From contig JAQVBZ010000007.1 of the NCBI GenBank assembly GCA_028690055.1, forward strand, positions 1-57,547: 57,547 bases of DNA, written 5' to 3'. Below are positions 1 to 57,547 of the stretch, piece after piece. Position 1 is the stretch's first letter, and each line of letters begins with the position of its first letter. Source of the DNA: Minisyncoccota bacterium (lineage in GTDB: Bacteria; Patescibacteriota; Minisyncoccia; JAHIHE01; JAGLIN01). The notes under the pieces are model-generated. The model made no database searches, had not been told where the DNA came from, and was given only the letters and a program-made list of their open reading frames with translations. The position numbers and the translations under genes were made by a program.

Positions 1-120
1 TTTAAGGTAAGATGTTGGTAAGACATTTCGTTAGGGTTAATGATTAGTTATTCTACGTAACTATTATACCTCAAACGAGATGTCTTTTGTTTAAAAGGGA
101 ATTGCACTTCAGAATAGAAT

Positions 121-515
121 TTAAGGTCGCACATTTGATAATTCATAAGCTATATCATAATTAGGAGCACTCTTTTCGGTTATCGCCGGTTCTGGATTAG
201 AGTTCTCAGCTGCCACTTGCACTTTATCTACCTCCTGCTCCTGATTCTCTAAAATATTATCCTCGGTGTACTGCTGCACAAATTCTTTGTTTTCTAAATC
301 GCCATTCAGCTGATTTCTTTCGTTCGAATCCAGTGTCGCGTCAAATAAAAACTTGTTACTAAAAAAGCGCAAACGAAGAATAAACTGATTTTACCTCTAC
401 TCGTGTGTTGTTTAAAAAATCTTGAAAAAGTCCTGGGCTTAATTAAACCGACGACTAAACAGACCAAACAAACTAAGCCTAGAGAACTAAGAATAGTTGT
501 TAGTCCACTAAACAT
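121..515 (-). pseudogene. Probable frameshifted membrane-anchored protein (ORFs 306..629 and 121..372 look like two halves of one gene)
   Basis: TM-rich N-half from ATG 515 (MFSGLTTILSSLGLVCLVCLVVGLIKP...) overlaps an acidic soluble half (LFDATLDSNE...) in another frame; one base restored near 350 gives ...VTSF-LFDATLDS; AT-rich. Confidence 0.4.
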
Positions 516-667
516 AAGGTTTGAATTATTTAATAAATATTTATTACTACAAGTATACAACAAACAATAAAAACAACCAATTACAATATTAATAACACTT
601 TTATAGACTTCTCCCCGTTTTTTTGCCATAATGGGGAAAGAATATAATCAGCTTTCATAATAGAAAA

Positions 668-1783
668 ATGAAAATCGCTTTGGTCCATGATTATCTGGTG
701 CAATACGGAGGGGCGGAAAGAGTATTGGAAGCTTTTTGCGAGATTTTTCCGAATGCGCCGATTTTCACGATGGTTTATGACGAAAAACTCACCAACGGCG
801 CTTTTAAGGACAGAAGAATCCACACTTCTTTTCTGCAAAAAATCCCTTTTATAAGCTCGCATCATCGTGCCTATCCGCTTTTGATGCCGATTGCCATCGA
901 GAGTTTTGATCTGAACGACTTTGACGTGGTACTCTCTGATTCCAACAGCTATGCCAAGGGCGTCCTTACTGGCACGGATACCCTGCACATCACCTATTGC
1001 CACACACCGATGCGCTACGCTTGGGACGACTGTCACCGTCATATGCGCGAATTTGAATATTCCAAATTCACCAGAAAATTCTTGCCCTTCGGAATAAGCT
1101 ACCTCAGACTTTGGGACAAAATTTCCGCCGACCGACCCGACAAATATATCGCCAATTCAAAATTCGTTTCCAGCCGCATAAAAAAATATTACGCCAAAGA
1201 CTCCACGGTTATCTATCCTCCCGTAAACCTCGACGGTTTCCATATCGCGGAAAAAACCGAAAACTACTATCTGGCAGTTGGACGCGCTCTTCCTTACAAA
1301 AGATTCGACATAGTGATCAAGGCTTTCAATAAACTCAAATTCCCCCTTAAAATCATCGGCAAAGGACCGGAGATGGAAAACCTGAAAAAAATGGCGAAAG
1401 ACAATATCGAATTCCTGGGCTATCTGAATGACGAAGAGGCGAGCAGATATTACGCAAAATGCCGGGCGCTCATTTTTCCCTCTGAAGAAGATTTCGGTAT
1501 CACACCTCTGGAAGCGATGGCCTCCGGACGTCCGGTCATCGCTTATCGGGGCGGGGGAGCACTGGAGACTGTGGTAGAAGATGTAAGCGGAGTATTCTTC
1601 GACCGGCAAACACCCGAAGCTATCGTCAAAACTGTCGAAAATTTTCAAAGTGAGAAATTCGACCCACGCAAAATCCGTGCGCAGGCGGAAAAATTCGATC
1701 GGAATATTTTCAAATCCAGGATCAAGGGTCTTGTGGAAAGTGAATATGAAAATTTTAAAAATAACCAAAAATCATGGAACTAA
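668..1783 (+). CDS. Glycosyltransferase family 4 (GT-B)
   Basis: N-terminal MKIALVHDYLVQYGGAERVL, EX7E motif EDFGITPLE. Confidence 0.93.
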   Translation: MKIALVHDYLVQYGGAERVLEAFCEIFPNAPIFTMVYDEKLTNGAFKDRRIHTSFLQKIPFISSHHRAYPLLMPIAIESFDLNDFDVVLSDSNSYAKGVLTGTDTLHITYCHTPMRYAWDDCHRHMREFEYSKFTRKFLPFGISYLRLWDKISADRPDKYIANSKFVSSRIKKYYAKDSTVIYPPVNLDGFHIAEKTENYYLAVGRALPYKRFDIVIKAFNKLKFPLKIIGKGPEMENLKKMAKDNIEFLGYLNDEEASRYYAKCRALIFPSEEDFGITPLEAMASGRPVIAYRGGGALETVVEDVSGVFFDRQTPEAIVKTVENFQSEKFDPRKIRAQAEKFDRNIFKSRIKGLVESEYENFKNNQKSWN

Positions 1784-2379
1784 AAAGTTATTTGAAAGTC
1801 ATAAAGTCGGAAAAGAAAATGATTATTGCCCTCACACTTTTGACTGCGCTGTTCGCTTGGGTCTTCTCCGTCTATATGCCGACCCGCTACGAAACATCCG
1901 TTTCGCTTTTTATCGCCAAAGACGGTACGCAAGACACCACGGAATTCAAATATGCCGGCTACTACGCTTTGGAGTCGGGAGAAATCGTAGCGGACAATAT
2001 AGAAAAAATGTTGCAAAGCCCGCAATTGGTAGAGAAAATTTACAGTGTGTCGGGAGTAGATCCTAATTTCAAGAATATCAAAGGCTACAAAAAGAAATTC
2101 ACCGCCAAAAAAATGTCCAACTCCTACGTCGAGGTAAGCTTCGAAACTGACAACCGCGAGGATGCGGAAAAACTCGCCAAATCTCTTACTGCAGCCGTCA
2201 ACGAACAAGTGAAGGGAACTGCCAGTCAGAGCCAGAACGAGGTTGCCTTCACGATTGAGAATACCGAGCCGATCATCATCGAATCCAAACCCGATGCGAC
2301 GCTAAACCTTGGTTTGGGGTTGCTGTCAGGAGTTTTTCTCGGTATCCTTGCTGCTTTCTTAAAAAAATATTTCGCCTAA
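1774..2379 (+). CDS. Wzz/CpsC-like polysaccharide chain-length determinant
   Basis: MELKSYLKVI start, N- and C-terminal TM helices around a soluble loop, PIIIES..P before the last TM; sits between GT genes. Confidence 0.75.
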   Translation: MELKSYLKVIKSEKKMIIALTLLTALFAWVFSVYMPTRYETSVSLFIAKDGTQDTTEFKYAGYYALESGEIVADNIEKMLQSPQLVEKIYSVSGVDPNFKNIKGYKKKFTAKKMSNSYVEVSFETDNREDAEKLAKSLTAAVNEQVKGTASQSQNEVAFTIENTEPIIIESKPDATLNLGLGLLSGVFLGILAAFLKKYFA

Positions 2380-2380
2380 A

Positions 2381-3529
2381 ATGAGAACCACTATCGGCAT
2401 CGATATCCGCATGCTTGCGCGCGGCAACAAATCCGGAGTAGAGGAATACACCTCAGAACTGCTGGAACATATGCTGCCATTAGGTGGCGATATCCGCTTC
2501 AAACTTTTTTATAACGGCTGGAAAAAAGAGCCGTTGGATTTCAAGTGGCTCGAATTGCCGAATGTCGAGCTCAAAGAATTCCGTATCCCGAACCGCATCT
2601 TGGACGGAACGTTTCGCTTCCTCGACCTTCCCAAGGTGGATAGTCTCTTGGGTGGCGTAGATAAATTTTTCTCACCTCATATCTTTCTTTCTTCGGTCGG
2701 TAAGAGCTGCGAGAAGATTGTGACATTCCATGACCTCAGTTTTGAGAAATATCCCGAGTTTTATTCCTCGCAGAAAAATTTCTGGCACTTCTCGATGAAC
2801 CCGCGGCAACAAGCGGAGCGGGCAGACAATATTATCGCCGTCTCCGCGTCCACCAAACAAGATTTAGTGGAGATTTACAAAATAGCGCCGGAAAAGATCA
2901 AAGTCATTTATTCGGGATTAAGCATGAAAGTCAAAAAAGAAGTCTTGCCGCAGGAAAAAATCTACGTGCAAAAAAAATATAATCTGCCGGATAATTACAT
3001 CCTCTACCTCGGTACATTGGAGCCTCGCAAAAATATCGTGAGCCTGCTTACCGCTTTCGACAGACTGAAAAAAGAAAATACTTTCAAAGATTCCGGCCTC
3101 AAGCTGGTGATTGCCGGTGCCAAGGGGTGGCTTTATAATGAGATCTTTACGACTGCGCAAAAATTTTCTTCGCGCGGAGATATTGTCTTTACCGGCTTCG
3201 TGGAAGACGAATACAAGCCCGCTCTCTATCGAGGAGCAAAGCTTTTCGTCTATCCGTCTTTTTATGAAGGCTTCGGTTTTCCGCCGTTAGAAGCGATGGC
3301 AAAAGGTACGCCGGTCGTCACCTCCGGCATTTCTTCTATCCCGGAGGCAGTGGAGAATGCGGCTATGACCGTCAATCCCACCAGCCCCGACGAGCTCTAC
3401 CGGGCGATGAGAGAAGTCTTGACCGATCCCAAACTTTCCAGCCTCCTCTCCGCCCGGGGATATGAGCGAGCGAAAATTTTCGACTGGAACAAATGCGCCA
3501 AAGAGACACTGGAATTTATTGTGGGGTAA
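2381..3529 (+). CDS. Glycosyltransferase family 4
   Basis: IGIDIR...SGVEEY, TFHDL, GTLEPRKN, EGFGFPPLE motifs. Confidence 0.93.
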   Translation: MRTTIGIDIRMLARGNKSGVEEYTSELLEHMLPLGGDIRFKLFYNGWKKEPLDFKWLELPNVELKEFRIPNRILDGTFRFLDLPKVDSLLGGVDKFFSPHIFLSSVGKSCEKIVTFHDLSFEKYPEFYSSQKNFWHFSMNPRQQAERADNIIAVSASTKQDLVEIYKIAPEKIKVIYSGLSMKVKKEVLPQEKIYVQKKYNLPDNYILYLGTLEPRKNIVSLLTAFDRLKKENTFKDSGLKLVIAGAKGWLYNEIFTTAQKFSSRGDIVFTGFVEDEYKPALYRGAKLFVYPSFYEGFGFPPLEAMAKGTPVVTSGISSIPEAVENAAMTVNPTSPDELYRAMREVLTDPKLSSLLSARGYERAKIFDWNKCAKETLEFIVG

Positions 3530-3557
3530 GTCGGTAGAGTATGGAGAGTCTATAACA

Positions 3558-3666
3558 CGGAGTAGCAGGTTTCAACCTGCGCGGCTGTCCGATGCGAGAA
3601 TAAAGAAATGTATACGAAGCATTTTTCGGCTTGGGATAACCGCGCTGGATAAATCCCGCTACTCCG
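3558..3666. repeat. GTAG-tagged REP doublet (REPIN-like), copy 1, inverted relative to copies 2 and 3
   Basis: CGGAGTAGC...GCTACTCCG ends, internal hairpins GCAGGtttcaaCCTGC and GCtGGATaaATCCcGC; homologous to 33671..33788 and 37849..37961. Confidence 0.85.
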
Positions 3667-3754
3667 CGTAATATAATATTCATAATTCAAGATACGAAGA
3701 TTTCGGACATTCCACAGTAAGAGAAATATTCTCGATTAATATCCATTCAACCTT

Positions 3755-4888
3755 ATGCAAAAAGAATCAAAGCCTAAAACCATCGGTATCGATGCGCGAA
3801 TGTTCGGTTATGCCCAGACGGGGATAGGTAATTATATCCGCCATTTACTTGAATATATTTTTAAAATCGACCATGTGAATAACTACGTCGTTTTCTTGAT
3901 GCCGGAAGAATTCGATAATTTCCAAGTACCCAACGAAAGAGTGCGCAAGGTGATGACTACTTGTAAATGGTACAGCTGGAAAGAGCAGCTCATTTTTCCT
4001 TTTACCCTCTACAAAGAAAACCTCGATTTGATGCATTTCACGCATTTTAATTCTCCTATCTTGTATGGAAAGAAATCTATCATCACCATCCATGACGTCA
4101 CGCCTTACTTCTTCCCCGGACACAAGATGAAATCGCCCCTGCGCCGCTGGAGTTTCCGTCTGGTATTCTATTCTTCGGTCAAGAAGGCAAAAAAGATAAT
4201 CGCCGTTTCCCAATCCACCAAAAACGACATCATTAAATATTTCAAGATAAAGCCCGGCAAAATCCAAGTGATTTACGAAGGCGCGGACGAACAGTTCCGT
4301 ATCCTCGAAGACCGCATAATCGTTGAAGATCTGAGACGGAAATACGGTCTAAGAAAACCTTTTCTCTTCTACACCGGCGTATGGCGCAACCACAAAAATC
4401 TAGTGGGGCTCATCAAGGCTTTCAAAATCGTCAAAGAGAAATATCATCTCGATATAGATCTGGTTCTGGGCGGAAAAGAAGATCCATACTATCCTGAGGT
4501 GCGCGAAACTTGGGAAAAGCTCGGCTTGCAGAACAATATCATTCCCGTCGGTTTCATTGACCAAACGGAGCTGCCCGTTTTCTATAACGCCGCGGACGCT
4601 TTCGTCATCCCTTCTTTCTACGAGGGATTCGGCCTCATCGGACTGGAGGCGATGAGCTGCGGCACACCGGTTATCTCTTCCGACCGGACGAGTTTGCCGG
4701 AAGTTTTAGGTAAAGGCGCGATATATTTTGATCCGGACAGGCCCGAAAAGATAGCGGAAAAGATATGTCTGGTTTTTACCGATAAAAACCTGTATAATGA
4801 ACTCAAGAGAAACGGATTTCTGCAAATCAAAAAATACAGTTGGAACGAGATGGGAAAAGAAACTCTTGAGCTATACAAAAAAATATAA
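3755..4888 (+). CDS. Glycosyltransferase family 4
   Basis: IGIDAR...TGIGNY, TIHDV, HKNL, EGFGLIGLE motifs. Confidence 0.93.
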   Translation: MQKESKPKTIGIDARMFGYAQTGIGNYIRHLLEYIFKIDHVNNYVVFLMPEEFDNFQVPNERVRKVMTTCKWYSWKEQLIFPFTLYKENLDLMHFTHFNSPILYGKKSIITIHDVTPYFFPGHKMKSPLRRWSFRLVFYSSVKKAKKIIAVSQSTKNDIIKYFKIKPGKIQVIYEGADEQFRILEDRIIVEDLRRKYGLRKPFLFYTGVWRNHKNLVGLIKAFKIVKEKYHLDIDLVLGGKEDPYYPEVRETWEKLGLQNNIIPVGFIDQTELPVFYNAADAFVIPSFYEGFGLIGLEAMSCGTPVISSDRTSLPEVLGKGAIYFDPDRPEKIAEKICLVFTDKNLYNELKRNGFLQIKKYSWNEMGKETLELYKKI

Positions 4889-4901
4889 AGATACACAAAA
4901 A

Positions 4902-7280
4902 ATGGATATCGATCTGAAGAAAAAAAATAATTCTTGCACACAAGCACGAGGGGGAGTGGTAAATTTGCGCGCTCTGGCAAAAGATGAACAGCGTATGCAC
5001 ACTCCGGACAATAGAGCTATCGTTAAACCAATCGCTCAGAAAAAATATTTTGATATATTGCCCCGAGACAGAAGATATCGCCCGGTGGCAGAAGTAACAA
5101 AACAGGAAACATTGGTCCGGGAAAAGATACAAGAAGTTCCCGCTATAACAGAAGAAATCGAAGTTATCGCCGAGATAGAAAAAATCGAAAACGTACAATT
5201 TTTTAATGAAAAAAGAAGCGCCCCTGACGGCTGTAACTTCTTGCGCGAAGCCGAGAGGACAAGGCAAGAGAAGCTTCAGCCTGAAACACGTTTTTCTTTG
5301 CCCCGATTGCCCCGAGGTGAAAACTATAATAGAAAATCTTTGCTGCGTTTCGCGGTTTCATCTTTTATGGTTCCCGTCCTTATTTTTACTTTCTCTTTCG
5401 CGCAGTCGCAATTCGAGCGCACGGGAAAAGTTTTGGGGGACAGCACTTCGGCTTACAACAATCTTAAGTCTGCGGCACAATATGCTTCCGTAGCTGATTT
5501 TGCTATGACGGGAGATAATTTCGAATCGGCCACCTTGAATTTTGCCAAAGCGCGCGAGACAGTCGAAGGCATCGGCTTGGGCATCGGCGAGACCGTCGCC
5601 AACCTCCCGATAGATACACCTCTTTCCACCGCTCAGAATCTCACTTCTGCAGGTGAAAATATTTCTCTGGCAGGCAAAGACCTAAGCGATATACTGGCAA
5701 AAGCTTCCGCCCAAAGCGATGACACGGCCCTGCTGGGAAAATTGATCGGATTGGAAGAGAATATGAACAACGCCTCGATGCATCTTCGCAATGCCAGCGC
5801 TAACCTCGAAAAAGTTGATACCAAATATATTCCGGCAGATATGCAGGAAAAAATCCGGATGGCCAAGGACACACTGCCGGCCGTCTCTACCAATTTCGAA
5901 AAGCTCGCCGAAGACTATCCTCTCATTTCCGAGATGTTAGGAAGCCAGCAATCACAAAAATATCTCCTGCTCTTCGAAAACAATAGCGAGATACGCGCCA
6001 CTGGCGGCTTTATCGGTAGCTACGGCATCTTGGATATCGAAAACGGCAAAGTCAAAAACCTGAGTATCGACGGTATCTTCAATCCCGACGGACAACTCAA
6101 AGAAAAAATCGTACCGCCGATGCCCATCCAAAAAATCAGCGCCAGCTGGAGCATGCACGACGCCAACTGGTTCGCAGATTTCCCGACCAGCGCCAAAAAG
6201 ATTGCCCTCCTTTATGAAAAGACCGGAGGCCCTACGGTAGACGGCGTTATCGCCATTACTCCGGAAACGATCAAGAAACTCCTCGCAATCACCGGACCGA
6301 TTGAGATGCCGGCATACGACATCACCATCACGACAGACAATTTTGTCGCCGAAACCCAGAATCAGGTGGAGGCCCTCTACGATCAAGAAGATAACCGCCC
6401 AAAAAAAATCCTTGCCGACTTGGCGCCAATCCTTATCGAGAAGGTTCTCCAAGTCAATGCGAACAGCTCGGAAGAACGAACGGCACAGCTCATGGGAATT
6501 ATTCGCACCGGAGAGGAATCTCTCCAAGAAAAACATATACTTATATATCACCGCAACGAAGCGATTGAAACCATGATCAAGAAGCGGGGGTGGGGAGGAG
6601 AAGTTATCCAGAATGAAAAAGGCGATTATCTGTCCGTAATCGATTCAAACATCAACGGCTACAAGACCGACGCGGTTGTCGAAGAAAAAATCAAGTTGGA
6701 GACCGAAATCCAAAAAGACGGCAAAATCATCAACACGCTGACCATCAACCGCAAGCACTTGGGTGGCAACGAAGACTATGACTGGTACAACCGCGTGAAC
6801 GCCGATTATATGCGCGTCTACGTACCGAAAGGAAGCGTCCTTCTGGAAGCATCCGGCAATACTGTCGAAGAATACAACCCGCCTATGGACTATGCCAGCT
6901 TCAAAATCGATCCCGACGTGGCAGCCATCGAAAAAACGATAAAAATCGACTCCGCCTCCGGCACACAAATTTTTGAGGAAACGGGCAAGACTGTCTTCGG
7001 CAACTGGATCTATGTCAGTCCGCAGGAAGAAGTGACCGTTGTCTACAAATACGAACTACCCTTCAGAATAGATTTCGAATCGCAAAGTAAAGAAGCAGAC
7101 GCCTACAGTGCCATCATCCAGAAACAGGCCGGAGACGTAGGAAATGATTATACGGCTACTATAAAATTTCCCGAGGAATGGTCGATCGCCTGGGAGACAG
7201 GCAACTTACAAAATGAAAATCAAATATCAAAAAAGTTAGACAGGGACATGATTTACGGAATAGTGTTTGTCAAAAAATAA
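4902..7280 (+). CDS. DUF4012-domain membrane-anchored protein
   Basis: YLLLFENNSEIRATGGFIGSY, DANWFADFPTSA, DGVIAITP, NINGYKTD motifs; start moved to ATG 4902 to avoid overlap with the GT gene. Confidence 0.85.
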   Translation: MDIDLKKKNNSCTQARGGVVNLRALAKDEQRMHTPDNRAIVKPIAQKKYFDILPRDRRYRPVAEVTKQETLVREKIQEVPAITEEIEVIAEIEKIENVQFFNEKRSAPDGCNFLREAERTRQEKLQPETRFSLPRLPRGENYNRKSLLRFAVSSFMVPVLIFTFSFAQSQFERTGKVLGDSTSAYNNLKSAAQYASVADFAMTGDNFESATLNFAKARETVEGIGLGIGETVANLPIDTPLSTAQNLTSAGENISLAGKDLSDILAKASAQSDDTALLGKLIGLEENMNNASMHLRNASANLEKVDTKYIPADMQEKIRMAKDTLPAVSTNFEKLAEDYPLISEMLGSQQSQKYLLLFENNSEIRATGGFIGSYGILDIENGKVKNLSIDGIFNPDGQLKEKIVPPMPIQKISASWSMHDANWFADFPTSAKKIALLYEKTGGPTVDGVIAITPETIKKLLAITGPIEMPAYDITITTDNFVAETQNQVEALYDQEDNRPKKILADLAPILIEKVLQVNANSSEERTAQLMGIIRTGEESLQEKHILIYHRNEAIETMIKKRGWGGEVIQNEKGDYLSVIDSNINGYKTDAVVEEKIKLETEIQKDGKIINTLTINRKHLGGNEDYDWYNRVNADYMRVYVPKGSVLLEASGNTVEEYNPPMDYASFKIDPDVAAIEKTIKIDSASGTQIFEETGKTVFGNWIYVSPQEEVTVVYKYELPFRIDFESQSKEADAYSAIIQKQAGDVGNDYTATIKFPEEWSIAWETGNLQNENQISKKLDRDMIYGIVFVKK

Positions 7281-7453
7281 GTCTTAGCCTGTCGTTCCGT
7301 AATTTTGCTACTGCAAAATATCCGGAACCCCGGACAACAGCTTCACCGATTCCAAACACATGGAAATTAAAATCACTGCTGAAAAAGAAAGTCTATTTTA
7401 CAAACAAATCAAATAGTGTTAAAATTTCTTTAAAGCTAAATAATATTTCAAAT

Positions 7454-7801
7454 ATGCCCATCAAGCAATCTGCAAAGGAAAGTCTGGCGAAATTCGTATG
7501 TCTAGTTTCATCACTCTTACCGTTCGCGGTATCAGCCAAACTGGAAGCGATAGAAGGTGTGCCGAGCAAACCCCTTACCGATGTTTTGAGCGACCTTACC
7601 AAATGGGTTTTAGAATTCGGGCTGGCGCTTTGCGTCATTCTTATTATCTGGAGCGGTATCACTTATATCGCCGCGACCGGAGATGAAGAAAGAATAAAAA
7701 AATCAAAGAAAACTATCCACTACGCCATTTATGGTATTGCCATAATCGGTCTTTCTTTTGCAATGATAAAAGTTGTCAACGATGTCCTTATCACAAACTA
7801 A
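7454..7801 (+). CDS. TrbC/VirB2-family (CPR-type) pilin 1
   Basis: Signal peptide, two TM helices joined by GITYIAATGDEERIKKSKKTIHYAIYG. Confidence 0.85.
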   Translation: MPIKQSAKESLAKFVCLVSSLLPFAVSAKLEAIEGVPSKPLTDVLSDLTKWVLEFGLALCVILIIWSGITYIAATGDEERIKKSKKTIHYAIYGIAIIGLSFAMIKVVNDVLITN

Positions 7802-7805
7802 AAAT

Positions 7806-8150
7806 ATGAAACCACAAAAAAAAATATTGGGGTTATTCGTTACGGCATTGGCCTTGAGCGCTAACACCGCCCAAGCCACGGGTTGGCAAATGCCTACCAA
7901 CCCCGGAAGCCTACCGGAAGATTTTATGGGTTCTCTTGGCAACATAACTACTTGGCTATTGGAACTTGCCGCTGCGCTTGCCGTACTGGCTATCATTTAC
8001 GCAGGAGTCGTATATACTGCCTCCAGCGGAGACCAAGAACGCGTAGATAGTGCCAAGAAGTCGATAAAATATGCCATCATGGGACTCGCGATGGCCGGAA
8101 TCGCTTATGCCATAGTAAATGTCATTATTACCAAAATCCTAGTCGCCTAG
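7806..8150 (+). CDS. TrbC/VirB2-family pilin 2
   Basis: GVVYTASSGDQERVDSAKKSIKYAIMG; ATG 7806 lies just after the pilin 1 stop. Confidence 0.85.
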   Translation: MKPQKKILGLFVTALALSANTAQATGWQMPTNPGSLPEDFMGSLGNITTWLLELAAALAVLAIIYAGVVYTASSGDQERVDSAKKSIKYAIMGLAMAGIAYAIVNVIITKILVA

Positions 8151-8203
8151 GTCGGATATGGCACATTATGGAATATAGATTAATCAAAATAATCGATCTT
8201 ACG

Positions 8204-8602
8204 ATGAATAAAGCAAAAAGTATATTGCTAACAGCCGTACTGGCGCTACTTCCACTGTCAACAGTGCTTGCAGGAGGCTGGGTTGCACCTGCGAATAAAC
8301 CCAACGGCGTACCTGAGGATTTGGACAAGACGATACTAAGCGCCACCAACTGGATTTTGGGATTAATAAGTTTGATAGCCGTACTGGCAATCATATGGGG
8401 AGGAGTCCAATATCTTACTTCGGCCGGAAACGAAGACACGATGCGTACTGCAAAGAAAACCATAACCTACGCGATAATAGGATTGGTAATTGCCGGAATA
8501 GCTTATTCGATAGTGAACGTTCTTATCACGACAGTCATTACAGATGGTGGTGCAGCTGCTGGAGATGCGGTAAACACGAATACAGTATCCGGTGGCATGT
8601 AA
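8204..8602 (+). CDS. TrbC/VirB2-family pilin 3
   Basis: GGVQYLTSAGNEDTMRTAKKTITYAIIG; start refined to MNKAKS. Confidence 0.85.
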   Translation: MNKAKSILLTAVLALLPLSTVLAGGWVAPANKPNGVPEDLDKTILSATNWILGLISLIAVLAIIWGGVQYLTSAGNEDTMRTAKKTITYAIIGLVIAGIAYSIVNVLITTVITDGGAAAGDAVNTNTVSGGM

Positions 8603-8684
8603 GACGTGCATAAAATAATATTAGAAAATCGATAACATTTTACTTAAATTAAATAACTCAAGTAATTGAAAGGAGGTGAATAGA

Positions 8685-9086
8685 ATGAATAAATTAGCAA
8701 AATTAATGACATCAGGCATGTTTGCGCATGTAGTAATTTTTGCTTCTTATGCCGGTGCCACTGGCGGTACTGGCGCTGCTACCGGATGGGGAACCCAACC
8801 AACAGGAAATACACAGCCAACTGGCGTTCCGACTGACCTCACCGCCACCGTAATGAGCATAACCAATTGGATTCTGGGATTTGTTGCCGTGATTGCAACT
8901 TTGATTATCATTTATGGAGGTGTTCTGTATCTGACCTCTGCTGGGAGCGAAGACATGATCAGTAAAGCAAAGACCACTATCGTTTATGGTATCGTAGGTT
9001 TAATCGTTTGTGGCTTGGCTTACGCTATGGTTTCTGTCGTTGCTACCATATTAGGAGGACAAACAGGAACAGGAGCTGCGGGTTAA
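8685..9086 (+). CDS. TrbC/VirB2-family pilin 4 (candidate major pilin)
   Basis: GGVLYLTSAGSEDMISKAKTTIVYGIVG; perfect SD AAGGAGGTGA 5 nt before ATG 8685. Confidence 0.87.
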   Translation: MNKLAKLMTSGMFAHVVIFASYAGATGGTGAATGWGTQPTGNTQPTGVPTDLTATVMSITNWILGFVAVIATLIIIYGGVLYLTSAGSEDMISKAKTTIVYGIVGLIVCGLAYAMVSVVATILGGQTGTGAAG

Positions 9087-9136
9087 AGAGACAAAATAAA
9101 AATTTTTGAAGTAGAGCGCTCTGTTATACAAAAAAA

Positions 9137-9180
9137 TAAAAATAAAAATCGCCTTTTGACAAGGCGGTTTTTATTTTTAT
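9137..9180 (+). terminator. Intrinsic (bidirectional) terminator after the pilin array
   Basis: CGCCTT-ttgac-AAGGCG hairpin with A- and T-tracts on either side. Confidence 0.8.
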
Positions 9181-9354
9181 CGATATCTTTCAGTTATATA
9201 TAAAACAGATCACACATAACAGCACGATTCGCAATAAAGTTTTACAAAAAAATCCCCGAGTAGAAGAAATTCTGTCGGGAAAAAGTTTTTCTCTTTTAAC
9301 TGCTATCCGGTCTAGGGCTAAAATACCCGATTGAAGAAAAACCGAAATACGTTT

Positions 9355-9584
9355 TTAGGTCTCAAACGTATTTTTACAACCGCCTATAAGACAGCCATAC
9401 TCATTGCCCTGTCCATAACAGTGTGATTCGTTTCTTGATTCCACATGACCGCAATCCTTACACAGGTGGGACCATTCGGCATATTCCATATCCGCTCCGG
9501 TCGAGTAAAAATCAAGACGACAAATTACATTCTTCGACCCGCACTTATTACATGGAACTAACGATTTTTTTCTTCCACGCTCAC
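9355..9584 (-). pseudogene. Cys-rich zinc-ribbon-like microprotein gene split by a frameshift in an A7 run (pseudogene, slippage site or assembly error)
   Basis: SD AAGGAGG 8 nt before GTG 9584; one extra A in the run at 9565..9571 gives a 76-aa ORF with CNKC and CKDC; hairpin 9345..9373 at the stop. Confidence 0.6.
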
Positions 9585-9756
9585 AATATTTTCCTCCTTT
9601 GTTTTAGAGCCGAGCCTATTTTGGCCAGCTTTAGTAAACGATACTCTCAATCAAAAAGAAAAGCAAGATAAAATACGAAAATTTTAACAAGATTTATCAC
9701 GATACCCCATAAAAAAAGAACCCTCTAATCAAAAAAGGCTCAATTCTACAAGCAAG

Positions 9757-9836
9757 TGCAGGCGGTGGGAGTCGAACCCACACTCCGAAGAACATGGTCC
9801 TAAGCCATGCGCGTATGCCAATTCCGCCACGCCTGC
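9757..9836 (-). tRNA. tRNA-Leu(TAG)
   Basis: GCAGGCG/CGCCTGC acceptor stem, anticodon arm CATGG-CTTAGGA-CCATG, GTTCGACTC T-loop; upstream TTGCAT-N16-TATACT. Confidence 0.95.
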
Positions 9837-9956
9837 AAAATGAAAAATACTTTATAAGTATATACAAAATCAGGTAAAATGCAAGGGAGAGACAATAAAT
9901 AACTTATAACCGACTATTTCAAGAAATACCGAAGGTTATTTAAGCAGGACATTACG

Positions 9957-10041
9957 CATAATCCTGAGGCACCCCGAAAGATCCCAGTATCATATTCCTC
10001 GCGCCTTCTCACGGGATTCTTCGGGGTACCTCAGAATGACA
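9957..10041. repeat. TGTCAT-tagged palindromic repeat, copy a (left tag degenerate)
   Basis: cctgaggcaccccgaaagatccc...gggattcttcggggtacctcagaatgaca. Confidence 0.85.
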
Positions 10042-10093
10042 AATACTAAACAAATATTCAGGTAATCATTCGCCATCAACTACATCCATCATA

Positions 10094-10999
10094 TCATTCC
10101 TTATTTGAATGAAACTTATTATGTATTTCTTTGAGATGTTTGTCGGTAACATGTGTATAAATCTGTGTAGTTGTTATACTGGAATGACCAAGCATCTCCT
10201 GCACACTGCGCAGATCCGCTCCGTTGCGCAATAAATCGGTAGCGAAGCTGTGCCGAAGAGTATGAGGAGTTATCTTTTTGACTATTCCCGCCGCCACAGC
10301 ATATTTTTTCACAATCCTTTCCATAGTCCGCGCTGAAAGCCGCGAAGGATCGCCAGTCTCCTTGAGGCTCACAAAAAGCGCCGGAGACAGGTCTTTGCGC
10401 CGCAACAAGTAATCATTCAGAGCAATCTTAGCCGAAGTAGAAAGAAATACCATGCGAAGCTTGTCGCCTTTGCCTCGCACCGAGAATTCACCAGTCTTGA
10501 GATTCACTTTATCGATATCCAGATTTACCAATTCAGAAACACGCAGCCCGGTAGAAAAGAGTATTTCCAATATCGCTGTATCACGCAAATTCTCCGACTT
10601 GCCACCGTGAGCCGCCTGCAGCAGACGCTCCACTTCATCTATTTCCAAGAATTCCACTTGTCTGTCTTTAACTTTCCCCAATTCAATCTTTTCGCTGCTC
10701 AAAGTCTCGATATCTCTCTTTGCCAGAAACTTCAGAAAGCCGCGGATGGCAATGATATAATAGTCCTGCGTGATTTTTTTCAGTTTGCGGCCATTTTCAT
10801 CCTCACGGCGATTAAGATACAGCCGAAAACTCCGCACACAGGCAGCCGTAATATCACCTGGCTTTTCCGCCTTCGACCAATCCAGAAATATCTCCAAATA
10901 GTGGTCATAATTCCTCACCGTCAGGGGAGAACGATTCCTTTCGATCTCCAGATATTCCAGATATTCTCTTTTGAGTTCTTGCAAGTCGACTTGAGGCAT
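10094..10999 (-). CDS. XerC/XerD-family tyrosine recombinase
   Basis: ILFSTGLRVSEL, HTLRHSFATDLL, LGHSSITTTQIYTH (R-K-H-R-H-Y set), N-terminal SAM-like domain. Confidence 0.92.
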   Translation of the reverse strand: MPQVDLQELKREYLEYLEIERNRSPLTVRNYDHYLEIFLDWSKAEKPGDITAACVRSFRLYLNRREDENGRKLKKITQDYYIIAIRGFLKFLAKRDIETLSSEKIELGKVKDRQVEFLEIDEVERLLQAAHGGKSENLRDTAILEILFSTGLRVSELVNLDIDKVNLKTGEFSVRGKGDKLRMVFLSTSAKIALNDYLLRRKDLSPALFVSLKETGDPSRLSARTMERIVKKYAVAAGIVKKITPHTLRHSFATDLLRNGADLRSVQEMLGHSSITTTQIYTHVTDKHLKEIHNKFHSNKE

Positions 11000-11054
11000 A
11001 TTTCCGGCAAAATTTATCCTATTTACTTCTATATTTTACGACATATCTAAGAAC

Positions 11055-11083
11055 TTGTCTATTAAAAATTTATATGATAGACT
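11055..11083 (+). promoter_or_regulatory. Candidate sigma70 promoter for rpsO-NYN-pnp
   Basis: TTGTCT-N17-TAGACT with TG extension. Confidence 0.5.
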
Positions 11084-11173
11084 GATAAAAGAGATATATT
11101 GTCTCGATTTAAGCTATGGAAAATTTTATAACCAGAAGCAAATCATCAATCCTAATAAGCATTAAAGAAGAAA

Positions 11174-11491
11174 ATGATCAAAAAAGACAAGAAGGAAAAG
11201 ATTATCAAAAAATTCAAGCTTCACAAGGAAGACACCGGGTCCTCAGAAGTCCAGGTAGCAATCCTCACCGAAAGAATCAAAGAACTCACAGAGCACTTGA
11301 AGGTAAACAAGAAGGATAATCATTCACGCAGAGGACTGCTCAAGATGGTAGCCAAGAGAAAAAAGCTTTTAAAAGACATTAAAGCAAACGACGAAGAGAG
11401 ATATGCCAAAATAGTAAAAGGCCTCAAATTGAAAGAAGCTAAACTAATCAAAGAAGATGGCGATAAGGAAACCGGCTCCAAATCTGAATAG
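11174..11491 (+). CDS. rpsO: 30S ribosomal protein S15 (short C-terminal extension)
   Basis: [16 protein letters not shown]...[26 protein letters not shown]. Confidence 0.97.
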
Positions 11492-12002
11492 CAAAAATAA
11501 ATCCATCCGACACAAAGACCAACGGATCGGCATTTTTGTGGATGCGCAAAATATGTACCATAGCGCTCGCAGCCTCTACAAGGCGCGAGTAAACTTCAAG
11601 GAAGTACTGGAAGAAGCAGTGGCAAGCAGAATACTCATCCGAGCTATCACCTATGTAATCAGCACCGAAGGTGGAGTAGAGAAGAGCTTTTTCGACGCGA
11701 TGGAGAAGATGGGCTTCGAGATCAAAGAGAAAGATTTACAGATATTCCCCGGAGGAATGAAAAAGGCGGATTGGGACGTAGGCTTGGCCGTGGATACAAT
11801 CAAGCTGGCGGACAAATTGGACGTCGTGATTATCATCTCCGGCGATGGAGACTACATCCCTTTGGTGGAATATCTCAAAGTAAATAAGGGCTGTCGTGTG
11901 GAAATCATAGCTTTCGGAGAGAGCACTTCCGCCAAACTGATTGAAGTCGCGGACGAATTTACGGACTTGAGCCAAGACAAAAAGAGATTCTTGATCAAAT
12001 AA
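11457..12002 (+). CDS. NYN domain (LabA/DUF88, PIN-like) protein
   Basis: [28 protein letters not shown] motifs. Confidence 0.9.
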
Positions 12003-12089
12003 ATCTTTTTAATATACTCGCCTATGAAAAAACTAACGAAAGACTAACAAACTTTTCTTAGCTTGTTTTAATTTTATCAAAATTTTAAG

Positions 12090-12164
12090 AGTTGGCCTGC
12101 GGACAATTAGATACAATCATCTTTATTCGGAATAAGATGATAGTCTAGAGTTTGCAGACCAGTT
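12090..12164 (+). promoter_or_regulatory. Long stem-loop in the pnp 5' UTR (candidate RNase III/autoregulatory leader)
   Basis: 12090..12104 pairs with 12150..12164; inner stems TAGAT/GTCTA, ATCATCT/AGATGAT, TTATTC/GAATAA. Confidence 0.55.
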
Positions 12165-12187
12165 CAACAAAAGAAAGGGTCTAAAAA

Positions 12188-14269
12188 ATGGAAGTAAAAA
12201 GATTTGAACAACAAATAAACGGAGGGAACTTGATTATCGAAACCGGAAAGCTCGCTTTGCAAGCCAACGGTTCTGTAACCGTTCAATACGGAGGAACGGT
12301 CGTTTTGGCGACCGCCACTATGAACGATGGCGCGCGTGAAGGAGTGGATTTTTTCCCGCTGATGGTGGACTATGAAGAAAGGCTCTACGCTGCCGGAAAA
12401 ATCAAAGGTAGCCGTTTCGTCAAAAGGGAAGGTCGTCCTACAGACGAAGCTGTCTTATCAGGCAGAATCGTCGATCGGACCATCAGGCCGCTTTTTAACG
12501 GCAGAATGAGAAACGACGTGCAGGTTATTCTGACCATGCTATCTGTTGACCTGGAAAATGATCCTGATGTAATCTCGGTCATCGGAGCCTCAATCGCGCT
12601 GGGCATCAGTGACATACCTTGGGACGGACCAGTAGGTGCGGTCAGAATCGCCAAGGTTGATGGACAACTTATCGTTAATCCGACCTACGAACAGAGAGAT
12701 AAAAGCGCCTTTGAGCTTTTCCTGACCGGCAAAGATGGAAAAATAAATATGATTGAAGCGGCCGCTAAAGAAATTCCGGAAGCGGAAATCATGGAGGCGA
12801 TGCGCTTCGGACAAAAATACCTCGAAGAACTTGAAAATTTCCAAAAGGGAATCATCCAGCAACTCGGCAAAGCGAAAAAAGCAGCCAATTTGATGCAAGC
12901 ACCAGCCGAAATCGAAGATCAGATGAAGAAATTCGTCGAAGGAAAAATCGAAAGCGCTGTAATGGAAAAGGACAAAAAGACCCGAAACGAAAATATGGGC
13001 GCGCTCAAGAAAAGCCTGCTTGATTTTGTGGAAGAAAATTTGGGTAAAGAATACAAAGAGATTGCAAAACTGGTATTGGACGAAGAGATTGACGCTTTCG
13101 TCCACGAATCAGCCATCCAGAGGAATGAAAGACCGGACGGAAGAAGAATGGACGAAGTTCGAGCAATCAGTGCGGAAGTCGGAGTTCTTCCACGCACCCA
13201 CGGTTCAGGACTCTTCAGTCGTGGAGAGACGCAGGCCCTTACAGTGCTCACCTTAGGAGCGCCGGGTGATGAACAAACTATCGATGGGATGAAAGAAGAA
13301 ACTACCAAAACTTTCATGCATCACTATTCTTTCCCGCCTTATTCGGTCGGAGAAGTGAAACCGATGAGAGGTCCGGGAAGAAGAGAAATCGGACATGGGG
13401 CATTGGCTGAAAAAGCTATTGAACCGCTGATTCCTTCCCGAGAAATTTTCCCTTATACTATCCGGCTTGTTTCCGAGATACTGGGGTCCAATGGTTCATC
13501 CTCTCAGGCCAGCATCTGCGGAAGCGCACTCGCACTTATGGATGGAGGAGTACCGATTCCCCGTCTCGCTGCCGGAATCGCTATGGGGCTCATGTCAGAT
13601 AAAGAAGGAAATTATAAAGTACTTACCGACATACAAGGTCCGGAAGATCACTACGGAGATATGGATTTCAAGGTAGCTGGTACGGAAAAGGGAATTACCG
13701 CCATTCAGATGGACGTCAAAATCGGAGGCATCCCATTGGACATTTTAGAAGAAGCCGTCGGCAAGGCACGAGAAGCAAGAGTGCATATAATAGGAATTAT
13801 GAGCTCTACTATCCCCCAGACTAGAGAAGAAATGTCACCTTATGCGCCGCGCATCACCAGTTTCCGCATCAATCCAGACAAGATTCGCGACGTTATCGGT
13901 CCGGGTGGAAAGATAATCAATGAAATTATCGCCGAAACAGGCGTTACTATAGACATAGAAGACGACGGCATGGTACTTATAACCTCGAAAGACGCCGCAG
14001 CAGCCTTGCAAGCGATGGAATGGATCAAGGATATAACTCGCGAAGTTATGCCCGGAGAAATCTACCAAGGAAAAGTAATCAAGAATATGACTTTCGGGGC
14101 ATTTGTAGAGATACTCCCGGGACAAGAAGGATTGGTTCATATCTCTGAGCTAGCCGCGACACGAGTTGAGAAAGTGGAAGATGTAGTAAAAGAAGGCGAT
14201 ATCATAACAGTCAAAGTATTAGGTATAGACGATAAGGGAAGAATAAATTTAACTCATAAAGGAGTCTAA
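12188..14269 (+). CDS. pnp: Polyribonucleotide nucleotidyltransferase (PNPase)
   Basis: Two RNase PH domains, FMHHYSFPPYSVGE, EDHYGDMDFKVAG, C-terminal KH and S1. Confidence 0.98.
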   Translation: MEVKRFEQQINGGNLIIETGKLALQANGSVTVQYGGTVVLATATMNDGAREGVDFFPLMVDYEERLYAAGKIKGSRFVKREGRPTDEAVLSGRIVDRTIRPLFNGRMRNDVQVILTMLSVDLENDPDVISVIGASIALGISDIPWDGPVGAVRIAKVDGQLIVNPTYEQRDKSAFELFLTGKDGKINMIEAAAKEIPEAEIMEAMRFGQKYLEELENFQKGIIQQLGKAKKAANLMQAPAEIEDQMKKFVEGKIESAVMEKDKKTRNENMGALKKSLLDFVEENLGKEYKEIAKLVLDEEIDAFVHESAIQRNERPDGRRMDEVRAISAEVGVLPRTHGSGLFSRGETQALTVLTLGAPGDEQTIDGMKEETTKTFMHHYSFPPYSVGEVKPMRGPGRREIGHGALAEKAIEPLIPSREIFPYTIRLVSEILGSNGSSSQASICGSALALMDGGVPIPRLAAGIAMGLMSDKEGNYKVLTDIQGPEDHYGDMDFKVAGTEKGITAIQMDVKIGGIPLDILEEAVGKAREARVHIIGIMSSTIPQTREEMSPYAPRITSFRINPDKIRDVIGPGGKIINEIIAETGVTIDIEDDGMVLITSKDAAAALQAMEWIKDITREVMPGEIYQGKVIKNMTFGAFVEILPGQEGLVHISELAATRVEKVEDVVKEGDIITVKVLGIDDKGRINLTHKGV

Positions 14270-14274
14270 TTTCT

Positions 14275-17200
14275 ATGAGCCAGAAAATTCTTAGGACAAT
14301 GCAGGACGATCTCAAGGAGGTCAAAGACACAAAAACAGGAAGGGGATTTTTTAGAAAATCCGAACCAGCCGAGAAAGACAAGTCAGCACAAAAACCGCTA
14401 CCGACACAGGTAACTGTTTCTACTGCCACCGGTAAAACAAAAAAATCGGCTCAAAGCATTCCTGCAGAAACCGAGAAAGGAAATTTCACAGACATGAAGC
14501 ACGACCTTGAGAGAAAAAGTTTTGACGTGTCCATGTCTCCGCTGCCGCAAAATAAAAAGAAGGACGACAAGAGCAGTGACTTTTTTGCGAAACTACAGAA
14601 CAAGATAGCCAAAAAGAAAAAGGAGCTACAAGAGCAGCCTCCGGTTCAAGCTGAGCCGAAAATTGAAAAAGCCACACAGCTTATCGAGGAGATAAAGAAA
14701 GCGGACCCTATTAAAAAAGGTGAAGAAGAGGTGGAGCCGAAAAAAATCCTGGAAAAAGATTCTGATGCAGCTAAAACGGAAAATGACAAGACAGAAGAAG
14801 AAGTTCTCTCACAAATCAAGAAACAGGAAGAGGCGAGACATCTGGCAGTGCAGAAAGCGGCAGAGGCGGTAAAAGAGCAAGAAGCGGATACGGACAAGGG
14901 GGGGGAAGAGAACGAAAAAGAAAATGTCCTCTCACAGATAAAGGAGCAAGAGGAAGTGAGACGGCAGGAAGTGCAGAAAGCGGCAGAGGCGGTAAAAGAG
15001 CAAGAAGCGCTCCGACAAGAAGAGATGAAGAAGGCGCAAGAGACTCTGAAGATGCAGGAAATCAAGATTACCAATATTCTTCGGGAAGTATCTGACTCTA
15101 TGAACCAAGAGGAGAGCGTGGCCGAGCAATCCAAGAAAGAGATGGAGGAAATCAGAGTCAAGGTATTGGAAGAGGCGAAGAAAAATAAGGAAGACATCCT
15201 CTCACAGATCCGCAGACAAGAAGAGGTCAGAAGACAAGAGGTACAAAAGGCACAAGAAGAACTGAAGAAACAAGAAGCCCTAAGAGCACAAGAGGCAAAA
15301 ATGGCTCAACAAGCATTGAAAGAAGAGGATGCCAAGCGCGCCAAGGAATCGGAAAGATTAAGAACGGCCATCGCGTCGCAAGAAGCGGAAATCGCCAATC
15401 TAATCAAACGCACCGCCAACCCTCTCAATAAGGAAGAGTTGATTGAAGAGATGCGGTCGAAAATCCTAGAGGAAGAAAAGAAAAACAAAGAGGATCTCTT
15501 GGCACAGATGAAGGCGCAAGAAGCTCAGCTTGCCGATTTCATGAGACAAGTATCCGATACTCTAAATAAGAATATTCCCAAGAAAGAAGAACTCGAACAG
15601 GATATCATCGCCAAGATAAAAGCGGAGGAGGAAAAAACCAAACAGGATATACTTATGCAATTCAAAGCAGAGCAGGCTAAAAGGGAGGAAGAGGCCCGAA
15701 AATTGCAAGACACGATCCAGGAGAAAGATACACAGATTGCAAACCTGGTAAAAGGCATATCCGAATCGCTACAGGAAGAGTTTGATGAGGGAGAAGCGAA
15801 AGAAAAGCTGATTGCCGAGATGCAAACGAAGATTGCGACATTAGAGGAAGAGAAGATTGAGAAAGAGAACGCTCTGGAACAAGTTAAGGAAGCGGCCAAG
15901 AAAAAAGCAGAAGAGGAAATAAAAAGAGAGGCCGAACAGAAGCTCGCCGAAGAAGAAGAACGCTTAAAGCAAGAAAAAGCAGCGGAGGAAGCGGCAGAAG
16001 CGGAAAGACAGAGAGAGGAACAGGAGAAACAGAGAGAAAAAGAGGAGCAAAGAGCTATAGAGGAAGAGAAAGAGAAGGAGGCTGCAGAAGAAGAACGTCG
16101 GGAAGAGGAAGAAATTCAAAAACTACGAAAGGAAGAAGAGGAAAGAATAGAACAAGAGAAAAGCGCGCAAAAGGCGGCGGAAGAGGAAGAGGAGAGAATA
16201 GAGCAGGAAGAAGCCGCTAAAAAGGCCGCGGAAGAAGAAAGACTCAAACAAGAAGAAACAGAAAGGCTACAAAAAGAAGAAGAGGAAGCGCAAGCAGCCG
16301 AAGAAGAAGAAGAAAGAATGAAGGAAGAAGCTGCTCAGAAAGCTATAGAAGAAGAAAAGTCACAAACTGTCACTGCTACGACAATCCCGGAACAAGAAGA
16401 GACGGAAGAAATCAAAGCAGACACCCAGGAGAATCAATCGAACCAGCCGATGGACGCCGAAATTCCGAAAGAAGTAGAAACGGACCCCGACGAAACATTC
16501 TGGAATGCGCTCCGTCAAGAAAGAGGAATTGACACAGAAAAATCAGAGGGCGCAAATATAAAAGAAATTAAGCCTTCTCAAGATACCTCTATAAAGCCTA
16601 CTACTGCGCCGCAGGAAGTTCAGCCCAAGGAGGAAGTCAAACCTCCGGAAGTTCCGCTCGCAACCGTACACGACGACGATATTACGGAGCTGATCAAAAA
16701 AGTTTCGAATTCGATGGAAACACCGGGAAAGAATTCTCCCGAAAAGCCCCAAGAGACCACCAAACCAGATAAAGACAGAGATCTCAAGGACCTGCTTTCC
16801 CGAATGTCGAAAAATCTGCAGAAAGAAAAGATAGCGCTGGCAGAGAAAAATATAAACCCTGCCGCAAAACTCGGACCTGCTGCTGCAGATTATCTGGATA
16901 AACATCCTGAAGCTGCCCAAACTAATATAGAGCCCCCTTCCGACAATACAAAAAATCCGAAAGCAGCTAGCGCAGCTAATAACTATTGGCAAAATTTACA
17001 AAGTACCGAAACAGAATCGGCTATAAGCCCTCAACAAAGGATAGTAGGAGGAACAAATTACGGAACATCACCATACGAACAACCTGCCGCAGATGCGTTA
17101 CCGAACGATAACTCTCTGGCGATGCCGGAAGAAGTCAAGAACGCGCAGATGAGAATCCAAGACAGGAGAAAAATGCAATCGGACTATGCCAACCCCGAAA

Positions 17201-18120
17201 ACAGATTGATTTACGGAAGACAGGAATATTACAGCACAACACACAAGGCCATCAAGCCGAAGACTAGAATGGAGAATCTTGAAGGTCTGGACGGCGTCCT
17301 CAAAGAAGAGGAACTTGAACTGAGCGATGAAGAAGAGAAAAAAAGACTAAAGAAAAACATCGTCTCAAAATATGGCATCAAACTTTTTCAATTCCCGTGG
17401 ATGAGAGTCATTGTTATCACGATTATGTTCTTGGCTATCATCGGCGGATCTCTGGCACTAATATTACCCAAGTTGAATACTCCCGGTACAAAAGAGTTGG
17501 CACCGGTGGTAGTAGGCAAGAGTATTTCGGAAATAGACAAGAAAATTTCCTCCACAGCTTTTGCCAAGCAAGGTCAGGTTACAACTTTGAACTTTTTCGA
17601 CGCAAATTTGGACCCCTGGAAACAATTCAATAACGGAGATATTGTCCGATTGAGCCTCACCTATGATAATCAGGACCTCATGCTATCGCGCAGTGAAGCA
17701 CTCAAGTCAGTTCTCGGCGAAGACAATGCCGACAACATTCCCGACGATTTCATGGACGTGACTTCTCCTGAATACAACATACTGGTGTTCAAAGAAGGTG
17801 GCTCGTTACGGCTAGCGCTGGTTTTCAAATTTACCGCATCCGAGGAAGAAGAATTAAAAGACATCATGTCGAGCTGGGAGAAAACGAATACCAAAAGCAA
17901 GAAAATCTATACCGTCATGAAAAACCTCTTCGTCAATTCCCGGATCATCGAACAAGATTCACTCACGTTTCAACCCGCTATTTATAACGGAACAGAACTC
18001 AAATTCATCAATCTGCCGGATTCAGACACTTCGATGGATTACTTCATTTACGAGGGCTACATCGTCTTCACCAGCTCGAAAGATCACACTTTCCAGCTCA
18101 TAGACAAGCTCAAAAGCTAG
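14275..18120 (+). CDS. 1281-aa E/K/Q/A-rich coiled-coil protein with a single TM near aa 1045 and C-terminal extracytoplasmic domain
   Basis: Long charged helical repeats, internal repeat VLSQI.(K/R)QEE...VQKA, hydrophobic VIVITIMFLAIIGGSLALIL. Confidence 0.8.
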   Translation: MSQKILRTMQDDLKEVKDTKTGRGFFRKSEPAEKDKSAQKPLPTQVTVSTATGKTKKSAQSIPAETEKGNFTDMKHDLERKSFDVSMSPLPQNKKKDDKSSDFFAKLQNKIAKKKKELQEQPPVQAEPKIEKATQLIEEIKKADPIKKGEEEVEPKKILEKDSDAAKTENDKTEEEVLSQIKKQEEARHLAVQKAAEAVKEQEADTDKGGEENEKENVLSQIKEQEEVRRQEVQKAAEAVKEQEALRQEEMKKAQETLKMQEIKITNILREVSDSMNQEESVAEQSKKEMEEIRVKVLEEAKKNKEDILSQIRRQEEVRRQEVQKAQEELKKQEALRAQEAKMAQQALKEEDAKRAKESERLRTAIASQEAEIANLIKRTANPLNKEELIEEMRSKILEEEKKNKEDLLAQMKAQEAQLADFMRQVSDTLNKNIPKKEELEQDIIAKIKAEEEKTKQDILMQFKAEQAKREEEARKLQDTIQEKDTQIANLVKGISESLQEEFDEGEAKEKLIAEMQTKIATLEEEKIEKENALEQVKEAAKKKAEEEIKREAEQKLAEEEERLKQEKAAEEAAEAERQREEQEKQREKEEQRAIEEEKEKEAAEEERREEEEIQKLRKEEEERIEQEKSAQKAAEEEEERIEQEEAAKKAAEEERLKQEETERLQKEEEEAQAAEEEEERMKEEAAQKAIEEEKSQTVTATTIPEQEETEEIKADTQENQSNQPMDAEIPKEVETDPDETFWNALRQERGIDTEKSEGANIKEIKPSQDTSIKPTTAPQEVQPKEEVKPPEVPLATVHDDDITELIKKVSNSMETPGKNSPEKPQETTKPDKDRDLKDLLSRMSKNLQKEKIALAEKNINPAAKLGPAAADYLDKHPEAAQTNIEPPSDNTKNPKAASAANNYWQNLQSTETESAISPQQRIVGGTNYGTSPYEQPAADALPNDNSLAMPEEVKNAQMRIQDRRKMQSDYANPENRLIYGRQEYYSTTHKAIKPKTRMENLEGLDGVLKEEELELSDEEEKKRLKKNIVSKYGIKLFQFPWMRVIVITIMFLAIIGGSLALILPKLNTPGTKELAPVVVGKSISEIDKKISSTAFAKQGQVTTLNFFDANLDPWKQFNNGDIVRLSLTYDNQDLMLSRSEALKSVLGEDNADNIPDDFMDVTSPEYNILVFKEGGSLRLALVFKFTASEEEELKDIMSSWEKTNTKSKKIYTVMKNLFVNSRIIEQDSLTFQPAIYNGTELKFINLPDSDTSMDYFIYEGYIVFTSSKDHTFQLIDKLKS

Positions 18121-18132
18121 AACAGGCACAGC

Positions 18133-18158
18133 AAAAGATCGGCAAAAGCCGATTTTTT
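18133..18158 (+). terminator. Intrinsic terminator
   Basis: ATCGGC-aaaa-GCCGAT then T-tract. Confidence 0.7.
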
Positions 18159-18316
18159 GTTTGCCCTTTCTTTTTTCGAAATTAGTGTTAAAATAAGGAA
18201 GTTGGGGATAGGAACAAGCCTCTTCCCGATAAAATCGATATAAAACACCGCAGAAGATATGACCATCTCATCTACGTGTCGGTTATAAGTTGTCAGTTGT
18301 ATATTAATAGTTACTT

Positions 18317-18403
18317 GGAAGGGTGGCTGAGTGGTTGAAAGCGCTGCTCTCGAAAAGCAGTAGACCTTAACGGGTCTCGAGGGTTCGAATCCCTCCTCTT
18401 CCG
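18317..18403 (+). tRNA. tRNA-Ser(CGA)
   Basis: GGAAGGG/CTCTTCC acceptor, CTGCT-CTCGAAA-AGCAG anticodon arm, long variable arm, GAGGG-TTCGAAT-CCCTC T-arm. Confidence 0.96.
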
Positions 18404-18526
18404 CATTCTGGAGGGATGAGAAGTTTATGCCCAGCATGGGTAAATCCCTCCTCTTCCGCATTCTGGAGGGATGAGAAGTTTATGCCCAGCATGGGTAAAT
18501 CCCTCCTCTTCCGCATTCTGGAGGGA
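18388..18526 (+). repeat. 55-bp tandem repeat (2.5 copies) built from the tRNA-Ser 3' end plus a 30-bp cassette
   Basis: AATCCCTCCTCTTCCGCATTCTGGAGGGA at 18388, 18443, 18498; cassette GGGATGAGAAGTTTATGCCCAGCATGGGTA at 18413 and 18468. Confidence 0.95.
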
Positions 18527-18572
18527 GTTGTACCTTCATATCTGCTATTCACGATATATTACTTTCTTCATC

Positions 18573-18679
18573 TGTCATTCCGGACTTGATCCGGAATCTT
18601 CGTTATATATCGTTAATGTTGTAAGATATACCGTTTATATCTAATATAACGAAGGTCCTGAAACAAGTTCAGGATGACA
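18573..18679. repeat. TGTCAT-tagged palindromic repeat, copy b
   Basis: tgtcattccggacttgatccggaatcttcgttatat...atataacgaaggtcctgaaacaagttcaggatgaca. Confidence 0.9.
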
Positions 18680-18778
18680 AGTTTGGACTGTTTATGATTA
18701 ATATTATACAAGCCTTATCCAAGAACTATCGCTATAAACACATATACCAACCAAACTCAGTGTTTTTTACTTTTAAAT

Positions 18779-18807
18779 AAAAACTCAACCACGACAGTTG
18801 AGTTTTT
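18779..18807. terminator. Bidirectional terminator
   Basis: AAAAACTCAAC-N7-GTTGAGTTTTT. Confidence 0.75.
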
Positions 18808-18827
18808 TGTTAACGAATTTTAGTAAA

Positions 18828-19658
18828 CTAGATATCCATCTCACCCCTTACTTCTTCGACAATCCCTTCTCTTTTTTTTCCTTCATCATCTTCTTTTTCC
18901 AGCCAAGCCCTGAGTTTTTTTGAAAGTATCCGCTGAACTGTTCCGTTCTGTAGCGCCAAACCAAAATACTTTACGGTTAGAGCCATCTTTTTGTCTGTAA
19001 TCCTACCGCTTTCTGACAGTTTTTCAAGCATTTCTCCGGCGGCATTTATATATTTAAGGTCCTGTTCAGGATCGTCGAGAATGGCCTTGATGACCTCTTT
19101 TGCTTTCCCTTCATAGCCCTCTCCTTCTTTAATGGCTTCAATTGCTTTCTCAATACGAGGAACAAGAAAGATTATAGAGGAAGCCGTGTCCTCGTCAATC
19201 ACACCTTCTTCTTCTAAAGTCTTTAGTAGCTCTTCATCCTGCAGAGCTTCGGCCAATTTTTCAACTACCTGATCCTTGATTTCTTCACTGTTTATTTCTA
19301 TTCCAAGCTTTTTGCATATTTTCTCGGTCGTTTCTCTTATCTTACCGGAATTCTTTTCCACATATTCTTCAGCCAGATCAAGCCGTTCTTCTTCACTTCT
19401 TTCTTCTTCATATTGTTTCCCCGCTTCTTCTGCCCCTTCGGCCGAAACATTGGCAGCATCTTGCATCTCCTCAATATCCCCTGACGTGCCCCCATCATCT
19501 TCTATCTTCTTAACTTTAGCCCTTCCATCTTCTTTTACTTCCTCTACAGCTGCTTGTACCCGCTCCGCACTTCCTACTATCGGATTTTCTTGACCCTGCT
19601 CTACGCTTTGCTCCGCCTTTTTATTATCAACCTCAAAATCTTTTTCATCATTCTCCAT
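18828..19658 (-). CDS. Acidic hypothetical protein (276 aa)
   Basis: Long open frame, strongly E/D-rich helical composition, terminator downstream. Confidence 0.7.
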   Translation of the reverse strand: MENDEKDFEVDNKKAEQSVEQGQENPIVGSAERVQAAVEEVKEDGRAKVKKIEDDGGTSGDIEEMQDAANVSAEGAEEAGKQYEEERSEEERLDLAEEYVEKNSGKIRETTEKICKKLGIEINSEEIKDQVVEKLAEALQDEELLKTLEEEGVIDEDTASSIIFLVPRIEKAIEAIKEGEGYEGKAKEVIKAILDDPEQDLKYINAAGEMLEKLSESGRITDKKMALTVKYFGLALQNGTVQRILSKKLRAWLEKEDDEGKKREGIVEEVRGEMDI

Positions 19659-19712
19659 ATTTCTTTTTTTAATATTTAATTATCCCGAGTTAACGATTGA
19701 TTCAAAACAACG

Positions 19713-19907
19713 CTATTGTTTATCATCATCCTGTACTCCGTCCAGCTTCTGCCTGACTTCCACAATTTTTCTCTCATTTATTCTTTGCATTATATTTTTA
19801 AATACACTATCTTGTCTCTCCGACAGCTCCCTGATTTTTGTTTTAAACCTCTCAAAGGCACCATGCCCCGAAGCTGTTTCTTCCGGAACTTTATCGTTTT
19901 GATCCAT
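19713..19907 (-). CDS. Small hypothetical protein
   Basis: AAGGA 7 nt before ATG 19907; amphipathic helix; same strand as neighbours. Confidence 0.55.
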   Translation of the reverse strand: MDQNDKVPEETASGHGAFERFKTKIRELSERQDSVFKNIMQRINERKIVEVRQKLDGVQDDDKQ

Positions 19908-20130
19908 TTTTATTTCCTTAGATTTGATTAATGGCATTCGAATGATATCGCTTTCCTACGATAGGTAAGCTTCTAATAATTATAAGACTATTACGTTTTT
20001 TGACAAATTTATATCACAAACATAATCAAAGACCGAACCCAAACAAAATGAATATAAAAAATCTGACCGGTAATACTCCCGGTCAGAAATAGCTGAAACG
20101 CTCAAATTCCTATTCGAATAACAGATATTT

Positions 20131-21570
20131 TTATTGCCAATACCCGCCCTGACAAGTTAATGTCTTCCCGAAACGATAAACCTTTTCGTCTTGACCATCC
20201 GCCAAAGCGCAGTAATCACATTTGTCCACCACATCGTCCCCATATCTGGCCAGTAACACGCGGTCTGTCCAAGCTTGATCGCATTCCCCTTGAGAAATCC
20301 CGTAATAAGTGCCCCCGCCTTCGTCGCAACCCGATATATAACCGTTTTTGATATTTTCATAAAGACTCATACTATTACCGCCTAGCGTCGTTCCCAATGT
20401 TACCCAATAAACCCAATGCTCATCGTCACCACCCTGCTCTTCCTGGTTCGTCACCAAGATAGCGCACGGATAAATCTCCTGGAAATCTCCTACTGATTTT
20501 TCTACATATTTCTTAGGCTCGGTCTTGGTTGTTGTAGTTCCCCCCTGCGTATTCTGCATCGTATTACTTGTGGAATAAACGATATCAAACACTCCACCCC
20601 AGTTCGCTTTATTAGTTCCTTCAAGCTCCCATAGTTCATCGGAATGCACCTGCGTATCAGCGGTAAGGTCATATACGTCTTTGACATCCTGTGTTTCATT
20701 GTCCTCAGATGAGGCCCCCGTGGCAGTATCTCCGGTAGCTGAGTTAGAGTCTATGTTGCCGTTTACGGTATACCCGTGCCGAGCATTCAGCTTGACCGAG
20801 ATAAATTTAAATCCGCACATATCTTTCCTTTCACACGCTACGTTACAATCAGTCTCACCTACAGGTAACGGAGTTTTTTCTTCAGTTAGACAGGTGCAAT
20901 ATCCGGTAAAATAGGGGTCACTGTTGGTCCTGGGGGAACCAGGGAAGATACAAGATAAATTTTTCTTCATCAACGCGACCTTATCTGAAGCAAGAGGTTC
21001 AAACACTGTCGCTCCTGATTTTATTTGTTCTGCCGTATCCAAACTCATTTCTCTCTGGTACCCCTCGGGACTGGTATAAATGACAGTTTGTACCCCGTTT
21101 CCGTTTGAGTCGATAGGTGAAGAAAAAGTCCCGACATAAGAAGCAGCTGCGTTATCCTTCGAAAAAGTGGCACCCGGTTGACGAAGATAGAGTACGTCAG
21201 GATTGATGGTGCCCACGATCACGTAAGAAAGGAGTGCCAGAAGCAGTCCCAAAATAGCGTCTTTGATGGTTTCTTTGGCACTGGAAACCGCACCTCCGCT
21301 GCCAGCCGCCATGATATATTTCATCCCCCCGATAATAAGCATCACCACCGCCACGATTCCGACGATACTCAAGAGAAAATTATAGATTCCTATCAAATAA
21401 TTGGAGATATTCACCTCGGTCGCATCCACCCCAGGGATTTTCACCAAAGGCTCATATCCGGTGGCATTATCAGTAGCAGCAATGTCAGAGGCGTATAGAC
21501 TGGAGGCACAAAAACCAGAAATCCAAACAGCAGATAACGCCAAAAAAACCCCGAAAGCGTTCTTTTTCAT
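20131..21570 (-). CDS. Pilin (TrbC/VirB2-like) domain fused to a Cys-rich extracellular domain
   Basis: Signal peptide, YLIGIYNFLLSIVGIVAVVMLIIGGMKYIMAAG...AKETIKDAILGLLLALLSYVIVGTINPDVL, then many Cys. Confidence 0.85.
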   Translation of the reverse strand: MKKNAFGVFLALSAVWISGFCASSLYASDIAATDNATGYEPLVKIPGVDATEVNISNYLIGIYNFLLSIVGIVAVVMLIIGGMKYIMAAGSGGAVSSAKETIKDAILGLLLALLSYVIVGTINPDVLYLRQPGATFSKDNAAASYVGTFSSPIDSNGNGVQTVIYTSPEGYQREMSLDTAEQIKSGATVFEPLASDKVALMKKNLSCIFPGSPRTNSDPYFTGYCTCLTEEKTPLPVGETDCNVACERKDMCGFKFISVKLNARHGYTVNGNIDSNSATGDTATGASSEDNETQDVKDVYDLTADTQVHSDELWELEGTNKANWGGVFDIVYSTSNTMQNTQGGTTTTKTEPKKYVEKSVGDFQEIYPCAILVTNQEEQGGDDEHWVYWVTLGTTLGGNSMSLYENIKNGYISGCDEGGGTYYGISQGECDQAWTDRVLLARYGDDVVDKCDYCALADGQDEKVYRFGKTLTCQGGYWQ

Positions 21571-21688
21571 TTTGATTTTCTTAAAATTTATATTTCGATC
21601 TTTTATAATAACTTCACTGAGAAATTAAAAAAATCTTTTTAATTTCGTCACTGCCTTTATTAAGTAAAAGGGGAACCGTCTGAAAGTA

Positions 21689-22960
21689 TCAAATACTGTT
21701 TACCGCTTTTCGAGTTTGCTTTTGTACTCGCATATAGTCTTCGTTAATTTTACCAAGCGTTTCATTCGCTTGCCTGACTGCTTTATTGTAATCATAATGA
21801 TTCCAAGCGTTCATAACCAAGAATAGCGGTAATATACCGAAGAAAGGTATGCCATCAAAGACAAAGAAGATTATCGCCCTAAGAAAGAGTTTCATAAGCC
21901 ATCGGGAAAACATTCCGTGACGGCTTCCACAAAGCGACAGCCAAAAAACAGAAATAATTAGCCCTAGCGCAATCCCCGTCAGAAGACCTGCTCCTGGAAT
22001 AAAATCAAGACAATCTTTGATAAGAGCAACAAAATAAGTAATTCCGATCATCATGGCCCCCACGACACCCCCTTTTTCCGCCTGCTTCGCCATTTTTTCC
22101 GCAGCTTTAGACAAGATACGCATTGCTCGGTCTCCCGCGAGAGAAATCGCAATCCTTAACGCTATCTTATTTTTCAATCCGTTAACCTCCATATTCCCCT
22201 TTATTCTCTCCTCTGCTATCTTACCGGATTCTTTTGCAGCTCCCGCCCTGGCACTGCCTATTTTTTGTGCCGAAGTTTTATTGTGAATTTCATCGAACGT
22301 AGCTTTCCTCCTTTCTTCTTCTGTCATCCCAACCCCTGATGCGGCCGAATTCACTTCAGGGCGACCGGGAGATTGAGAAACCGTTCCGATACGACCGCCT
22401 GTTCCGTTACGCAGATTCTGGTATGGGTCTGCTTCGCCTCGAGAGTCCTTCTGTTTTTGTAATTCAGCCTTTCTCCTTGCGCCCCCTTCAGCGCCTGGCA
22501 TCCTTAAATCCTCCGCCTGTTTTTTATTATAATCCTCTTTGGTCGGCGGTTTCTTTTCGCCTGCAGATTTCATCATCTGCTGATTGACTCTGCTATTTAT
22601 TGCACCGACACTGCCGGGAGTTTCATTTCCTGTCTCCGCTTGATTTGCTACACCATTTTGCGCCGTATCCCGACCTCCCAATCGCGCCATTTGCCTAGCG
22701 TTTTCTCCCGTATTCCCGAAGTCTACAAGACCTCCGTTCTGTGCCGTTCCCGTGTTTCCTGCTTGTTTTGTCATTCCATTTTGCGTCGATTCCGATTTTT
22801 TTCTCGTTGCCGCGGAAGCGACTTTATTTATACCCCCCTTTGCTTGATTTGCAGCTATATTTACAGCCTTATCTTCAATTCTATCTCTAAGCCCACCTGA
22901 AACACGCCCTCGAGCAGATACCCCTCCTTCACTTGATTGTGTTTTTTCTTCCTGTGGCAT
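21689..22960 (-). CDS. Hypothetical membrane protein with low-complexity N-terminus, in the T4SS-like operon
   Basis: G/N/Q/T-rich N-half, 3-4 TM helices at the C-terminus. Confidence 0.7.
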   Translation of the reverse strand: MPQEEKTQSSEGGVSARGRVSGGLRDRIEDKAVNIAANQAKGGINKVASAATRKKSESTQNGMTKQAGNTGTAQNGGLVDFGNTGENARQMARLGGRDTAQNGVANQAETGNETPGSVGAINSRVNQQMMKSAGEKKPPTKEDYNKKQAEDLRMPGAEGGARRKAELQKQKDSRGEADPYQNLRNGTGGRIGTVSQSPGRPEVNSAASGVGMTEEERRKATFDEIHNKTSAQKIGSARAGAAKESGKIAEERIKGNMEVNGLKNKIALRIAISLAGDRAMRILSKAAEKMAKQAEKGGVVGAMMIGITYFVALIKDCLDFIPGAGLLTGIALGLIISVFWLSLCGSRHGMFSRWLMKLFLRAIIFFVFDGIPFFGILPLFLVMNAWNHYDYNKAVRQANETLGKINEDYMRVQKQTRKAVNSI

Positions 22961-22976
22961 ATTTCAAAAAATTAGA

Positions 22977-24836
22977 TTACATATCGGCCATTCCCGACAA
23001 TTCTTTCTTGGCCTTTTCAATCTCCAGCAACTGCGCCGGATCGGAAGTTATAATTTGGTCTTCGGAATAGGAAGCTACAACCTTGATAGCCGCGCGCTTC
23101 GGACCGGCGAAGAAGATACCTTCACCGACGTTGCTCTCCAAAAGCAGGAATTTCTCTTCATCCGTAAGATAGAAGGTATCCACGATAACCTTGATACCGG
23201 CAGGGGATTGCTTGAGCAGCAGCTGGATGGAAGAGTTGGTCACGATCGGTTTACCGTATTTGGAACCCATAAAATCGGTAACATCCTGAGTGATAGTGGT
23301 AAGTCCCAGGAAATATTTTCTACACCGCTTAGCGATACTGAAGAGGAAGGAGGCGGCGTCTTCGTGCTGCATCATCCACCAAGCCTCATCCACTACCAGG
23401 ATTCTTTTCTTGCGCTTGGAACGGATAAGATTCCAAATGAAGTGGAGTACGAGGTACATGGCCACCGGACGGAGATCGTCTTCCATATCACGTATATTGA
23501 AAACGATGAACTTATTATCCGGATCGATATTGGTCTTATGATTCAAGAACCCCGCGAATGTTCCTTCTGTATACTTCTTGACTCTAGCAGCCAGACTCTC
23601 CGCTCCTACCATATTTTCCAATACCATCTGCAGTTCGGTCATTGTCGGCGGCTCCATTTTTGTGAAATCTGATTCGGCGGTAATATCCTTGATGGCATAA
23701 GACTCAGTGATTGCTTTATCCAAGATGGCATCCTCTTCCGGAGTGATGTCACTTATCATAACTTTAAGAAGTCCCGACACATTCACGATAGCACTGCGAA
23801 GCACGTCTCCCGGGTCTTCGTCCTCCAACGCCTTCGGTAGATCGAAAGGATTGATGTGGTTCTTGGAGGAAAGAGAAATCTTCATAAAGGTTCCTCCTGT
23901 CATCTCGCACAAATGCTTGTATTCATTCTCAGGGTCGATAACGATAACCTCCGTACTGAGCATCAGGCTTCTGAGGATTTCCAGCTTGACCGTATAGCTT
24001 TTTCCCGCACCAGACTTGGCAAAGATCACCATATTGGCATTTTCCATTGAGAACCGATCGAAGAGTACCAAACTGTTGTTGTGACGATTGATACCGTAGA
24101 GAATTCCCTGATTGGAAGTAAGGTCGCTTGAAACGAAGGGGAAGGTCGTGGAAAGTGGGGAAGTATTCATATTGTTCCCAACCATCAGTTTGTCATTCGC
24201 TAGCGGTAGCGTAGAGTTGAAGCCTCTTTCCGTCTGCATCATCGAATCTTTCATATAAACCAGTTTTGCTTCCAAAATCGCCTCGACTTTCAGCTCTTCC
24301 TTGCGGACCTCTTCCTCTGTATCCCCATACAGAGTGATATATAATCCGAATTGGAAGAAATGCTCAATGCCTTGCTGCAGGTCGTCCCGCAGATTTTCTA
24401 CATCCTGATAAGCGGTTTCCAATACAGGATCACGCACCAGTCCTTTATCCTCATTGATGGAAAGCTGCGACTGGATCCGGGTCACCACCTTACGCAGCTG
24501 CTTCAACACATCGACGGTATTCTGCGGATGGACGAACATCGCCACATCAAAGGTAGAATCCAAATTGATAATGGGCGAAAACCAGCTGGTCTGCAGGTAA
24601 CGTGGGTAAGCGTAAACAAAGAGTGTGGAGGCCAGCTTGTTATTGATTCTCACATAAGATGGCATGATTTGGAACACAGACGGCGCGATAATGTCTTTGA
24701 AAGATGCCAACCCCCTTTGATAAAGTTTTTCTGACTCAACCAACTCCGTCTTTTCCGCAACGCTCTGAGCGGAAACAGCAGTTTGCTGTTCGTTGGCTGC
24801 CCTTTTCGTTGCTTTTATTGTGTCTAAAATTCCCAT
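22977..24836 (-). CDS. VirB4-like conjugal-transfer ATPase
   Basis: Walker A AKSGAGKS, VIVIDPENEY, Walker B ILVVDEAW, RKY, ITQ, LLLKQ motifs. Confidence 0.92.
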   Translation of the reverse strand: MGILDTIKATKRAANEQQTAVSAQSVAEKTELVESEKLYQRGLASFKDIIAPSVFQIMPSYVRINNKLASTLFVYAYPRYLQTSWFSPIINLDSTFDVAMFVHPQNTVDVLKQLRKVVTRIQSQLSINEDKGLVRDPVLETAYQDVENLRDDLQQGIEHFFQFGLYITLYGDTEEEVRKEELKVEAILEAKLVYMKDSMMQTERGFNSTLPLANDKLMVGNNMNTSPLSTTFPFVSSDLTSNQGILYGINRHNNSLVLFDRFSMENANMVIFAKSGAGKSYTVKLEILRSLMLSTEVIVIDPENEYKHLCEMTGGTFMKISLSSKNHINPFDLPKALEDEDPGDVLRSAIVNVSGLLKVMISDITPEEDAILDKAITESYAIKDITAESDFTKMEPPTMTELQMVLENMVGAESLAARVKKYTEGTFAGFLNHKTNIDPDNKFIVFNIRDMEDDLRPVAMYLVLHFIWNLIRSKRKKRILVVDEAWWMMQHEDAASFLFSIAKRCRKYFLGLTTITQDVTDFMGSKYGKPIVTNSSIQLLLKQSPAGIKVIVDTFYLTDEEKFLLLESNVGEGIFFAGPKRAAIKVVASYSEDQIITSDPAQLLEIEKAKKELSGMADM

Positions 24837-24863
24837 ACTACTTTTATTTTATTTTTTTACGAA

Positions 24864-25544
24864 TTATGAAGCGAGGTCAAGGTCTGCGATGTCCGGCAAT
24901 CCTTTTTTCTCAACCGATTCCGGATTATACAAGTTATAATATAGCTCGATAAGTTCCTGAGTATTAAGCATCGTCATTCTCAGTCCCGCCCCGCTCAAGT
25001 TCTCCACAACGTGATCGACTCTCTGGAAAAGCTGGTCGCGATATTTCTCAAAGTTCCTGCGGTTCGCCATAATCTGCGGGGCATTGGCAACAGAAGCAAT
25101 CTTCGCCTTGACGTTGCCATCCTTGGACTCCGACAAAGAGAAGGGAACAACGATGTAGAAAGTCTTAGCCACGATGTTGGCCATTTTCACCAACCCATTG
25201 ATATATTCGACATAGCTCGTAATCTGCATACGAAGCAAGTCGTTAGTTTGCTTCTTTTCCTCTTCGCGCAAGACATCAAGATAAGTATCGATATTGAGAC
25301 GCCTGGAATTAATAACAATCTGTACCGAAAAATCCAAGGAGTTCAAAAAACTCTGATAGCGATAGATAATACCATCCTGCTCATCGATTGATTTGAGCGA
25401 GAAATTTATAGAAGAAACCATCAGCACTCCTCGCAAACTGCCGTTTTTCAAAACGACTACATTATCTTTTATTTCACTGATTTCAAGATATTTTTGTGAG
25501 CTTAGCCCTTTTTGGTCTTGCTTCTCTGGAGTAGACATTGCCAT
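24864..25544 (-). CDS. TraC-like/VirB4-associated protein of the CPR T4SS-like locus
   Basis: EIKDNVVVLKNG, SSINFSLKS.DEQ, FLNSLDF..QI, FYIVVPF; lies between PrgI and VirB4. Confidence 0.75.
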   Translation of the reverse strand: MAMSTPEKQDQKGLSSQKYLEISEIKDNVVVLKNGSLRGVLMVSSINFSLKSIDEQDGIIYRYQSFLNSLDFSVQIVINSRRLNIDTYLDVLREEEKKQTNDLLRMQITSYVEYINGLVKMANIVAKTFYIVVPFSLSESKDGNVKAKIASVANAPQIMANRRNFEKYRDQLFQRVDHVVENLSGAGLRMTMLNTQELIELYYNLYNPESVEKKGLPDIADLDLAS

Positions 25545-25704
25545 AGTAAAAGCTGTTAGAATTTAAGAAAAATCTAAAGTTGAAGTTTTATTTTCCTTCA
25601 AAACTGCAACTTTCTTTCTTCCTTCTGTTCTACTTTTAATATATGCAGGATATCATCTCCCGATCAGAGACTGTCTTCGATCTGATCAAGGATCAAGGGC
25701 AGGC

Positions 25705-25775
25705 TCTGAGGTAACCCGAAGGATCTCGTTATGTCCCGCGTAGTATCGGGATTCTTCGGATTACCTCAGAAGACA
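25705..25775. repeat. TGTCAT-family palindrome, copy c (left arm interrupted)
   Basis: ctgaggtaacccgaaggatctcg...cgggattcttcggattacctcagaagaca; TGTC displaced to about 25672 by a ~30-bp insert. Confidence 0.8.
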
Positions 25776-25780
25776 CAATT

Positions 25781-26233
25781 CTAGTTTCTGAAAATGTTCT
25801 GATCCGGCCTCGTCTGCGCCTCGTAAGGCAAATTAACAGCGGCGCTGGTATCCAAAAGATTGGCTAAATCGCGTATTCTACTGTGTGGAACTTGTTTTAT
25901 AGGTTCTACCGTAGAGACATGCCTTTTTTGCACCGTCTTGTACATCGTTATCTCCGGTTCTCTTCTCCAGAGGTAGAGATGGTTGGTTGTGAAATATTCC
26001 AAAACATTTGCCAAGTAACGGGCGAGCGAAATCCCTTTTGGTCTGTAGAAAGCGAATGCCAGCGTCAGGGGAGCAATGATGATAAAAATGAGCAAGAAAA
26101 ACATAAAGCTGAAAAAAGTAAAGGCCATAAGTAAAACTCCTCCCCCCATAATCAGATAGATAGTCTGCTTGCCGGTTAGAGGCCCTACGATCTTATCTTC
26201 TACATCAATAAACTGTGGAACACTAAATTGCAT
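25781..26233 (-). CDS. PrgI-family protein (VirB3-like)
   Basis: MQFSVPQFIDVEDKIVGPLT, two TM, AFYRPKG..L, YLWRR. Confidence 0.88.
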   Translation of the reverse strand: MQFSVPQFIDVEDKIVGPLTGKQTIYLIMGGGVLLMAFTFFSFMFFLLIFIIIAPLTLAFAFYRPKGISLARYLANVLEYFTTNHLYLWRREPEITMYKTVQKRHVSTVEPIKQVPHSRIRDLANLLDTSAAVNLPYEAQTRPDQNIFRN

Positions 26234-26289
26234 ATGATTGAAATTATATTTTTATTTTTTCGTTATTTAGGAAGGTCGGTACGATAAAG

Positions 26290-26756
26290 TGTCATCCCTA
26301 GACAGAGGCTACCGTACTTTACTTGTCATTGCTCCAATAGGTCTCTAAATTCAGGATTCAAAGTTTTTATAAGATCGACTTTCTTGCTCCTTACCCATCC
26401 TTTGATTTCCTTTTCCGCCATTATCGCCGATTCAGGAGAATCGAACTCTTGGCAATACACTAATTTTTCAACATTATATCTTTTTGTAAAACTCTTCTCG
26501 CTCGATTTACTTTGATGCTCAAACATTCTCCTGTAAACATCATTAATGATTCCCGTATAAAAAACAATGTTTCTCTTATTTGTTGCAATATAAACATAAT
26601 ATTTTTTATTGCGCATTGCTTTTTATTACTTGTCACCCCTAAGCTGTCATCCTGAGGCAGAGGTTACTATATCTTACCTGTCATCCTGAGGTACTCCGAA
26701 GGATCCCGTTATATCCCGCGCAGTCTCGGGATTCTTCGGGTTACCTCAGAATGACA
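26290..26756. mobile_element. GIY-YIG nuclease cassette bracketed by 40-bp direct repeats and a full TGTCAT palindrome (copy d)
   Basis: 26290..26329 vs 26645..26684 share 31/40 nt, each TGTCAT...TGTCAT; full palindrome 26679..26756; inserted inside the T4SS-like operon. Confidence 0.65.
26326..26616 (-). CDS. Small stand-alone GIY-YIG nuclease
   Basis: YYVYI...YTG, RR..EH, FTKRYNV.KLVY, EK.IKGW.R.KK..LI...NP; stop TGA lies inside an AATGACA tag. Confidence 0.93.
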   Translation of the reverse strand: MRNKKYYVYIATNKRNIVFYTGIINDVYRRMFEHQSKSSEKSFTKRYNVEKLVYCQEFDSPESAIMAEKEIKGWVRSKKVDLIKTLNPEFRDLLEQ

Positions 26757-26850
26757 CGATTTTTCTATCTCTTTAATATTCCTATGGAGCTATACCTTTG
26801 CGCGCCGCACAACTGTATAGCATCTATAATAATATTATATTTCTTTAGGA

Positions 26851-27639
26851 TTACTCGTCCTGTATCAAAGAAAAGTCTATTTTCTTCAACTTGGGAGAGT
26901 AGGGGAGATCAATATCTCCATCAAACGACTTCACAATGAGATTGAGCTGCCTGCGCTCTTCATCATTCATACTTCGAGTGTTCTTGTCGTGGCAGACGTA
27001 CTGAACCCTATCCAGATTGGAATGATCATTATATATTCCGACTTTATCTTTATAGTCTTGGATCCAATATTTTATCATAGGCTTCATACCCGACATACCT
27101 TTGAGATCGATAGAATTCTGTGCTCCGATGACTTCGTCTCCCAATTCAGGATGTTGCCTGATTAAATCTTCAATCTTGCCATAAACGATTTTATCTTTCG
27201 TTTTTTCCACTATCTCCGCGCGTTCCTTATCCAGCATATCCTCAATCGCTTCCTCTCTGTTTGCAAACTGCTGAGCAACCTTTTCCACCTTTATCTCCTT
27301 CGGAATCTCTCCTCCCAGTTTCAAGATTTCATCCTCGACTCCCGGGTAAAAATCCTTAACCGGATAAAGCATCTTACAGAGAATGACAAGGGCCACCTCC
27401 GCAGCAGTTTTCTCATCGAATTGAAATGCCTCTTTCAATATCAACGACAACTGCTCAACCTTGGCATCTTTGAGAAAAGTCAGTCCGACAACGTCTTTGA
27501 ACTTTTCAAGCTTTTCCTTGTCATCATTCAGATATTGTTTCCAAACCAACAAGATAGCATCCGAAGACTGGTCACTTAAGGAGTTATCCCTTATATTATC
27601 GGGTAGCTGGTTTAATCTGGCTATTATTTCTTTGTTCAT
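26851..27639 (-). CDS. Hypothetical protein (262 aa) in the T4SS-like operon
   Basis: Long ORF 6 nt downstream of the VirB6-like stop; helical composition. Confidence 0.75.
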   Translation of the reverse strand: MNKEIIARLNQLPDNIRDNSLSDQSSDAILLVWKQYLNDDKEKLEKFKDVVGLTFLKDAKVEQLSLILKEAFQFDEKTAAEVALVILCKMLYPVKDFYPGVEDEILKLGGEIPKEIKVEKVAQQFANREEAIEDMLDKERAEIVEKTKDKIVYGKIEDLIRQHPELGDEVIGAQNSIDLKGMSGMKPMIKYWIQDYKDKVGIYNDHSNLDRVQYVCHDKNTRSMNDEERRQLNLIVKSFDGDIDLPYSPKLKKIDFSLIQDE

Positions 27640-27645
27640 ACTCGT

Positions 27646-29964
27646 TTAATTTAGTGAGTCATTGGCAGCGTCAATTTTCTCCTGTAGTTCAATAGGTGTA
27701 AGATTGGCAGCCCCTGCCGCATTCAATGAATCTTTAATTTCGTCTAACTTCTCGGAGTCTCTCTTCTTCCCAACTCCGGTTATCGCTTTTGCAGTGGCGC
27801 GGAAACCGTGAGCTTTTCTATCTTCTTTGCTCATAGCGATAATGTCCGAAGAATCGACACTCTTGGCAAATAACTCATTAGCATGTTTCTCATAATCTTC
27901 ATTGCCTTTCGTAGCCTTTTTGGTCACTGCTGCAGCGAGAGATTTATCCACGCTAGCCCCAGTTTTGATAGCAGCGCCGGCATATACCATCTTGTTTTTT
28001 TCGAGTTCAACTTTTATACCTGCGTTGGCAGAATCCTGTCGCTTCTTTTCAACTTCTTCAATATGCGTCGTTATACCTTCACGCAATTTCGACTTATGCA
28101 TGAGAGGTTTATCGCCCAACTTGCTAAGTTGTCCGGTGTCTTTATAGGCCTCCACCATAGCGACCGCATCTGCCTCATTTTCAAGCCCCTGCACCTTAGT
28201 ATCCTCTCCTTTATTAACAGCCTTTATCGCCGCCGCCCTCATAATTTCTTGCTTTGACGCATCCGCTTCACTCATACCCTGCTTCATGTTCAATTGAATT
28301 CTTTCTTGCGCATCCACATCAGCAGACCCATCTTTATTTTTAAATGCATCCATTTTTCTCTTATTTAGGTTCTCACTAGTAAGAGTATTAAAACTCAAGT
28401 TTTGGTTTGTCAAATCCTTGATATCCCCCTGCGACATAACAGAGGCCGCAGCGGTAAAATGTTTCTGAAGCTCCGGATTACCCAGATCGTGCTGTTCCGC
28501 CGCCGCCCTAAGTGCGATTGCTTTATCAACATTATCACCCTGATTAAGCCTTTTCCAGTCCAACGCTTTCAGATTATCTCCATAGCTCTTCTGCCTCTTA
28601 TCGATAGCATCTTTCTTGGCACGCTCTAAAGAGGACTGATCTTTCACAATCATACCCGTAGCGATATTCCCTGCATAGGGAATATGTTTCCCTGCGAAAC
28701 CGACCGCCTTCTGATATCCACCATGCATAGTGTCTTGTGCTTTAGCTGCACCTTCAAAATTTCTCACGCTTGCGCCCTTTGCCCAACCGAGGCTTTTTCT
28801 CGTAGCCCTTTCTCCCACTTTACCTACGGCATAACTCATACCCGCCACTTTTCCGATTCCAAGTCTTCCTCCTACGATGGCACCGGCTCCATACGCCCCC
28901 ACACTTTTGGCCGCCATAACAGAGTAGAGGAGTATCCCCATCGCAACCACGTTTGGAATGATCAGCATAAGAAAAGGTGCTATACCTCCCATTTTTGAAG
29001 TGTCTCCCAAAGAGGAAGGATCCGTACTGATCGGATTGTCAGTGAGCTCCTTCGCCATCACGGCAGAAAGATAAACAAAGAAGATAAACACCGGGCCGGA
29101 AATAGTATTACCAATAAGAGCCCCCCACCACTGTTTGGTATATTGCCCCATAGAAGGCAATACCATACTAAAGAAAGCAAAAGGAGAGATAATAATAAGG
29201 ATTGCAAACATTACGAGGCGCAACAACAGGAACATAGCCAACATAATATATATAATTCCCAGAACGAAAGTGTATAACACCGCGAAGATGAGAGCGACGA
29301 TGTCACCGGCGCTAGCCGCAGAACCTTCCCTTGCGAGAGCAATTGCCTTAAAAGAATCCACAATACTGGACAATGTCGAGCCACTGCCTTCCGCACCGGA
29401 AAAAGACCCTAGCCAAGCAGCCATGCCGAAGAGAAAAACTTGACCTACGTCAATCACCATCTTGGTAATTTCCGCACTGAAATTTATAAGAAAAATAGAG
29501 ATAACAAATTTCGGTAACAGGCTTTTGTAACCGTATGATTGATTTCCGACAATGGTCGCAAAAGCTATCAGCAGAAGGAAAAAGACATAAAACATATTGC
29601 AAGAATCCCTGACCGTCCTCCATCCGACCTGGACAGCACCGGTAGAAAGCCCTGTAGCAGAATCAACGGTACCAATCAGGACAGCCTTATACATCGCCGG
29701 ATTGAGCATCACGTCCACCAGCCACGCGCCGAGATATACCAGATAGCTGGCAAGGGTCAGAAGGATTTTCATAACCTCAAAAACGATAATTTTCAATGCC
29801 GGCACGACACAGTTCATGATGGCTGCTTTGAAAGCATCTATCAACCCGGCATGAGCGGACGCAACGGGTAAAGCCACAAAAAAACATATAAGTATAAAAG
29901 CTGAAAAATAAACTGCCTTCTTTTTTGAATCAATGTTCTGAAACCTGCCGAGGAAATTTTTCAT
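27646..29964 (-). CDS. VirB6/TrbL-like polytopic membrane protein with charged C-terminal extension
   Basis: GWRTVRDSCNMFYVFFLLLIAFATI, LLPKFVISIFLINFS, LRLVMFAILIIISPFAF, WWGALIG. Confidence 0.82.
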   Translation of the reverse strand: MKNFLGRFQNIDSKKKAVYFSAFILICFFVALPVASAHAGLIDAFKAAIMNCVVPALKIIVFEVMKILLTLASYLVYLGAWLVDVMLNPAMYKAVLIGTVDSATGLSTGAVQVGWRTVRDSCNMFYVFFLLLIAFATIVGNQSYGYKSLLPKFVISIFLINFSAEITKMVIDVGQVFLFGMAAWLGSFSGAEGSGSTLSSIVDSFKAIALAREGSAASAGDIVALIFAVLYTFVLGIIYIMLAMFLLLRLVMFAILIIISPFAFFSMVLPSMGQYTKQWWGALIGNTISGPVFIFFVYLSAVMAKELTDNPISTDPSSLGDTSKMGGIAPFLMLIIPNVVAMGILLYSVMAAKSVGAYGAGAIVGGRLGIGKVAGMSYAVGKVGERATRKSLGWAKGASVRNFEGAAKAQDTMHGGYQKAVGFAGKHIPYAGNIATGMIVKDQSSLERAKKDAIDKRQKSYGDNLKALDWKRLNQGDNVDKAIALRAAAEQHDLGNPELQKHFTAAASVMSQGDIKDLTNQNLSFNTLTSENLNKRKMDAFKNKDGSADVDAQERIQLNMKQGMSEADASKQEIMRAAAIKAVNKGEDTKVQGLENEADAVAMVEAYKDTGQLSKLGDKPLMHKSKLREGITTHIEEVEKKRQDSANAGIKVELEKNKMVYAGAAIKTGASVDKSLAAAVTKKATKGNEDYEKHANELFAKSVDSSDIIAMSKEDRKAHGFRATAKAITGVGKKRDSEKLDEIKDSLNAAGAANLTPIELQEKIDAANDSLN

Positions 29965-30117
29965 ATACTTTATATTTATATGTTTTTTAGATTAAATATT
30001 TTTCAATTTTTTAGTTTCCGACTTATTTGCATTATAACACAAAAAAAATAAAGCTACAAAAGTTCTCGTCGCTTGAAACCGCACGCCATACATATTTCTA
30101 TCAAGAAAGTTTCAAGC

Positions 30118-30161
30118 AAAAAAATTCGGCATAACGTCTGATTATTCTCAGTCGTTATGCC
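30118..30161 (-). terminator. Intrinsic terminator of the SPFH operon
   Basis: GGCATAACG/CGTTATGCC stem followed on the minus strand by a U-tract. Confidence 0.7.
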
Positions 30162-30225
30162 AGATATCACAACCCTTGCAAAAGTAAAGAGTCTAATTAT
30201 TTTAGACGCTATACTGAAATTACCT

Positions 30226-30651
30226 TCACAGCTGAAAGACCAGATAGAGAGATAAACCGACTATTAGCGTGCAAGCTATAACAGTCAGAGAAATAAAAAA
30301 TAATTCTGAGTTTCTACGCCCCCATTCACCCAAATCTTTCGCCGGTCCTTTGCTTATCAGATACAGAGCCAACGTCAGTATTGTAGTGAAAATCACGAGG
30401 CTGAGGAAATCCATCGGGTCTATCCAGCGAATAACCAAATAGATGATAATCCACCAAGATACCACCTTCGAAGGTATCATTTTTTCAAGATTCTTTATTT
30501 TTGTTCCAAACTCTGTTGATTTCAGGCTATCTTTTATATCGGAGCCCGAAGCACCTCCTTTTCTATCACTTGCGGGCAATAGCAAAGCCACAAGAAATAG
30601 AATAGCCGCAATAACTGCAGCGACAACAATCAAATCATTCAGACTTACCAT
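30226..30651 (-). CDS. Hypothetical multi-TM protein (141 aa)
   Basis: Four hydrophobic segments; start overlaps the SPFH stop; SD-like AAGGAG upstream. Confidence 0.7.
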   Translation of the reverse strand: MVSLNDLIVVAAVIAAILFLVALLLPASDRKGGASGSDIKDSLKSTEFGTKIKNLEKMIPSKVVSWWIIIYLVIRWIDPMDFLSLVIFTTILTLALYLISKGPAKDLGEWGRRNSELFFISLTVIACTLIVGLSLYLVFQL

Positions 30652-32063
30652 CCTGTTAACTCTCCTTCTTCTGCTACTTCTGTAACAGCCTCTTTTATTA
30701 CTGCTTCTGTTATTATCTCCGAATCAATCACCTCGGTTTGCTCGGCGATCCTCCGTAGTGCTCCCAATACCTTTTGAGAATCAAGCCCCTTACTTTCAGC
30801 GGATTTGCCGAGAGCTGTTTCCAAGTCCTTCGGGGTAAAAACATTTGAGCCTGCTTTTCCGGAAGTTCCGCCAAGTCTTTTCATCACATCCGTAATCATA
30901 TCGGTACCAAGGACAAGGTTTGTACCTTCCTTGGCAGTGTTAGCGTAAACTTCTATCAATTTAAGCCCAAGGACAAAGTCGTTGCCGAACTCATCCACCA
31001 AGACCCTATAGGAATCCCGTTCCGCTTGAGTCTTGATCCAAAGCGACACCCCTGCTCCCTGAGCCCTGATGATTTGCGAATCTCGGCCTCCCTTAGCAGT
31101 AGCGACAGCAGCCTCAGCTTCTAATTTTGCTTTCATGATTGCAGCTTCGCCGGCCTTCTTGGCATCCTGTTCGAGCCTGGCAGTAGCGGCATAATCGCCG
31201 AAATCTATCTGCGGGACATCTATTTCCATTATCTGAGCACCAACACCTTTCTCCAGCGTACCCTCAGCCCATTCTCCTTCTTTCTTACGTTCAATTCTAC
31301 CTTTTTCCTTTAACCTATGATAGATGATCTTTCCGAAAGAAGTAATAAGAGCTCCTTCTCCTTCTTTCCCTTTCTCCGCTTTCTCTCTAGGAAGCTTCGC
31401 TTTCAGTTTTTCATCTTGTATATCCTCTCCTTTGGACAATTCCATGAGTTGATTCGGGTCGGAAAAAGTTGCCAGATAAGACCTAGCCTCGTCCAATATT
31501 GCACCCTGCACTATGTCTAACCACTTTGTATTTTTAAACAAAGCTGTGTCAGGATTTATTACCCGAATATTCACAAAAAACGGTATGGTCACGGTGACCA
31601 TAGAGAAGGTTTCAGAATCTTTCAAAACAAACACATATTGATAGACCTGGACAAACAACTGCTTGATCTTCTCATCATGTGTTATAATCTCCTTTTTTTG
31701 CGAATCCCATTTGGACCAGGTAAATCTATATTCATATATCCACGCCACATTCGGCAAGCCCAACCACGTAATACCGGGTAAAAAGGTGCCAAAAAACCAA
31801 TCAATACTTATATCAATAGACCCTCTTTCTATCCTTGACTTATCCGAATCCGGCACTACATAATATTCAGCATTCAGATGAAAACCCCTCAAGCTCATCA
31901 GAAACTTTTTGGGCCTTCCTCCATGTATGATGACACGGACCTCTCCTTCACGTATCTCAGTAAAGAATTTGTCATTTTTTGCCATCCAATAAACTATTAT
32001 TTTAATGGATGTCAGCGAAATTCCTAGGATAATAATCAATATCACATACACCCACAATGCCAT
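30645..32063 (-). CDS. SPFH/band-7 (stomatin/prohibitin/HflK-like) domain protein
   Basis: N-terminal TM, EIREGEVRVII, VTVTIPFFVNIRVINP, Ala/Glu coiled coil EAAIMKAKLEAEAAVATAKG; SD AGGAGG. Confidence 0.72.
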   Translation of the reverse strand: MALWVYVILIIILGISLTSIKIIVYWMAKNDKFFTEIREGEVRVIIHGGRPKKFLMSLRGFHLNAEYYVVPDSDKSRIERGSIDISIDWFFGTFLPGITWLGLPNVAWIYEYRFTWSKWDSQKKEIITHDEKIKQLFVQVYQYVFVLKDSETFSMVTVTIPFFVNIRVINPDTALFKNTKWLDIVQGAILDEARSYLATFSDPNQLMELSKGEDIQDEKLKAKLPREKAEKGKEGEGALITSFGKIIYHRLKEKGRIERKKEGEWAEGTLEKGVGAQIMEIDVPQIDFGDYAATARLEQDAKKAGEAAIMKAKLEAEAAVATAKGGRDSQIIRAQGAGVSLWIKTQAERDSYRVLVDEFGNDFVLGLKLIEVYANTAKEGTNLVLGTDMITDVMKRLGGTSGKAGSNVFTPKDLETALGKSAESKGLDSQKVLGALRRIAEQTEVIDSEIITEAVIKEAVTEVAEEGELTGW

Positions 32064-32346
32064 AGTCTACTCCCTCCTGTTCAATTTTACACCCAATGCT
32101 AACAAAAGCTCTTCTATCTTTTTGACCACAATCCTCTAATCTGATAAATAACCATCCTCTATCCGCTAATTTATTTGCAACGTAGAGATAAGGTCCACTT
32201 TTTGTTATCTTATTTACAACATCAATGTAAAATCTATGACATCCGCTAAAGAATGGCGGAAGAAATAGCCTAAAAAATGGCGTAAATAATCTCGTAAGAA
32301 CTAGTGTAATAACCGTCGTATATAGCACTAACAATAATAGCTGCAT
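32002..32346 (-). CDS. Hypothetical N-terminally anchored protein (114 aa)
   Basis: SD AAGGAG before ATG 32346, hydrophobic N-terminus; 62-nt overlap with the SPFH start lowers confidence. Confidence 0.5.
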   Translation of the reverse strand: MQLLLLVLYTTVITLVLTRLFTPFFRLFLPPFFSGCHRFYIDVVNKITKSGPYLYVANKLADRGWLFIRLEDCGQKDRRAFVSIGCKIEQEGVDYGIVGVCDIDYYPRNFADIH

Positions 32347-32476
32347 CAGGTTATCTCCTTTATTGTTGTTATTTTTGTTTTGGTATAAGTTTTCAAAGTT
32401 CATTTCCCCTAAATGATACCGGCTGGCGCTTGTCACACCCCATAATAAGTACGATCCGGCATCTTCAGGACCTTTT

Positions 32477-32505
32477 ATGCTACGCCAGGAGGGTGTGTTT
32501 GTCAA
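32477..32505 (-). promoter_or_regulatory. sigma70 promoter of the SPFH operon
   Basis: TTGACA-N17-TAGCAT; the -35 lies in one arm of a 13-bp inverted repeat (32492..32504 / 32555..32567). Confidence 0.6.
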
Positions 32506-32632
32506 GAACAAATTAATATGTCAAACCTCACTGCCGACACCTTGTTTGTCTATATGGCAAACACACCAACTTGTCGCATTTTGCCGTTAGTTATTTCGTC
32601 CCATCTGAATCTTCCGTTTCGTTTACAAATAG

Positions 32633-32659
32633 AAATCCCGCATATATTCAATGCGGGAT
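32633..32659. terminator. Terminator after rsmA
   Basis: AAATCCCGCAT-N5-ATGCGGGATTT. Confidence 0.7.
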
Positions 32660-32677
32660 TTTTTATATCGAACGATT

Positions 32678-33520
32678 CTAATATTTATAATCCTTAACCC
32701 TCACCCAATCCGCCGCTTCCAAATCTTGCGCGCGAGTGCCTTTGTCGATATTGCAATCAGTCAACATTTGTTCCATTTCATCTTTAGGCCGTTTCAATCC
32801 CGCCGACAAATTGTTGGATAGCTTCTTGCGCTTGGCGGAAAATCCCATCTTGATCAAACGGAAAATTTTCTGATATTCCTCTACCGGATATTTCTTGCCG
32901 ATATTCTCAATCTTCAAAATCGCCGAGTCCACTTTGGGCGAGGGATAAAAAGAATCATTGCTGACCTTGCGTATCATCTCCGGCTCTCCATAAAGCAGCA
33001 CGCTGAGTGCCAGAATGCTCATATCGCCCTTCTTGGCACAGATCCTTTCGGCAACTTCTTTTTGCACCAGCATCACCATCGATTCCGGCGGCGTTTCCGT
33101 TTCCAGAAAAAGTTTGATGATAGGAGAGGTGATATAATAAGGAATGTTAGCAACGATTTTATACTTCGTCACGCCGCGAGAAAGCAAAAATTCCGGCATA
33201 TTTATTTTCAGAATGTCATCGTTCACGATTTCGATATTGGAATTCTCGCCATATTTTTTCAAGATTTCTTTACGCAAATATCTGCTCATCTTCCTGTCCT
33301 TCTCGATTGCAATCACTTGTCTACACTTGGACGCGAGAGCAAAAGTAAGCACGCCCAGTCCCGGCCCCACTTCGATCGCCACATCTTCAGAACCTAACTC
33401 CGCCGATACCACGATATCTTCCAAAACTTTTTCATCGATCAGAAAATTCTGCCCCAAACTCTTGAGCACTTTGAGGTCCTGCTCCTCCAGCGCGTTTTTG
33501 ATTTCTTCTATGTTAAGCAT
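32678..33520 (-). CDS. rsmA: 16S rRNA m6,2A1518/1519 dimethyltransferase
   Basis: KSLGQNFL, EVGPGLGVLT, IEKD, VANIPYYITSP, QKEVAERI, PSPKVDSA; start refined to ATG 33520. Confidence 0.97.
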   Translation of the reverse strand: MLNIEEIKNALEEQDLKVLKSLGQNFLIDEKVLEDIVVSAELGSEDVAIEVGPGLGVLTFALASKCRQVIAIEKDRKMSRYLRKEILKKYGENSNIEIVNDDILKINMPEFLLSRGVTKYKIVANIPYYITSPIIKLFLETETPPESMVMLVQKEVAERICAKKGDMSILALSVLLYGEPEMIRKVSNDSFYPSPKVDSAILKIENIGKKYPVEEYQKIFRLIKMGFSAKRKKLSNNLSAGLKRPKDEMEQMLTDCNIDKGTRAQDLEAADWVRVKDYKY

Positions 33521-33670
33521 AATTGATTTATTAAAATTATATATCTTCATCATCCAAAAAATATGATGTCTATCTAATCGGATTATACACGACATTGCAG
33601 TATACCCGAATAAATCTATTTTGCAAGAGCCGTCCGATACCATATTTTTTAAATATTGAAAGACGTTCAA

Positions 33671-33788
33671 CTAAATGGAGTAGCGGGATTCATCCCGCGC
33701 TGCTATCCTATGCCTTTAAAACCCCCGCAATCGCACTTTTTATCCGCTTCGGACAACCGCGCAGGTTGAAACCTGCTACTCCATTTAG
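33671..33788. repeat. GTAG-tagged REP doublet, copy 2
   Basis: 14-bp perfect terminal inverted repeat CTAAATGGAGTAGC/GCTACTCCATTTAG. Confidence 0.9.
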
Positions 33789-33838
33789 CGGTAGTGACAA
33801 TAAAAAAATCAGGCCCGAAGACCCGATTTTTCATATAA

Positions 33839-35875
33839 CTAATAATGCAGATATTTCTCCTCATAAAAATCATCCAGATAGCTATACCCCTGACTCTGCT
33901 TCTCGATGAGATTCTGTGGAATATCATTGATAAAGCGCGACTCGCTGTTGGATTGGACGGAGCCGAATATCCTGCGAGTCCTCGCGCAGGTGAGAAAAAG
34001 ATAGCGTTTGGCGCGTGTCATCCCCACATAGCATAACCGCCGCTCTTCCTCCATCTCACTCTCGTCCGAGAAAGTCCGTCCGTGGGGAAGCAACCCCTCT
34101 TCCATTCCGACCATAAATACCGCCGTAAACTCCAACCCTTTGGCCGCGTGCAGTGTCATCAGTGTCACCGCCTCGGTCGTCTCCTCCCAGCCGTCAACGT
34201 CGCTGACGAGCGTCACGTCCTCCGAGAAAGCCCGGATTCCTTCTTCCGCCGGCATCTCCTTATACTTCTCGATAGCACTGAAAAGCTCGCGCACGTTCTC
34301 CCAACGGCTCTCTCCCTCTTCCGTACCGTCCTTGATATAGTTTTCATAGCCGATTTTTTCCAGCATATATTCCAAGAATTTTCCCGTGTCCTCTTCGGCC
34401 ATCCGTTTCTTCATTTCCACGATCATCCCGGCGAAAGCCTTGAGCTTGATCAGCTTGTCCTTGGTCAACTCTCCACCTTGATAAGTGAGGATCGTCTGCA
34501 AAAAGTCCATCTGATTTTTCCTCATCTCCTTTAACACCTTGTCCAATGTCGCCTTGCCGATCTTGCGCGCTGGAATATTGATGATGCGCTCCAGACTCGC
34601 CACATCGCTCGGATTCTGCACGAACCTGAGATAGGCGAGTACGTCCTTCACCTCGCGTCGGTCATAGAACTTGGTGCCGCCCACGATTTTGTAAGGCACT
34701 TGGAATTGCAAAAATGATTCCTCGATGGAACGGGACTGCGCGTTGGTACGGTAGAGGATTGCCACGTCATTCAGATTGACCTTCTCCCTACCGTTGGTGC
34801 CGTTATTGAGCTTGGCAATTTCACCGATAATGAATTCCGCCTCGCCCTTCTCATTGGCAGCTTCATAGACTATGATAGGCTCGCCGCCTTTCTTTTCTGT
34901 CCAGAGCTTCTTGTCCTTGCGATTACGATTGCGGACGATGACACCGTAAGACGCATCCAAAATATTCTGCGTAGAGCGATAGTTCTGCTCCAAGAGGACG
35001 GTCTTGGCCTCGGGATAATTCTTCTCAAAGTCTAAGATGTTCTGGATATCCGCCCCGCGCCATTTGTAAATACTCTGCCAATCGTCTCCCACCACGCACA
35101 AGTTGCGATGCTTCTCGGCGAGCATATCCACCAGCTTGTACTGAGCGTGATTGGTATCCTGATACTCGTCCACCATCACAAAATGGAACCGATCCTGATA
35201 TTTCGAAAGCACCACTTTGTTCTGCGTAAAAAGAAGAGTAGTCTTCATAATCAAGTCATCAAAATCCAACGCTCCGCACTCCGTCAGTCTCTTTTGATAG
35301 ATAGCGTACACCTTGGCGACGTTTTCTGCGAGAAAACTGTCCGCCGTATTGGTCATCTGCTCGGACGTCTTGAGAGAATTCTTGGCATCGGAGATGGCAC
35401 TGTGCACCGAGCGGGGATTCATCTGCTCCGTGCTCAAGTTAAGCTCCTTCATCGCCTTTTTCACGATTCCCAGTTGGTCGGCACTATCATAAATGACAAA
35501 ATCCCGTTTGAGTCCGATACCCTCGGCATCCTCGCGTAAAATACGCACACAGAGACTATGGAACGTTCCCACCAGCGGCAACGACGGATTCTTGAAATAC
35601 TGGCTGAAGGGGGCACTGAAACCCGAACTCGCCTGACTATCCGCCGCGCTTCCCGCCAAAAGACTGCTCACTCGCGATCTCATCTCGCTCGCCGCCTTAT
35701 TGGTAAAAGTCACCGCCAAAATATTCTCCGGCCGCACGCCCTTTTCTCGGATCAAGTAAACGATACGATGGGTGAGTGTCTTGGTCTTGCCCGACCCCGG
35801 CCCGGCGATAATCAGCACCGGCCCCTCGGTTTTCTGCACCGCCTCTCTCTGTTTTGGATTCAAATCTCTAAGCAT
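33839..35875 (-). CDS. pcrA: ATP-dependent DNA helicase PcrA/UvrD
   Basis: AGPGSGKT, VDEYQDTN, VVGDDWQSIY.WRGA, LEQNYRST, TLHAAKGLEF, EEERRLCYVGMTRA; start refined to ATG 35875. Confidence 0.96.
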   Translation of the reverse strand: MLRDLNPKQREAVQKTEGPVLIIAGPGSGKTKTLTHRIVYLIREKGVRPENILAVTFTNKAASEMRSRVSSLLAGSAADSQASSGFSAPFSQYFKNPSLPLVGTFHSLCVRILREDAEGIGLKRDFVIYDSADQLGIVKKAMKELNLSTEQMNPRSVHSAISDAKNSLKTSEQMTNTADSFLAENVAKVYAIYQKRLTECGALDFDDLIMKTTLLFTQNKVVLSKYQDRFHFVMVDEYQDTNHAQYKLVDMLAEKHRNLCVVGDDWQSIYKWRGADIQNILDFEKNYPEAKTVLLEQNYRSTQNILDASYGVIVRNRNRKDKKLWTEKKGGEPIIVYEAANEKGEAEFIIGEIAKLNNGTNGREKVNLNDVAILYRTNAQSRSIEESFLQFQVPYKIVGGTKFYDRREVKDVLAYLRFVQNPSDVASLERIINIPARKIGKATLDKVLKEMRKNQMDFLQTILTYQGGELTKDKLIKLKAFAGMIVEMKKRMAEEDTGKFLEYMLEKIGYENYIKDGTEEGESRWENVRELFSAIEKYKEMPAEEGIRAFSEDVTLVSDVDGWEETTEAVTLMTLHAAKGLEFTAVFMVGMEEGLLPHGRTFSDESEMEEERRLCYVGMTRAKRYLFLTCARTRRIFGSVQSNSESRFINDIPQNLIEKQSQGYSYLDDFYEEKYLHY

Positions 35876-35935
35876 CTTATTTAAAAGGTTATTTTTACAC
35901 TTCATTATAGCAGAAAAAAGGGATTTGCCCAAAGG

Positions 35936-35963
35936 TTGACAAGGGCAGGAATAGAGCTAGAAT
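35936..35963 (+). promoter_or_regulatory. sigma70 promoter
   Basis: TTGACA-N16-TAGAAT. Confidence 0.6.
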
Positions 35964-35997
35964 AAAACCAAAAAACGACTTCAGAAAAGGAGGAACA

Positions 35998-36312
35998 ATG
36001 GATTCTATTCAATATACACTTATCAATTTAATATTTTTTACCGGAACCGTCTCCATCTTAGCACTAGGCAAGAGAAAAGGGCTATGGCTAGACGACACAC
36101 TACCGGAAGAACAAAGACGACTCTTCTTGAATGTCGGGCGTCAAAAAGACTCATTAGCCATTGTTGGTATCATCTTTTTTACACTCTACATAATTGCAAA
36201 AATCAATTTTTTGACCAGTTTCTTGACCGTTATATTTATAAACGAAATCCACTCTTATTATATACTTAGAAGCTACGTCAGGATTGCGCGGATTGAGTTA
36301 TGCAAAGAATGA
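35998..36312 (+). CDS. Small membrane protein (104 aa)
   Basis: Own promoter, SD AGGAGG, three hydrophobic segments, terminator at 36300..36330. Confidence 0.7.
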   Translation: MDSIQYTLINLIFFTGTVSILALGKRKGLWLDDTLPEEQRRLFLNVGRQKDSLAIVGIIFFTLYIIAKINFLTSFLTVIFINEIHSYYILRSYVRIARIELCKE

Positions 36313-36336
36313 ACTTCTTTGCATTTTTATTAAATC

Positions 36337-36364
36337 TTGACAAAATAAAGATATACTCTATAAT
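36337..36364 (+). promoter_or_regulatory. Consensus sigma70 promoter with a ~200-nt leader before the LysM-CHAP gene
   Basis: TTGACA-N16-TATAAT. Confidence 0.75.
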
Positions 36365-36574
36365 CTTAATATCGTTGACACTATTTTGACCCCATGTTAA
36401 ATTTTGAATGTAAGCTTAAATATTAATTTTTTAGCTTTTCGCTGATTGGCCAAAGCAATGAGTCGCAACCAGATAGTTATCCAGAAAGGTGACCATTAGG
36501 CGCAAAAGTTTCAAGGAAATAAAACAATTAGTACAATTATAGAAAAACCGACCGTAGAGCAGGATACTGATTCT

Positions 36575-37780
36575 ATGCTAGAAATCGATAAAAATCCCTG
36601 TCTAACCGGGAAAGTGATTTGTGGTAGTTTTGGTTTTATTAGATCCAATATTACTGTTTTGTCAGTGATTTTTTTGTTGTCTCTAGTATCAGTTTCCAAT
36701 GCTACAGTCTCAAACTACAACTTCCAAAAAGGAAGCCTTTTATTTGGCTATTTAGAAGGCAAAGGAGGTGGTTATGACGGGGATGGCAACATTACCGTCA
36801 ATAATAATCAGAATTACAACAGCGCCGCCGGCAGCGAAACCAACCTGATCAAGGTAGCCAGCGCCGACACCTCTTTCTGGGACAACTATACCGCCAGTAA
36901 CACCGCGCTTAATGACGAGAGTGGAGAAGGTGCCCAAACTCAGACGATTTCCTCTGGACAAGGAGAAAAAGTCAATTTTGAGCCGATGACCGTACAGGGG
37001 AACTTCCTAATTTCTCCTTCCAGCTTCTACGATGGCACATCCGAAGAACAAAGATACGGCCTAATCAAATACACAGTAGAGGACGGAGATACCCCCAGCT
37101 CTATTTCCAATTCTTTCGGCATCGGTCTTTATACTTTTCTCTGGGCTAATAATATGAAAGTAGGCGACTACATCAAGCCGGGACAAGTAGTGGAAATTCT
37201 ACCGATAAACGGCGTAAAACACGCCGTCACAGACAAAGATACCATCGAAGCCATAGCTACCAAATATAAGGCAGACATACAGGAAATTATCATTTATAAC
37301 GAGCTTCCCGCCAACGGCAAGCTGACTGCAGGAAGAACCCTTGTCGTACCGAACGGCGAGAAAGAAAAGCCTATTGCGGAACCAAAACCGGTTGTTACTC
37401 CAACGACCACCAGTCAAGGCACCGTGGTTTCCTCCAGCAAATATGTAGCCGCAACAACAGTTCAGAAAGGGCATTCCTTCCCTTACGGACAGTGTACCTG
37501 GTATGTCTCCACTCGATTCTATGTTCCATGGGGTGGAAACGCCAAGGCTTGGCTCGCCAACGCTGCCGCTTATGGCTACTCTACAGGCAGAACCCCTGTT
37601 GCCGGCTCAATTATGGTGACAAACGAACACCGAATATATGGCCACGTGACGTACGTCGAATCAGTAACCGCCACCACAATCACCATTTCTGAAATGAACT
37701 ATACAGGCTGGGCACGAAAGAGCGTAAGAGTCGTCCCAAGAAACAGCTCAGTGATTATGGGTTTCATCTATGCCAAGTAA
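36575..37780 (+). CDS. LysM + CHAP peptidoglycan hydrolase
   Basis: Two LysM repeats (YTVEDGDT, HAVTDKDT), FPYGQCTWYV, WGGNAKAW, YGHVTYVE, SEMNY. Confidence 0.93.
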   Translation: MLEIDKNPCLTGKVICGSFGFIRSNITVLSVIFLLSLVSVSNATVSNYNFQKGSLLFGYLEGKGGGYDGDGNITVNNNQNYNSAAGSETNLIKVASADTSFWDNYTASNTALNDESGEGAQTQTISSGQGEKVNFEPMTVQGNFLISPSSFYDGTSEEQRYGLIKYTVEDGDTPSSISNSFGIGLYTFLWANNMKVGDYIKPGQVVEILPINGVKHAVTDKDTIEAIATKYKADIQEIIIYNELPANGKLTAGRTLVVPNGEKEKPIAEPKPVVTPTTTSQGTVVSSSKYVAATTVQKGHSFPYGQCTWYVSTRFYVPWGGNAKAWLANAAAYGYSTGRTPVAGSIMVTNEHRIYGHVTYVESVTATTITISEMNYTGWARKSVRVVPRNSSVIMGFIYAK

Positions 37781-37848
37781 AGAATCAATCAAATATAAAA
37801 AAACGAAAGCCCTGCTTCCGTTTTTTGTTGCAAATCAAAGCGCCCCTA

Positions 37849-37961
37849 CTAAATGGAGTAGCGGGTTTTAACCCGCGCGGCTATCCTATGCCTTTAAAAC
37901 CTTCGAAATCAAGCGTTTTATCCGCCTCGGACAACCGCGCAGACTGAAGTCTGCTACTCCG
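37849..37961. repeat. GTAG-tagged REP doublet, copy 3
   Basis: Left end CTAAATGGAGTAGCGGG identical to copy 2; right hairpin GCAGACtgaaGTCTGC. Confidence 0.9.
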
Positions 37962-38031
37962 AATAAAAAAGCAACGATTGATCGGTCATTGACAAACCGC
38001 CCAAAAAAGCTAAACTGTAATAGTAAATTAC

Positions 38032-38105
38032 GGGTTCGTAGCTCAGTTGGTTAGAGCGCCACATTGACATTGTGGAGGTCGGAAGTTCGAGTCTCCCCGG
38101 ACCCA
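38032..38105 (+). tRNA. tRNA-Val(GAC)
   Basis: CCACA-TTGACAT-TGTGG anticodon arm; promoter TTGACA-N16-TAAACT at 37989..38016. Confidence 0.95.
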
Positions 38106-38110
38106 CCCAA

Positions 38111-38142
38111 AATAAAAATCCGCCGAGTGAGGCGGGTTTTTT
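38111..38142 (+). terminator. Terminator after tRNA-Val
   Basis: TCCGCC-gagtga-GGCGGG then T-tract. Confidence 0.75.
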
Positions 38143-38151
38143 GATGTGTAC

Positions 38152-38238
38152 AATACGTGTATAATACGTGTATACATTATACATGTATTGCCTTTCTATA
38201 TAATACATGTATAATACGTGTATACATTATACATGTAT
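38152..38238. repeat. Two 37-bp direct repeats (period 50), each a 13-10-13 inverted repeat, upstream of the Fic gene
   Basis: ATACATGTATAAT-N10-ATTATACATGTAT; units 38152..38188 and 38202..38238 are 36/37 identical. Confidence 0.9.
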
Positions 38239-38261
38239 CATAAAACAATTAACCTATAAAT

Positions 38262-39605
38262 ATGCTATTCAAGCTAGAAAAACCTGATTTGTCAAAAATG
38301 AGGGGCAATAGAATCGTAGAGTTAATGGAAAATAAAGAGCTACAGCAGATAGCGAGAAAAACAATGAGCCCCGATTATTTATATTGGGATAAAATTAAAT
38401 ATCGTTTTAAGCAAACATTGCCTAAAGGTGTGTCAACAGAAGAGTTATGGGCACTGACAAAATTTATACGCAAATATTTTTCGGAACAAACAATCACCCC
38501 TATAAAAAATGAAAAGGGAGAAAAATTTTCTTTTATAAAGTTATCACGCTTCGAACAATTCCTCCATGAAACCGATTTGAATATGAGGGGCAGTTTATTT
38601 GTGAATTCAGGAGATGACAAAGAAAAAAGAAAATACCAATTTATATCCCGAGGTATTATGGAAGAGGCGATTGCGTCCTCGCAACTGGAAGGAGCAAATA
38701 CTACGCGAAAAGCAGCTAAAGAATTCCTGAGGGAAGGAAGAACACCAAGAACCAAGGACGAGAAAATGATTCTGAACAGTTACCATGCTAGAAAAGCTAT
38801 AGAAGAAAAATACAAAAAAGAAAAACTAGATTTACAAACCATCTTTGAATTGCACAGAATATTGACGATAGATACGGTCAAAGATGAAGAAATAGGACGT
38901 TTTAGAACCGACAAAGACGATATAGTGGTCGCAAATAATATTGAAAATATAGTCTATCACGTTCCACCAAAAGAGATATTTGTAAAAAAGGAAATCAAAG
39001 AATTGATAAAGTTCGCCAATGACGAAACAGAAACCCAGTTTATCCATCCGGTAACAAAAGCCATTTTGATTCATTTCTGGTTGGGATACCTCCATCCCTT
39101 TACAGATGGCAATGGGCGCCTCGCTAGAGCATTGTTCTACTGGTATTTGTCGAAAAAAGATTATTGGGCCTTTAATTATTTGCCAATCTCTAAAAACATA
39201 AAGAATTCCCAAACGCAGTACGGAATGGCTTATGTGCTGGCAGAACAAGACGACTGCGATCTTACATATTTTATTGATTATAATATAGATAAGATACAAC
39301 TGGCCATAAAAGATTTTGAAGCCTATGTTGAAAAGAAAAGAAAAGAAAATATCGAAATTTCCAAAATTTCCAAATCAAAATACAATTTCAATGACAGGCA
39401 GCTTCAGTTACTGCAATATCTTAATGGTAACAGATATGGAAAAACATCAGTTTCGGTCTATATGAATATAAATAATCTAAGAAGCAGGATAACAGCTTCT
39501 ACGGATTTAAAAAAACTAAAAGAGCAGGGGTTCCTGTATGCCAAGAAAAAAGGCAAAGAGGTCTTCTATTTTGCCACAAAAAAGATCGATGAACTGTTTG
39601 AATAA
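38262..39605 (+). CDS. Class II Fic-family protein with probable C-terminal HTH
   Basis: Canonical HPFTDGNGRLAR motif, inhibitory helix SSQLEG, C-terminal TASTDLKKLKEQGFL; AT-rich. Confidence 0.92.
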   Translation: MLFKLEKPDLSKMRGNRIVELMENKELQQIARKTMSPDYLYWDKIKYRFKQTLPKGVSTEELWALTKFIRKYFSEQTITPIKNEKGEKFSFIKLSRFEQFLHETDLNMRGSLFVNSGDDKEKRKYQFISRGIMEEAIASSQLEGANTTRKAAKEFLREGRTPRTKDEKMILNSYHARKAIEEKYKKEKLDLQTIFELHRILTIDTVKDEEIGRFRTDKDDIVVANNIENIVYHVPPKEIFVKKEIKELIKFANDETETQFIHPVTKAILIHFWLGYLHPFTDGNGRLARALFYWYLSKKDYWAFNYLPISKNIKNSQTQYGMAYVLAEQDDCDLTYFIDYNIDKIQLAIKDFEAYVEKKRKENIEISKISKSKYNFNDRQLQLLQYLNGNRYGKTSVSVYMNINNLRSRITASTDLKKLKEQGFLYAKKKGKEVFYFATKKIDELFE

Positions 39606-39622
39606 TATTTTGAATTAATATA

Positions 39623-40570
39623 ATGAATAAAGTCACCAAAACCATCCACATCACCGCTAACAACCACGGTCAGCGCCTCGATAAATTCTTGGCTGATTTC
39701 GATTTGGAAAAATCCCGCGCGGCTTGGCAGAAGCTTATCAAGAGCGGAAAGGTTTTAGTAAATGATAACGCGACTGAGGCAAACTATTCGATCAAGACTG
39801 CTGACAAAATTGAAATTTTAAAAGAAGACCTACCGGTAGAAAGAGCAATGTCCGTTCCCGACATTAAAATCATCTACGAAGACGAGAACGTAATCGTGAT
39901 AGATAAGCCCATCGGCGTGGTGGCGCAAAGAACAGAAACAAGCGATGCGCCTGCGGTCACTGATTTTTTGGAAAATCATTTTCCTGCAATCAAAAAAGTA
40001 GGAGAGGACGAACAGCGCAGCGGCATAGTGCATCGCCTCGACAAGGACACTTCCGGAATTATGATTGCCGCCAAAAATCAGGAAGCGTTTGAATTCCTGA
40101 AAGACAGATTCAAGAAGAGGGAAGTGCAAAAACTTTATACTGCACTGGTTTACGGCAAAGTCGAACCCGAAAAAGGGGAGATAGATTTTGCCATCGGCCG
40201 CAATCCCAAATCACCGTGCAAACAGACTATCGTCAGAAATCCCGATACTTCCACCGTCAAATGCCGAGTGGCGCGTACGCTCTATCGGACGATTAAAAGC
40301 TCCGAAGATTATTCTCTGCTTGAAGTCGAGCTCAAAACCGGCCGGATGCACCAGATTCGGGTACATATGAAAGCCATCGGACATCCCGTCGTAGGCGACC
40401 CCAAATATGCCACACCGAAGCTCCTTCAAAGCACCCCGGGGCTCAAAAGACAGTTTTTACACGCCAGCGAGCTTAAAATCACGCTTCCCGACGGCAAAAA
40501 GGGTATATTTCACTCAGAACTGCCAAACGACCTACGATCCTTCCTCAAAAAACATTCTGACCTTGACTAA
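39623..40570 (+). CDS. rluD: RluA-family pseudouridine synthase with S4 domain (RluD-like)
   Basis: RLDKFL S4 domain, VHRLDKDTSG, KTGRMHQIRVH, GHPVVGDPKY. Confidence 0.92.
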   Translation: MNKVTKTIHITANNHGQRLDKFLADFDLEKSRAAWQKLIKSGKVLVNDNATEANYSIKTADKIEILKEDLPVERAMSVPDIKIIYEDENVIVIDKPIGVVAQRTETSDAPAVTDFLENHFPAIKKVGEDEQRSGIVHRLDKDTSGIMIAAKNQEAFEFLKDRFKKREVQKLYTALVYGKVEPEKGEIDFAIGRNPKSPCKQTIVRNPDTSTVKCRVARTLYRTIKSSEDYSLLEVELKTGRMHQIRVHMKAIGHPVVGDPKYATPKLLQSTPGLKRQFLHASELKITLPDGKKGIFHSELPNDLRSFLKKHSDLD

Positions 40571-40591
40571 ACGTTTTTTTTACATTACTAT
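40563..40591 (+). promoter_or_regulatory. sigma70 promoter whose predicted +1 coincides with a long hairpin
   Basis: TTGACT-N17-TACTAT, +1 about 40598. Confidence 0.6.
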
Positions 40592-40597
40592 GAAGTA

Positions 40598-40767
40598 GTC
40601 TAAGAGCTTACTCAAGACCTTTCTTTCGTTGCGAAAACTTCAAATTTTGTGCGAAAAACCTGAAAGTTGAGAAAGGCTATAATAATAACCTGACGAGACT
40701 TGAAGATTTTGCAGCCAAAATTTGGAGTTTGCAGCAGAAAACGAAGGTCTTGAGTAAGCTCTGAGAC
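40598..40767 (+). ncRNA. Candidate ~170-nt rod-shaped RNA or leader (or MITE) upstream of rplS
   Basis: 19-bp perfect inverted repeat 40603..40621 / 40744..40762 plus internal stems with G-U pairs. Confidence 0.45.
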
Positions 40768-40811
40768 ATTTCTTTTATATTGTTTGAAATTAACTAAGAT
40801 AAAATACGAAA

Positions 40812-41375
40812 ATGGCAATCAGATTAATTGACTTCAACCACACCGGAACCAAGGAGGATCTGCCGGAAATCAAACCGGGACACGTGGTAAAAGTCCACCA
40901 GAAGATTACAGAAACAAAAGTAACTGGGAAGAAGCAGGAAACCAAAGAAAGAATCCAGATTTTCGAAGGTTTGGTCATCGGTGTTAAAGGCGGAAACAAC
41001 ATCACTGCTACTATTACCGTGCGCAAGATTTCCGGAAACATCGGAGTAGAAAGAATTTTTCCACTGAACTCTCCTTCCATCGCCAAGATCGAGATTTCCA
41101 AGATCACCAAGGCTCGTCGCGCCAAACTGAACTATATGCGTGACCGTATCGGAAAAGCCACTAAACCAAAAGGAGAATTGGCCACCGAGGAAGACAACAA
41201 GCCAAAAGTGAAAAAAGGTATTGAAGCGAAAGTTGAAGAAGTGAAAGAAGTACTTATAGAAGAAACTCCGGTTGAAGTAGTAGTCGAAGAAACAGTTGCG
41301 ACCGCAGAAGAGGTAAAAACCGAAGAAGTAAAAGCGGAAGAAACCGTCGCAAAAGCTCCGGAAGAGAAGAAGTAA
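40812..41375 (+). CDS. rplS: 50S ribosomal protein L19 with acidic C-terminal tail
   Basis: PEIKPGHVVKVH, RIQIFEGLVI, TITVRKISGNIGVERIFPLNSP, RRAKLNYMR. Confidence 0.97.
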   Translation: MAIRLIDFNHTGTKEDLPEIKPGHVVKVHQKITETKVTGKKQETKERIQIFEGLVIGVKGGNNITATITVRKISGNIGVERIFPLNSPSIAKIEISKITKARRAKLNYMRDRIGKATKPKGELATEEDNKPKVKKGIEAKVEEVKEVLIEETPVEVVVEETVATAEEVKTEEVKAEETVAKAPEEKK

Positions 41376-41494
41376 TCTAACGGTTGTTTACAAAACTTAT
41401 TTTTACAGATAAAATTAGTTAGTGATATTACGGTTATCTTAATTTATAGCTCCCTGCTCCGAGCCTTTCACCACCGGGAGCCATAAGTTAGTTC

Positions 41495-41577
41495 GTCGGA
41501 GTGGCGGAATTGGTATACGCAACAGGTTGAGGGCCTGTGCTCGCAAGAGCGTGAGGGTTCAAGTCCCTCCTTCGACA
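41495..41577 (+). tRNA. tRNA-Leu(GAG)
   Basis: ACAGG-TTGAGGG-CCTGT anticodon arm, long variable arm. Confidence 0.95.
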
Positions 41578-41627
41578 CAGACACGACGGACAATAATTCC
41601 TACCTTATAGCTTCGGCTATGAGATTA

Positions 41628-41701
41628 GGGCGCTTAGCTCAGTTGGCTAGAGCATCTCGTTTACACCGAGAGGGTCGGGGGTCCGAATCCCTCAGCGCCC
41701 A
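41628..41701 (+). tRNA. tRNA-Val(TAC), with atypical T-loop TCCGAAT
   Basis: GGGCGCT/AGCGCCC acceptor, TCTCG-TTTACAC-CGAGA anticodon arm. Confidence 0.92.
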
Positions 41702-41760
41702 CAAAGAAGATAGATTAAAATAGAAAAAAGCTGTCTAATTTAATATATATTAGAAGGCAA

Positions 41761-41808
41761 GGGATGATGAGTTTATGCCCCAGAGGGGTAAATCCCTCAG
41801 CGCCCACA
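41761..41808 (+). repeat. 30-bp cassette plus duplicated 18-bp 3' end of tRNA-Val(TAC)
   Basis: GGGATGATGAGTTTATGCCCCAGAGGGGTA then AATCCCTCAGCGCCCACA (identical to 41686..41703). Confidence 0.92.
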
Positions 41809-41817
41809 CATATCCAT

Positions 41818-41955
41818 TGTCATTTCGAACGCAGCGATAGCGAAGTGAGAAATCTGGGAAAGATGCTATGCTGGATAATTAGCTTTGTTAAAAAACATTA
41901 TCAATAGCATCGTACCTTTCTCAGATCTCTCAGTCGTGCCTCCTTCGAGATGACA
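41818..41955. repeat. TGTCAT-tagged palindrome, copy e
   Basis: tgtcatttcgaacgcagcgatagcgaagtgagaaatct...agatctctcagtcgtgcctccttcgagatgaca. Confidence 0.88.
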
Positions 41956-41973
41956 TATGTTACAATCATTTTT

Positions 41974-42046
41974 GCCGGGGTAGCTCAGTTGGTAGAGCAA
42001 AGGATTGAAAATCCTTGTGTCGGCGGTTCGAGCCCGCCTCCTGGCA
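41974..42046 (+). tRNA. tRNA-Phe(GAA)
   Basis: AAGGA-TTGAAAA-TCCTT anticodon arm, GTTCGAGC T-loop. Confidence 0.96.
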
Positions 42047-42370
42047 CTTATTAATGAAGCTCCATTTTATGGAGTTTTATTGTGTCTTTATAAATAAAGA
42101 AATTGATATATTGACATCTATTACTTCGTAGACTACAAGACAAAGTCAAATCTACAAGGAGGTGACAAAAATAGAGATAAAAAGAGTAAGACCAATAAAG
42201 CCACTTAAACCTCAGGCAACAAAGCCCGAGGATGGTCCCAAAAACGTATCAAAGAAGTATGCCAGCAGAGCATCAATCGCTGGCATACAATCTTTTTCCA
42301 AACATCACATTTTATACCAAGTTAAACAAATCTGTTCTACAATCCAATCATATAGCATTTGAAATTTCTT

Positions 42371-42404
42371 CCTCTCCCATCGAGAGAGGGTCGAGATGGG
42401 GGGG
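42371..42404. repeat. CCCTCTCCC/GGGAGAGGG-type palindromic repeat
   Basis: cctctcccatcgagagagggtcgagatggggggg; reverse-complement relative of 53027..53062 including the flanking GGGGAATAAA. Confidence 0.65.
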
Positions 42405-42456
42405 AATAAAAGTGAAATCATCATTGCACAGATTAAGTTAATCTGGGATTACATAT

Positions 42457-42489
42457 AAAAAACATCAACTCACCCGAGTTGATGTTTTT
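42457..42489. terminator. Bidirectional terminator
   Basis: AAAAACATCAACTC-N5-GAGTTGATGTTTTT. Confidence 0.8.
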
Positions 42490-42498
42490 GTTTTAGAG

Positions 42499-43482
42499 CT
42501 ATTGCTTTTTCACCTCAAAATATTTCACCATCTGCAAAATCGGCATTTTCTTTCCATTGGGAAAAACATAGTCCTCTCCTTTGCACAAGAACTCAAAACC
42601 GAATTTCCGATAGAACTCGATAGCATCCGAATTATAGGTTGCCACCCCCAGCTTTATTTTCTTTTCCTCTCCTAACCAAGACAGTGCTTTTTCCATAAGC
42701 CTTTTGCCGATTCCCATCCGCTGATATGAAGGCAAAAGATAAAGCGACCCTATCTTATTATATCCGTCTTTTCTTTCCACCCAGCACATACCCACAATCC
42801 GCCCGCCGTTCTTCGCCGTCCAAATATGTTCAGTCGTGCTTTTACCCCTAACGCTTTTTTGCATAAAATCCAACCTCTGTGCATTATGAATTTTTCGACT
42901 CTGGATGTCCTCCACGGTAATCCCATGCTCTTTGTTCGTATAAGTCGACACCCATACCTCGTCCTTGAGACTGAGAACATTTTCCATATCTTCCAACGTA
43001 GCATCTGCCACGATCACGCTCTCCGCCTTGCGCTTTTGAAAGTCTTTTATCTTTTCCAGATGATTACGATCTTTCTCACGACCGTATTCTTTTACCATCA
43101 ACTCCTTCCATTCCCGCACCGTGTTCAAGCTCGCAAATTTGAATCCTCCTACTTCAAAAGAGTCTCTGAAAATTTTATCATAAATGTCCTCCCGCCCGGG
43201 CCAAGCCGGACCGATATCGACATTGATTCCCTGAATCAAAATCTTATAAAGTTTCTGATTAGGTTCATCGTGGAAATAAACCTCTTGCATCTCTTCAGAA
43301 GAAACAAAATCATCTCCCACCGCGATATCTATATCGTTCAGATTTTCAATTCTTTCAAAATCCAGCACCCCCAAAAGATAAAGCGGCGTCGAACCGAAAA
43401 CTACAAAATCACAATTGATCTTTTGTTTGAGCTCCGAAAGTACCGGCGATAAGCACTCCCAAAATTTCTGATTGATTTGCAT
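42499..43482 (-). CDS. Nucleotidyltransferase-like domain fused to a GNAT acetyltransferase
   Basis: N-half FGS...DIDI...REKD; C-half LYLLPSYQRMGIGKRLM, NSDAIEFYRKFGF. Confidence 0.8.
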   Translation of the reverse strand: MQINQKFWECLSPVLSELKQKINCDFVVFGSTPLYLLGVLDFERIENLNDIDIAVGDDFVSSEEMQEVYFHDEPNQKLYKILIQGINVDIGPAWPGREDIYDKIFRDSFEVGGFKFASLNTVREWKELMVKEYGREKDRNHLEKIKDFQKRKAESVIVADATLEDMENVLSLKDEVWVSTYTNKEHGITVEDIQSRKIHNAQRLDFMQKSVRGKSTTEHIWTAKNGGRIVGMCWVERKDGYNKIGSLYLLPSYQRMGIGKRLMEKALSWLGEEKKIKLGVATYNSDAIEFYRKFGFEFLCKGEDYVFPNGKKMPILQMVKYFEVKKQ

Positions 43483-43643
43483 GACCTTAAGTTAAGAATA
43501 ATTCATCTCTCCTTTCGTTCTAATTCTATAATAAGCGGGTACTCTTGTCTAATAGACTAAAATTCCTTGTGACCTTTGACCTTTTCTATAATAAAAGTAT
43601 ACTATCTATATTAACCTTAACTAATTTAAAAAAATAGATTACC

Positions 43644-44330
43644 ATGGATGAAATTACAAACGAAAGGAGTGTGCCCGTAGCAACGGTTGTCGGTATTACA
43701 ATTCTTACCGCCATCATTTTTGGCGCTGGTGCTTACCTGTATGTCAACAACAGTGCAACAGAAGAGAAAGATACTCTCAATGCTCAAATCGCTACACTAC
43801 AGAATGAAGTTTTAAGTGCAAAAAAAGCAGCGACTATAACGTCTGACTCTTCAGTGCCCGCCACTAATGCGGATGACGAAGTGACTTCTACCGAAAAATC
43901 ATCCGTTCCTGCAGACTGGAAAACTTATAAGAATACAAAATATGAATACTCTTTAGATTATCCAAATAATTCCAAATTACTGGCTCGCGATGAAAATTTA
44001 AATAACACTACAATTAATCCTGCAGTAGCAGAAATTATCATAAGTAATGATGAATCCGGCTTTATATTTAGTGCAACTTCTAAAAATATTCAGTTTACTA
44101 CGGATGAAATAAAAAGTTCATTTCCTGAAACTGATCCAAGCAATATCACTTTAACGCCCACAACAATAGCCGGAAATCCCGCATATCAAGTTAAATATGA
44201 CACCGCAAGCGATGGAATCTCTGACCTTTATTTTGTCAAAAACCCTTCAGGAGTAGTATTGCGACTTATGATTGCCCGTAACGATAGCGCTGCACAAAAA
44301 ATATTATCTTCTTTCGCATTTGAAGAATAA
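43644..44330 (+). CDS. Membrane-anchored exported protein with PsbP-like domain
   Basis: N-terminal TM, coiled coil, Ser/Thr linker, WKTYKNTKYEYSLDYP, C-terminal KILSSFAF. Confidence 0.75.
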   Translation: MDEITNERSVPVATVVGITILTAIIFGAGAYLYVNNSATEEKDTLNAQIATLQNEVLSAKKAATITSDSSVPATNADDEVTSTEKSSVPADWKTYKNTKYEYSLDYPNNSKLLARDENLNNTTINPAVAEIIISNDESGFIFSATSKNIQFTTDEIKSSFPETDPSNITLTPTTIAGNPAYQVKYDTASDGISDLYFVKNPSGVVLRLMIARNDSAAQKILSSFAFEE

Positions 44331-44430
44331 AATCCTGCAATTGTATTAACTTCACATAGAAGGATAATTTGCCCACTTGTTAGTTGATTGATTATATGAT
44401 ATTAACCTAAAACTTTGTCTGAAATAATAT

Positions 44431-44463
44431 AAAATACCGACCCCCGAAAGGGCCGGTATTTTT
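44431..44463. terminator. Bidirectional terminator between the PsbP-like gene and tRNA-Gly
   Basis: AAAATACCG-accccc-gaaa-gggc-CGGTATTTT. Confidence 0.75.
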
Positions 44464-44471
44464 TATATCTG

Positions 44472-44545
44472 AGCGGATGACCGGGTTCGAACCGGCGACC
44501 TTCTCCTTGGCAAGGAGATGTTCTAGCCAACTGAACTACATCCGC
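44472..44545 (-). tRNA. tRNA-Gly(GCC)
   Basis: TCTCC-TTGCCAA-GGAGA anticodon arm; promoter TTGCCA-N16-TAGAAT at 44560..44587. Confidence 0.96.
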
Positions 44546-44580
44546 TTATTTACTTAGATATTCTAGCATATAAAAGCCAT

Positions 44581-45192
44581 TTGGCAAGAGGCGGAAAAGA
44601 ACAAAGGTTGACTTTACCGCACCGTTATGTAAAATCAGGACAAGGAATAAAAAGAGGCGATACTATAAGTATTTTCAATCTTTATAATGCAGGATTAGAC
44701 AAGTATTTTGACATCGATTATAATGGCTCACAAGCCGTAAAGGAACTCAGGAAAGCCCCGAAAACGGTCTGCGTCATAATCATAAGCGGGAATGAAGACA
44801 TCATTACCGAAAAATGGTCTCTGTGTGAATGTCTGAGTGATAAAAATGACTACGACAAGCCGGATTGCGGCAAAGACCGATTCGATACGCACAGAGAAAA
44901 CTTCAAAGTCCAAGAGATAATAGTCCCGCAAGTCCTGCGTTTCTTAAGAAACGATATAAAAAAGATGGAGGAGTTCCTTAATATTCTCATGGCAGGCAAT
45001 CCCGCGAAATATGTTTTTTTAGTGCTTTATCTGAATATCAACGATAAAGCCCTGGCCCACACATCTCCCACATTGGGACTGGCACGTTTTCTCAATAAAA
45101 TAAACGAAATTTTCGGAGAAAAATTGCTTGGATACGAAGTAAATACAGTTCTAAACCCGAGACTGGAAGAAACCAGAGGAAGGTTGATATAA
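44581..45192 (+). CDS. Hypothetical protein (start uncertain)
   Basis: 612-nt open frame with globular composition; the called TTG start overlaps the tRNA-Gly -35 box. Confidence 0.55.
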   Translation: MARGGKEQRLTLPHRYVKSGQGIKRGDTISIFNLYNAGLDKYFDIDYNGSQAVKELRKAPKTVCVIIISGNEDIITEKWSLCECLSDKNDYDKPDCGKDRFDTHRENFKVQEIIVPQVLRFLRNDIKKMEEFLNILMAGNPAKYVFLVLYLNINDKALAHTSPTLGLARFLNKINEIFGEKLLGYEVNTVLNPRLEETRGRLI

Positions 45193-45229
45193 AGATTACA
45201 GAAAGTTTAATTTGGTTAAACTTCTTTTT

Positions 45230-45258
45230 TTGCCTCAAAATCTCGAAAATGCTAAAAT
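45230..45258 (+). promoter_or_regulatory. sigma70 promoter for thyX-glyA
   Basis: TTGCCT-N17-TAAAAT with TG extension. Confidence 0.6.
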
Positions 45259-45290
45259 GAAATGAACTTAAAAACTATCATATATCCACA

Positions 45291-46184
45291 ATGACCATAA
45301 AAATCAAGGAAGTTAAGCCACAAATCTGGAATTTCAAAGTTATGGGAGGGGAAAACGCCTGGAAAGAAGTAGCTTATTCGGCACGAATGAGCGGAGTACC
45401 CCCGCATGTCACGGAAGAGGCTATCTTCAAGATGATACTCCGGAATGATTATACCTCAGCTTTTGAACACATCATTATCAAATTTGATATCAAAATTGCC
45501 AAAAGCATAGCCCCCGAGATACTTGAACACCGCATGTCATCCCATTCCGGTTTCTCCACCCGATATGTTCATCCGAATAAGAGCGCGCTTGAACTCAAAT
45601 TCAAAGAAGAAGACGTCTATGAAATCATCACCCCTTGGCATCTGATAAAAACGGAAAAAATGACCGAGGAGAAAATAGCGCAAAGAAAAATCTTTCTGCG
45701 AAATATCAAGAGCAACCTTAAGGCCTACGAGACTCTTTCAACTTCAGGTCTTCCACGCGAATCCGCCCGTTATATCCTGCCCTTCTGCCAAGCGGTAGGC
45801 ATTTATCACTTCACGATGAATCTGCGCTCACTCCTTAATTTCCTCTCCCTTCGGCTCTGCGTACGGGTCGCACCGGAAATGAGATCTATTGCCAGCCAAC
45901 TATACTTCTTTCTTGAAATCGACCTCCCTGTAATCAAAGGAATGGTCGGTTGCCGCGGCTTTATGAAACGCGCCTGCCCGGAAAGTGATGTTACCGGGGT
46001 GCGAAAAGGGGAGCAACATCCTTTCTATCCGCCATGCCTTTTCAAAACTCCCGAATCAGAGATTTACATCCCAACCCAAAAAGAGCTTGGACAAGGCGGC
46101 ACATTCAAAAAATTCGACCGAGAGAAGGCTATTCAAGCGCAAGAATTCAACTTCAGAAAGTGGGCGGACTGGACCGGAGAATAA
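45291..46184 (+). CDS. thyX: Flavin-dependent thymidylate synthase ThyX (divergent motif)
   Basis: AYSAR, SAFEH, EHRMSSHSGFSTRY, RESARYILP, NLRSLLNFLSLR. Confidence 0.82.
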   Translation: MTIKIKEVKPQIWNFKVMGGENAWKEVAYSARMSGVPPHVTEEAIFKMILRNDYTSAFEHIIIKFDIKIAKSIAPEILEHRMSSHSGFSTRYVHPNKSALELKFKEEDVYEIITPWHLIKTEKMTEEKIAQRKIFLRNIKSNLKAYETLSTSGLPRESARYILPFCQAVGIYHFTMNLRSLLNFLSLRLCVRVAPEMRSIASQLYFFLEIDLPVIKGMVGCRGFMKRACPESDVTGVRKGEQHPFYPPCLFKTPESEIYIPTQKELGQGGTFKKFDREKAIQAQEFNFRKWADWTGE

Positions 46185-46199
46185 ATAGCGTACGACACC

Positions 46200-46326
46200 T
46201 GTCATTCTGAACGGAGCGCAGCGCAGTGAAGAATCCCATTGCTATGCGGGTAAATCATTATATATATCGTATCATTTTTTGTTATCTGCATAGTATCGGG
46301 ATACTTCGGAGTACCTCAGCATGACA
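46200..46326. repeat. TGTCAT-tagged palindrome, copy f
   Basis: tgtcattctgaacggagcgcagcgcagtgaagaatccc...gggatacttcggagtacctcagcatgaca. Confidence 0.9.
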
Positions 46327-46356
46327 ACTACTAACTAATAATTCACTATCATCTAT

Positions 46357-47589
46357 ATGGAAAAAATCATCGAGCTTTTAGAAAAGCACAACGCTTGGAG
46401 AAAACAGTGCATCAATCTCATTGCCTCGGAAAATGTGATGTCTCCCTACTGCGAGCAATACTACGTTTCCGACCTGATGCACCGCTACGCCGAGGGGCTG
46501 CCTTTTCACCGTTATTACCAAGGACTCGAATATGTCGATCAAATCGAAGACATCGCGACTCAGGCCTTCAAGGACCACTTCCACGCGAACTTCGTCGACC
46601 TCCGCCCCATCTCTGGCACGCTGGCCAACCTCGCCATCTTCTCGGCACTGGCAGAAAGAGGAGACACTGTAATGAATCTGGGCATCCAAGGCGGCTCGCA
46701 TGTTTCGCACGAACAAGCGGGGGCAGTCGGAGTTCTGGGATTGAAATCTTACGCCCTCCCTTTCGACGAGGTCAATCTGACACTCGACCTACCCAAGATC
46801 GAAGAAAAAATCCTGGAATTAAAACCTAAATTCATCGTAATGGGAGGGTCGGTCATAACATTTCCGCAACCTATCCGAAAAATACGCGCCATCTGCGATA
46901 AGACCGATACCAAAATCATCTACGATGCCGCCCACGTTTTCGGACTCATCACTGCCGGTAAATTCCAGAATCCGCTGGAAGAGGGGGCCGATATCATTAC
47001 GGCATCTACTCACAAAACTTTTCCCGGACCGCAAGGAGGCATCATCATAGGAAATAATCTAGACGAGAAACTGATAAAGAAAATCCAAAACAAGGTTTTC
47101 CCGGGTGTTCTTTCCAACCACCACCTCCACCGCATCCCGCCACTCTACCTGTCACTGCGAGAGATGCAGGAGTTTGGCGATGCCTACGCCGACCAGATCA
47201 TCAAAAACGCTCAAGCACTGGCTAAAGCACTCGACACAGTCGGATTTGACGTCCTCTACAAAGACCGCGGCTTTACCCAGAGCCATCAAGTTGTAGTCAA
47301 TGTAGAAAAACAAGGAGGAGGAGACCAGATTGCCAAAAAATTGGAGGAAACCAACATTATTCTCAACAAAAATATCATCCCCGGCGACACCGATAATCCT
47401 AATAAACCCAAAGGCCTGCGCATCGGTGTGCAAGAAATGACCCGCTTCGGGATGAAAGAGAAGGAAATGGAGGAAATCGCCCGATTGATCTCCGATGTAG
47501 TCATAAAAAACGAGGAGACAAAAAAAGTGAAAAAGAAGGTGGAAGGACTGAGAGAACGCTTTCAAAAGACCCGATATTGTTTCGAATAG
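46357..47589 (+). CDS. glyA: Serine hydroxymethyltransferase (archaeal-type sequence signatures)
   Basis: INLIASEN, MHRYAEGLP..RYYQG, YDAAHV, ASTHKTFPGPQGG, FPGVLSNHHLH. Confidence 0.96.
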   Translation: MEKIIELLEKHNAWRKQCINLIASENVMSPYCEQYYVSDLMHRYAEGLPFHRYYQGLEYVDQIEDIATQAFKDHFHANFVDLRPISGTLANLAIFSALAERGDTVMNLGIQGGSHVSHEQAGAVGVLGLKSYALPFDEVNLTLDLPKIEEKILELKPKFIVMGGSVITFPQPIRKIRAICDKTDTKIIYDAAHVFGLITAGKFQNPLEEGADIITASTHKTFPGPQGGIIIGNNLDEKLIKKIQNKVFPGVLSNHHLHRIPPLYLSLREMQEFGDAYADQIIKNAQALAKALDTVGFDVLYKDRGFTQSHQVVVNVEKQGGGDQIAKKLEETNIILNKNIIPGDTDNPNKPKGLRIGVQEMTRFGMKEKEMEEIARLISDVVIKNEETKKVKKKVEGLRERFQKTRYCFE

Positions 47590-47606
47590 AGGTATCCTAA
47601 AAGCCG

Positions 47607-47635
47607 TAAATGCCGCTAAACAAGCGGCATTTTAT
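47607..47635 (+). terminator. Terminator after glyA
   Basis: AAATGCCGCT-N5-AGCGGCATTT. Confidence 0.75.
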
Positions 47636-47725
47636 TGACCACAAAAGCCACGGAATTATCTCATTTAATCCAAAACCCCATCGCCAACCCCCCTAAAATC
47701 TTGTCAAGTTTTCACCCCCTGATAG

Positions 47726-47754
47726 TTGACACTTTTTAAAAAAAATGATAAACT
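47726..47754 (+). promoter_or_regulatory. sigma70 promoter
   Basis: TTGACA-N17-TAAACT with TG extension. Confidence 0.65.
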
Positions 47755-47803
47755 AATTGCATTAGTTCCCTCAGAGGGAATTTTTAATTGGTAAAAAACT
47801 ATT

Positions 47804-48436
47804 ATGAATAAAATCTTATCTGCCTCAGAATTGGACGTTCCTCCCTTATTGCTGCTAACTTTAGCTGTAATAAGTCTTGTTTTCAACCTTTGTTTCCCTC
47901 AGTATGCTTACGCTAACAGCCCGGTAAACCAGAAGTTTGCCCGCGAAAATGAGCTAAAAGAGAACACGATTGCCTTAAACAAGCTAAAAAAGGAAATAGA
48001 GGAGAGAAAGACCACTTCCACCCAGAACGTAGAAGTTTATTCAGAATTCACTTTAGAGAAGAAGGTCGCAGTAAAAAAGAAGATACAAGTTGCGGTAAAG
48101 GCTCCACAAAGCACCGCGATCAGCAGTATTTCCAGCGATAATGGCATTTCTAGCCGCTGGGTGACGGTTACCGCTTATTCTTCCACCGTAGACCAATGTG
48201 ACGCTAGCCCTTTTATTACTGCTAGCGGAACCCATGTAAGAGACGGGGTTATTGCCACCAACTTGCTGGCATTCGGAACCAAGGTAAAATTCCCGAGTAT
48301 GTATGGAGACAAGATCTTCACCGTAGAAGACAGAATGAACAAGAGATTCTCCAATAGAGCCGACATATGGTTCTCTACTCGAGAACAGGCTAAACAGTTC
48401 GGTGTCAGAAAGCTTGAAATGATTGTCGTTTCCTAA
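47804..48436 (+). CDS. 3D (Asp-Asp-Asp) domain protein, lytic-transglycosylase-like
   Basis: N-terminal TM, VTVTAYSSTVDQCD.SPFITASG, FGTKV, VEDRM, ADIWF. Confidence 0.88.
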   Translation: MNKILSASELDVPPLLLLTLAVISLVFNLCFPQYAYANSPVNQKFARENELKENTIALNKLKKEIEERKTTSTQNVEVYSEFTLEKKVAVKKKIQVAVKAPQSTAISSISSDNGISSRWVTVTAYSSTVDQCDASPFITASGTHVRDGVIATNLLAFGTKVKFPSMYGDKIFTVEDRMNKRFSNRADIWFSTREQAKQFGVRKLEMIVVS

Positions 48437-48465
48437 GATAGTTCCGATAGGATATATATATATAT

Positions 48466-48493
48466 AAAAACAGAGCCCTAGTCCTCTGTTTTT
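48466..48493. terminator. Bidirectional terminator between convergent genes
   Basis: AAAAACAGAG-N8-CTCTGTTTTT. Confidence 0.75.
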
Positions 48494-48500
48494 CTTTTGC

Positions 48501-49577
48501 TTATTTTCTGCTTTTCCTCAATAAGCCGGAGAAGGAGCTATGAATCTTAAGCAGCACCGGAGGAGCCTCGAGAGAAAAGTGATGAGATACGGTTTTAACG
48601 CTAAAATGGAGCATGGCCACGCCTCCCAGCAAACAAAGAATGATGTTTATGAGTCGAGAGATCAGGCTGAACGCCAGACCTACATCTTTTCCTATGCCCA
48701 GGATGCCGGAGGCGAAGGTAAGAGCGAATTCAAAACTCCCCAAAGCTCCCGGAATCGGGAAAAAATTCGCCAAAGTAAGAAAAAAGAAAACCCCTAGAGA
48801 TTTAAGTATCCCTATCTGCTGACCGAGATAAAAGCAAATTACTGCTACAATCAGAACGTCTAGAAAAGATTCCAATAGCCCTAAAAAAACTGCCAGAAAG
48901 AAATGCTTCTTTTTTTCGTTAAAGAAGTTTTCCATGCTCTTTTCCGTCCTATCGATACTATCTGATTTATTTTTAATAAAACCGATCTTATCCAATCCGA
49001 TCTTGTGTATAAAAAAGGTGAAAAAGGCTTTTTCCCCGGCGCCACGATTCAACATCTTTTTGTAAAAGAAATACAAGATGAAAAAGGCTGAGAGAAAAAT
49101 CAAGAAAAAAGCATAGAACACTTCCGTGGGCAAAGAAAAGTGCTCAGCTAAAAAGATAAAGCCCGCCACCATCGCCACAAAAAGACAGGAGAGAAATATG
49201 ACCTGATCAATGATTACCGAGGCAAAAGACCTTTCCCATCCGCATTCAGATTCTTCCTTGACCATATAAGCACGGACAGGTTCGCCACCGATCATCGCCG
49301 AGGGGGTGATGTAGCTTAAGGTAAATCCGGCCATCTTGGCGCGCATTACCTTCCAAAAACTTATCGGACAGCCCTGCCCCTCTAAAATAACTTGCCAACG
49401 ACAGGTCCCCACCACGAAGACCGCCAAAAAGTTTAACAAAAAAACCCCGAGAAAGGCCTCTTTGGAAAATAAAGAAAGAGCCACCTTTATCTCAGATATA
49501 TCCACCTGTCCGAAGGCCGAAACTAGCAACAAGACCCCCAGCAGAATAGAAAAGAATAAAAAGAAAGCTTTTTTCAT
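48501..49577 (-). CDS. Lysylphosphatidylglycerol synthase TM / flippase-like (UPF0104) protein
   Basis: RWQVIL, GFTLSYITPSAMIGGEPVRAY, PIPGALGSFE; true start ATG 49577 (the called start lies in tRNA-Leu). Confidence 0.88.
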   Translation of the reverse strand: MKKAFFLFFSILLGVLLLVSAFGQVDISEIKVALSLFSKEAFLGVFLLNFLAVFVVGTCRWQVILEGQGCPISFWKVMRAKMAGFTLSYITPSAMIGGEPVRAYMVKEESECGWERSFASVIIDQVIFLSCLFVAMVAGFIFLAEHFSLPTEVFYAFFLIFLSAFFILYFFYKKMLNRGAGEKAFFTFFIHKIGLDKIGFIKNKSDSIDRTEKSMENFFNEKKKHFFLAVFLGLLESFLDVLIVAVICFYLGQQIGILKSLGVFFFLTLANFFPIPGALGSFEFALTFASGILGIGKDVGLAFSLISRLINIILCLLGGVAMLHFSVKTVSHHFSLEAPPVLLKIHSSFSGLLRKSRK

Positions 49578-49606
49578 CTTTTGATCAAATAATATAACAA
49601 CGAAAG

Positions 49607-49691
49607 TACCGGGAGAGGGAATCGAACCCTCAAGGAGTATAAGTCCAACGGATTTTAAGTCCGCCGCGTCTACCAATTCCGCCACCCCGGC
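49607..49691 (-). tRNA. tRNA-Leu(TAA)
   Basis: GCGGA-CTTAAAA-TCCGT anticodon arm, long variable arm. Confidence 0.95.
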
Positions 49692-49706
49692 AAAAAATAA
49701 CTGCTA

Positions 49707-49775
49707 ACTAATAACCTATAACGGATAACAATAACAAGCCGGACTGTTATAAGTTACAAGTTATAGGTTATTAGT
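49707..49775. repeat. Heptamer-periodic inverted repeat in the tRNA-Cys/tRNA-Leu spacer
   Basis: 16-bp perfect IR ACTAATAACCTATAAC/GTTATAGGTTATTAGT; GTTATAA-GTTACAA-GTTATAG-GTTATTA 7-nt period. Confidence 0.8.
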
Positions 49776-49782
49776 CATTTTG

Positions 49783-49853
49783 AGGCCTGGAACGGATTTG
49801 CACCGATCTACGCGGTTTTGCAGACCGCTACCTAACTACTCGGTCACCAGGCC
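49783..49853 (-). tRNA. tRNA-Cys(GCA)
   Basis: GGCCTGG/CCAGGCC acceptor, GCGGT-CTGCAAA-ACCGC anticodon arm. Confidence 0.94.
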
Positions 49854-49938
49854 GAAGATGCCCCGAACATTAATAAAACTAACATAAAAAGGTTGAGTGG
49901 TCAATATAAAGCTGGATTTGAGATATAAATCTTTTACA

Positions 49939-50040
49939 CGTCATTCTGAGGTACTCCGAAGAATCCCGTTATATCCTACGTACTGACAGGGATGCCCCGC
50001 CTCCGCGAGGGTGAATCTGGAAGACCTCCTCGCAATGACG
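49939..50040. repeat. CGTCAT-tagged palindrome, copy g (hybrid arms)
   Basis: cgtcattctgaggtactccgaagaatccc...ctcctcgcaatgacg. Confidence 0.85.
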
Positions 50041-50056
50041 GCTAACCATAAAAAAA

Positions 50057-50635
50057 TCAACCTCGCAGCTGATCTTTTTCTTTTTCAATCATATCGATGA
50101 TTTTGGGAATTTTCTTGAAATCCTTTTGCAGCTCCTCAATCAATGCACGGTTGTAGATGGTCGCCGCGGGATGATATATGGGGAAATATACATTTCCATC
50201 TTTGCGTTTCGGCTTGCCGTGATCCAAGGAAATCTTTAGCCCCGGGATGAAACGGTCCATCGCATGCCGACCCAAAAGGATGATGATTTTCGGTCGAATA
50301 AGTGTCACTTGCCTTTGTAAGAAATCGGCGCAAGCGGCAACTTCTTCCGGCAGGGGATCGCGATTGAGCGGTGGGCGACACTTGACCACGTTAGCGATAA
50401 AAACATCTTCACGTTTGAGATTGATGCTTGCCAAGAGTCCATCTAAAACTTTTCCTGCCGCACCTATAAAAGGTTTACCTTGCAAATCTTCATTCTTTCC
50501 CGGTGCCTCACCGATAAACATTACGTCTGCCTGAGAGCTCCCGTAGCCGGGAACGGTGTTGGTGCGCGTCTTGCAGAGTTGGCACGCTTGGCACGCTGCG
50601 ACTTCTTCTTCTATTTTTATAAGAGTATCTTTCAT
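50057..50635 (-). CDS. Family 4 (Fe-S) uracil-DNA glycosylase
   Basis: CQACQLC, GEAPG..ED..G.PFIG.AG, NVVKCRPP.NR, YHPAA. Confidence 0.95.
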   Translation of the reverse strand: MKDTLIKIEEEVAACQACQLCKTRTNTVPGYGSSQADVMFIGEAPGKNEDLQGKPFIGAAGKVLDGLLASINLKREDVFIANVVKCRPPLNRDPLPEEVAACADFLQRQVTLIRPKIIILLGRHAMDRFIPGLKISLDHGKPKRKDGNVYFPIYHPAATIYNRALIEELQKDFKKIPKIIDMIEKEKDQLRG

Positions 50636-51840
50636 AGCCTTGCGCCTAATCTCTGCCCGTCGGAACCGGCGGTAAGGAATGGAGATTCAGCCATAAGATT
50701 AAAACTGAACAAGAGTCCGTTTTCATAGAAAGGATCCTCGGAGCGATTGTTGTCTTCCATCTCACATTGACCGAAACATATAAAATTGTTTTGATTGTTC
50801 CAGATATCATTGAAGCTCAGCTTCACACCCTCGCTCTTGTCATCGACATAAACGCCGCTGCAGATCTCACAAGCACCGTTATCGGTGATGAGATTATTCC
50901 CGATAGTAGCGCTGGAATTCGTCAGATATATCCCGAAGGTCGCCCCCGCCTCAATACCATAAGCGCTATTGAAACTGATAGTGTTATGCTCGATGACAGC
51001 CTGACTGTTATAAATATTAATACCTTTTTTATTGGCGTAGATAAGGTTATCGACAATCAGCGGGTTGGAATCCGTAACCTTGTCCAGATTGAATATCTGC
51101 ACTCCCGCCTTGCTCTGCTCGAGTACGTTGCGCTGCACGGTAGGGGAGGAATGACCTTTGATATAGATATCATAGTCATTGGAAAAAATAATATTGCGAT
51201 TGATGATCGGAGAAGAATTTTCGATCAGGATCCCGCTCAGATTTTCCTGCGCGTTCTTGATACTGAAATTTTCCAAACGGGTTTCCTTGTTCTCCAAATT
51301 CTTAAAAACTACGACGCTACCTTTTTCGTCCCCATTCAAAATTGTCGTCTCCGCGTGCTCTCCAACTAAGCTCACGCCGTTCCTCATCGTGATATTTTCC
51401 TTATATTCTCCGGCAGCGACCGAAACCACGTCTCCCGGCAGCGCAGAATTGATAGCTTTCTGAATAGTGTCGAATTCGGCCGGTACTTTCAACACGACAC
51501 TCGTACGCTGCCCCTCATCATCTGGGCGAAAAGACGACAAGGCCCCGCTGCCACCCAACTTCGCAAAAATCTGGGCCAATTTCGAAGTCTCCGCGACCGC
51601 CTCCGCCTTAACGTTGCTATTCAAATCGGCGTTTTCTCCAGATAGGATCTGATCCACGCTATTTCCAGAACCTACACCGGATGCATTGTTTTCTCTGCCA
51701 CCTAGAAAAGCAAAAGCCAGGACAAGTAAGACGATCAAGAGCACGATGACCTTTCTGCTTTTGCGCCACATATCTAATACTCTCTCTATCTTTAGGACGA
51801 TGTCAACCGCTTTTCTTTTTTCTATTTTTTTCATCGTCAA
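50632..51840 (-). CDS. Membrane-anchored right-handed beta-helix (pectin-lyase-like) protein
   Basis: TIQKAINSA.PGD.V.V..G.YKE, SSP.I.RN.I..N repeats, N-terminal TM. Confidence 0.85.
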   Translation of the reverse strand: MTMKKIEKRKAVDIVLKIERVLDMWRKSRKVIVLLIVLLVLAFAFLGGRENNASGVGSGNSVDQILSGENADLNSNVKAEAVAETSKLAQIFAKLGGSGALSSFRPDDEGQRTSVVLKVPAEFDTIQKAINSALPGDVVSVAAGEYKENITMRNGVSLVGEHAETTILNGDEKGSVVVFKNLENKETRLENFSIKNAQENLSGILIENSSPIINRNIIFSNDYDIYIKGHSSPTVQRNVLEQSKAGVQIFNLDKVTDSNPLIVDNLIYANKKGINIYNSQAVIEHNTISFNSAYGIEAGATFGIYLTNSSATIGNNLITDNGACEICSGVYVDDKSEGVKLSFNDIWNNQNNFICFGQCEMEDNNRSEDPFYENGLLFSFNLMAESPFLTAGSDGQRLGARL

Positions 51841-51947
51841 AACTTATAAAATTCATAAAAGAAACTGCATATATTTTAACACAGAATCGAAAAAAGACGA
51901 AAGGACTATCAATTCTCTGATTACCCCTTTTATTCTGTTTCACAATT

Positions 51948-52832
51948 TCAACGGATGATTTCCTTCCTGATATTTTTCAACAATTCGAGATCGTCCTCGC
52001 TCCCGGATGAGGGAGTCTCCAGCACAAAATCCAAGTCGCGTTCTTGCAGTTCGTGCAAGATAGCCGTTATGCCTTCGATACCAATTTTTCCTTTACCGAC
52101 ATTGGCGTGACGATCAACGTGCGAATCAAGGTCAGCAGCCGAGTCATTAAGATGGATTAACTTTATCCTATCAAGCCCCACGATTTTATCAAAGTCTGAG
52201 AAAGTCTTTTTAACAGCCATATCCGTACGCAAGTCATATCCGGAAGCGAAAGCGTGTGCGGTGTCAAAGCAAACACCCAAGATGTCCTTGCCGATAGTCT
52301 TTTCCACCTCCTCGATAAAATAGCCGATTTCCTCAAAAGAATCTCCCATAATATTACCCGACCCGGCAGTAATCTCCAGAAGTAATTTTGCTCGGTATTT
52401 GAGGTATTTCGGTTTGGTCCCTTTGGTAGAGGAGGGAATTTCAAATACCTTTACCAGCCCCGCGACGAGTTTCTGTTTGGCTTGTTCCCCGTCCATATCC
52501 TTGGAACTTCCCAGATGGGTTACCACACCCCGCGCGCCCAGTAGATCCGCCACCTCCATCTCGCTCTTGATAGCGCTGATTGAACCATGGTAGATGCGGT
52601 TATTTTCCGAAGCGAAATTTATGTAATAAGGCGAGTGAATGAAAAAATCTTTCGCCTCTCCTTTTGCGAGATTTTCCTTGAAGGCATCAGCTGCGGCTGC
52701 GTCTATCTTGCGCACAGTTCCACCATGCGGGGAACGGGAGAATATCTGGAAGCATTCGCAATGCGCCGCCATCGCCCTAAGCGGAGCATGCTCAACGCCT
52801 TGTGCGATAGAAATATGTAATCCGAACTTCAT
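51948..52832 (-). CDS. nfo: Endonuclease IV (AP endonuclease)
   Basis: GLHISIA, HSPYYINFAS, VTHLGS, LLEITAG, CFDTAHAFASG, HLNDS, DRHA. Confidence 0.95.
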   Translation of the reverse strand: MKFGLHISIAQGVEHAPLRAMAAHCECFQIFSRSPHGGTVRKIDAAAADAFKENLAKGEAKDFFIHSPYYINFASENNRIYHGSISAIKSEMEVADLLGARGVVTHLGSSKDMDGEQAKQKLVAGLVKVFEIPSSTKGTKPKYLKYRAKLLLEITAGSGNIMGDSFEEIGYFIEEVEKTIGKDILGVCFDTAHAFASGYDLRTDMAVKKTFSDFDKIVGLDRIKLIHLNDSAADLDSHVDRHANVGKGKIGIEGITAILHELQERDLDFVLETPSSGSEDDLELLKNIRKEIIR

Positions 52833-52972
52833 ATAGCTTTTTTAATGCTTATGTTATAAGTATAGGCAAAATAGGTGAAAGAGCAATGTTTACAGAATCT
52901 CTGAAAAATATATTTTGTCATTATGGCATGGCGGTTTACTGGATGTTTTGACTGCTATGTGTGCATTCTTCT

Positions 52973-52998
52973 GTAGAGACGTCGATTTATCACGTCTC
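52973..52998. repeat. Single GTAG-tagged REP (GTAGAGACG type)
   Basis: GTAGAGACG-tcgatttatca-CGTCTC. Confidence 0.65.
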
Positions 52999-53026
52999 GG
53001 TCTTCAACAAAACATCACTATTTATT

Positions 53027-53062
53027 CCCCCTCACCCTGGCCCTCTCCCGGTAGGAGAGGGG
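53027..53062. repeat. CCCCTCACCC...CCCTCTCCC...GGAGAGGG palindromic repeat
   Basis: ccccctcaccctggccctctcccggtaggagagggg; relative of 42371..42404. Confidence 0.75.
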
Positions 53063-53100
53063 ACGAGGCTTACCTCATATTATTTTATATAATGCGAGAG

Positions 53101-53187
53101 TGTCATCATATATGTAGTGAAACGAAGTGAAGAATCTCACTACTGCGCGGGAGAGAACGGGATTCTTCGGGGTACCTCAGAATGACA
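53101..53187. repeat. TGTCAT-tagged palindrome, copy h
   Basis: tgtcatc...aacgaagtgaagaatctc...gggattcttcggggtacctcagaatgaca. Confidence 0.88.
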
Positions 53188-53297
53188 CAATATACAGGAG
53201 GAGAAAGAGAGGGGAAGTATTTTTTTAGATTAACCAAATGTAACGCCACTGGCATATCCAAAAGAATCAAAAAACAACCTTTCTCACGGTTGCTTTT

Positions 53298-54299
53298 TTA
53301 TTCGGCTTTTGCCACGATGCCCATTTCTTTCTCCTTGAGGCTAAGTACCAGACGTGTGATACGCTCCACGCTCTTTTTGAGGTCGCCCTCTACCTCGAAT
53401 CCGGAGGCGAGCTTGTGTCCGCCGCCGCCCAGCTGCCGCGCGATTTTGGAAACATCCACCCCCTTGTATTCCTCGCTCCTGAGACTGCCTTTGATTTTCT
53501 GATCGTCGTATTCCGTCAGGAGCAGGGAGAATTTGGCATCCGAAACGGTATTGATAACACTGACCAGTCCCGCCAAATCATCCTGACTGGCACCAGCCTC
53601 TTCGATATCGGACTGATTCACATATGACACCGCCATCCCGGTCGCCACGTCCGTCTCGATCCGAGAGAGCGCCGTGCCCCACAATTTGATAGCCGCGATA
53701 TTCTTGCTGTTGAAGATGCCCTTGGCAATCTTCTCGATACGCGGACCTTTCTTCATCAGCTGTGCCGCCGCCCGAAGTGTCACCCCGTCAGTATTATTGT
53801 GTTGAAATCCTCCCGTATCGGTAAAGATTCCCGTCAGTAGGCATGTGGCAATCCGCTTGTCGATTGCGATATCCATTTCCTCGAGCAATTCGTAGATCAT
53901 CACCGCTGTCGCCGCCTTCTTCTCGTCAATCCACTCTTGCGCATTCTCATAGAATTCCACTTCTGTACGCGGATGATGGTCGATAATCAGCAGCTTATCG
54001 AAAGAAGCGACCAGACCAAAAATATTTTCGATGCCCGTCCGTTTGAAAACCGCGCAATCCAGCAGGATTACCAAATCGTAATTTACAAACCCCTTTTGCT
54101 TTTCAAACATCTCGACTCCCGGCAAAAAGCCAAACACCGGAGGAATCTTATTGACAGAAAAACAACTGACTTTCTTGCCGATTTTTTCCAGTGCCAAAGC
54201 CAGCCCCAAAGAAGAGCCCAGCGCATCGCCGTCAGGATTCTTGTGGCTGAGAATCAAGATATTCTCGCTGTTTTTGATAATGTCTGTTATTGCTTTCAT
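53298..54299 (-). CDS. nrnA: DHH/DHHA1 phosphoesterase (NrnA-like nanoRNase/pAp phosphatase)
   Basis: HKNPDGDALGS, ILLDC, IIDHH, DTGGF, GGGGHKLASG. Confidence 0.92.
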   Translation of the reverse strand: MKAITDIIKNSENILILSHKNPDGDALGSSLGLALALEKIGKKVSCFSVNKIPPVFGFLPGVEMFEKQKGFVNYDLVILLDCAVFKRTGIENIFGLVASFDKLLIIDHHPRTEVEFYENAQEWIDEKKAATAVMIYELLEEMDIAIDKRIATCLLTGIFTDTGGFQHNNTDGVTLRAAAQLMKKGPRIEKIAKGIFNSKNIAAIKLWGTALSRIETDVATGMAVSYVNQSDIEEAGASQDDLAGLVSVINTVSDAKFSLLLTEYDDQKIKGSLRSEEYKGVDVSKIARQLGGGGHKLASGFEVEGDLKKSVERITRLVLSLKEKEMGIVAKAE

Positions 54300-54328
54300 A
54301 TTTTTTAGCAAAAAGGCGCTAGCAAAAG

Positions 54329-54673
54329 CTAACGGCCTCTCTCCTCGTTTTCTCTGATTATCTCAATTATCCTTTCCGCTTTGTCGCCGCTCAAATCAAG
54401 ACGAAAGCGGATCATCGGCACCGGCTTCATATGCAGTTTTTTGTTGATTTTCTGCTGCATCGCGTAGATATCCTCGTTAAGGACGACCAGCGCTTCTTCT
54501 TCCTTCTCCTGTGGCATCACGCTGACATAGATATCACCGTAATGTAAATCGGGGGAAGTATCCGCCCTAATGATTGTCACTACCATGCCAGCAGGGAAGT
54601 CCACATCCTCCAAGATGAGTTTTCCCACTTCCTGTCTGAGAAGCTTGTTCACTTTTAATATTCTTTCGCTCAT
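54329..54673 (-). CDS. rbfA: Ribosome-binding factor A
   Basis: RILKVNKLLRQEVG, TSPDLHYGDIYVSV, VPMIRFRLD. Confidence 0.93.
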   Translation of the reverse strand: MSERILKVNKLLRQEVGKLILEDVDFPAGMVVTIIRADTSPDLHYGDIYVSVMPQEKEEEALVVLNEDIYAMQQKINKKLHMKPVPMIRFRLDLSGDKAERIIEIIRENEERGR

Positions 54674-54674
54674 A

Positions 54675-56483
54675 TTATTTCACAATCCTTTTAACTTTTT
54701 CTTCTTTGTATGCCACGATGTCGTCGCCCTCCTCCACCAGTATATCTCCTTTGAAAGTGACGCCTGCGTTATTTCCGGATTTCAATTCTCCGACCGTCTT
54801 CTTGTTGTGCTGCAACTCCGTCAGGATTCCCTCTCCTACTTTCTCTCCGTCCCTCATAATTTCCAGCTTGGCGTTTTTTTCCACTTTACCGTGCTCGATC
54901 TTCGCCCCGAAAATCATATCCACGACCTTGGCCGATTTTCTCGGTAACTTGAAAATCGCAATCACTTTCATCTTACCTAAGTCTGTGCGCACAGTTTCCG
55001 CATCCAGCATATCAGAAAGTTCTCCTTTGACGTAAGTCACCATCTCATAGATGATATTGAAAAACTTGAAAGCTATATTCTCTTTTTCACCGATCCGTTT
55101 GGCATTGGCATCGGCGCTATTATTAAACCCTATAACCCGGGCATCGGAAGATTGCGCCATTTTGACATCCGACTCGGTGATATCACCGACACCAGTTTTG
55201 AGAATCTGTATCGCAACTCCACTCACTTTGATCGTATCCAATATCTGTACTATCGCTTCCAACGAACCTTTGGTGTCCGCCTTGATGACAAGATTCAATT
55301 TCTTCAACTTGCCGTTTTCCGCCATCTCTTGGATTCTGGAAACACTGAGAACTTTACCTTCACCGAGAGTACTTGTCGTTCTCTCTTTAAAGGCCAGAGC
55401 AGCTGCTTCCGCGGCACTCCTTGTCGGATAAGCCTTAAGGACCATCCCTGACCGCGGCACTTCACTGAGACCCAAAATAGTAATCGGCATCGAAGGAGTC
55501 GCATCCTCGATTTCCTCCCCCAAAAAATTCTTCATAATCTTTATTCTTCCCGAGAGAATACCCGCTGCCACAAAATCACCCTCGCTCAAAGTACCGTTCT
55601 GGATTAGCACTGTCGCTATCGGTCCGACCTTCGGGTTCAAGTGAGACTCGATGATAAACCCCTCCGCAAATGACCCATACTCCGCCTTGAGCTCTTCCAT
55701 ATCAGAGTAAAGGATTATCATATCCAAAAGATTGTCGATACCCTCACCGGTCTTGGCGGAAATATTGACGCACACCGTCTTGCCTCCCCATTCTTCGGGC
55801 ATCAAATCGATGTCACTCAATTCTTTCTTAACAAGCTCCACATTTGATTCGGGCTTGTCAATCTTATTGATAGCCACTATGATAGGCAGCCCCGCACTCT
55901 TGGCAAAAGCTACAGCTTCCTTGGTCTGCGGCTTCACTCCATCATCCGCCGCGACCACGATCACTGCCAAATCTGTAATGTAAGCTCCTCGCTCACGCAT
56001 CGAGTGGAAAGCTTCATGTCCAGGGGTATCCATAAAAGTAATAACTTCACCTTTTTTCTTAACCTGATAAGAGCTGACATTCTGCGTGATGCCTCCATGC
56101 TCTCCCGCTGCTACATTAGTAGAAAGAATCTTATCAAGTAAGGTGGTTTTTCCGTGATCTACGTGCCCCATAACTACTACCACCGGCGGACGTTTCTTGG
56201 CACCCTTACCCAGGGTTTTTGATTTAAGCAGATAACGGTTTCTTTCCAAATCGGACTTCTTGCGAACAATCTCAAAACCGAGGTCATCGCCCACGATCAC
56301 CGCCGTTTCGAAATCGATCTTCTCGTTGAGCGTAGCAAAAATTTTGTTCTTCATCAGCTCTGCAATCAAATCGGTGACTCTGATTTCCATCTTAGCCGCC
56401 AAATCCTTCACCACGATAGCATCTTCGATTTCAATCGATATTTTTTTGACCTCTTCATTTTTATTTTCTTCTTGTTTATCCAT
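54675..56483 (-). CDS. infB: Translation initiation factor IF-2 (short form)
   Basis: RPPVVVVMGHVDHGKTTLLD, GGITQ, DTPGHEAF, NKID. Confidence 0.98.
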   Translation of the reverse strand: MDKQEENKNEEVKKISIEIEDAIVVKDLAAKMEIRVTDLIAELMKNKIFATLNEKIDFETAVIVGDDLGFEIVRKKSDLERNRYLLKSKTLGKGAKKRPPVVVVMGHVDHGKTTLLDKILSTNVAAGEHGGITQNVSSYQVKKKGEVITFMDTPGHEAFHSMRERGAYITDLAVIVVAADDGVKPQTKEAVAFAKSAGLPIIVAINKIDKPESNVELVKKELSDIDLMPEEWGGKTVCVNISAKTGEGIDNLLDMIILYSDMEELKAEYGSFAEGFIIESHLNPKVGPIATVLIQNGTLSEGDFVAAGILSGRIKIMKNFLGEEIEDATPSMPITILGLSEVPRSGMVLKAYPTRSAAEAAALAFKERTTSTLGEGKVLSVSRIQEMAENGKLKKLNLVIKADTKGSLEAIVQILDTIKVSGVAIQILKTGVGDITESDVKMAQSSDARVIGFNNSADANAKRIGEKENIAFKFFNIIYEMVTYVKGELSDMLDAETVRTDLGKMKVIAIFKLPRKSAKVVDMIFGAKIEHGKVEKNAKLEIMRDGEKVGEGILTELQHNKKTVGELKSGNNAGVTFKGDILVEEGDDIVAYKEEKVKRIVK

Positions 56484-56533
56484 CTATATTGAATTTACGA
56501 ATATTAGTAAACGTTAAAAAGGCATCACTGCCT

Positions 56534-57031
56534 TTATCTTTTCATAGCTATACCGAGGGCTTCCGCCTCTTCTTTGCTTAGCTGATATTCAGATTTTCCA
56601 TTCTTGACGGGCTTGGCATAAATCCTAACTCCGTCTCTTGAATAAAGACTAAGTATGATAACACCTGAGTTATAATTGTCAAGCAATGCCACCGCGAAAC
56701 TCTGATTGCCGCCCTCATTACCGAAGGGATTGAAACGGAGCATACCGACTTTCTGCACTGCAAACGAAAGCTGTTGCAATATACGTTGGTCAGCATCCCT
56801 AAGCGCGATTATCGCGTCTTCAATCCGATTATTCTTCTCAATCTGCCCCATTATTACTTCTTCCAAATCCGTCGCTTTCTTGCCGGAAAAGAGGATTTGC
56901 GCATTTTTTTTAAGCTTTGATACCTCGAAAAAAAGATATGCGCTTAAGAGCAAAAACACGACAACCAACGCCATCAAAACCAGGATGATGGTATCTTGAT
57001 TATCAGCGATAAACCCTAAAGAAGACGACAT
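56534..57031 (-). CDS. DUF4446-family protein
   Basis: N-terminal TM, coiled coil, RFNPFGNEGGNQSFAVALLD, YAKP...G.SEY.LSKEE. Confidence 0.85.
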   Translation of the reverse strand: MSSSLGFIADNQDTIILVLMALVVVFLLLSAYLFFEVSKLKKNAQILFSGKKATDLEEVIMGQIEKNNRIEDAIIALRDADQRILQQLSFAVQKVGMLRFNPFGNEGGNQSFAVALLDNYNSGVIILSLYSRDGVRIYAKPVKNGKSEYQLSKEEAEALGIAMKR

Positions 57032-57136
57032 AGGCGAAATATTAGCAATAAAAAAAGAAAATCCCCTCAAAGACTATGGTTATAATAGCCCTTTTGGGGG
57101 GATTGGTCAATAAAAAGCATTTTATCAAGAGGCTTC

Positions 57137-57367
57137 TTAAAAAGAGATCACCGAGCAGTACAAAAAGAATAGGATAAGACATAAATACATCACCGACGCA
57201 TTTCCATAGCTTTCTGATGCCTTTTTGTATTGCCGAAAACGACAATCTTGTCTTGGATATTTTACACTTTCATATTTATGATAAAAGTGCAGTGTCAAAT
57301 GGTAAGTAAACATCAACAACATAAAAGCAGCTGCATCTACAAAATATTTATATACCATATTTCTCAT
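57137..57367 (-). CDS. Possible small membrane protein (76 aa)
   Basis: Two hydrophobic segments; no other support. Confidence 0.35.
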   Translation of the reverse strand: MRNMVYKYFVDAAAFMLLMFTYHLTLHFYHKYESVKYPRQDCRFRQYKKASESYGNASVMYLCLILFFLYCSVISF

Positions 57368-57547
57368 CCTGTTTTGTTTTTTCTATCTTTATCCTTTTTA
57401 TAAATTATGTCAAGAGAAAAAGGCTCTATACTAACAAGTGTGGTGGATAAATCAAAAATAGTGGTAAGCTTAGCTTAAAACAAGAGTTACCCAACTCAAA
57501 GCTAAATTTAACCACTACTTCTATGAAAAAGTGTATCATCGAAATGC

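Follow-up and report, generated by a model that had tools for sequence, protein, structure and literature searches.

The window analysed here, a 57,547-nucleotide stretch of a Minisyncoccota bacterium genome (contig JAQVBZ010000007.1), carries three copies of a short cassette joined to re-copied tRNA 3′-ends, and these are members of a mini-cassette family that spans many bacterial phyla and at least eleven tRNA isotypes. The closest described system is the E. coli RtT repeat (Rfam RF00391; rttR, tpr); the covariance-model matches between the two are reciprocal but weak, and the architecture is identical. We lean towards reading each unit as a miniature relative of RtT: a small RNA module, derived from its parent tRNA, that mimics the 3′-half of that tRNA.

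Cassettes behind tRNA-Ser and tRNA-Val

Nine tRNAs are recognized in the window by ARAGORN and Rfam, and the cassette, GGGATGAGAAGTTTAT-hairpin-AAAT fused to a copied tRNA 3′-end, follows Ser(CGA) in 2.5 repeats and Val(TAC) once. The features are listed below, with scores for the mini-cassette model (R1).

18317..18404, + strand: tRNA-Ser(CGA) gene (ARAGORN; Rfam tRNA 59.3 bits)
18388-18405, + strand: tail copy 0, the last 18 nt of tRNA-Ser, AATCCCTCCTCTTCCGCA (sequence)
18406..18445, + strand: Ser unit 1 (pattern match; R1 71.3 bits; predicted fold)
18443..18460, + strand: tRNA-Ser tail copy 1 (identical to 18388-18405)
18461..18500, + strand: Ser unit 2, equal to unit 1 shifted by 55 bp (TRF, 100% identity; R1 64.1 bits)
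18498..18515, + strand: tRNA-Ser tail copy 2 (sequence; TRF)
18516..18526, + strand: truncated third Ser unit (TRF array end 18526; sequence)
41628..41702, + strand: tRNA-Val(TAC) gene (ARAGORN; Rfam)
41703..41759, + strand: A/T-rich spacer from tRNA-Val to the cassette (sequence; comparison with a relative)
41760..41793, + strand: Val-locus cassette (pattern match; R1 56.9 bits)
41791..41808, + strand: tRNA-Val tail copy, AATCCCTCAGCGCCCACA (identical to the own end of tRNA-Val)

A 38-nt consensus matches exactly at 18413, 18468 and 41761 only, all on the + strand, and none is expected (100 shuffles), so that the three copies of the preliminary description stand. At the Ser locus, a 55-bp unit is repeated 2.5 times with 100% identity over 18388-18526 (TRF). 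In unit 1, a 4-nt trailer (TTCT) precedes the 5′-arm GGAGGG (18410-18415); then come the T-loop-like box AUGAGAAG (18416-18423) followed by UUUAU, and the inner hairpin GCCCAGCAUGGGU (18429-18441) followed by AAAU; tail copy 1 then runs from AAT through the 3′-strand of the T-stem and the 3′-strand of the acceptor to GCA. The third unit keeps the trailer TTCT and the 5′-arm GGAGGGA only and diverges thereafter. The 5′-arm starts 6 nt past the ARAGORN end of tRNA-Ser on the same strand, and 56 nt past that of tRNA-Val, again on the same strand; the Val cassette runs from the 5′-arm AGGG through the box AUGAUGAG and UUUAU to the hairpin GCCCCAGAGGGGU and AAAU. In predicted folds the Ser copies form a stem of 8 bp including AU/AU pairs, and the Val copy a stem of 4 plus 2 bp. 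Open reading frames of 57 codons at 18416 and 18471 are by-products.

The comparison between the two loci made in the preliminary description was reproduced throughout. Ser and Val cassettes are identical at 24 of 30 positions, with four of the six differences in the loop and the loop-closing pair of the inner hairpin (TGCCCA-gca-TGGGTA vs TGCCCC-aga-GGGGTA); these include an A-T to C-G swap, a compensatory change by which the hairpin is preserved. The re-copied tRNA 3′-end starts with AATCCCTC, at A58 of the T-loop, and runs to the discriminator and CA, and of the nine tRNAs in the window none but Ser(CGA) and Val(TAC) has GAATCCCTC. The cassette contains no enzyme. TGTCAT starts 46 nt past the Ser array (18573) and 9 nt past the Val copy (41818), and these sites are the ends of long imperfect palindromes, 18573-18679 and 41818-41955. 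Arrays of more than one copy are also found in independent assemblies, among them L055, L020, L039, L052 and the relative L024.

Linkage, covariation and constraint across the family

In total, 126 cassette instances were collected from Patescibacteria, Clostridia, Bdellovibrionales, gammaproteobacterial MAGs and others. A cassette usually lies 5-62 nt 3′ of a same-strand tRNA whose tail is copied, mostly Ser or Tyr, and most loci are single-copy. A same-strand tRNA is present within 700 nt upstream in 95 of the 126 instances, and in 79 of these 95 the tail copy agrees over its first 10 nt with the end of that tRNA; the 79 are distributed over Ser (34), Tyr (17), Gln (6), Ala (5), Val, Asn and Lys (4 each), Pro (2) and Leu, Arg and Asp (1 each). 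Five claims first made from the window alone hold over 126 instances: the cassette is specifically joined to the 3′-ends of unrelated tRNAs, the unit is a rebuilt T-stem with an insert-bearing loop, compensatory change preserves the inner hairpin, no enzyme is encoded, and plain att duplication is an inadequate explanation. The further claim that the insert replaces TTCG has to be adjusted: the box occurs across the family as UUCGA or UGAGA, and since sister variants keep UUCGA, the box is the T-loop analogue and the real insert is the hairpin after it. UUCRA and UGNRA are the two known consensus classes of T-loops (bioRxiv 10.1101/2022.12.26.521914), and the UGAGA of the window fits the latter in sequence.

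The arms of the cassettes covary with the local T-stem. Among the alignment cells compared, 92% are paired, as against 33-54% in slid controls, and double changes amount to 58 cells vs 20 in shuffles, none of 500 shuffles reaching 58. The inner hairpin varies from 11 to about 46 nt between its fixed GCCC...GGGU base; these lengths are not multiples of three, and therefore no reading frame is conserved. Its closing pair is G·U in 56 cases and G-C in 4, and G·U is valid on the + strand only. RNAalifold alone calls the inner hairpin only. The caps are mostly GNA triloops closed by C-G, which are more typical of stable DNA hairpins than of RNA.

How much of the tRNA 3′-half is rebuilt differs among members. 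In Clostridia, some copies are complete minihelices of acceptor and T-arm with an NCCA end: L194 is predicted to form one with a full 7-bp acceptor and an ACCA tail (z = -4.2), and an Ala copy, L196, keeps G3·U70. Family-wide, acceptor pairing is modestly above shuffled controls (26/116 vs 17.8/116). A coaxial T-stem and acceptor helix, a loop of T-loop-type sequence and an NCCA end are also features of laboratory minihelices, the tRNA-like domain of tmRNA and viral 3′ tRNA-like structures, to which the family is alike in these respects. Unlike those mimics, cassettes are encoded as satellites of their cognate tRNA gene, and the window copies carry an extra hairpin in the T-loop and are not full minihelices, their pairing being confined to the T-stem with 0-1 acceptor bp.

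Selective conservation was seen at the orthologous Val locus of one relative with about 79% nucleotide identity. There the 5′-arm and box are 94% conserved, and the stretch from AAAT to ACA (41790-41808) is conserved at 19 of 19 nt, whereas the flanking spacers show 55% (tRNA to cassette) and 44% identity. The Val cassette and its tail copy are under constraint, with 94-100% identity against 44-55% for the spacers.

Kinship with E. coli RtT

The 178-bp repeat distal to tyrT was already known in the late 1970s, and RtT RNA followed in 1991, when Bosl and Kersten reportedly described E. coli RtT as a processed RNA. To our knowledge, the function of RtT was never established, and its kinship with the cassettes therefore supplies no mechanism. 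At the sequence level the match is weak. The Rfam RtT model aligns to the window cassette with 17.7 bits (E = 0.22) through GGAUGAGAA and the AUCC tail, ranking second of eight weak Rfam matches behind a eukaryotic snoRNA, and no RtT reaches the gathering score of 45 bits anywhere in the window. RtT is the only biologically plausible match in Rfam. In the reverse direction, the mini-cassette model matches all three E. coli rtT repeats with 20.9 bits (E = 0.0017), the best background score being 11.3 bits, and both alignments run through GGAUGAGAAG. An already described element, which the preliminary description had named as a possible refutation, has thus been found, if weakly: by its architecture and its GGAUGAGAAG box, it is the tyrT-distal repeat of E. 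coli.

The correspondence in layout is close. Both sit immediately behind a tRNA gene, in the same orientation as the gene, and form tandem repeats, and each unit ends in the last ~19 nt of the tRNA from A58 of the T-loop; in E. coli it ends with ...AATCCTTCCCCCACCACCA, at CCA, and the RefSeq rttR RNA, annotated on the tRNA strand, stops precisely at this CCA in the tail copy. In E. coli, the T-stem and the first part of the acceptor 3′-strand are paired with the 5′-arm GGGGAAGG, immediately after which comes AUGAGAAG-YUU; in the window, too, a 5′-arm paired with the tail copy leads straight into the box, and the junction is ...UAAAUCC as compared with ...UAAUCC in E. coli. The two differ in the interior, which is ~80 nt long and includes the annotated 29-codon tpr frame in E. 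coli but is a 13-nt hairpin in the window, and in the leader, which measures 77 nt in E. coli and 4-58 nt in the window. RtT homologues also occur beside other tRNAs (Asn, Lys) and were detected as RNA (PMC4986893). The reports of RtT that were found concern only Gammaproteobacteria and Tyr, Asn or Lys tRNAs (PMC4986893; PMC7542023), and no report of RtT in Patescibacteria or Firmicutes, or as a 30-nt core, was found in the literature. The RtT design thus recurs in many phyla, reduced to about 30 nt that comprise a T-stem mimic, a T-loop-type pentaloop and an inserted hairpin, a minimal core open to mutation, pull-down and assay.

A proposed RNA module and competing explanations

As a tRNA-derived RNA module, the unit would form by pairing of its 5′-arm with the copied 3′-strand of the T-stem, and in some members also with the acceptor 3′-strand. 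The stem would be closed by a T-loop-type pentaloop, UGAGA in the window and UUCGA in sister variants, with the extra hairpin of variable length sitting where T-loop nucleotides 59-60 normally bulge, and the tRNA's own acceptor strand, discriminator and (C)CA would make up the end of the unit. Transcription would probably occur together with the tRNA. A terminator-like hairpin with a T-run lies between tRNA and cassette in 31 of 49 long-spacer cases, which argues against simple co-transcription, and read-through would operate where such a terminator intervenes; no -10 element at a fixed position was found upstream of the cassette. The transcript may then be trimmed by the enzymes that mature tRNA ends (RNase P, 3′-trimming, CCA enzyme), and the mature unit could act as a mimic of, or competitor for, a factor that reads the acceptor/T-arm half of that tRNA. 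The 18-20-nt direct repeats of the tail would give rise to tandem copies through unequal recombination or replication slippage.

The preliminary description favoured a mobile T-loop-inserting element, a view that did not hold up. In its present form, a recombinase or transposase acting in trans would insert a non-autonomous element at the T-loop or 3′-end of tRNAs carrying ...AATCC(C)..., duplicating the tail, with later tandem expansion. We judge this unlikely, although several observations favour it: the spread is patchy (of 120 tRNA-Ser genes that share this T-arm and acceptor, only 2 are accompanied by an RtT-like unit), distant phyla and 11 isotypes have almost the same core with several tRNAs affected per genome, copy number varies among related genomes (L055 vs L020), units of one array can carry different terminators (L005), and 'orphan' copies are preceded by only the ...CCGCA of a tRNA end (L016, L024, L034, L036, L048). 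Three genomes (L037/L036, L048, L012) have large serine recombinase genes adjacent to copies or near them, but neither window locus has a recombinase or integrase by it (Pfam, nine flanking ORFs). The family is moreover essentially absent from mobile DNA collections: the AUGAGAAG form gave 0 matches in 2.9 million viral contigs (IMG/VR), the UUCGAAG form only two real viral-contig matches, both beside a Thr-Tyr tRNA pair, and PLSDB and INPHARED gave none. Crossing over upstream of the acceptor strand would bring in the acceptor of the donor tRNA, yet 79 of 95 copies fit the local tRNA; some 5′-arms match the acceptor 5′-strand, which is non-contiguous with the T-arm and is not produced by any simple insertion or target duplication; and the Val copy keeps its orthologous position under selective conservation. 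Retro-copying is unlikely as well, since the window tail copy lacks the CCA expected of mature-tRNA cDNA. A MITE or similar non-autonomous transposon was rejected: apart from the arm pair, which changes with the tRNA, there is no inverted repeat, copies occur only in the 3′-flanks of tRNAs, and the 18-19-nt 'duplication' that would be its target-site duplication ends at the tRNA end. Less probable still is a purely DNA-level role, in which cassette and tail are a leftover or active att site or a landing pad for islands that target tRNA 3′-ends. The tRNA 3′ direct repeat is the classic att signature, shared with tRNA att sites and CIME-type elements together with tandem accumulation and the lack of an enzyme inside; a serine recombinase ORF runs straight through the cassette into the tRNA in L037 and L036, orphan junctions break at ...CCGCA, and the GNA-triloop caps would suit DNA. 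Against this, the repeats are only 8 bp (Ser) or 58 bp (Val) apart, so no integrated element is present; recombinases occur in only 3 of about 100 genomes; and E. coli RtT is annotated as an RNA (RefSeq rttR) and reportedly processed. Unlike att sites or CIMEs, the cassettes have one non-tRNA core common to many tRNAs, kept as a structure whose arms and hairpin covary, with nothing between the repeats and no family members found on phages or plasmids. A recombinase core site would leave the box, the arm covariation and the variable hairpin tip unexplained, and the earlier statement that plain att duplication is inadequate for the shared cassette is borne out.

The opposite strand might encode a small antisense RNA whose 5′-part is complementary to the 3′-strand of acceptor and T-stem, followed by the hairpin and a conserved tail and ending at a bidirectional terminator. 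An A-run before and a T-run after make many of the intervening terminators bidirectional, A/T-rich -10-like sequences often follow the tail copy, and in the outer extension of the 5′-arm A·C exceeds G·U, such A·C being G·U on the minus strand. The core stems, however, hold 62 G·U against 7 A·C, favouring the + strand, and the near-invariant G·U at the hairpin base would become A·C on the minus strand; there is no positional promoter signal, rttR of E. coli is annotated on the tRNA strand, and full minihelices ending in NCCA make sense on the + strand only. We therefore give an antisense RNA very little credence. A functionless by-product of slippage at tRNA 3′-ends, kept tRNA-like by gene conversion, is just as improbable: short direct repeats promote slippage and the adjacent tRNA could homogenize the tail copy, but it is the non-tRNA part (box and hairpin base) that is most conserved, across phyla and in the relative (94%, with spacers at 44-55%), and the changes in arms and hairpin are compensatory. 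Repeats of a type III toxin-antitoxin system (ToxI-like) were also considered and rejected, as most loci are single-copy and the ORFs downstream in the window have no toxin endoribonuclease domain.

An extension of the RNA-module reading, which we offer tentatively and hold to be doubtful, is that the units are expressed 'half-tRNAs' matured by RNase P and the CCA enzyme, whose complete forms would be aminoacylated by the cognate synthetase. They would then be a natural class of minihelices kept beside selected tRNA genes, either as decoys for acceptor-end factors or toxins or as non-translational amino-acid carriers, and the window copies would be reduced, T-arm-only members. The complete minihelices of Clostridia allow concrete tests of RNase P cleavage, CCA addition, charging and protection from acceptor-end toxins. 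The cassettes, absent from Rfam at threshold, also explain 'partial tRNA' repeats that could be mistaken for integration scars. Finally, cassettes appear to mark the landing sites of serine-recombinase islands, which matters for the reading of tRNA-adjacent islands in Patescibacteria.

Units behind tRNA-Ser and tRNA-Val in the window

Nine tRNA genes were found concordantly in the window by ARAGORN and Rfam, and a scan of the window at Rfam gathering thresholds returned tRNAs and no other RNA family. The genes for tRNA-Ser(CGA) and tRNA-Val(TAC) are each followed by a cassette, made up of a 5′ arm, a T-loop-like box, an inner hairpin and AAAU, which is fused to a copy of the 3′ end of the upstream tRNA (the tail copy).

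18317-18404: tRNA-Ser(CGA), ARAGORN and Rfam
18388-18526: Ser array, 3′ of tRNA-Ser(CGA); 55-bp unit, 2.5 copies, 100% identity
41628-41702: tRNA-Val(TAC)

Each Ser unit runs from a trailer TTCT through the 5′ arm GGAGGG, AUGAGAAG, UUUAU, the hairpin GCCCAGCAUGGGU and AAAU to CCCTCCTCTTCCGCA, which comprises the 3′ strand of the T-stem, the 3′ strand of the acceptor stem and the GCA of tRNA-Ser itself. At the Val locus, a 57-nt A/T-rich spacer lies between the tRNA and a single unit, in which the same core is joined to the Val tail AATCCCTCAGCGCCCACA. A 38-nt cassette consensus has exactly three matches in the window and none in 100 shuffles, confirming the claim of the preliminary description that cassette-tail units exist behind both tRNAs. 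Sequence comparison also bears out its statements that the Ser and Val cassettes agree at 24 of 30 positions and that their differences centre on the hairpin loop; GAATCCCTC is indeed confined to these two among the window tRNAs, and the TGTCAT positions noted after both arrays are correct.

The window is syntenic with JBAXYM010000003.1, a contig of a Patescibacteria MAG, at 78-80% nucleotide identity, and this relative has cassettes at both corresponding places. At the Val locus, identity to the relative is 100% in the tRNA, 55% in the spacer, 94% in the 5′ arm and box, 77% in the hairpin (its stem being kept), 100% in the tail copy and 44% in the downstream linker. Carriage is sparse in contrast to this constraint: among 120 tRNA-Ser genes with the T-arm and acceptor of the window's gene, mainly from Pelagibacter and Saccharibacteria, two have any unit resembling RtT, the RNA of the E. 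coli tyrT-distal repeat.

Family members and their fold

The first family search, for exact GGGATGANNAGTTTATGCCC in a single genome from each GTDB species, yielded 65 loci, of which about 55 run on into the hairpin-GGGTAAATCC and a tRNA-like 3′ strand. The second took the hairpin and 3′ junction (ATGCCCCNNNGGGGTAAATCC) as its anchor and yielded 79 loci, in which the 5′ box is thus free of selection bias. Chance or unrelated matches, among them coding sequence as well as repeat families of another kind from Nitrospinota and Synergistaceae, were left out: about 10 loci of the 65, and about 19 rows of the 68 in the box comparison made from the second search. The box occurs as AUGAGAAG in Patescibacteria, Bdellovibrionales and gammaproteobacterial MAGs, as AUUCGAAG in Clostridia/Oscillospiraceae and some Falkow-, Peregrini- and Gracilibacteria, and as AGUCGAAG in Clostridiales, 3′ of tRNA-Tyr.

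The linkage to tRNA ends seen in the window recurs in the pooled set of 126 instances. A same-strand tRNA lies at most 700 nt upstream in 95, and in 79 of these the tail copy is identical over its first 10 nt to the end of that tRNA; 13 of the 31 instances lacking such a tRNA are within 200 nt of a locus edge. Ser is the commonest upstream isotype (34), ahead of Tyr (17), Gln (6) and Ala (5); Val, Asn and Lys follow with 4 each and Pro with 2, and Leu, Arg and Asp occur once each. Related clusters differ in copy number, with two Asn units and one Ser unit at locus L055 and one Asn unit and two Ser units at L020 (L-numbers denote loci retrieved from other genomes). Spacing between tRNA and unit is bimodal, 0-30 or 40-60 nt, and 31 of the 49 long spacers contain a terminator-like hairpin with a T-run; a second, different terminator follows many units. 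As to a promoter of their own, TANNNT/TATAAT showed no positional enrichment 5′ of the cassette or on the opposite strand past the tail copy.

The 5′ arm follows the T-stem of the upstream tRNA, as in GGG/CCC, UGG/CCA (Asn), GGUGG/CCACC (Tyr) and ACAGG/CCUGU (Pro). In a gap-free alignment of 60 sequences (51 in an earlier set), the specified structure is 92% paired, slid controls reach 33-54%, and double-change cells number 58 against 20 in shuffles, none of 500 shuffles attaining this number. RNAalifold, left unaided, recovers the inner hairpin alone, and the outer stem therefore rests on the specified-structure counts. The base of the inner hairpin is fixed (U-A, G.U and three to four C-G pairs), and its tip varies in size, from a triloop up to about 40 additional nucleotides. 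Minimum free energy folds predict a stem, a 10-nt 5′ internal loop (GAGAAGUUUA), the hairpin, one bulged A and the stem again.

The UUCGA variant of the box is the tRNA T-loop consensus (UUCRA), and UGAGA fits UGNRA, the T-loop class that dominates in riboswitches (bioRxiv 10.1101/2022.12.26.521914). The two differ at positions 2-3 only and share U1, R4 and A5. Since both match T-loop consensus classes, a T-arm that retains its T-loop is the better description of the unit, in which the box would be the T-loop analogue and the hairpin would be inserted at the usual bulge of nucleotides 59-60. The preliminary description had the TTCG of the T-loop replaced by an insert; instead, the T-loop appears to be kept and a hairpin added. 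The box is not copied from the adjoining tRNA, as at L206, where the tRNA has UUUGAAU and the cassette AUUCGAAG.

Some members form complete minihelices. The unit at L194, GGGGGAU-A-GGUGG-[box and hairpin]-CCACC-AUCCCCC-A-CCA, contains the entire acceptor 5′ strand of the adjacent tRNA-Tyr, linked via one A to the T-stem, and its predicted fold is perfect, with ACCA free (z = -4.2). In an Ala unit (L196), positions 1-6 pair with 67-72 and G3.U70 is retained. This is a feature of a subset, at least six of seven acceptor pairs being present in 26 of 116 instances against 17.8 of 116 in shuffled controls, and the window copies are not complete minihelices.

Relation to RtT and the readings considered

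In a permissive Rfam scan, the Ser array matched RtT (RF00391) at 17.7 bits (E = 0.22), with an alignment spanning GGAUGAGAA on the 5′ side and the AUCC-tail on the 3′ side; this was the sole sensible lead, and the snoRNA, miRNA and CRISPR-repeat matches were set aside as noise. The distal repeat of E. coli K-12 tyrTV (178 bp) reads ...GGGGAAGG-AUGAGAAG-CUU...(about 80 nt)...GAGUAAUCCUUCCCCCACCACCA; the 3′ end of the RefSeq rttR RNA falls on the tail copy's CCA, and the box AUG is the annotated start of the tpr frame. R1, a covariance model from mini-cassettes only, gives 20.9 bits (E = 0.0017) on each of the three E. coli repeats; its highest match to unrelated sequence in 59 kb reaches 11.3 bits, and ordinary tRNAs go unscored. 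RtT and the mini units have in common the place behind a tRNA, tandem repetition, the A58 junction, an arm reaching into the acceptor strand and a box with the same eight nucleotides in the same position. A match to an already described element, which the preliminary description had named as counting against its proposal, therefore holds in architecture and box and not in the strength of the Rfam score. The difference in size is spanned by long-insert forms from other phyla, namely L010 (3′ of a Moranbacteria tRNA-Tyr), L135 and L148, and the RtT Rfam model has no match at E ≤ 1 in these three. RtT is said, from work by Bosl and Kersten in 1991, to affect the relA-dependent starvation response, and reportedly has been given no other function. 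RNAs of the RtT family have been detected beside Asn and Lys tRNAs by RT-PCR and Northern blot in Pasteurellaceae and Erwinia, with copy number varying between strains (PMC4986893, PMC7542023).

The best-supported reading, to which we give slightly better than even credence, is that the unit is a putative miniature RtT-type RNA mimicking the 3′ half of its own tRNA. The kind is already known, though unexplained, from E. coli; what looks new against Rfam 15 and the literature searched is the miniature core, the reading of the box as a T-loop, the occurrence of minihelix members and the range of phyla. An att or landing site, for which regenerated tRNA ends might be taken, is improbable. Minihelix members such as L194 carry the acceptor 5′ strand of the tRNA, and this cannot arise by simple duplication of the tRNA 3′ part or by att crossover. 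An antisense RNA is very improbable, as the core stems contain 62 G.U against 7 A.C, a bias in favour of the tRNA strand being the one that functions as RNA; in the arm's outer extension the bias is reversed (A.C over G.U), which is attributed to A-rich flanks. We hold a neutral by-product to be just as improbable. Coding was rejected: 57-codon ORFs do begin at the box AUG in both Ser units, and hairpin lengths of 11, 12, 13, 14, 15, 22, 23, 24 and more nucleotides leave no common reading frame. A retro-copy of mature tRNA was dismissed in the case of the window, since the copies there end in ...GCA/...ACA as the genes do, not in ...CCA. By eye, the 3′ strand lacks the GA or CUGA partners required for a K-turn or C/D box; small ribozymes, the hammerhead among them, were likewise considered by eye, and no Rfam ribozyme scored.

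That the unit is a DNA element mobilised in trans, close to the original proposal of a non-autonomous element targeting tRNA genes, is unlikely, if less so than an att site; orphan units and serine recombinases speak for it. Five orphan units (L016, L024, L034, L036, L048) are preceded by ...CCGCA only and no tRNA, and three Patescibacteria genomes have large serine recombinase genes (Resolvase, Recombinase and Zn_ribbon_recom domains) next to units or in their vicinity.

L037 2585-4171 (-): serine recombinase gene
L036 7691-7999 (-): serine recombinase gene
L048 1-936 (-): serine recombinase gene
L012 6-644: serine recombinase gene

Against mobilisation, no recombinase occurs among the Pfam-scanned neighbours of either window locus (T4SS-pilin-like protein, Fic, pseudouridine synthase, L19, GNAT). 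The family has no match in PLSDB or INPHARED and is nearly absent from IMG/VR, where the sole real cassettes on 'viral' contigs are L254 2073 and L255 11409; a phage or plasmid origin was rejected accordingly. The recombinase and orphan cases are read tentatively as islands integrating at the tRNA end and separating the tRNA from its satellite, not as the agent spreading the cassette.

Neighbouring elements and minor observations

The recombinase reading frame of L037 traverses the terminator, tail copy and cassette into tRNA-Ser, and L036 has the same cassette and recombinase end beside non-tRNA DNA. The Ser-type array of the relative (L024 7906-8000, minus strand) has just ...ACCGCA of the tail and no tRNA-Ser upstream, and synteny with the window ends there. 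Both IMG/VR cassettes are 3′ of a tRNA-Thr/tRNA-Tyr pair, and their tail copies diverge at the extreme end (CCCCGTCA for CCCCCACCA), as if a prophage junction lay within the tail copy.

Long imperfect palindromes starting with TGTCAT and ending with ATGACA lie 46 nt (18573-18679) and 9 nt (41818-41955) downstream of the window cassette loci. The one at the Val locus has an 81% conserved counterpart at the corresponding position in the relative, on whose contig further, related copies are found (L024 1966-2097, L057 5247-5382), and the palindrome resembles a dispersed hairpin or a repeat of MITE type, distinct from the cassette. A weak R1 match at 18662-18734 corresponds to the right-hand arm of the palindrome and was rejected as a cassette. 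The hairpin ATGCCCCGNAGGGGTAAATCC also occurs in multi-copy repeats of Nitrospinota (L188, L216, L219, L220, L237, L246, L248) and Synergistaceae (L203, L218, L222, L247) that have no T-loop box, tRNA tail or neighbouring tRNA; these are distinct families, possibly REP- or MITE-like, which share the hairpin by chance.

Elsewhere in the window, tRNA-Val(GAC) is followed (region 38032-39605) by an A/T-rich tandem repeat of 11 and 26 bp (38146-38242) and a Fic/DOC-family gene (38262-39605). A 1281-codon ORF with no Pfam match (14275-18120), containing Glu/Lys-rich tandem repeats (16008-16330), lies upstream of tRNA-Ser, and the T4SS-pilin-like ORF is at 20131-21570.

Scanned at Rfam gathering thresholds, 20 related loci yielded tRNAs and one Gut-1 RNA (RF01706, 57.5 bits, above threshold), at L206 4706-4780 (-) in an Oscillospiraceae MAG, directly 3′ of the cassette's terminator; this is probably a coincidental meeting of intergenic RNA genes. 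Sub-threshold matches (23-34 bits) to sX4, a Xanthomonas sRNA (RF02223), at L050 4652-4791, L052 2286-2396 and L148 887-1040 cover the entire tRNA-Ser and the first nucleotides of the downstream unit, and sX4 itself may be a transcript of tRNA-Ser and its trailer.

Follow-up and report, generated by a model that had tools for sequence, protein, structure and literature searches.

The window analysed here, a 57,547-nucleotide stretch of DNA from a Minisyncoccota bacterium, carries a small GIY-YIG gene that very probably encodes an Ssn-family nuclease, and the TGTCAT palindromes of the same stretch would be inverted pairs of its cognate hairpin, with gene and repeats as resident and selected partners. 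This pairing of enzyme and repeats is well supported by sequence comparison. The sequence-only reading that preceded this analysis had proposed the GIY-YIG subfamily as partner and mobiliser of REP-type palindromes. The partner half of the proposal stood (similarity to SsnA at E=2e-20 and a 30-fold enrichment of repeats around homologous genes), while the mobiliser role is doubtful: the gene is long resident, syntenic in relatives and under purifying selection, and the enzyme is of a hydrolytic type. Chenal et al. (2025, Nat Commun, PMC11893778) had already reported the association, likened the NTS-ssnA-NTS layout to an insertion sequence, drawn the analogy with RAYT/REP and raised a mobiliser role, so the earlier proposal rediscovers a published result. 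New here are a repeat grammar missed by the published pattern, the covariation within it, the co-segregation of protein clades and stem types, and a dated series of presence and absence of the gene at one locus.

A probable Ssn-family nuclease gene in the window

The gene (26326..26616, minus strand) is a 96-aa ORF for a single-domain endonuclease. Pfam GIY-YIG (PF01541) matched it with E=8.2e-15, covering residues 5-79. SsnA, the founding Ssn member, cuts single-stranded DNA just 5' of CGTCAT-tagged hairpins (Chenal et al. 2025, PMC11893778), and those authors accepted as Ssn proteins the BLASTP matches to Neisseria SsnA that had E<1e-10 and covered at least 75% of the query. We used the N. 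gonorrhoeae orthologue in place of N. meningitidis SsnA CAX49033.1, and the window protein was 40% identical to it over 86/96 residues (E=2e-20, 64.7 bits), values that lie within the published limits. The gonococcal protein was the single match in NZ_CP119140.1 (L086, PLSDB), a 94-aa ORF among nine canonical NTS repeats, and was taken as the SsnA orthologue because of its length and the nine repeats around it. This PLSDB plasmid record is a mislabelled 2.17-Mb N. gonorrhoeae chromosome.

The only PDB sequence relatives of the window protein were two UPF0213 structural-genomics proteins (27.9 and 24.6 bits); by these scores, the similarity to SsnA is much stronger than that to UPF0213. The AlphaFold model (pLDDT 90) had the GIY-YIG fold beta-beta-alpha-alpha-beta-alpha-alpha with no added domain, and a fold search with this model matched UPF0213, Slx1 and UvrC N-domains. 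Neither the sequence search nor the fold search of the PDB returned a solved Ssn structure, and NCBIfam, PHROGs and PADLOC gave no family for the protein. The catalytic-core residues Y7/Y9, Y20, R30 and E68 are present, and are invariant or nearly so in alignment A1. Codon 24 (26545-26547) encodes Ile in the window protein, where no fewer than 90% of the 57 relatives have Thr, the 90%-identical protein of L087 among them; in the relatives this Thr is part of a GVT motif after the second Tyr. The window ORF very probably encodes a member of the Ssn family of single-domain GIY-YIG endonucleases, predicted to be of cd10448 type.

Repeats adjacent to the gene

A complete palindrome (26679..26756) composed of two inverted hairpin half-sites lies upstream of the gene. 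The plus-strand half-site (26679-26707) reads TGTCAT-CCT-GAGGTACTCCGA-AGG-AT-CCC and the minus-strand half-site (26728-26756) TGTCAT-TCT-GAGGTAACCCGA-AGA-AT-CCC. The arms of the palindrome are 30 nt long, 87% complementary and separated by an 18-nt spacer. As single-stranded DNA it folds with -22.1 / -22.9 kcal/mol (z = -7.3 / -6.8), energies equalled by 0/200 shuffles.

The sequence-only reading had described the gene as lying between two 40-bp direct repeats bounded by TGTCAT, and these are indeed there (26290..26329 downstream and 26645..26684 upstream, 31/40 identical, TGTCAT at both ends of each). In the repeat search they extended to 45 nt at 76% (26285-26329 / 26640-26684). The stop codon of the gene was correctly placed within a tag (TGA on the minus strand, 26326-26328, inside ATGACA, the reverse complement of the tag), as was the overlap between palindrome and upstream repeat, which have the first TGTCAT of the palindrome in common. 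The view that the 40-bp repeats are the ends of a cassette was rejected, because they do not fold as single-stranded DNA (z about +1) and are absent or replaced by full palindromes in relatives, where the gene lies between complete palindromes. The upstream repeat is a degenerate right-end fragment between two tags, with no hairpin (fold z=+1.1), and is mostly an insertion with respect to L087 and L088 (alignment A3, columns 260-300). The downstream repeat is also a degenerate fragment, and its place holds a full palindrome and an extra half-site in both of these relatives. This comparison indicates that the 'direct repeats' are a lineage-specific upstream insertion and a related downstream fragment, and that the downstream palindrome of the window was lost. 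A third tag fragment (TGTCACCCCTAAGC) lies at 26631..26644 on the plus strand. The window gene is flanked by two competent half-sites upstream and by a degenerate fragment only downstream, where no fold-competent half-site lies within 500 bp.

Repeats around homologous genes

We analysed 80 loci from species-representative genomes encoding the closest relatives of the window protein (47-62% identical). Their hosts belong to CPR groups, Bacteroidota, Chloroflexota, Cyanobacteria, Planctomycetota, Proteobacteria and Clostridia. Half-sites were searched as YGTCAY with the 5-mer that begins at the A of the tag recurring further on as its reverse complement. Half-site density was 6.61/kb up to 200 bp from the gene and 0.221/kb more than 1 kb away (30-fold). 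Near-gene hits numbered 208 with the real tag and 1, 2, 5 and 23 with four control tags, the control that gave 23 (RGTCAY) sharing GTCAY with the real tag and differing from it at the first base only. In viral contigs, density was 2.81 vs. 0.146/kb (19-fold) around close relatives, and there were almost no half-sites around distant GIY-YIG proteins. The enrichment in homologue flanks that the sequence-only reading had suggested looking for was thereby observed in both collections. At least one half-site was present in 71/80 loci, and half-sites were present on both sides of the gene in 56/80.

The half-sites follow the grammar YGTC / AT-NNN / GAG ... A / N'N'N'-AT / CYC, in which a 5-bp outer stem beginning with AT is followed by a small internal loop rich in G and A and then by an inner stem-loop that varies. 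The 5-mer at offset +4 was reverse-complemented within 45 nt in 66% of the near-gene tags, compared to 5-12% at other offsets; at offset +6 the value was 7% only, indicating that the stem ends after 5 bp. Loops measured 12-45 nt. Eleven stem sequences occurred around homologues, all with compensatory changes. The GAG after the stem and the C(T/C)C after the 3' arm were conserved (information content about 1.0) though not imposed by the search. The boundaries of the unit were sharp, with information content about 0 immediately outside, and the ATNCT-stem class was 1 nt shorter on the 3' side. Left and right half-sites of a locus had the grammar in common, but not the inner loop. In the loci with half-sites on both sides, the inverted arrangement with tags outward was the commonest (28 loci; 11, 11 and 6 for the other three), and the inner end of the right half-site often overlapped the stop codon, or the ORF read into the half-site.

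The window half-site TGTCAT-CCT-GAGG-TACT-CCGA-AGG-AT-CCC fits this grammar, and the long palindromes of the window are best described as half-sites paired in inverted orientation. In isolation, the half-site folds as a covariation-supported 5-bp stem, a 2x2 internal loop and a 2-bp stem; this fold is weak (-3.2 kcal/mol) and not better than shuffles. Single-stranded DNA could also fold as the full palindrome, which would compete with the half-site and bury the tags in a stem. The published SRM pattern matches the gonococcal NTS copies. It was found near the gene in 0/80 loci and matched none of the window's palindromes, giving one chance hit inside an ORF elsewhere than in these repeats. As this pattern misses the repeats described here, cognate recognition in the window is an extrapolation to a variant hairpin.

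In a neighbour-joining analysis of the 80 proteins with the gonococcal protein as root, the tree split into two clades by stem type. Flanking stems are ATTCT, ATCCT, ATGCT or ATCCC in one clade, and ATTGC and its close variants in the other. The split is independent of host phylum and has one exception; 0/2000 label permutations reached the observed separation. The window protein belongs to the ATNCT-stem clade, matching its own repeats. Some genomes have pairs of Ssn paralogues (L034:5407-5640 and 7881-8159; L019:10001-10270 and 10826-11098). The L034 pair comprises one window-type and one Neisseria-type protein (51% identical), while the L019 pair consists of 78%-identical copies flanking a response-regulator gene, each with its own half-sites. 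Several database homologues (P0013, P0017, P0035, P0043, P0045, P0047 and P0057) have C-terminal tails such as DSSLRSE, DPSLCSG and RAAQNDGKG in alignment A1. Such tails arise where the ORF reads into the flanking repeat, and the called ends of these proteins are probably annotation read-through.

Enzyme-free copies in the window

The sequence-only reading had counted seven enzyme-free copies of the palindrome family across the window, and we obtained the same number, all of them intergenic. Family palindromes lie at 46200-46326 and 53101-53187, at 9957-10041 with the left tag mutated, and at 25705-25775, between prgI and the TraC-like gene, with both tags decayed. The palindrome at 49939-50040 joins a TCT-type left half to a TGC-type right half. 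Two further copies are variants: one at 41818-41955, with stems ATTTC and ATCTC, between the tRNA genes 41628-41701 and 41974-42046, and one at 18573-18679, in which the half-sites have a continuous stem (TGTC-ATTCCGGA...TCCGGAAT) nearer to the Neisseria type. Nine half-sites in the window fit the grammar, compared to 0.01 ± 0.10 expected from 100 dinucleotide shuffles. The palindrome between prgI and traC is clade-limited: L088 shares it, in the same position, and no such element occurs there in L092, L094 and L098.

Rfam at gathering thresholds matched nine tRNAs only in the window, which places the palindromes outside known RNA families. A promoter and terminator scan of 25500-27000 gave nothing beyond shuffles, and no terminator-like T-runs. 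Other repeats were also present in the window. A second, unrelated palindrome family without a YGTC tag occurs at 3540-3684 and 33671-33788 (51-56-nt arms, GGAGTAGCGGGATTCATCCCGCGC...), an intergenic inverted repeat at 40598-40767 has 83-nt arms (72% complementary, 4-nt spacer), and two copies of the AT-rich repeat ATACGTGTATAATACGTGTATACATTATACATGTAT lie at 38153-38238, directly downstream of a tRNA gene.

The palindromes could in principle be transcript-level hairpins (terminators or mRNA stabilisers) that coincide with an unrelated UPF0213/Slx1-like housekeeping nuclease. Their intergenic positions, the strong RNA hairpins that they would make, and UPF0213 and Slx1 as the nearest solved structures are what such a coincidence would predict. 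It is nevertheless highly improbable given the 30-fold enrichment around homologues across phyla, the protein clades that track stem type, the much closer similarity to SsnA than to UPF0213, and palindromes lacking both terminator-like T-runs and Rfam matches.

The locus in related genomes

The ssn gene is flanked by genes of a DNA-transfer-type apparatus and shares their strand. The operon had been labelled VirB6-PrgI-VirB4. PrgI (E=3e-10), a TraC-like gene and a VirB4/TraG-type ATPase were recovered, while the 'VirB6' label is weak, given a TrbL match (E=0.0015) below the Pfam cut-off. In three relatives (L087, 90% aa identity; L088 and L089, 73%) ssn is at the same site, the spacer between the 262-aa gene and prgI, and has full palindromes on both sides. 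Against these syntenic orthologues dN/dS of ssn was 0.03-0.08, like that of prgI, at a saturated dS of about 1.8. The arms of palindrome 26679-26756 were conserved at 28-30/30 positions in L087 and L088. Purifying selection on the gene and the maintenance of the arms despite saturated dS indicate that gene and half-sites are both constrained.

The sequence-only reading had also asked for an empty site between prgI and the 262-aa gene, and ssn is missing from this place in nine other relatives that share its flanking genes. The spacer of L092 is clean (121 bp), and those of L090, L091 and L097 contain palindromes only. In L093 (1991-2353) the same spacer harbours a 120-aa 23S_rRNA_IVP (four-helix-bundle) ORF (Pfam E=3.7e-17) with its own inverted repeats. 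Because relatives carry other small elements in this spacer, the site looks like a tolerated insertion hot spot, apparently one for small selfish ORFs. In the PrgI+TraC tree, L097 falls within the ssn-bearing group, indicating at least one loss or replacement of ssn. No strain-level indels were seen in five contigs from other samples (L001-L005), which were gap-free and, at 99.9-100% identity to the window, uninformative on this point. A hairpin (GCTATACCTTTGCGCG / CGCACAACTGTATAGC) in an AT-rich block at 26789-26821 is conserved in the spacer between the 262-aa gene and prgI. It is also found in L087, L088, L090, L091 and L097, even where palindromes or ssn differ, and may serve in the regulation or processing of the operon.

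The presence or absence of the gene at one site among relatives is a point in favour of an autonomous minimal mobile element of about 0.4 kb (half-site, ORF, inverted half-site) that moves or copies itself. The gene-free palindromes would be its MITE-like derivatives, and the homing-like repair of a cleaved empty palindrome from a gene-bearing copy would be one possible route. Tag-outward inverted half-sites set tightly around the ORF as the commonest layout, the frequent overlap of the stop codon with the inner end of the right half-site, the paralogues in some genomes, and the distribution of 50-60%-identical proteins across CPR, Bacteroidota, Chloroflexota, Cyanobacteria, Planctomycetota and Clostridia all fit such an element. 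On the other hand, half-site orientation varies, the left and right half-sites differ in their inner loops despite their common grammar, and no target-site duplication or conserved target was seen (information content about 0 outside the unit). Moreover, the gene keeps its position in three lineages, between which dS is saturated, it is under purifying selection, and no indel separates strain-level contigs. Finally, GIY-YIG enzymes hydrolyse DNA and, to our knowledge, do not join it. We consider this explanation possible but doubtful. In its strongest form, the unit of half-site, ssn and inverted half-site would be the smallest known autonomous selfish DNA element, which we regard as rather unlikely. 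A hydrolytic single-strand nuclease would then drive the unit in place of a transposase, it would spread through nicking directed by the hairpin and subsequent host repair or template copying, the palindromes would be non-autonomous derivatives, and co-evolution of enzyme and stem would reset specificity, giving the two clades.

The neighbouring genes bring in another possibility, namely that, as proposed for Neisseria, the enzyme serves the host by cutting repeat-bearing single-stranded DNA that is taken up or transferred, thereby controlling it, and that its place in the operon is functional. In N. meningitidis, SsnA reduces transformation by NTS-flanked DNA (PMC11893778). The purifying selection on ssn and its position on the same strand, between genes of the transfer-type apparatus, agree with such a role. 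It is distinctly unlikely in view of the nine relatives that have the same operon and no gene at the site, the other small elements held by the spacer (including the L093 23S_rRNA_IVP ORF), and the homologues at the 80 loci, which are found by repeats and not by a shared neighbouring gene. With the gene missing at this site in relatives and other small elements gathered in the same spacer, the in-operon position looks incidental.

Proposed action of the enzyme and comparison with known systems

The resident partnership of an Ssn nuclease and its cognate hairpins, which we favour, would work as follows. When DNA becomes single-stranded during replication, uptake or transfer, a half-site would fold; the Ssn enzyme would bind the folded half-site and cut the same strand a few nt 5' of the tag. 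SsnA and three homologues bind and cut single-stranded DNA only, strand-specifically, beside a CGTCAT-tagged hairpin (PMC11893778), and we infer by analogy with these experiments that the window protein would likewise bind only single-stranded DNA and cleave 5' of the tag. Ssn activity on the window repeats would presumably maintain or spread them and keep them in sequence. Gene and repeats would form a persistent system of one enzyme and a repeat population, in which the gene is long-resident, selected and mostly vertically inherited. Points against this reading are the repeats' mismatch to the published SRM pattern, the weak fold of an isolated half-site, the Ile at position 24 of the window protein and the lack of a fold-competent half-site downstream of the window gene.

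These results place a large clade of genes annotated as 'GIY-YIG nuclease family', from uncultured reduced-genome bacteria and many phyla, in the experimentally characterised Ssn family. The grammar (tag, 5-bp covarying stem, G/A internal loop and free inner hairpin) would let annotators find the repeats, and the read-in of repeats explains a common annotation artefact, the odd C-terminal tails such as DSSLRSE. The split of the tree by stem triplet points to matched specificities of enzyme and hairpin, which might serve as orthogonal single-strand cutters.

The catalytic fold of the window protein is that of I-TevI-type homing endonucleases and of UPF0213/Slx1-like nucleases. Homing GIY-YIG enzymes have a separate DNA-binding domain and cut double-stranded DNA, whereas the window protein is single-domain, has no PHROG match and is found in a cellular context. 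Hairpin ends in single-stranded DNA and short gene-free derivatives are reminiscent of IS200/IS605 elements and IS/MITE pairs. Unlike them, the window system has no transposase fold, no target duplication or target motif was seen, and the orientation and inner loops of its ends vary. The likeness to RAYT/REPIN consists in a long-resident gene flanked by a repeat recognised as a single-stranded DNA hairpin and in many enzyme-free repeat pairs. The enzyme is GIY-YIG and not HUH, and the tag YGTC and not GTAG, so that this resemblance is functional only. RAYTs act through an HUH tyrosine, form a covalent intermediate and can rejoin DNA, whereas GIY-YIG enzymes are hydrolytic.

REPs with CGTC or TGTC tags and AT-initiated stems were catalogued by Di Nocera et al. 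(2013, PMC3733652), who found no dedicated transposase, as the sequence-only reading had correctly stated; the partner enzyme was not then known. The window repeats share with them a YGTC tag at one end, AT at stem positions 1-2 and dispersed intergenic copies. The catalogued REPs have 8-9 bp stems and 4-5 nt loops, whereas the window stems are of 5 bp with longer loops; the variant at 18573-18679 comes closest to the continuous CGTC-REP stem.

The closest system is that of SsnA and the NTS/SRM repeats, which lie in the flanks of 71% of homologues (PMC11893778). The Neisseria hairpin has a continuous 8-bp stem and a 3-5 nt loop, whereas the window hairpin is interrupted, a GAG/GA(A) internal loop separating its 5-bp stem from an inner hairpin that varies, and the half-sites here are mostly paired into long palindromes. 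The preferred layout in the 80 loci has the tags outward, while the gonococcal tags face the gene, and the host here, unlike Neisseria, looks like an uncultured bacterium with a reduced genome. In both systems a single-domain GIY-YIG protein of about 95 aa (Ssn members have about 90-150 aa) is accompanied by repeats that start with YGTCAT, have a stem starting with AT and a C after it, flank the gene and are dispersed in intergenic DNA.
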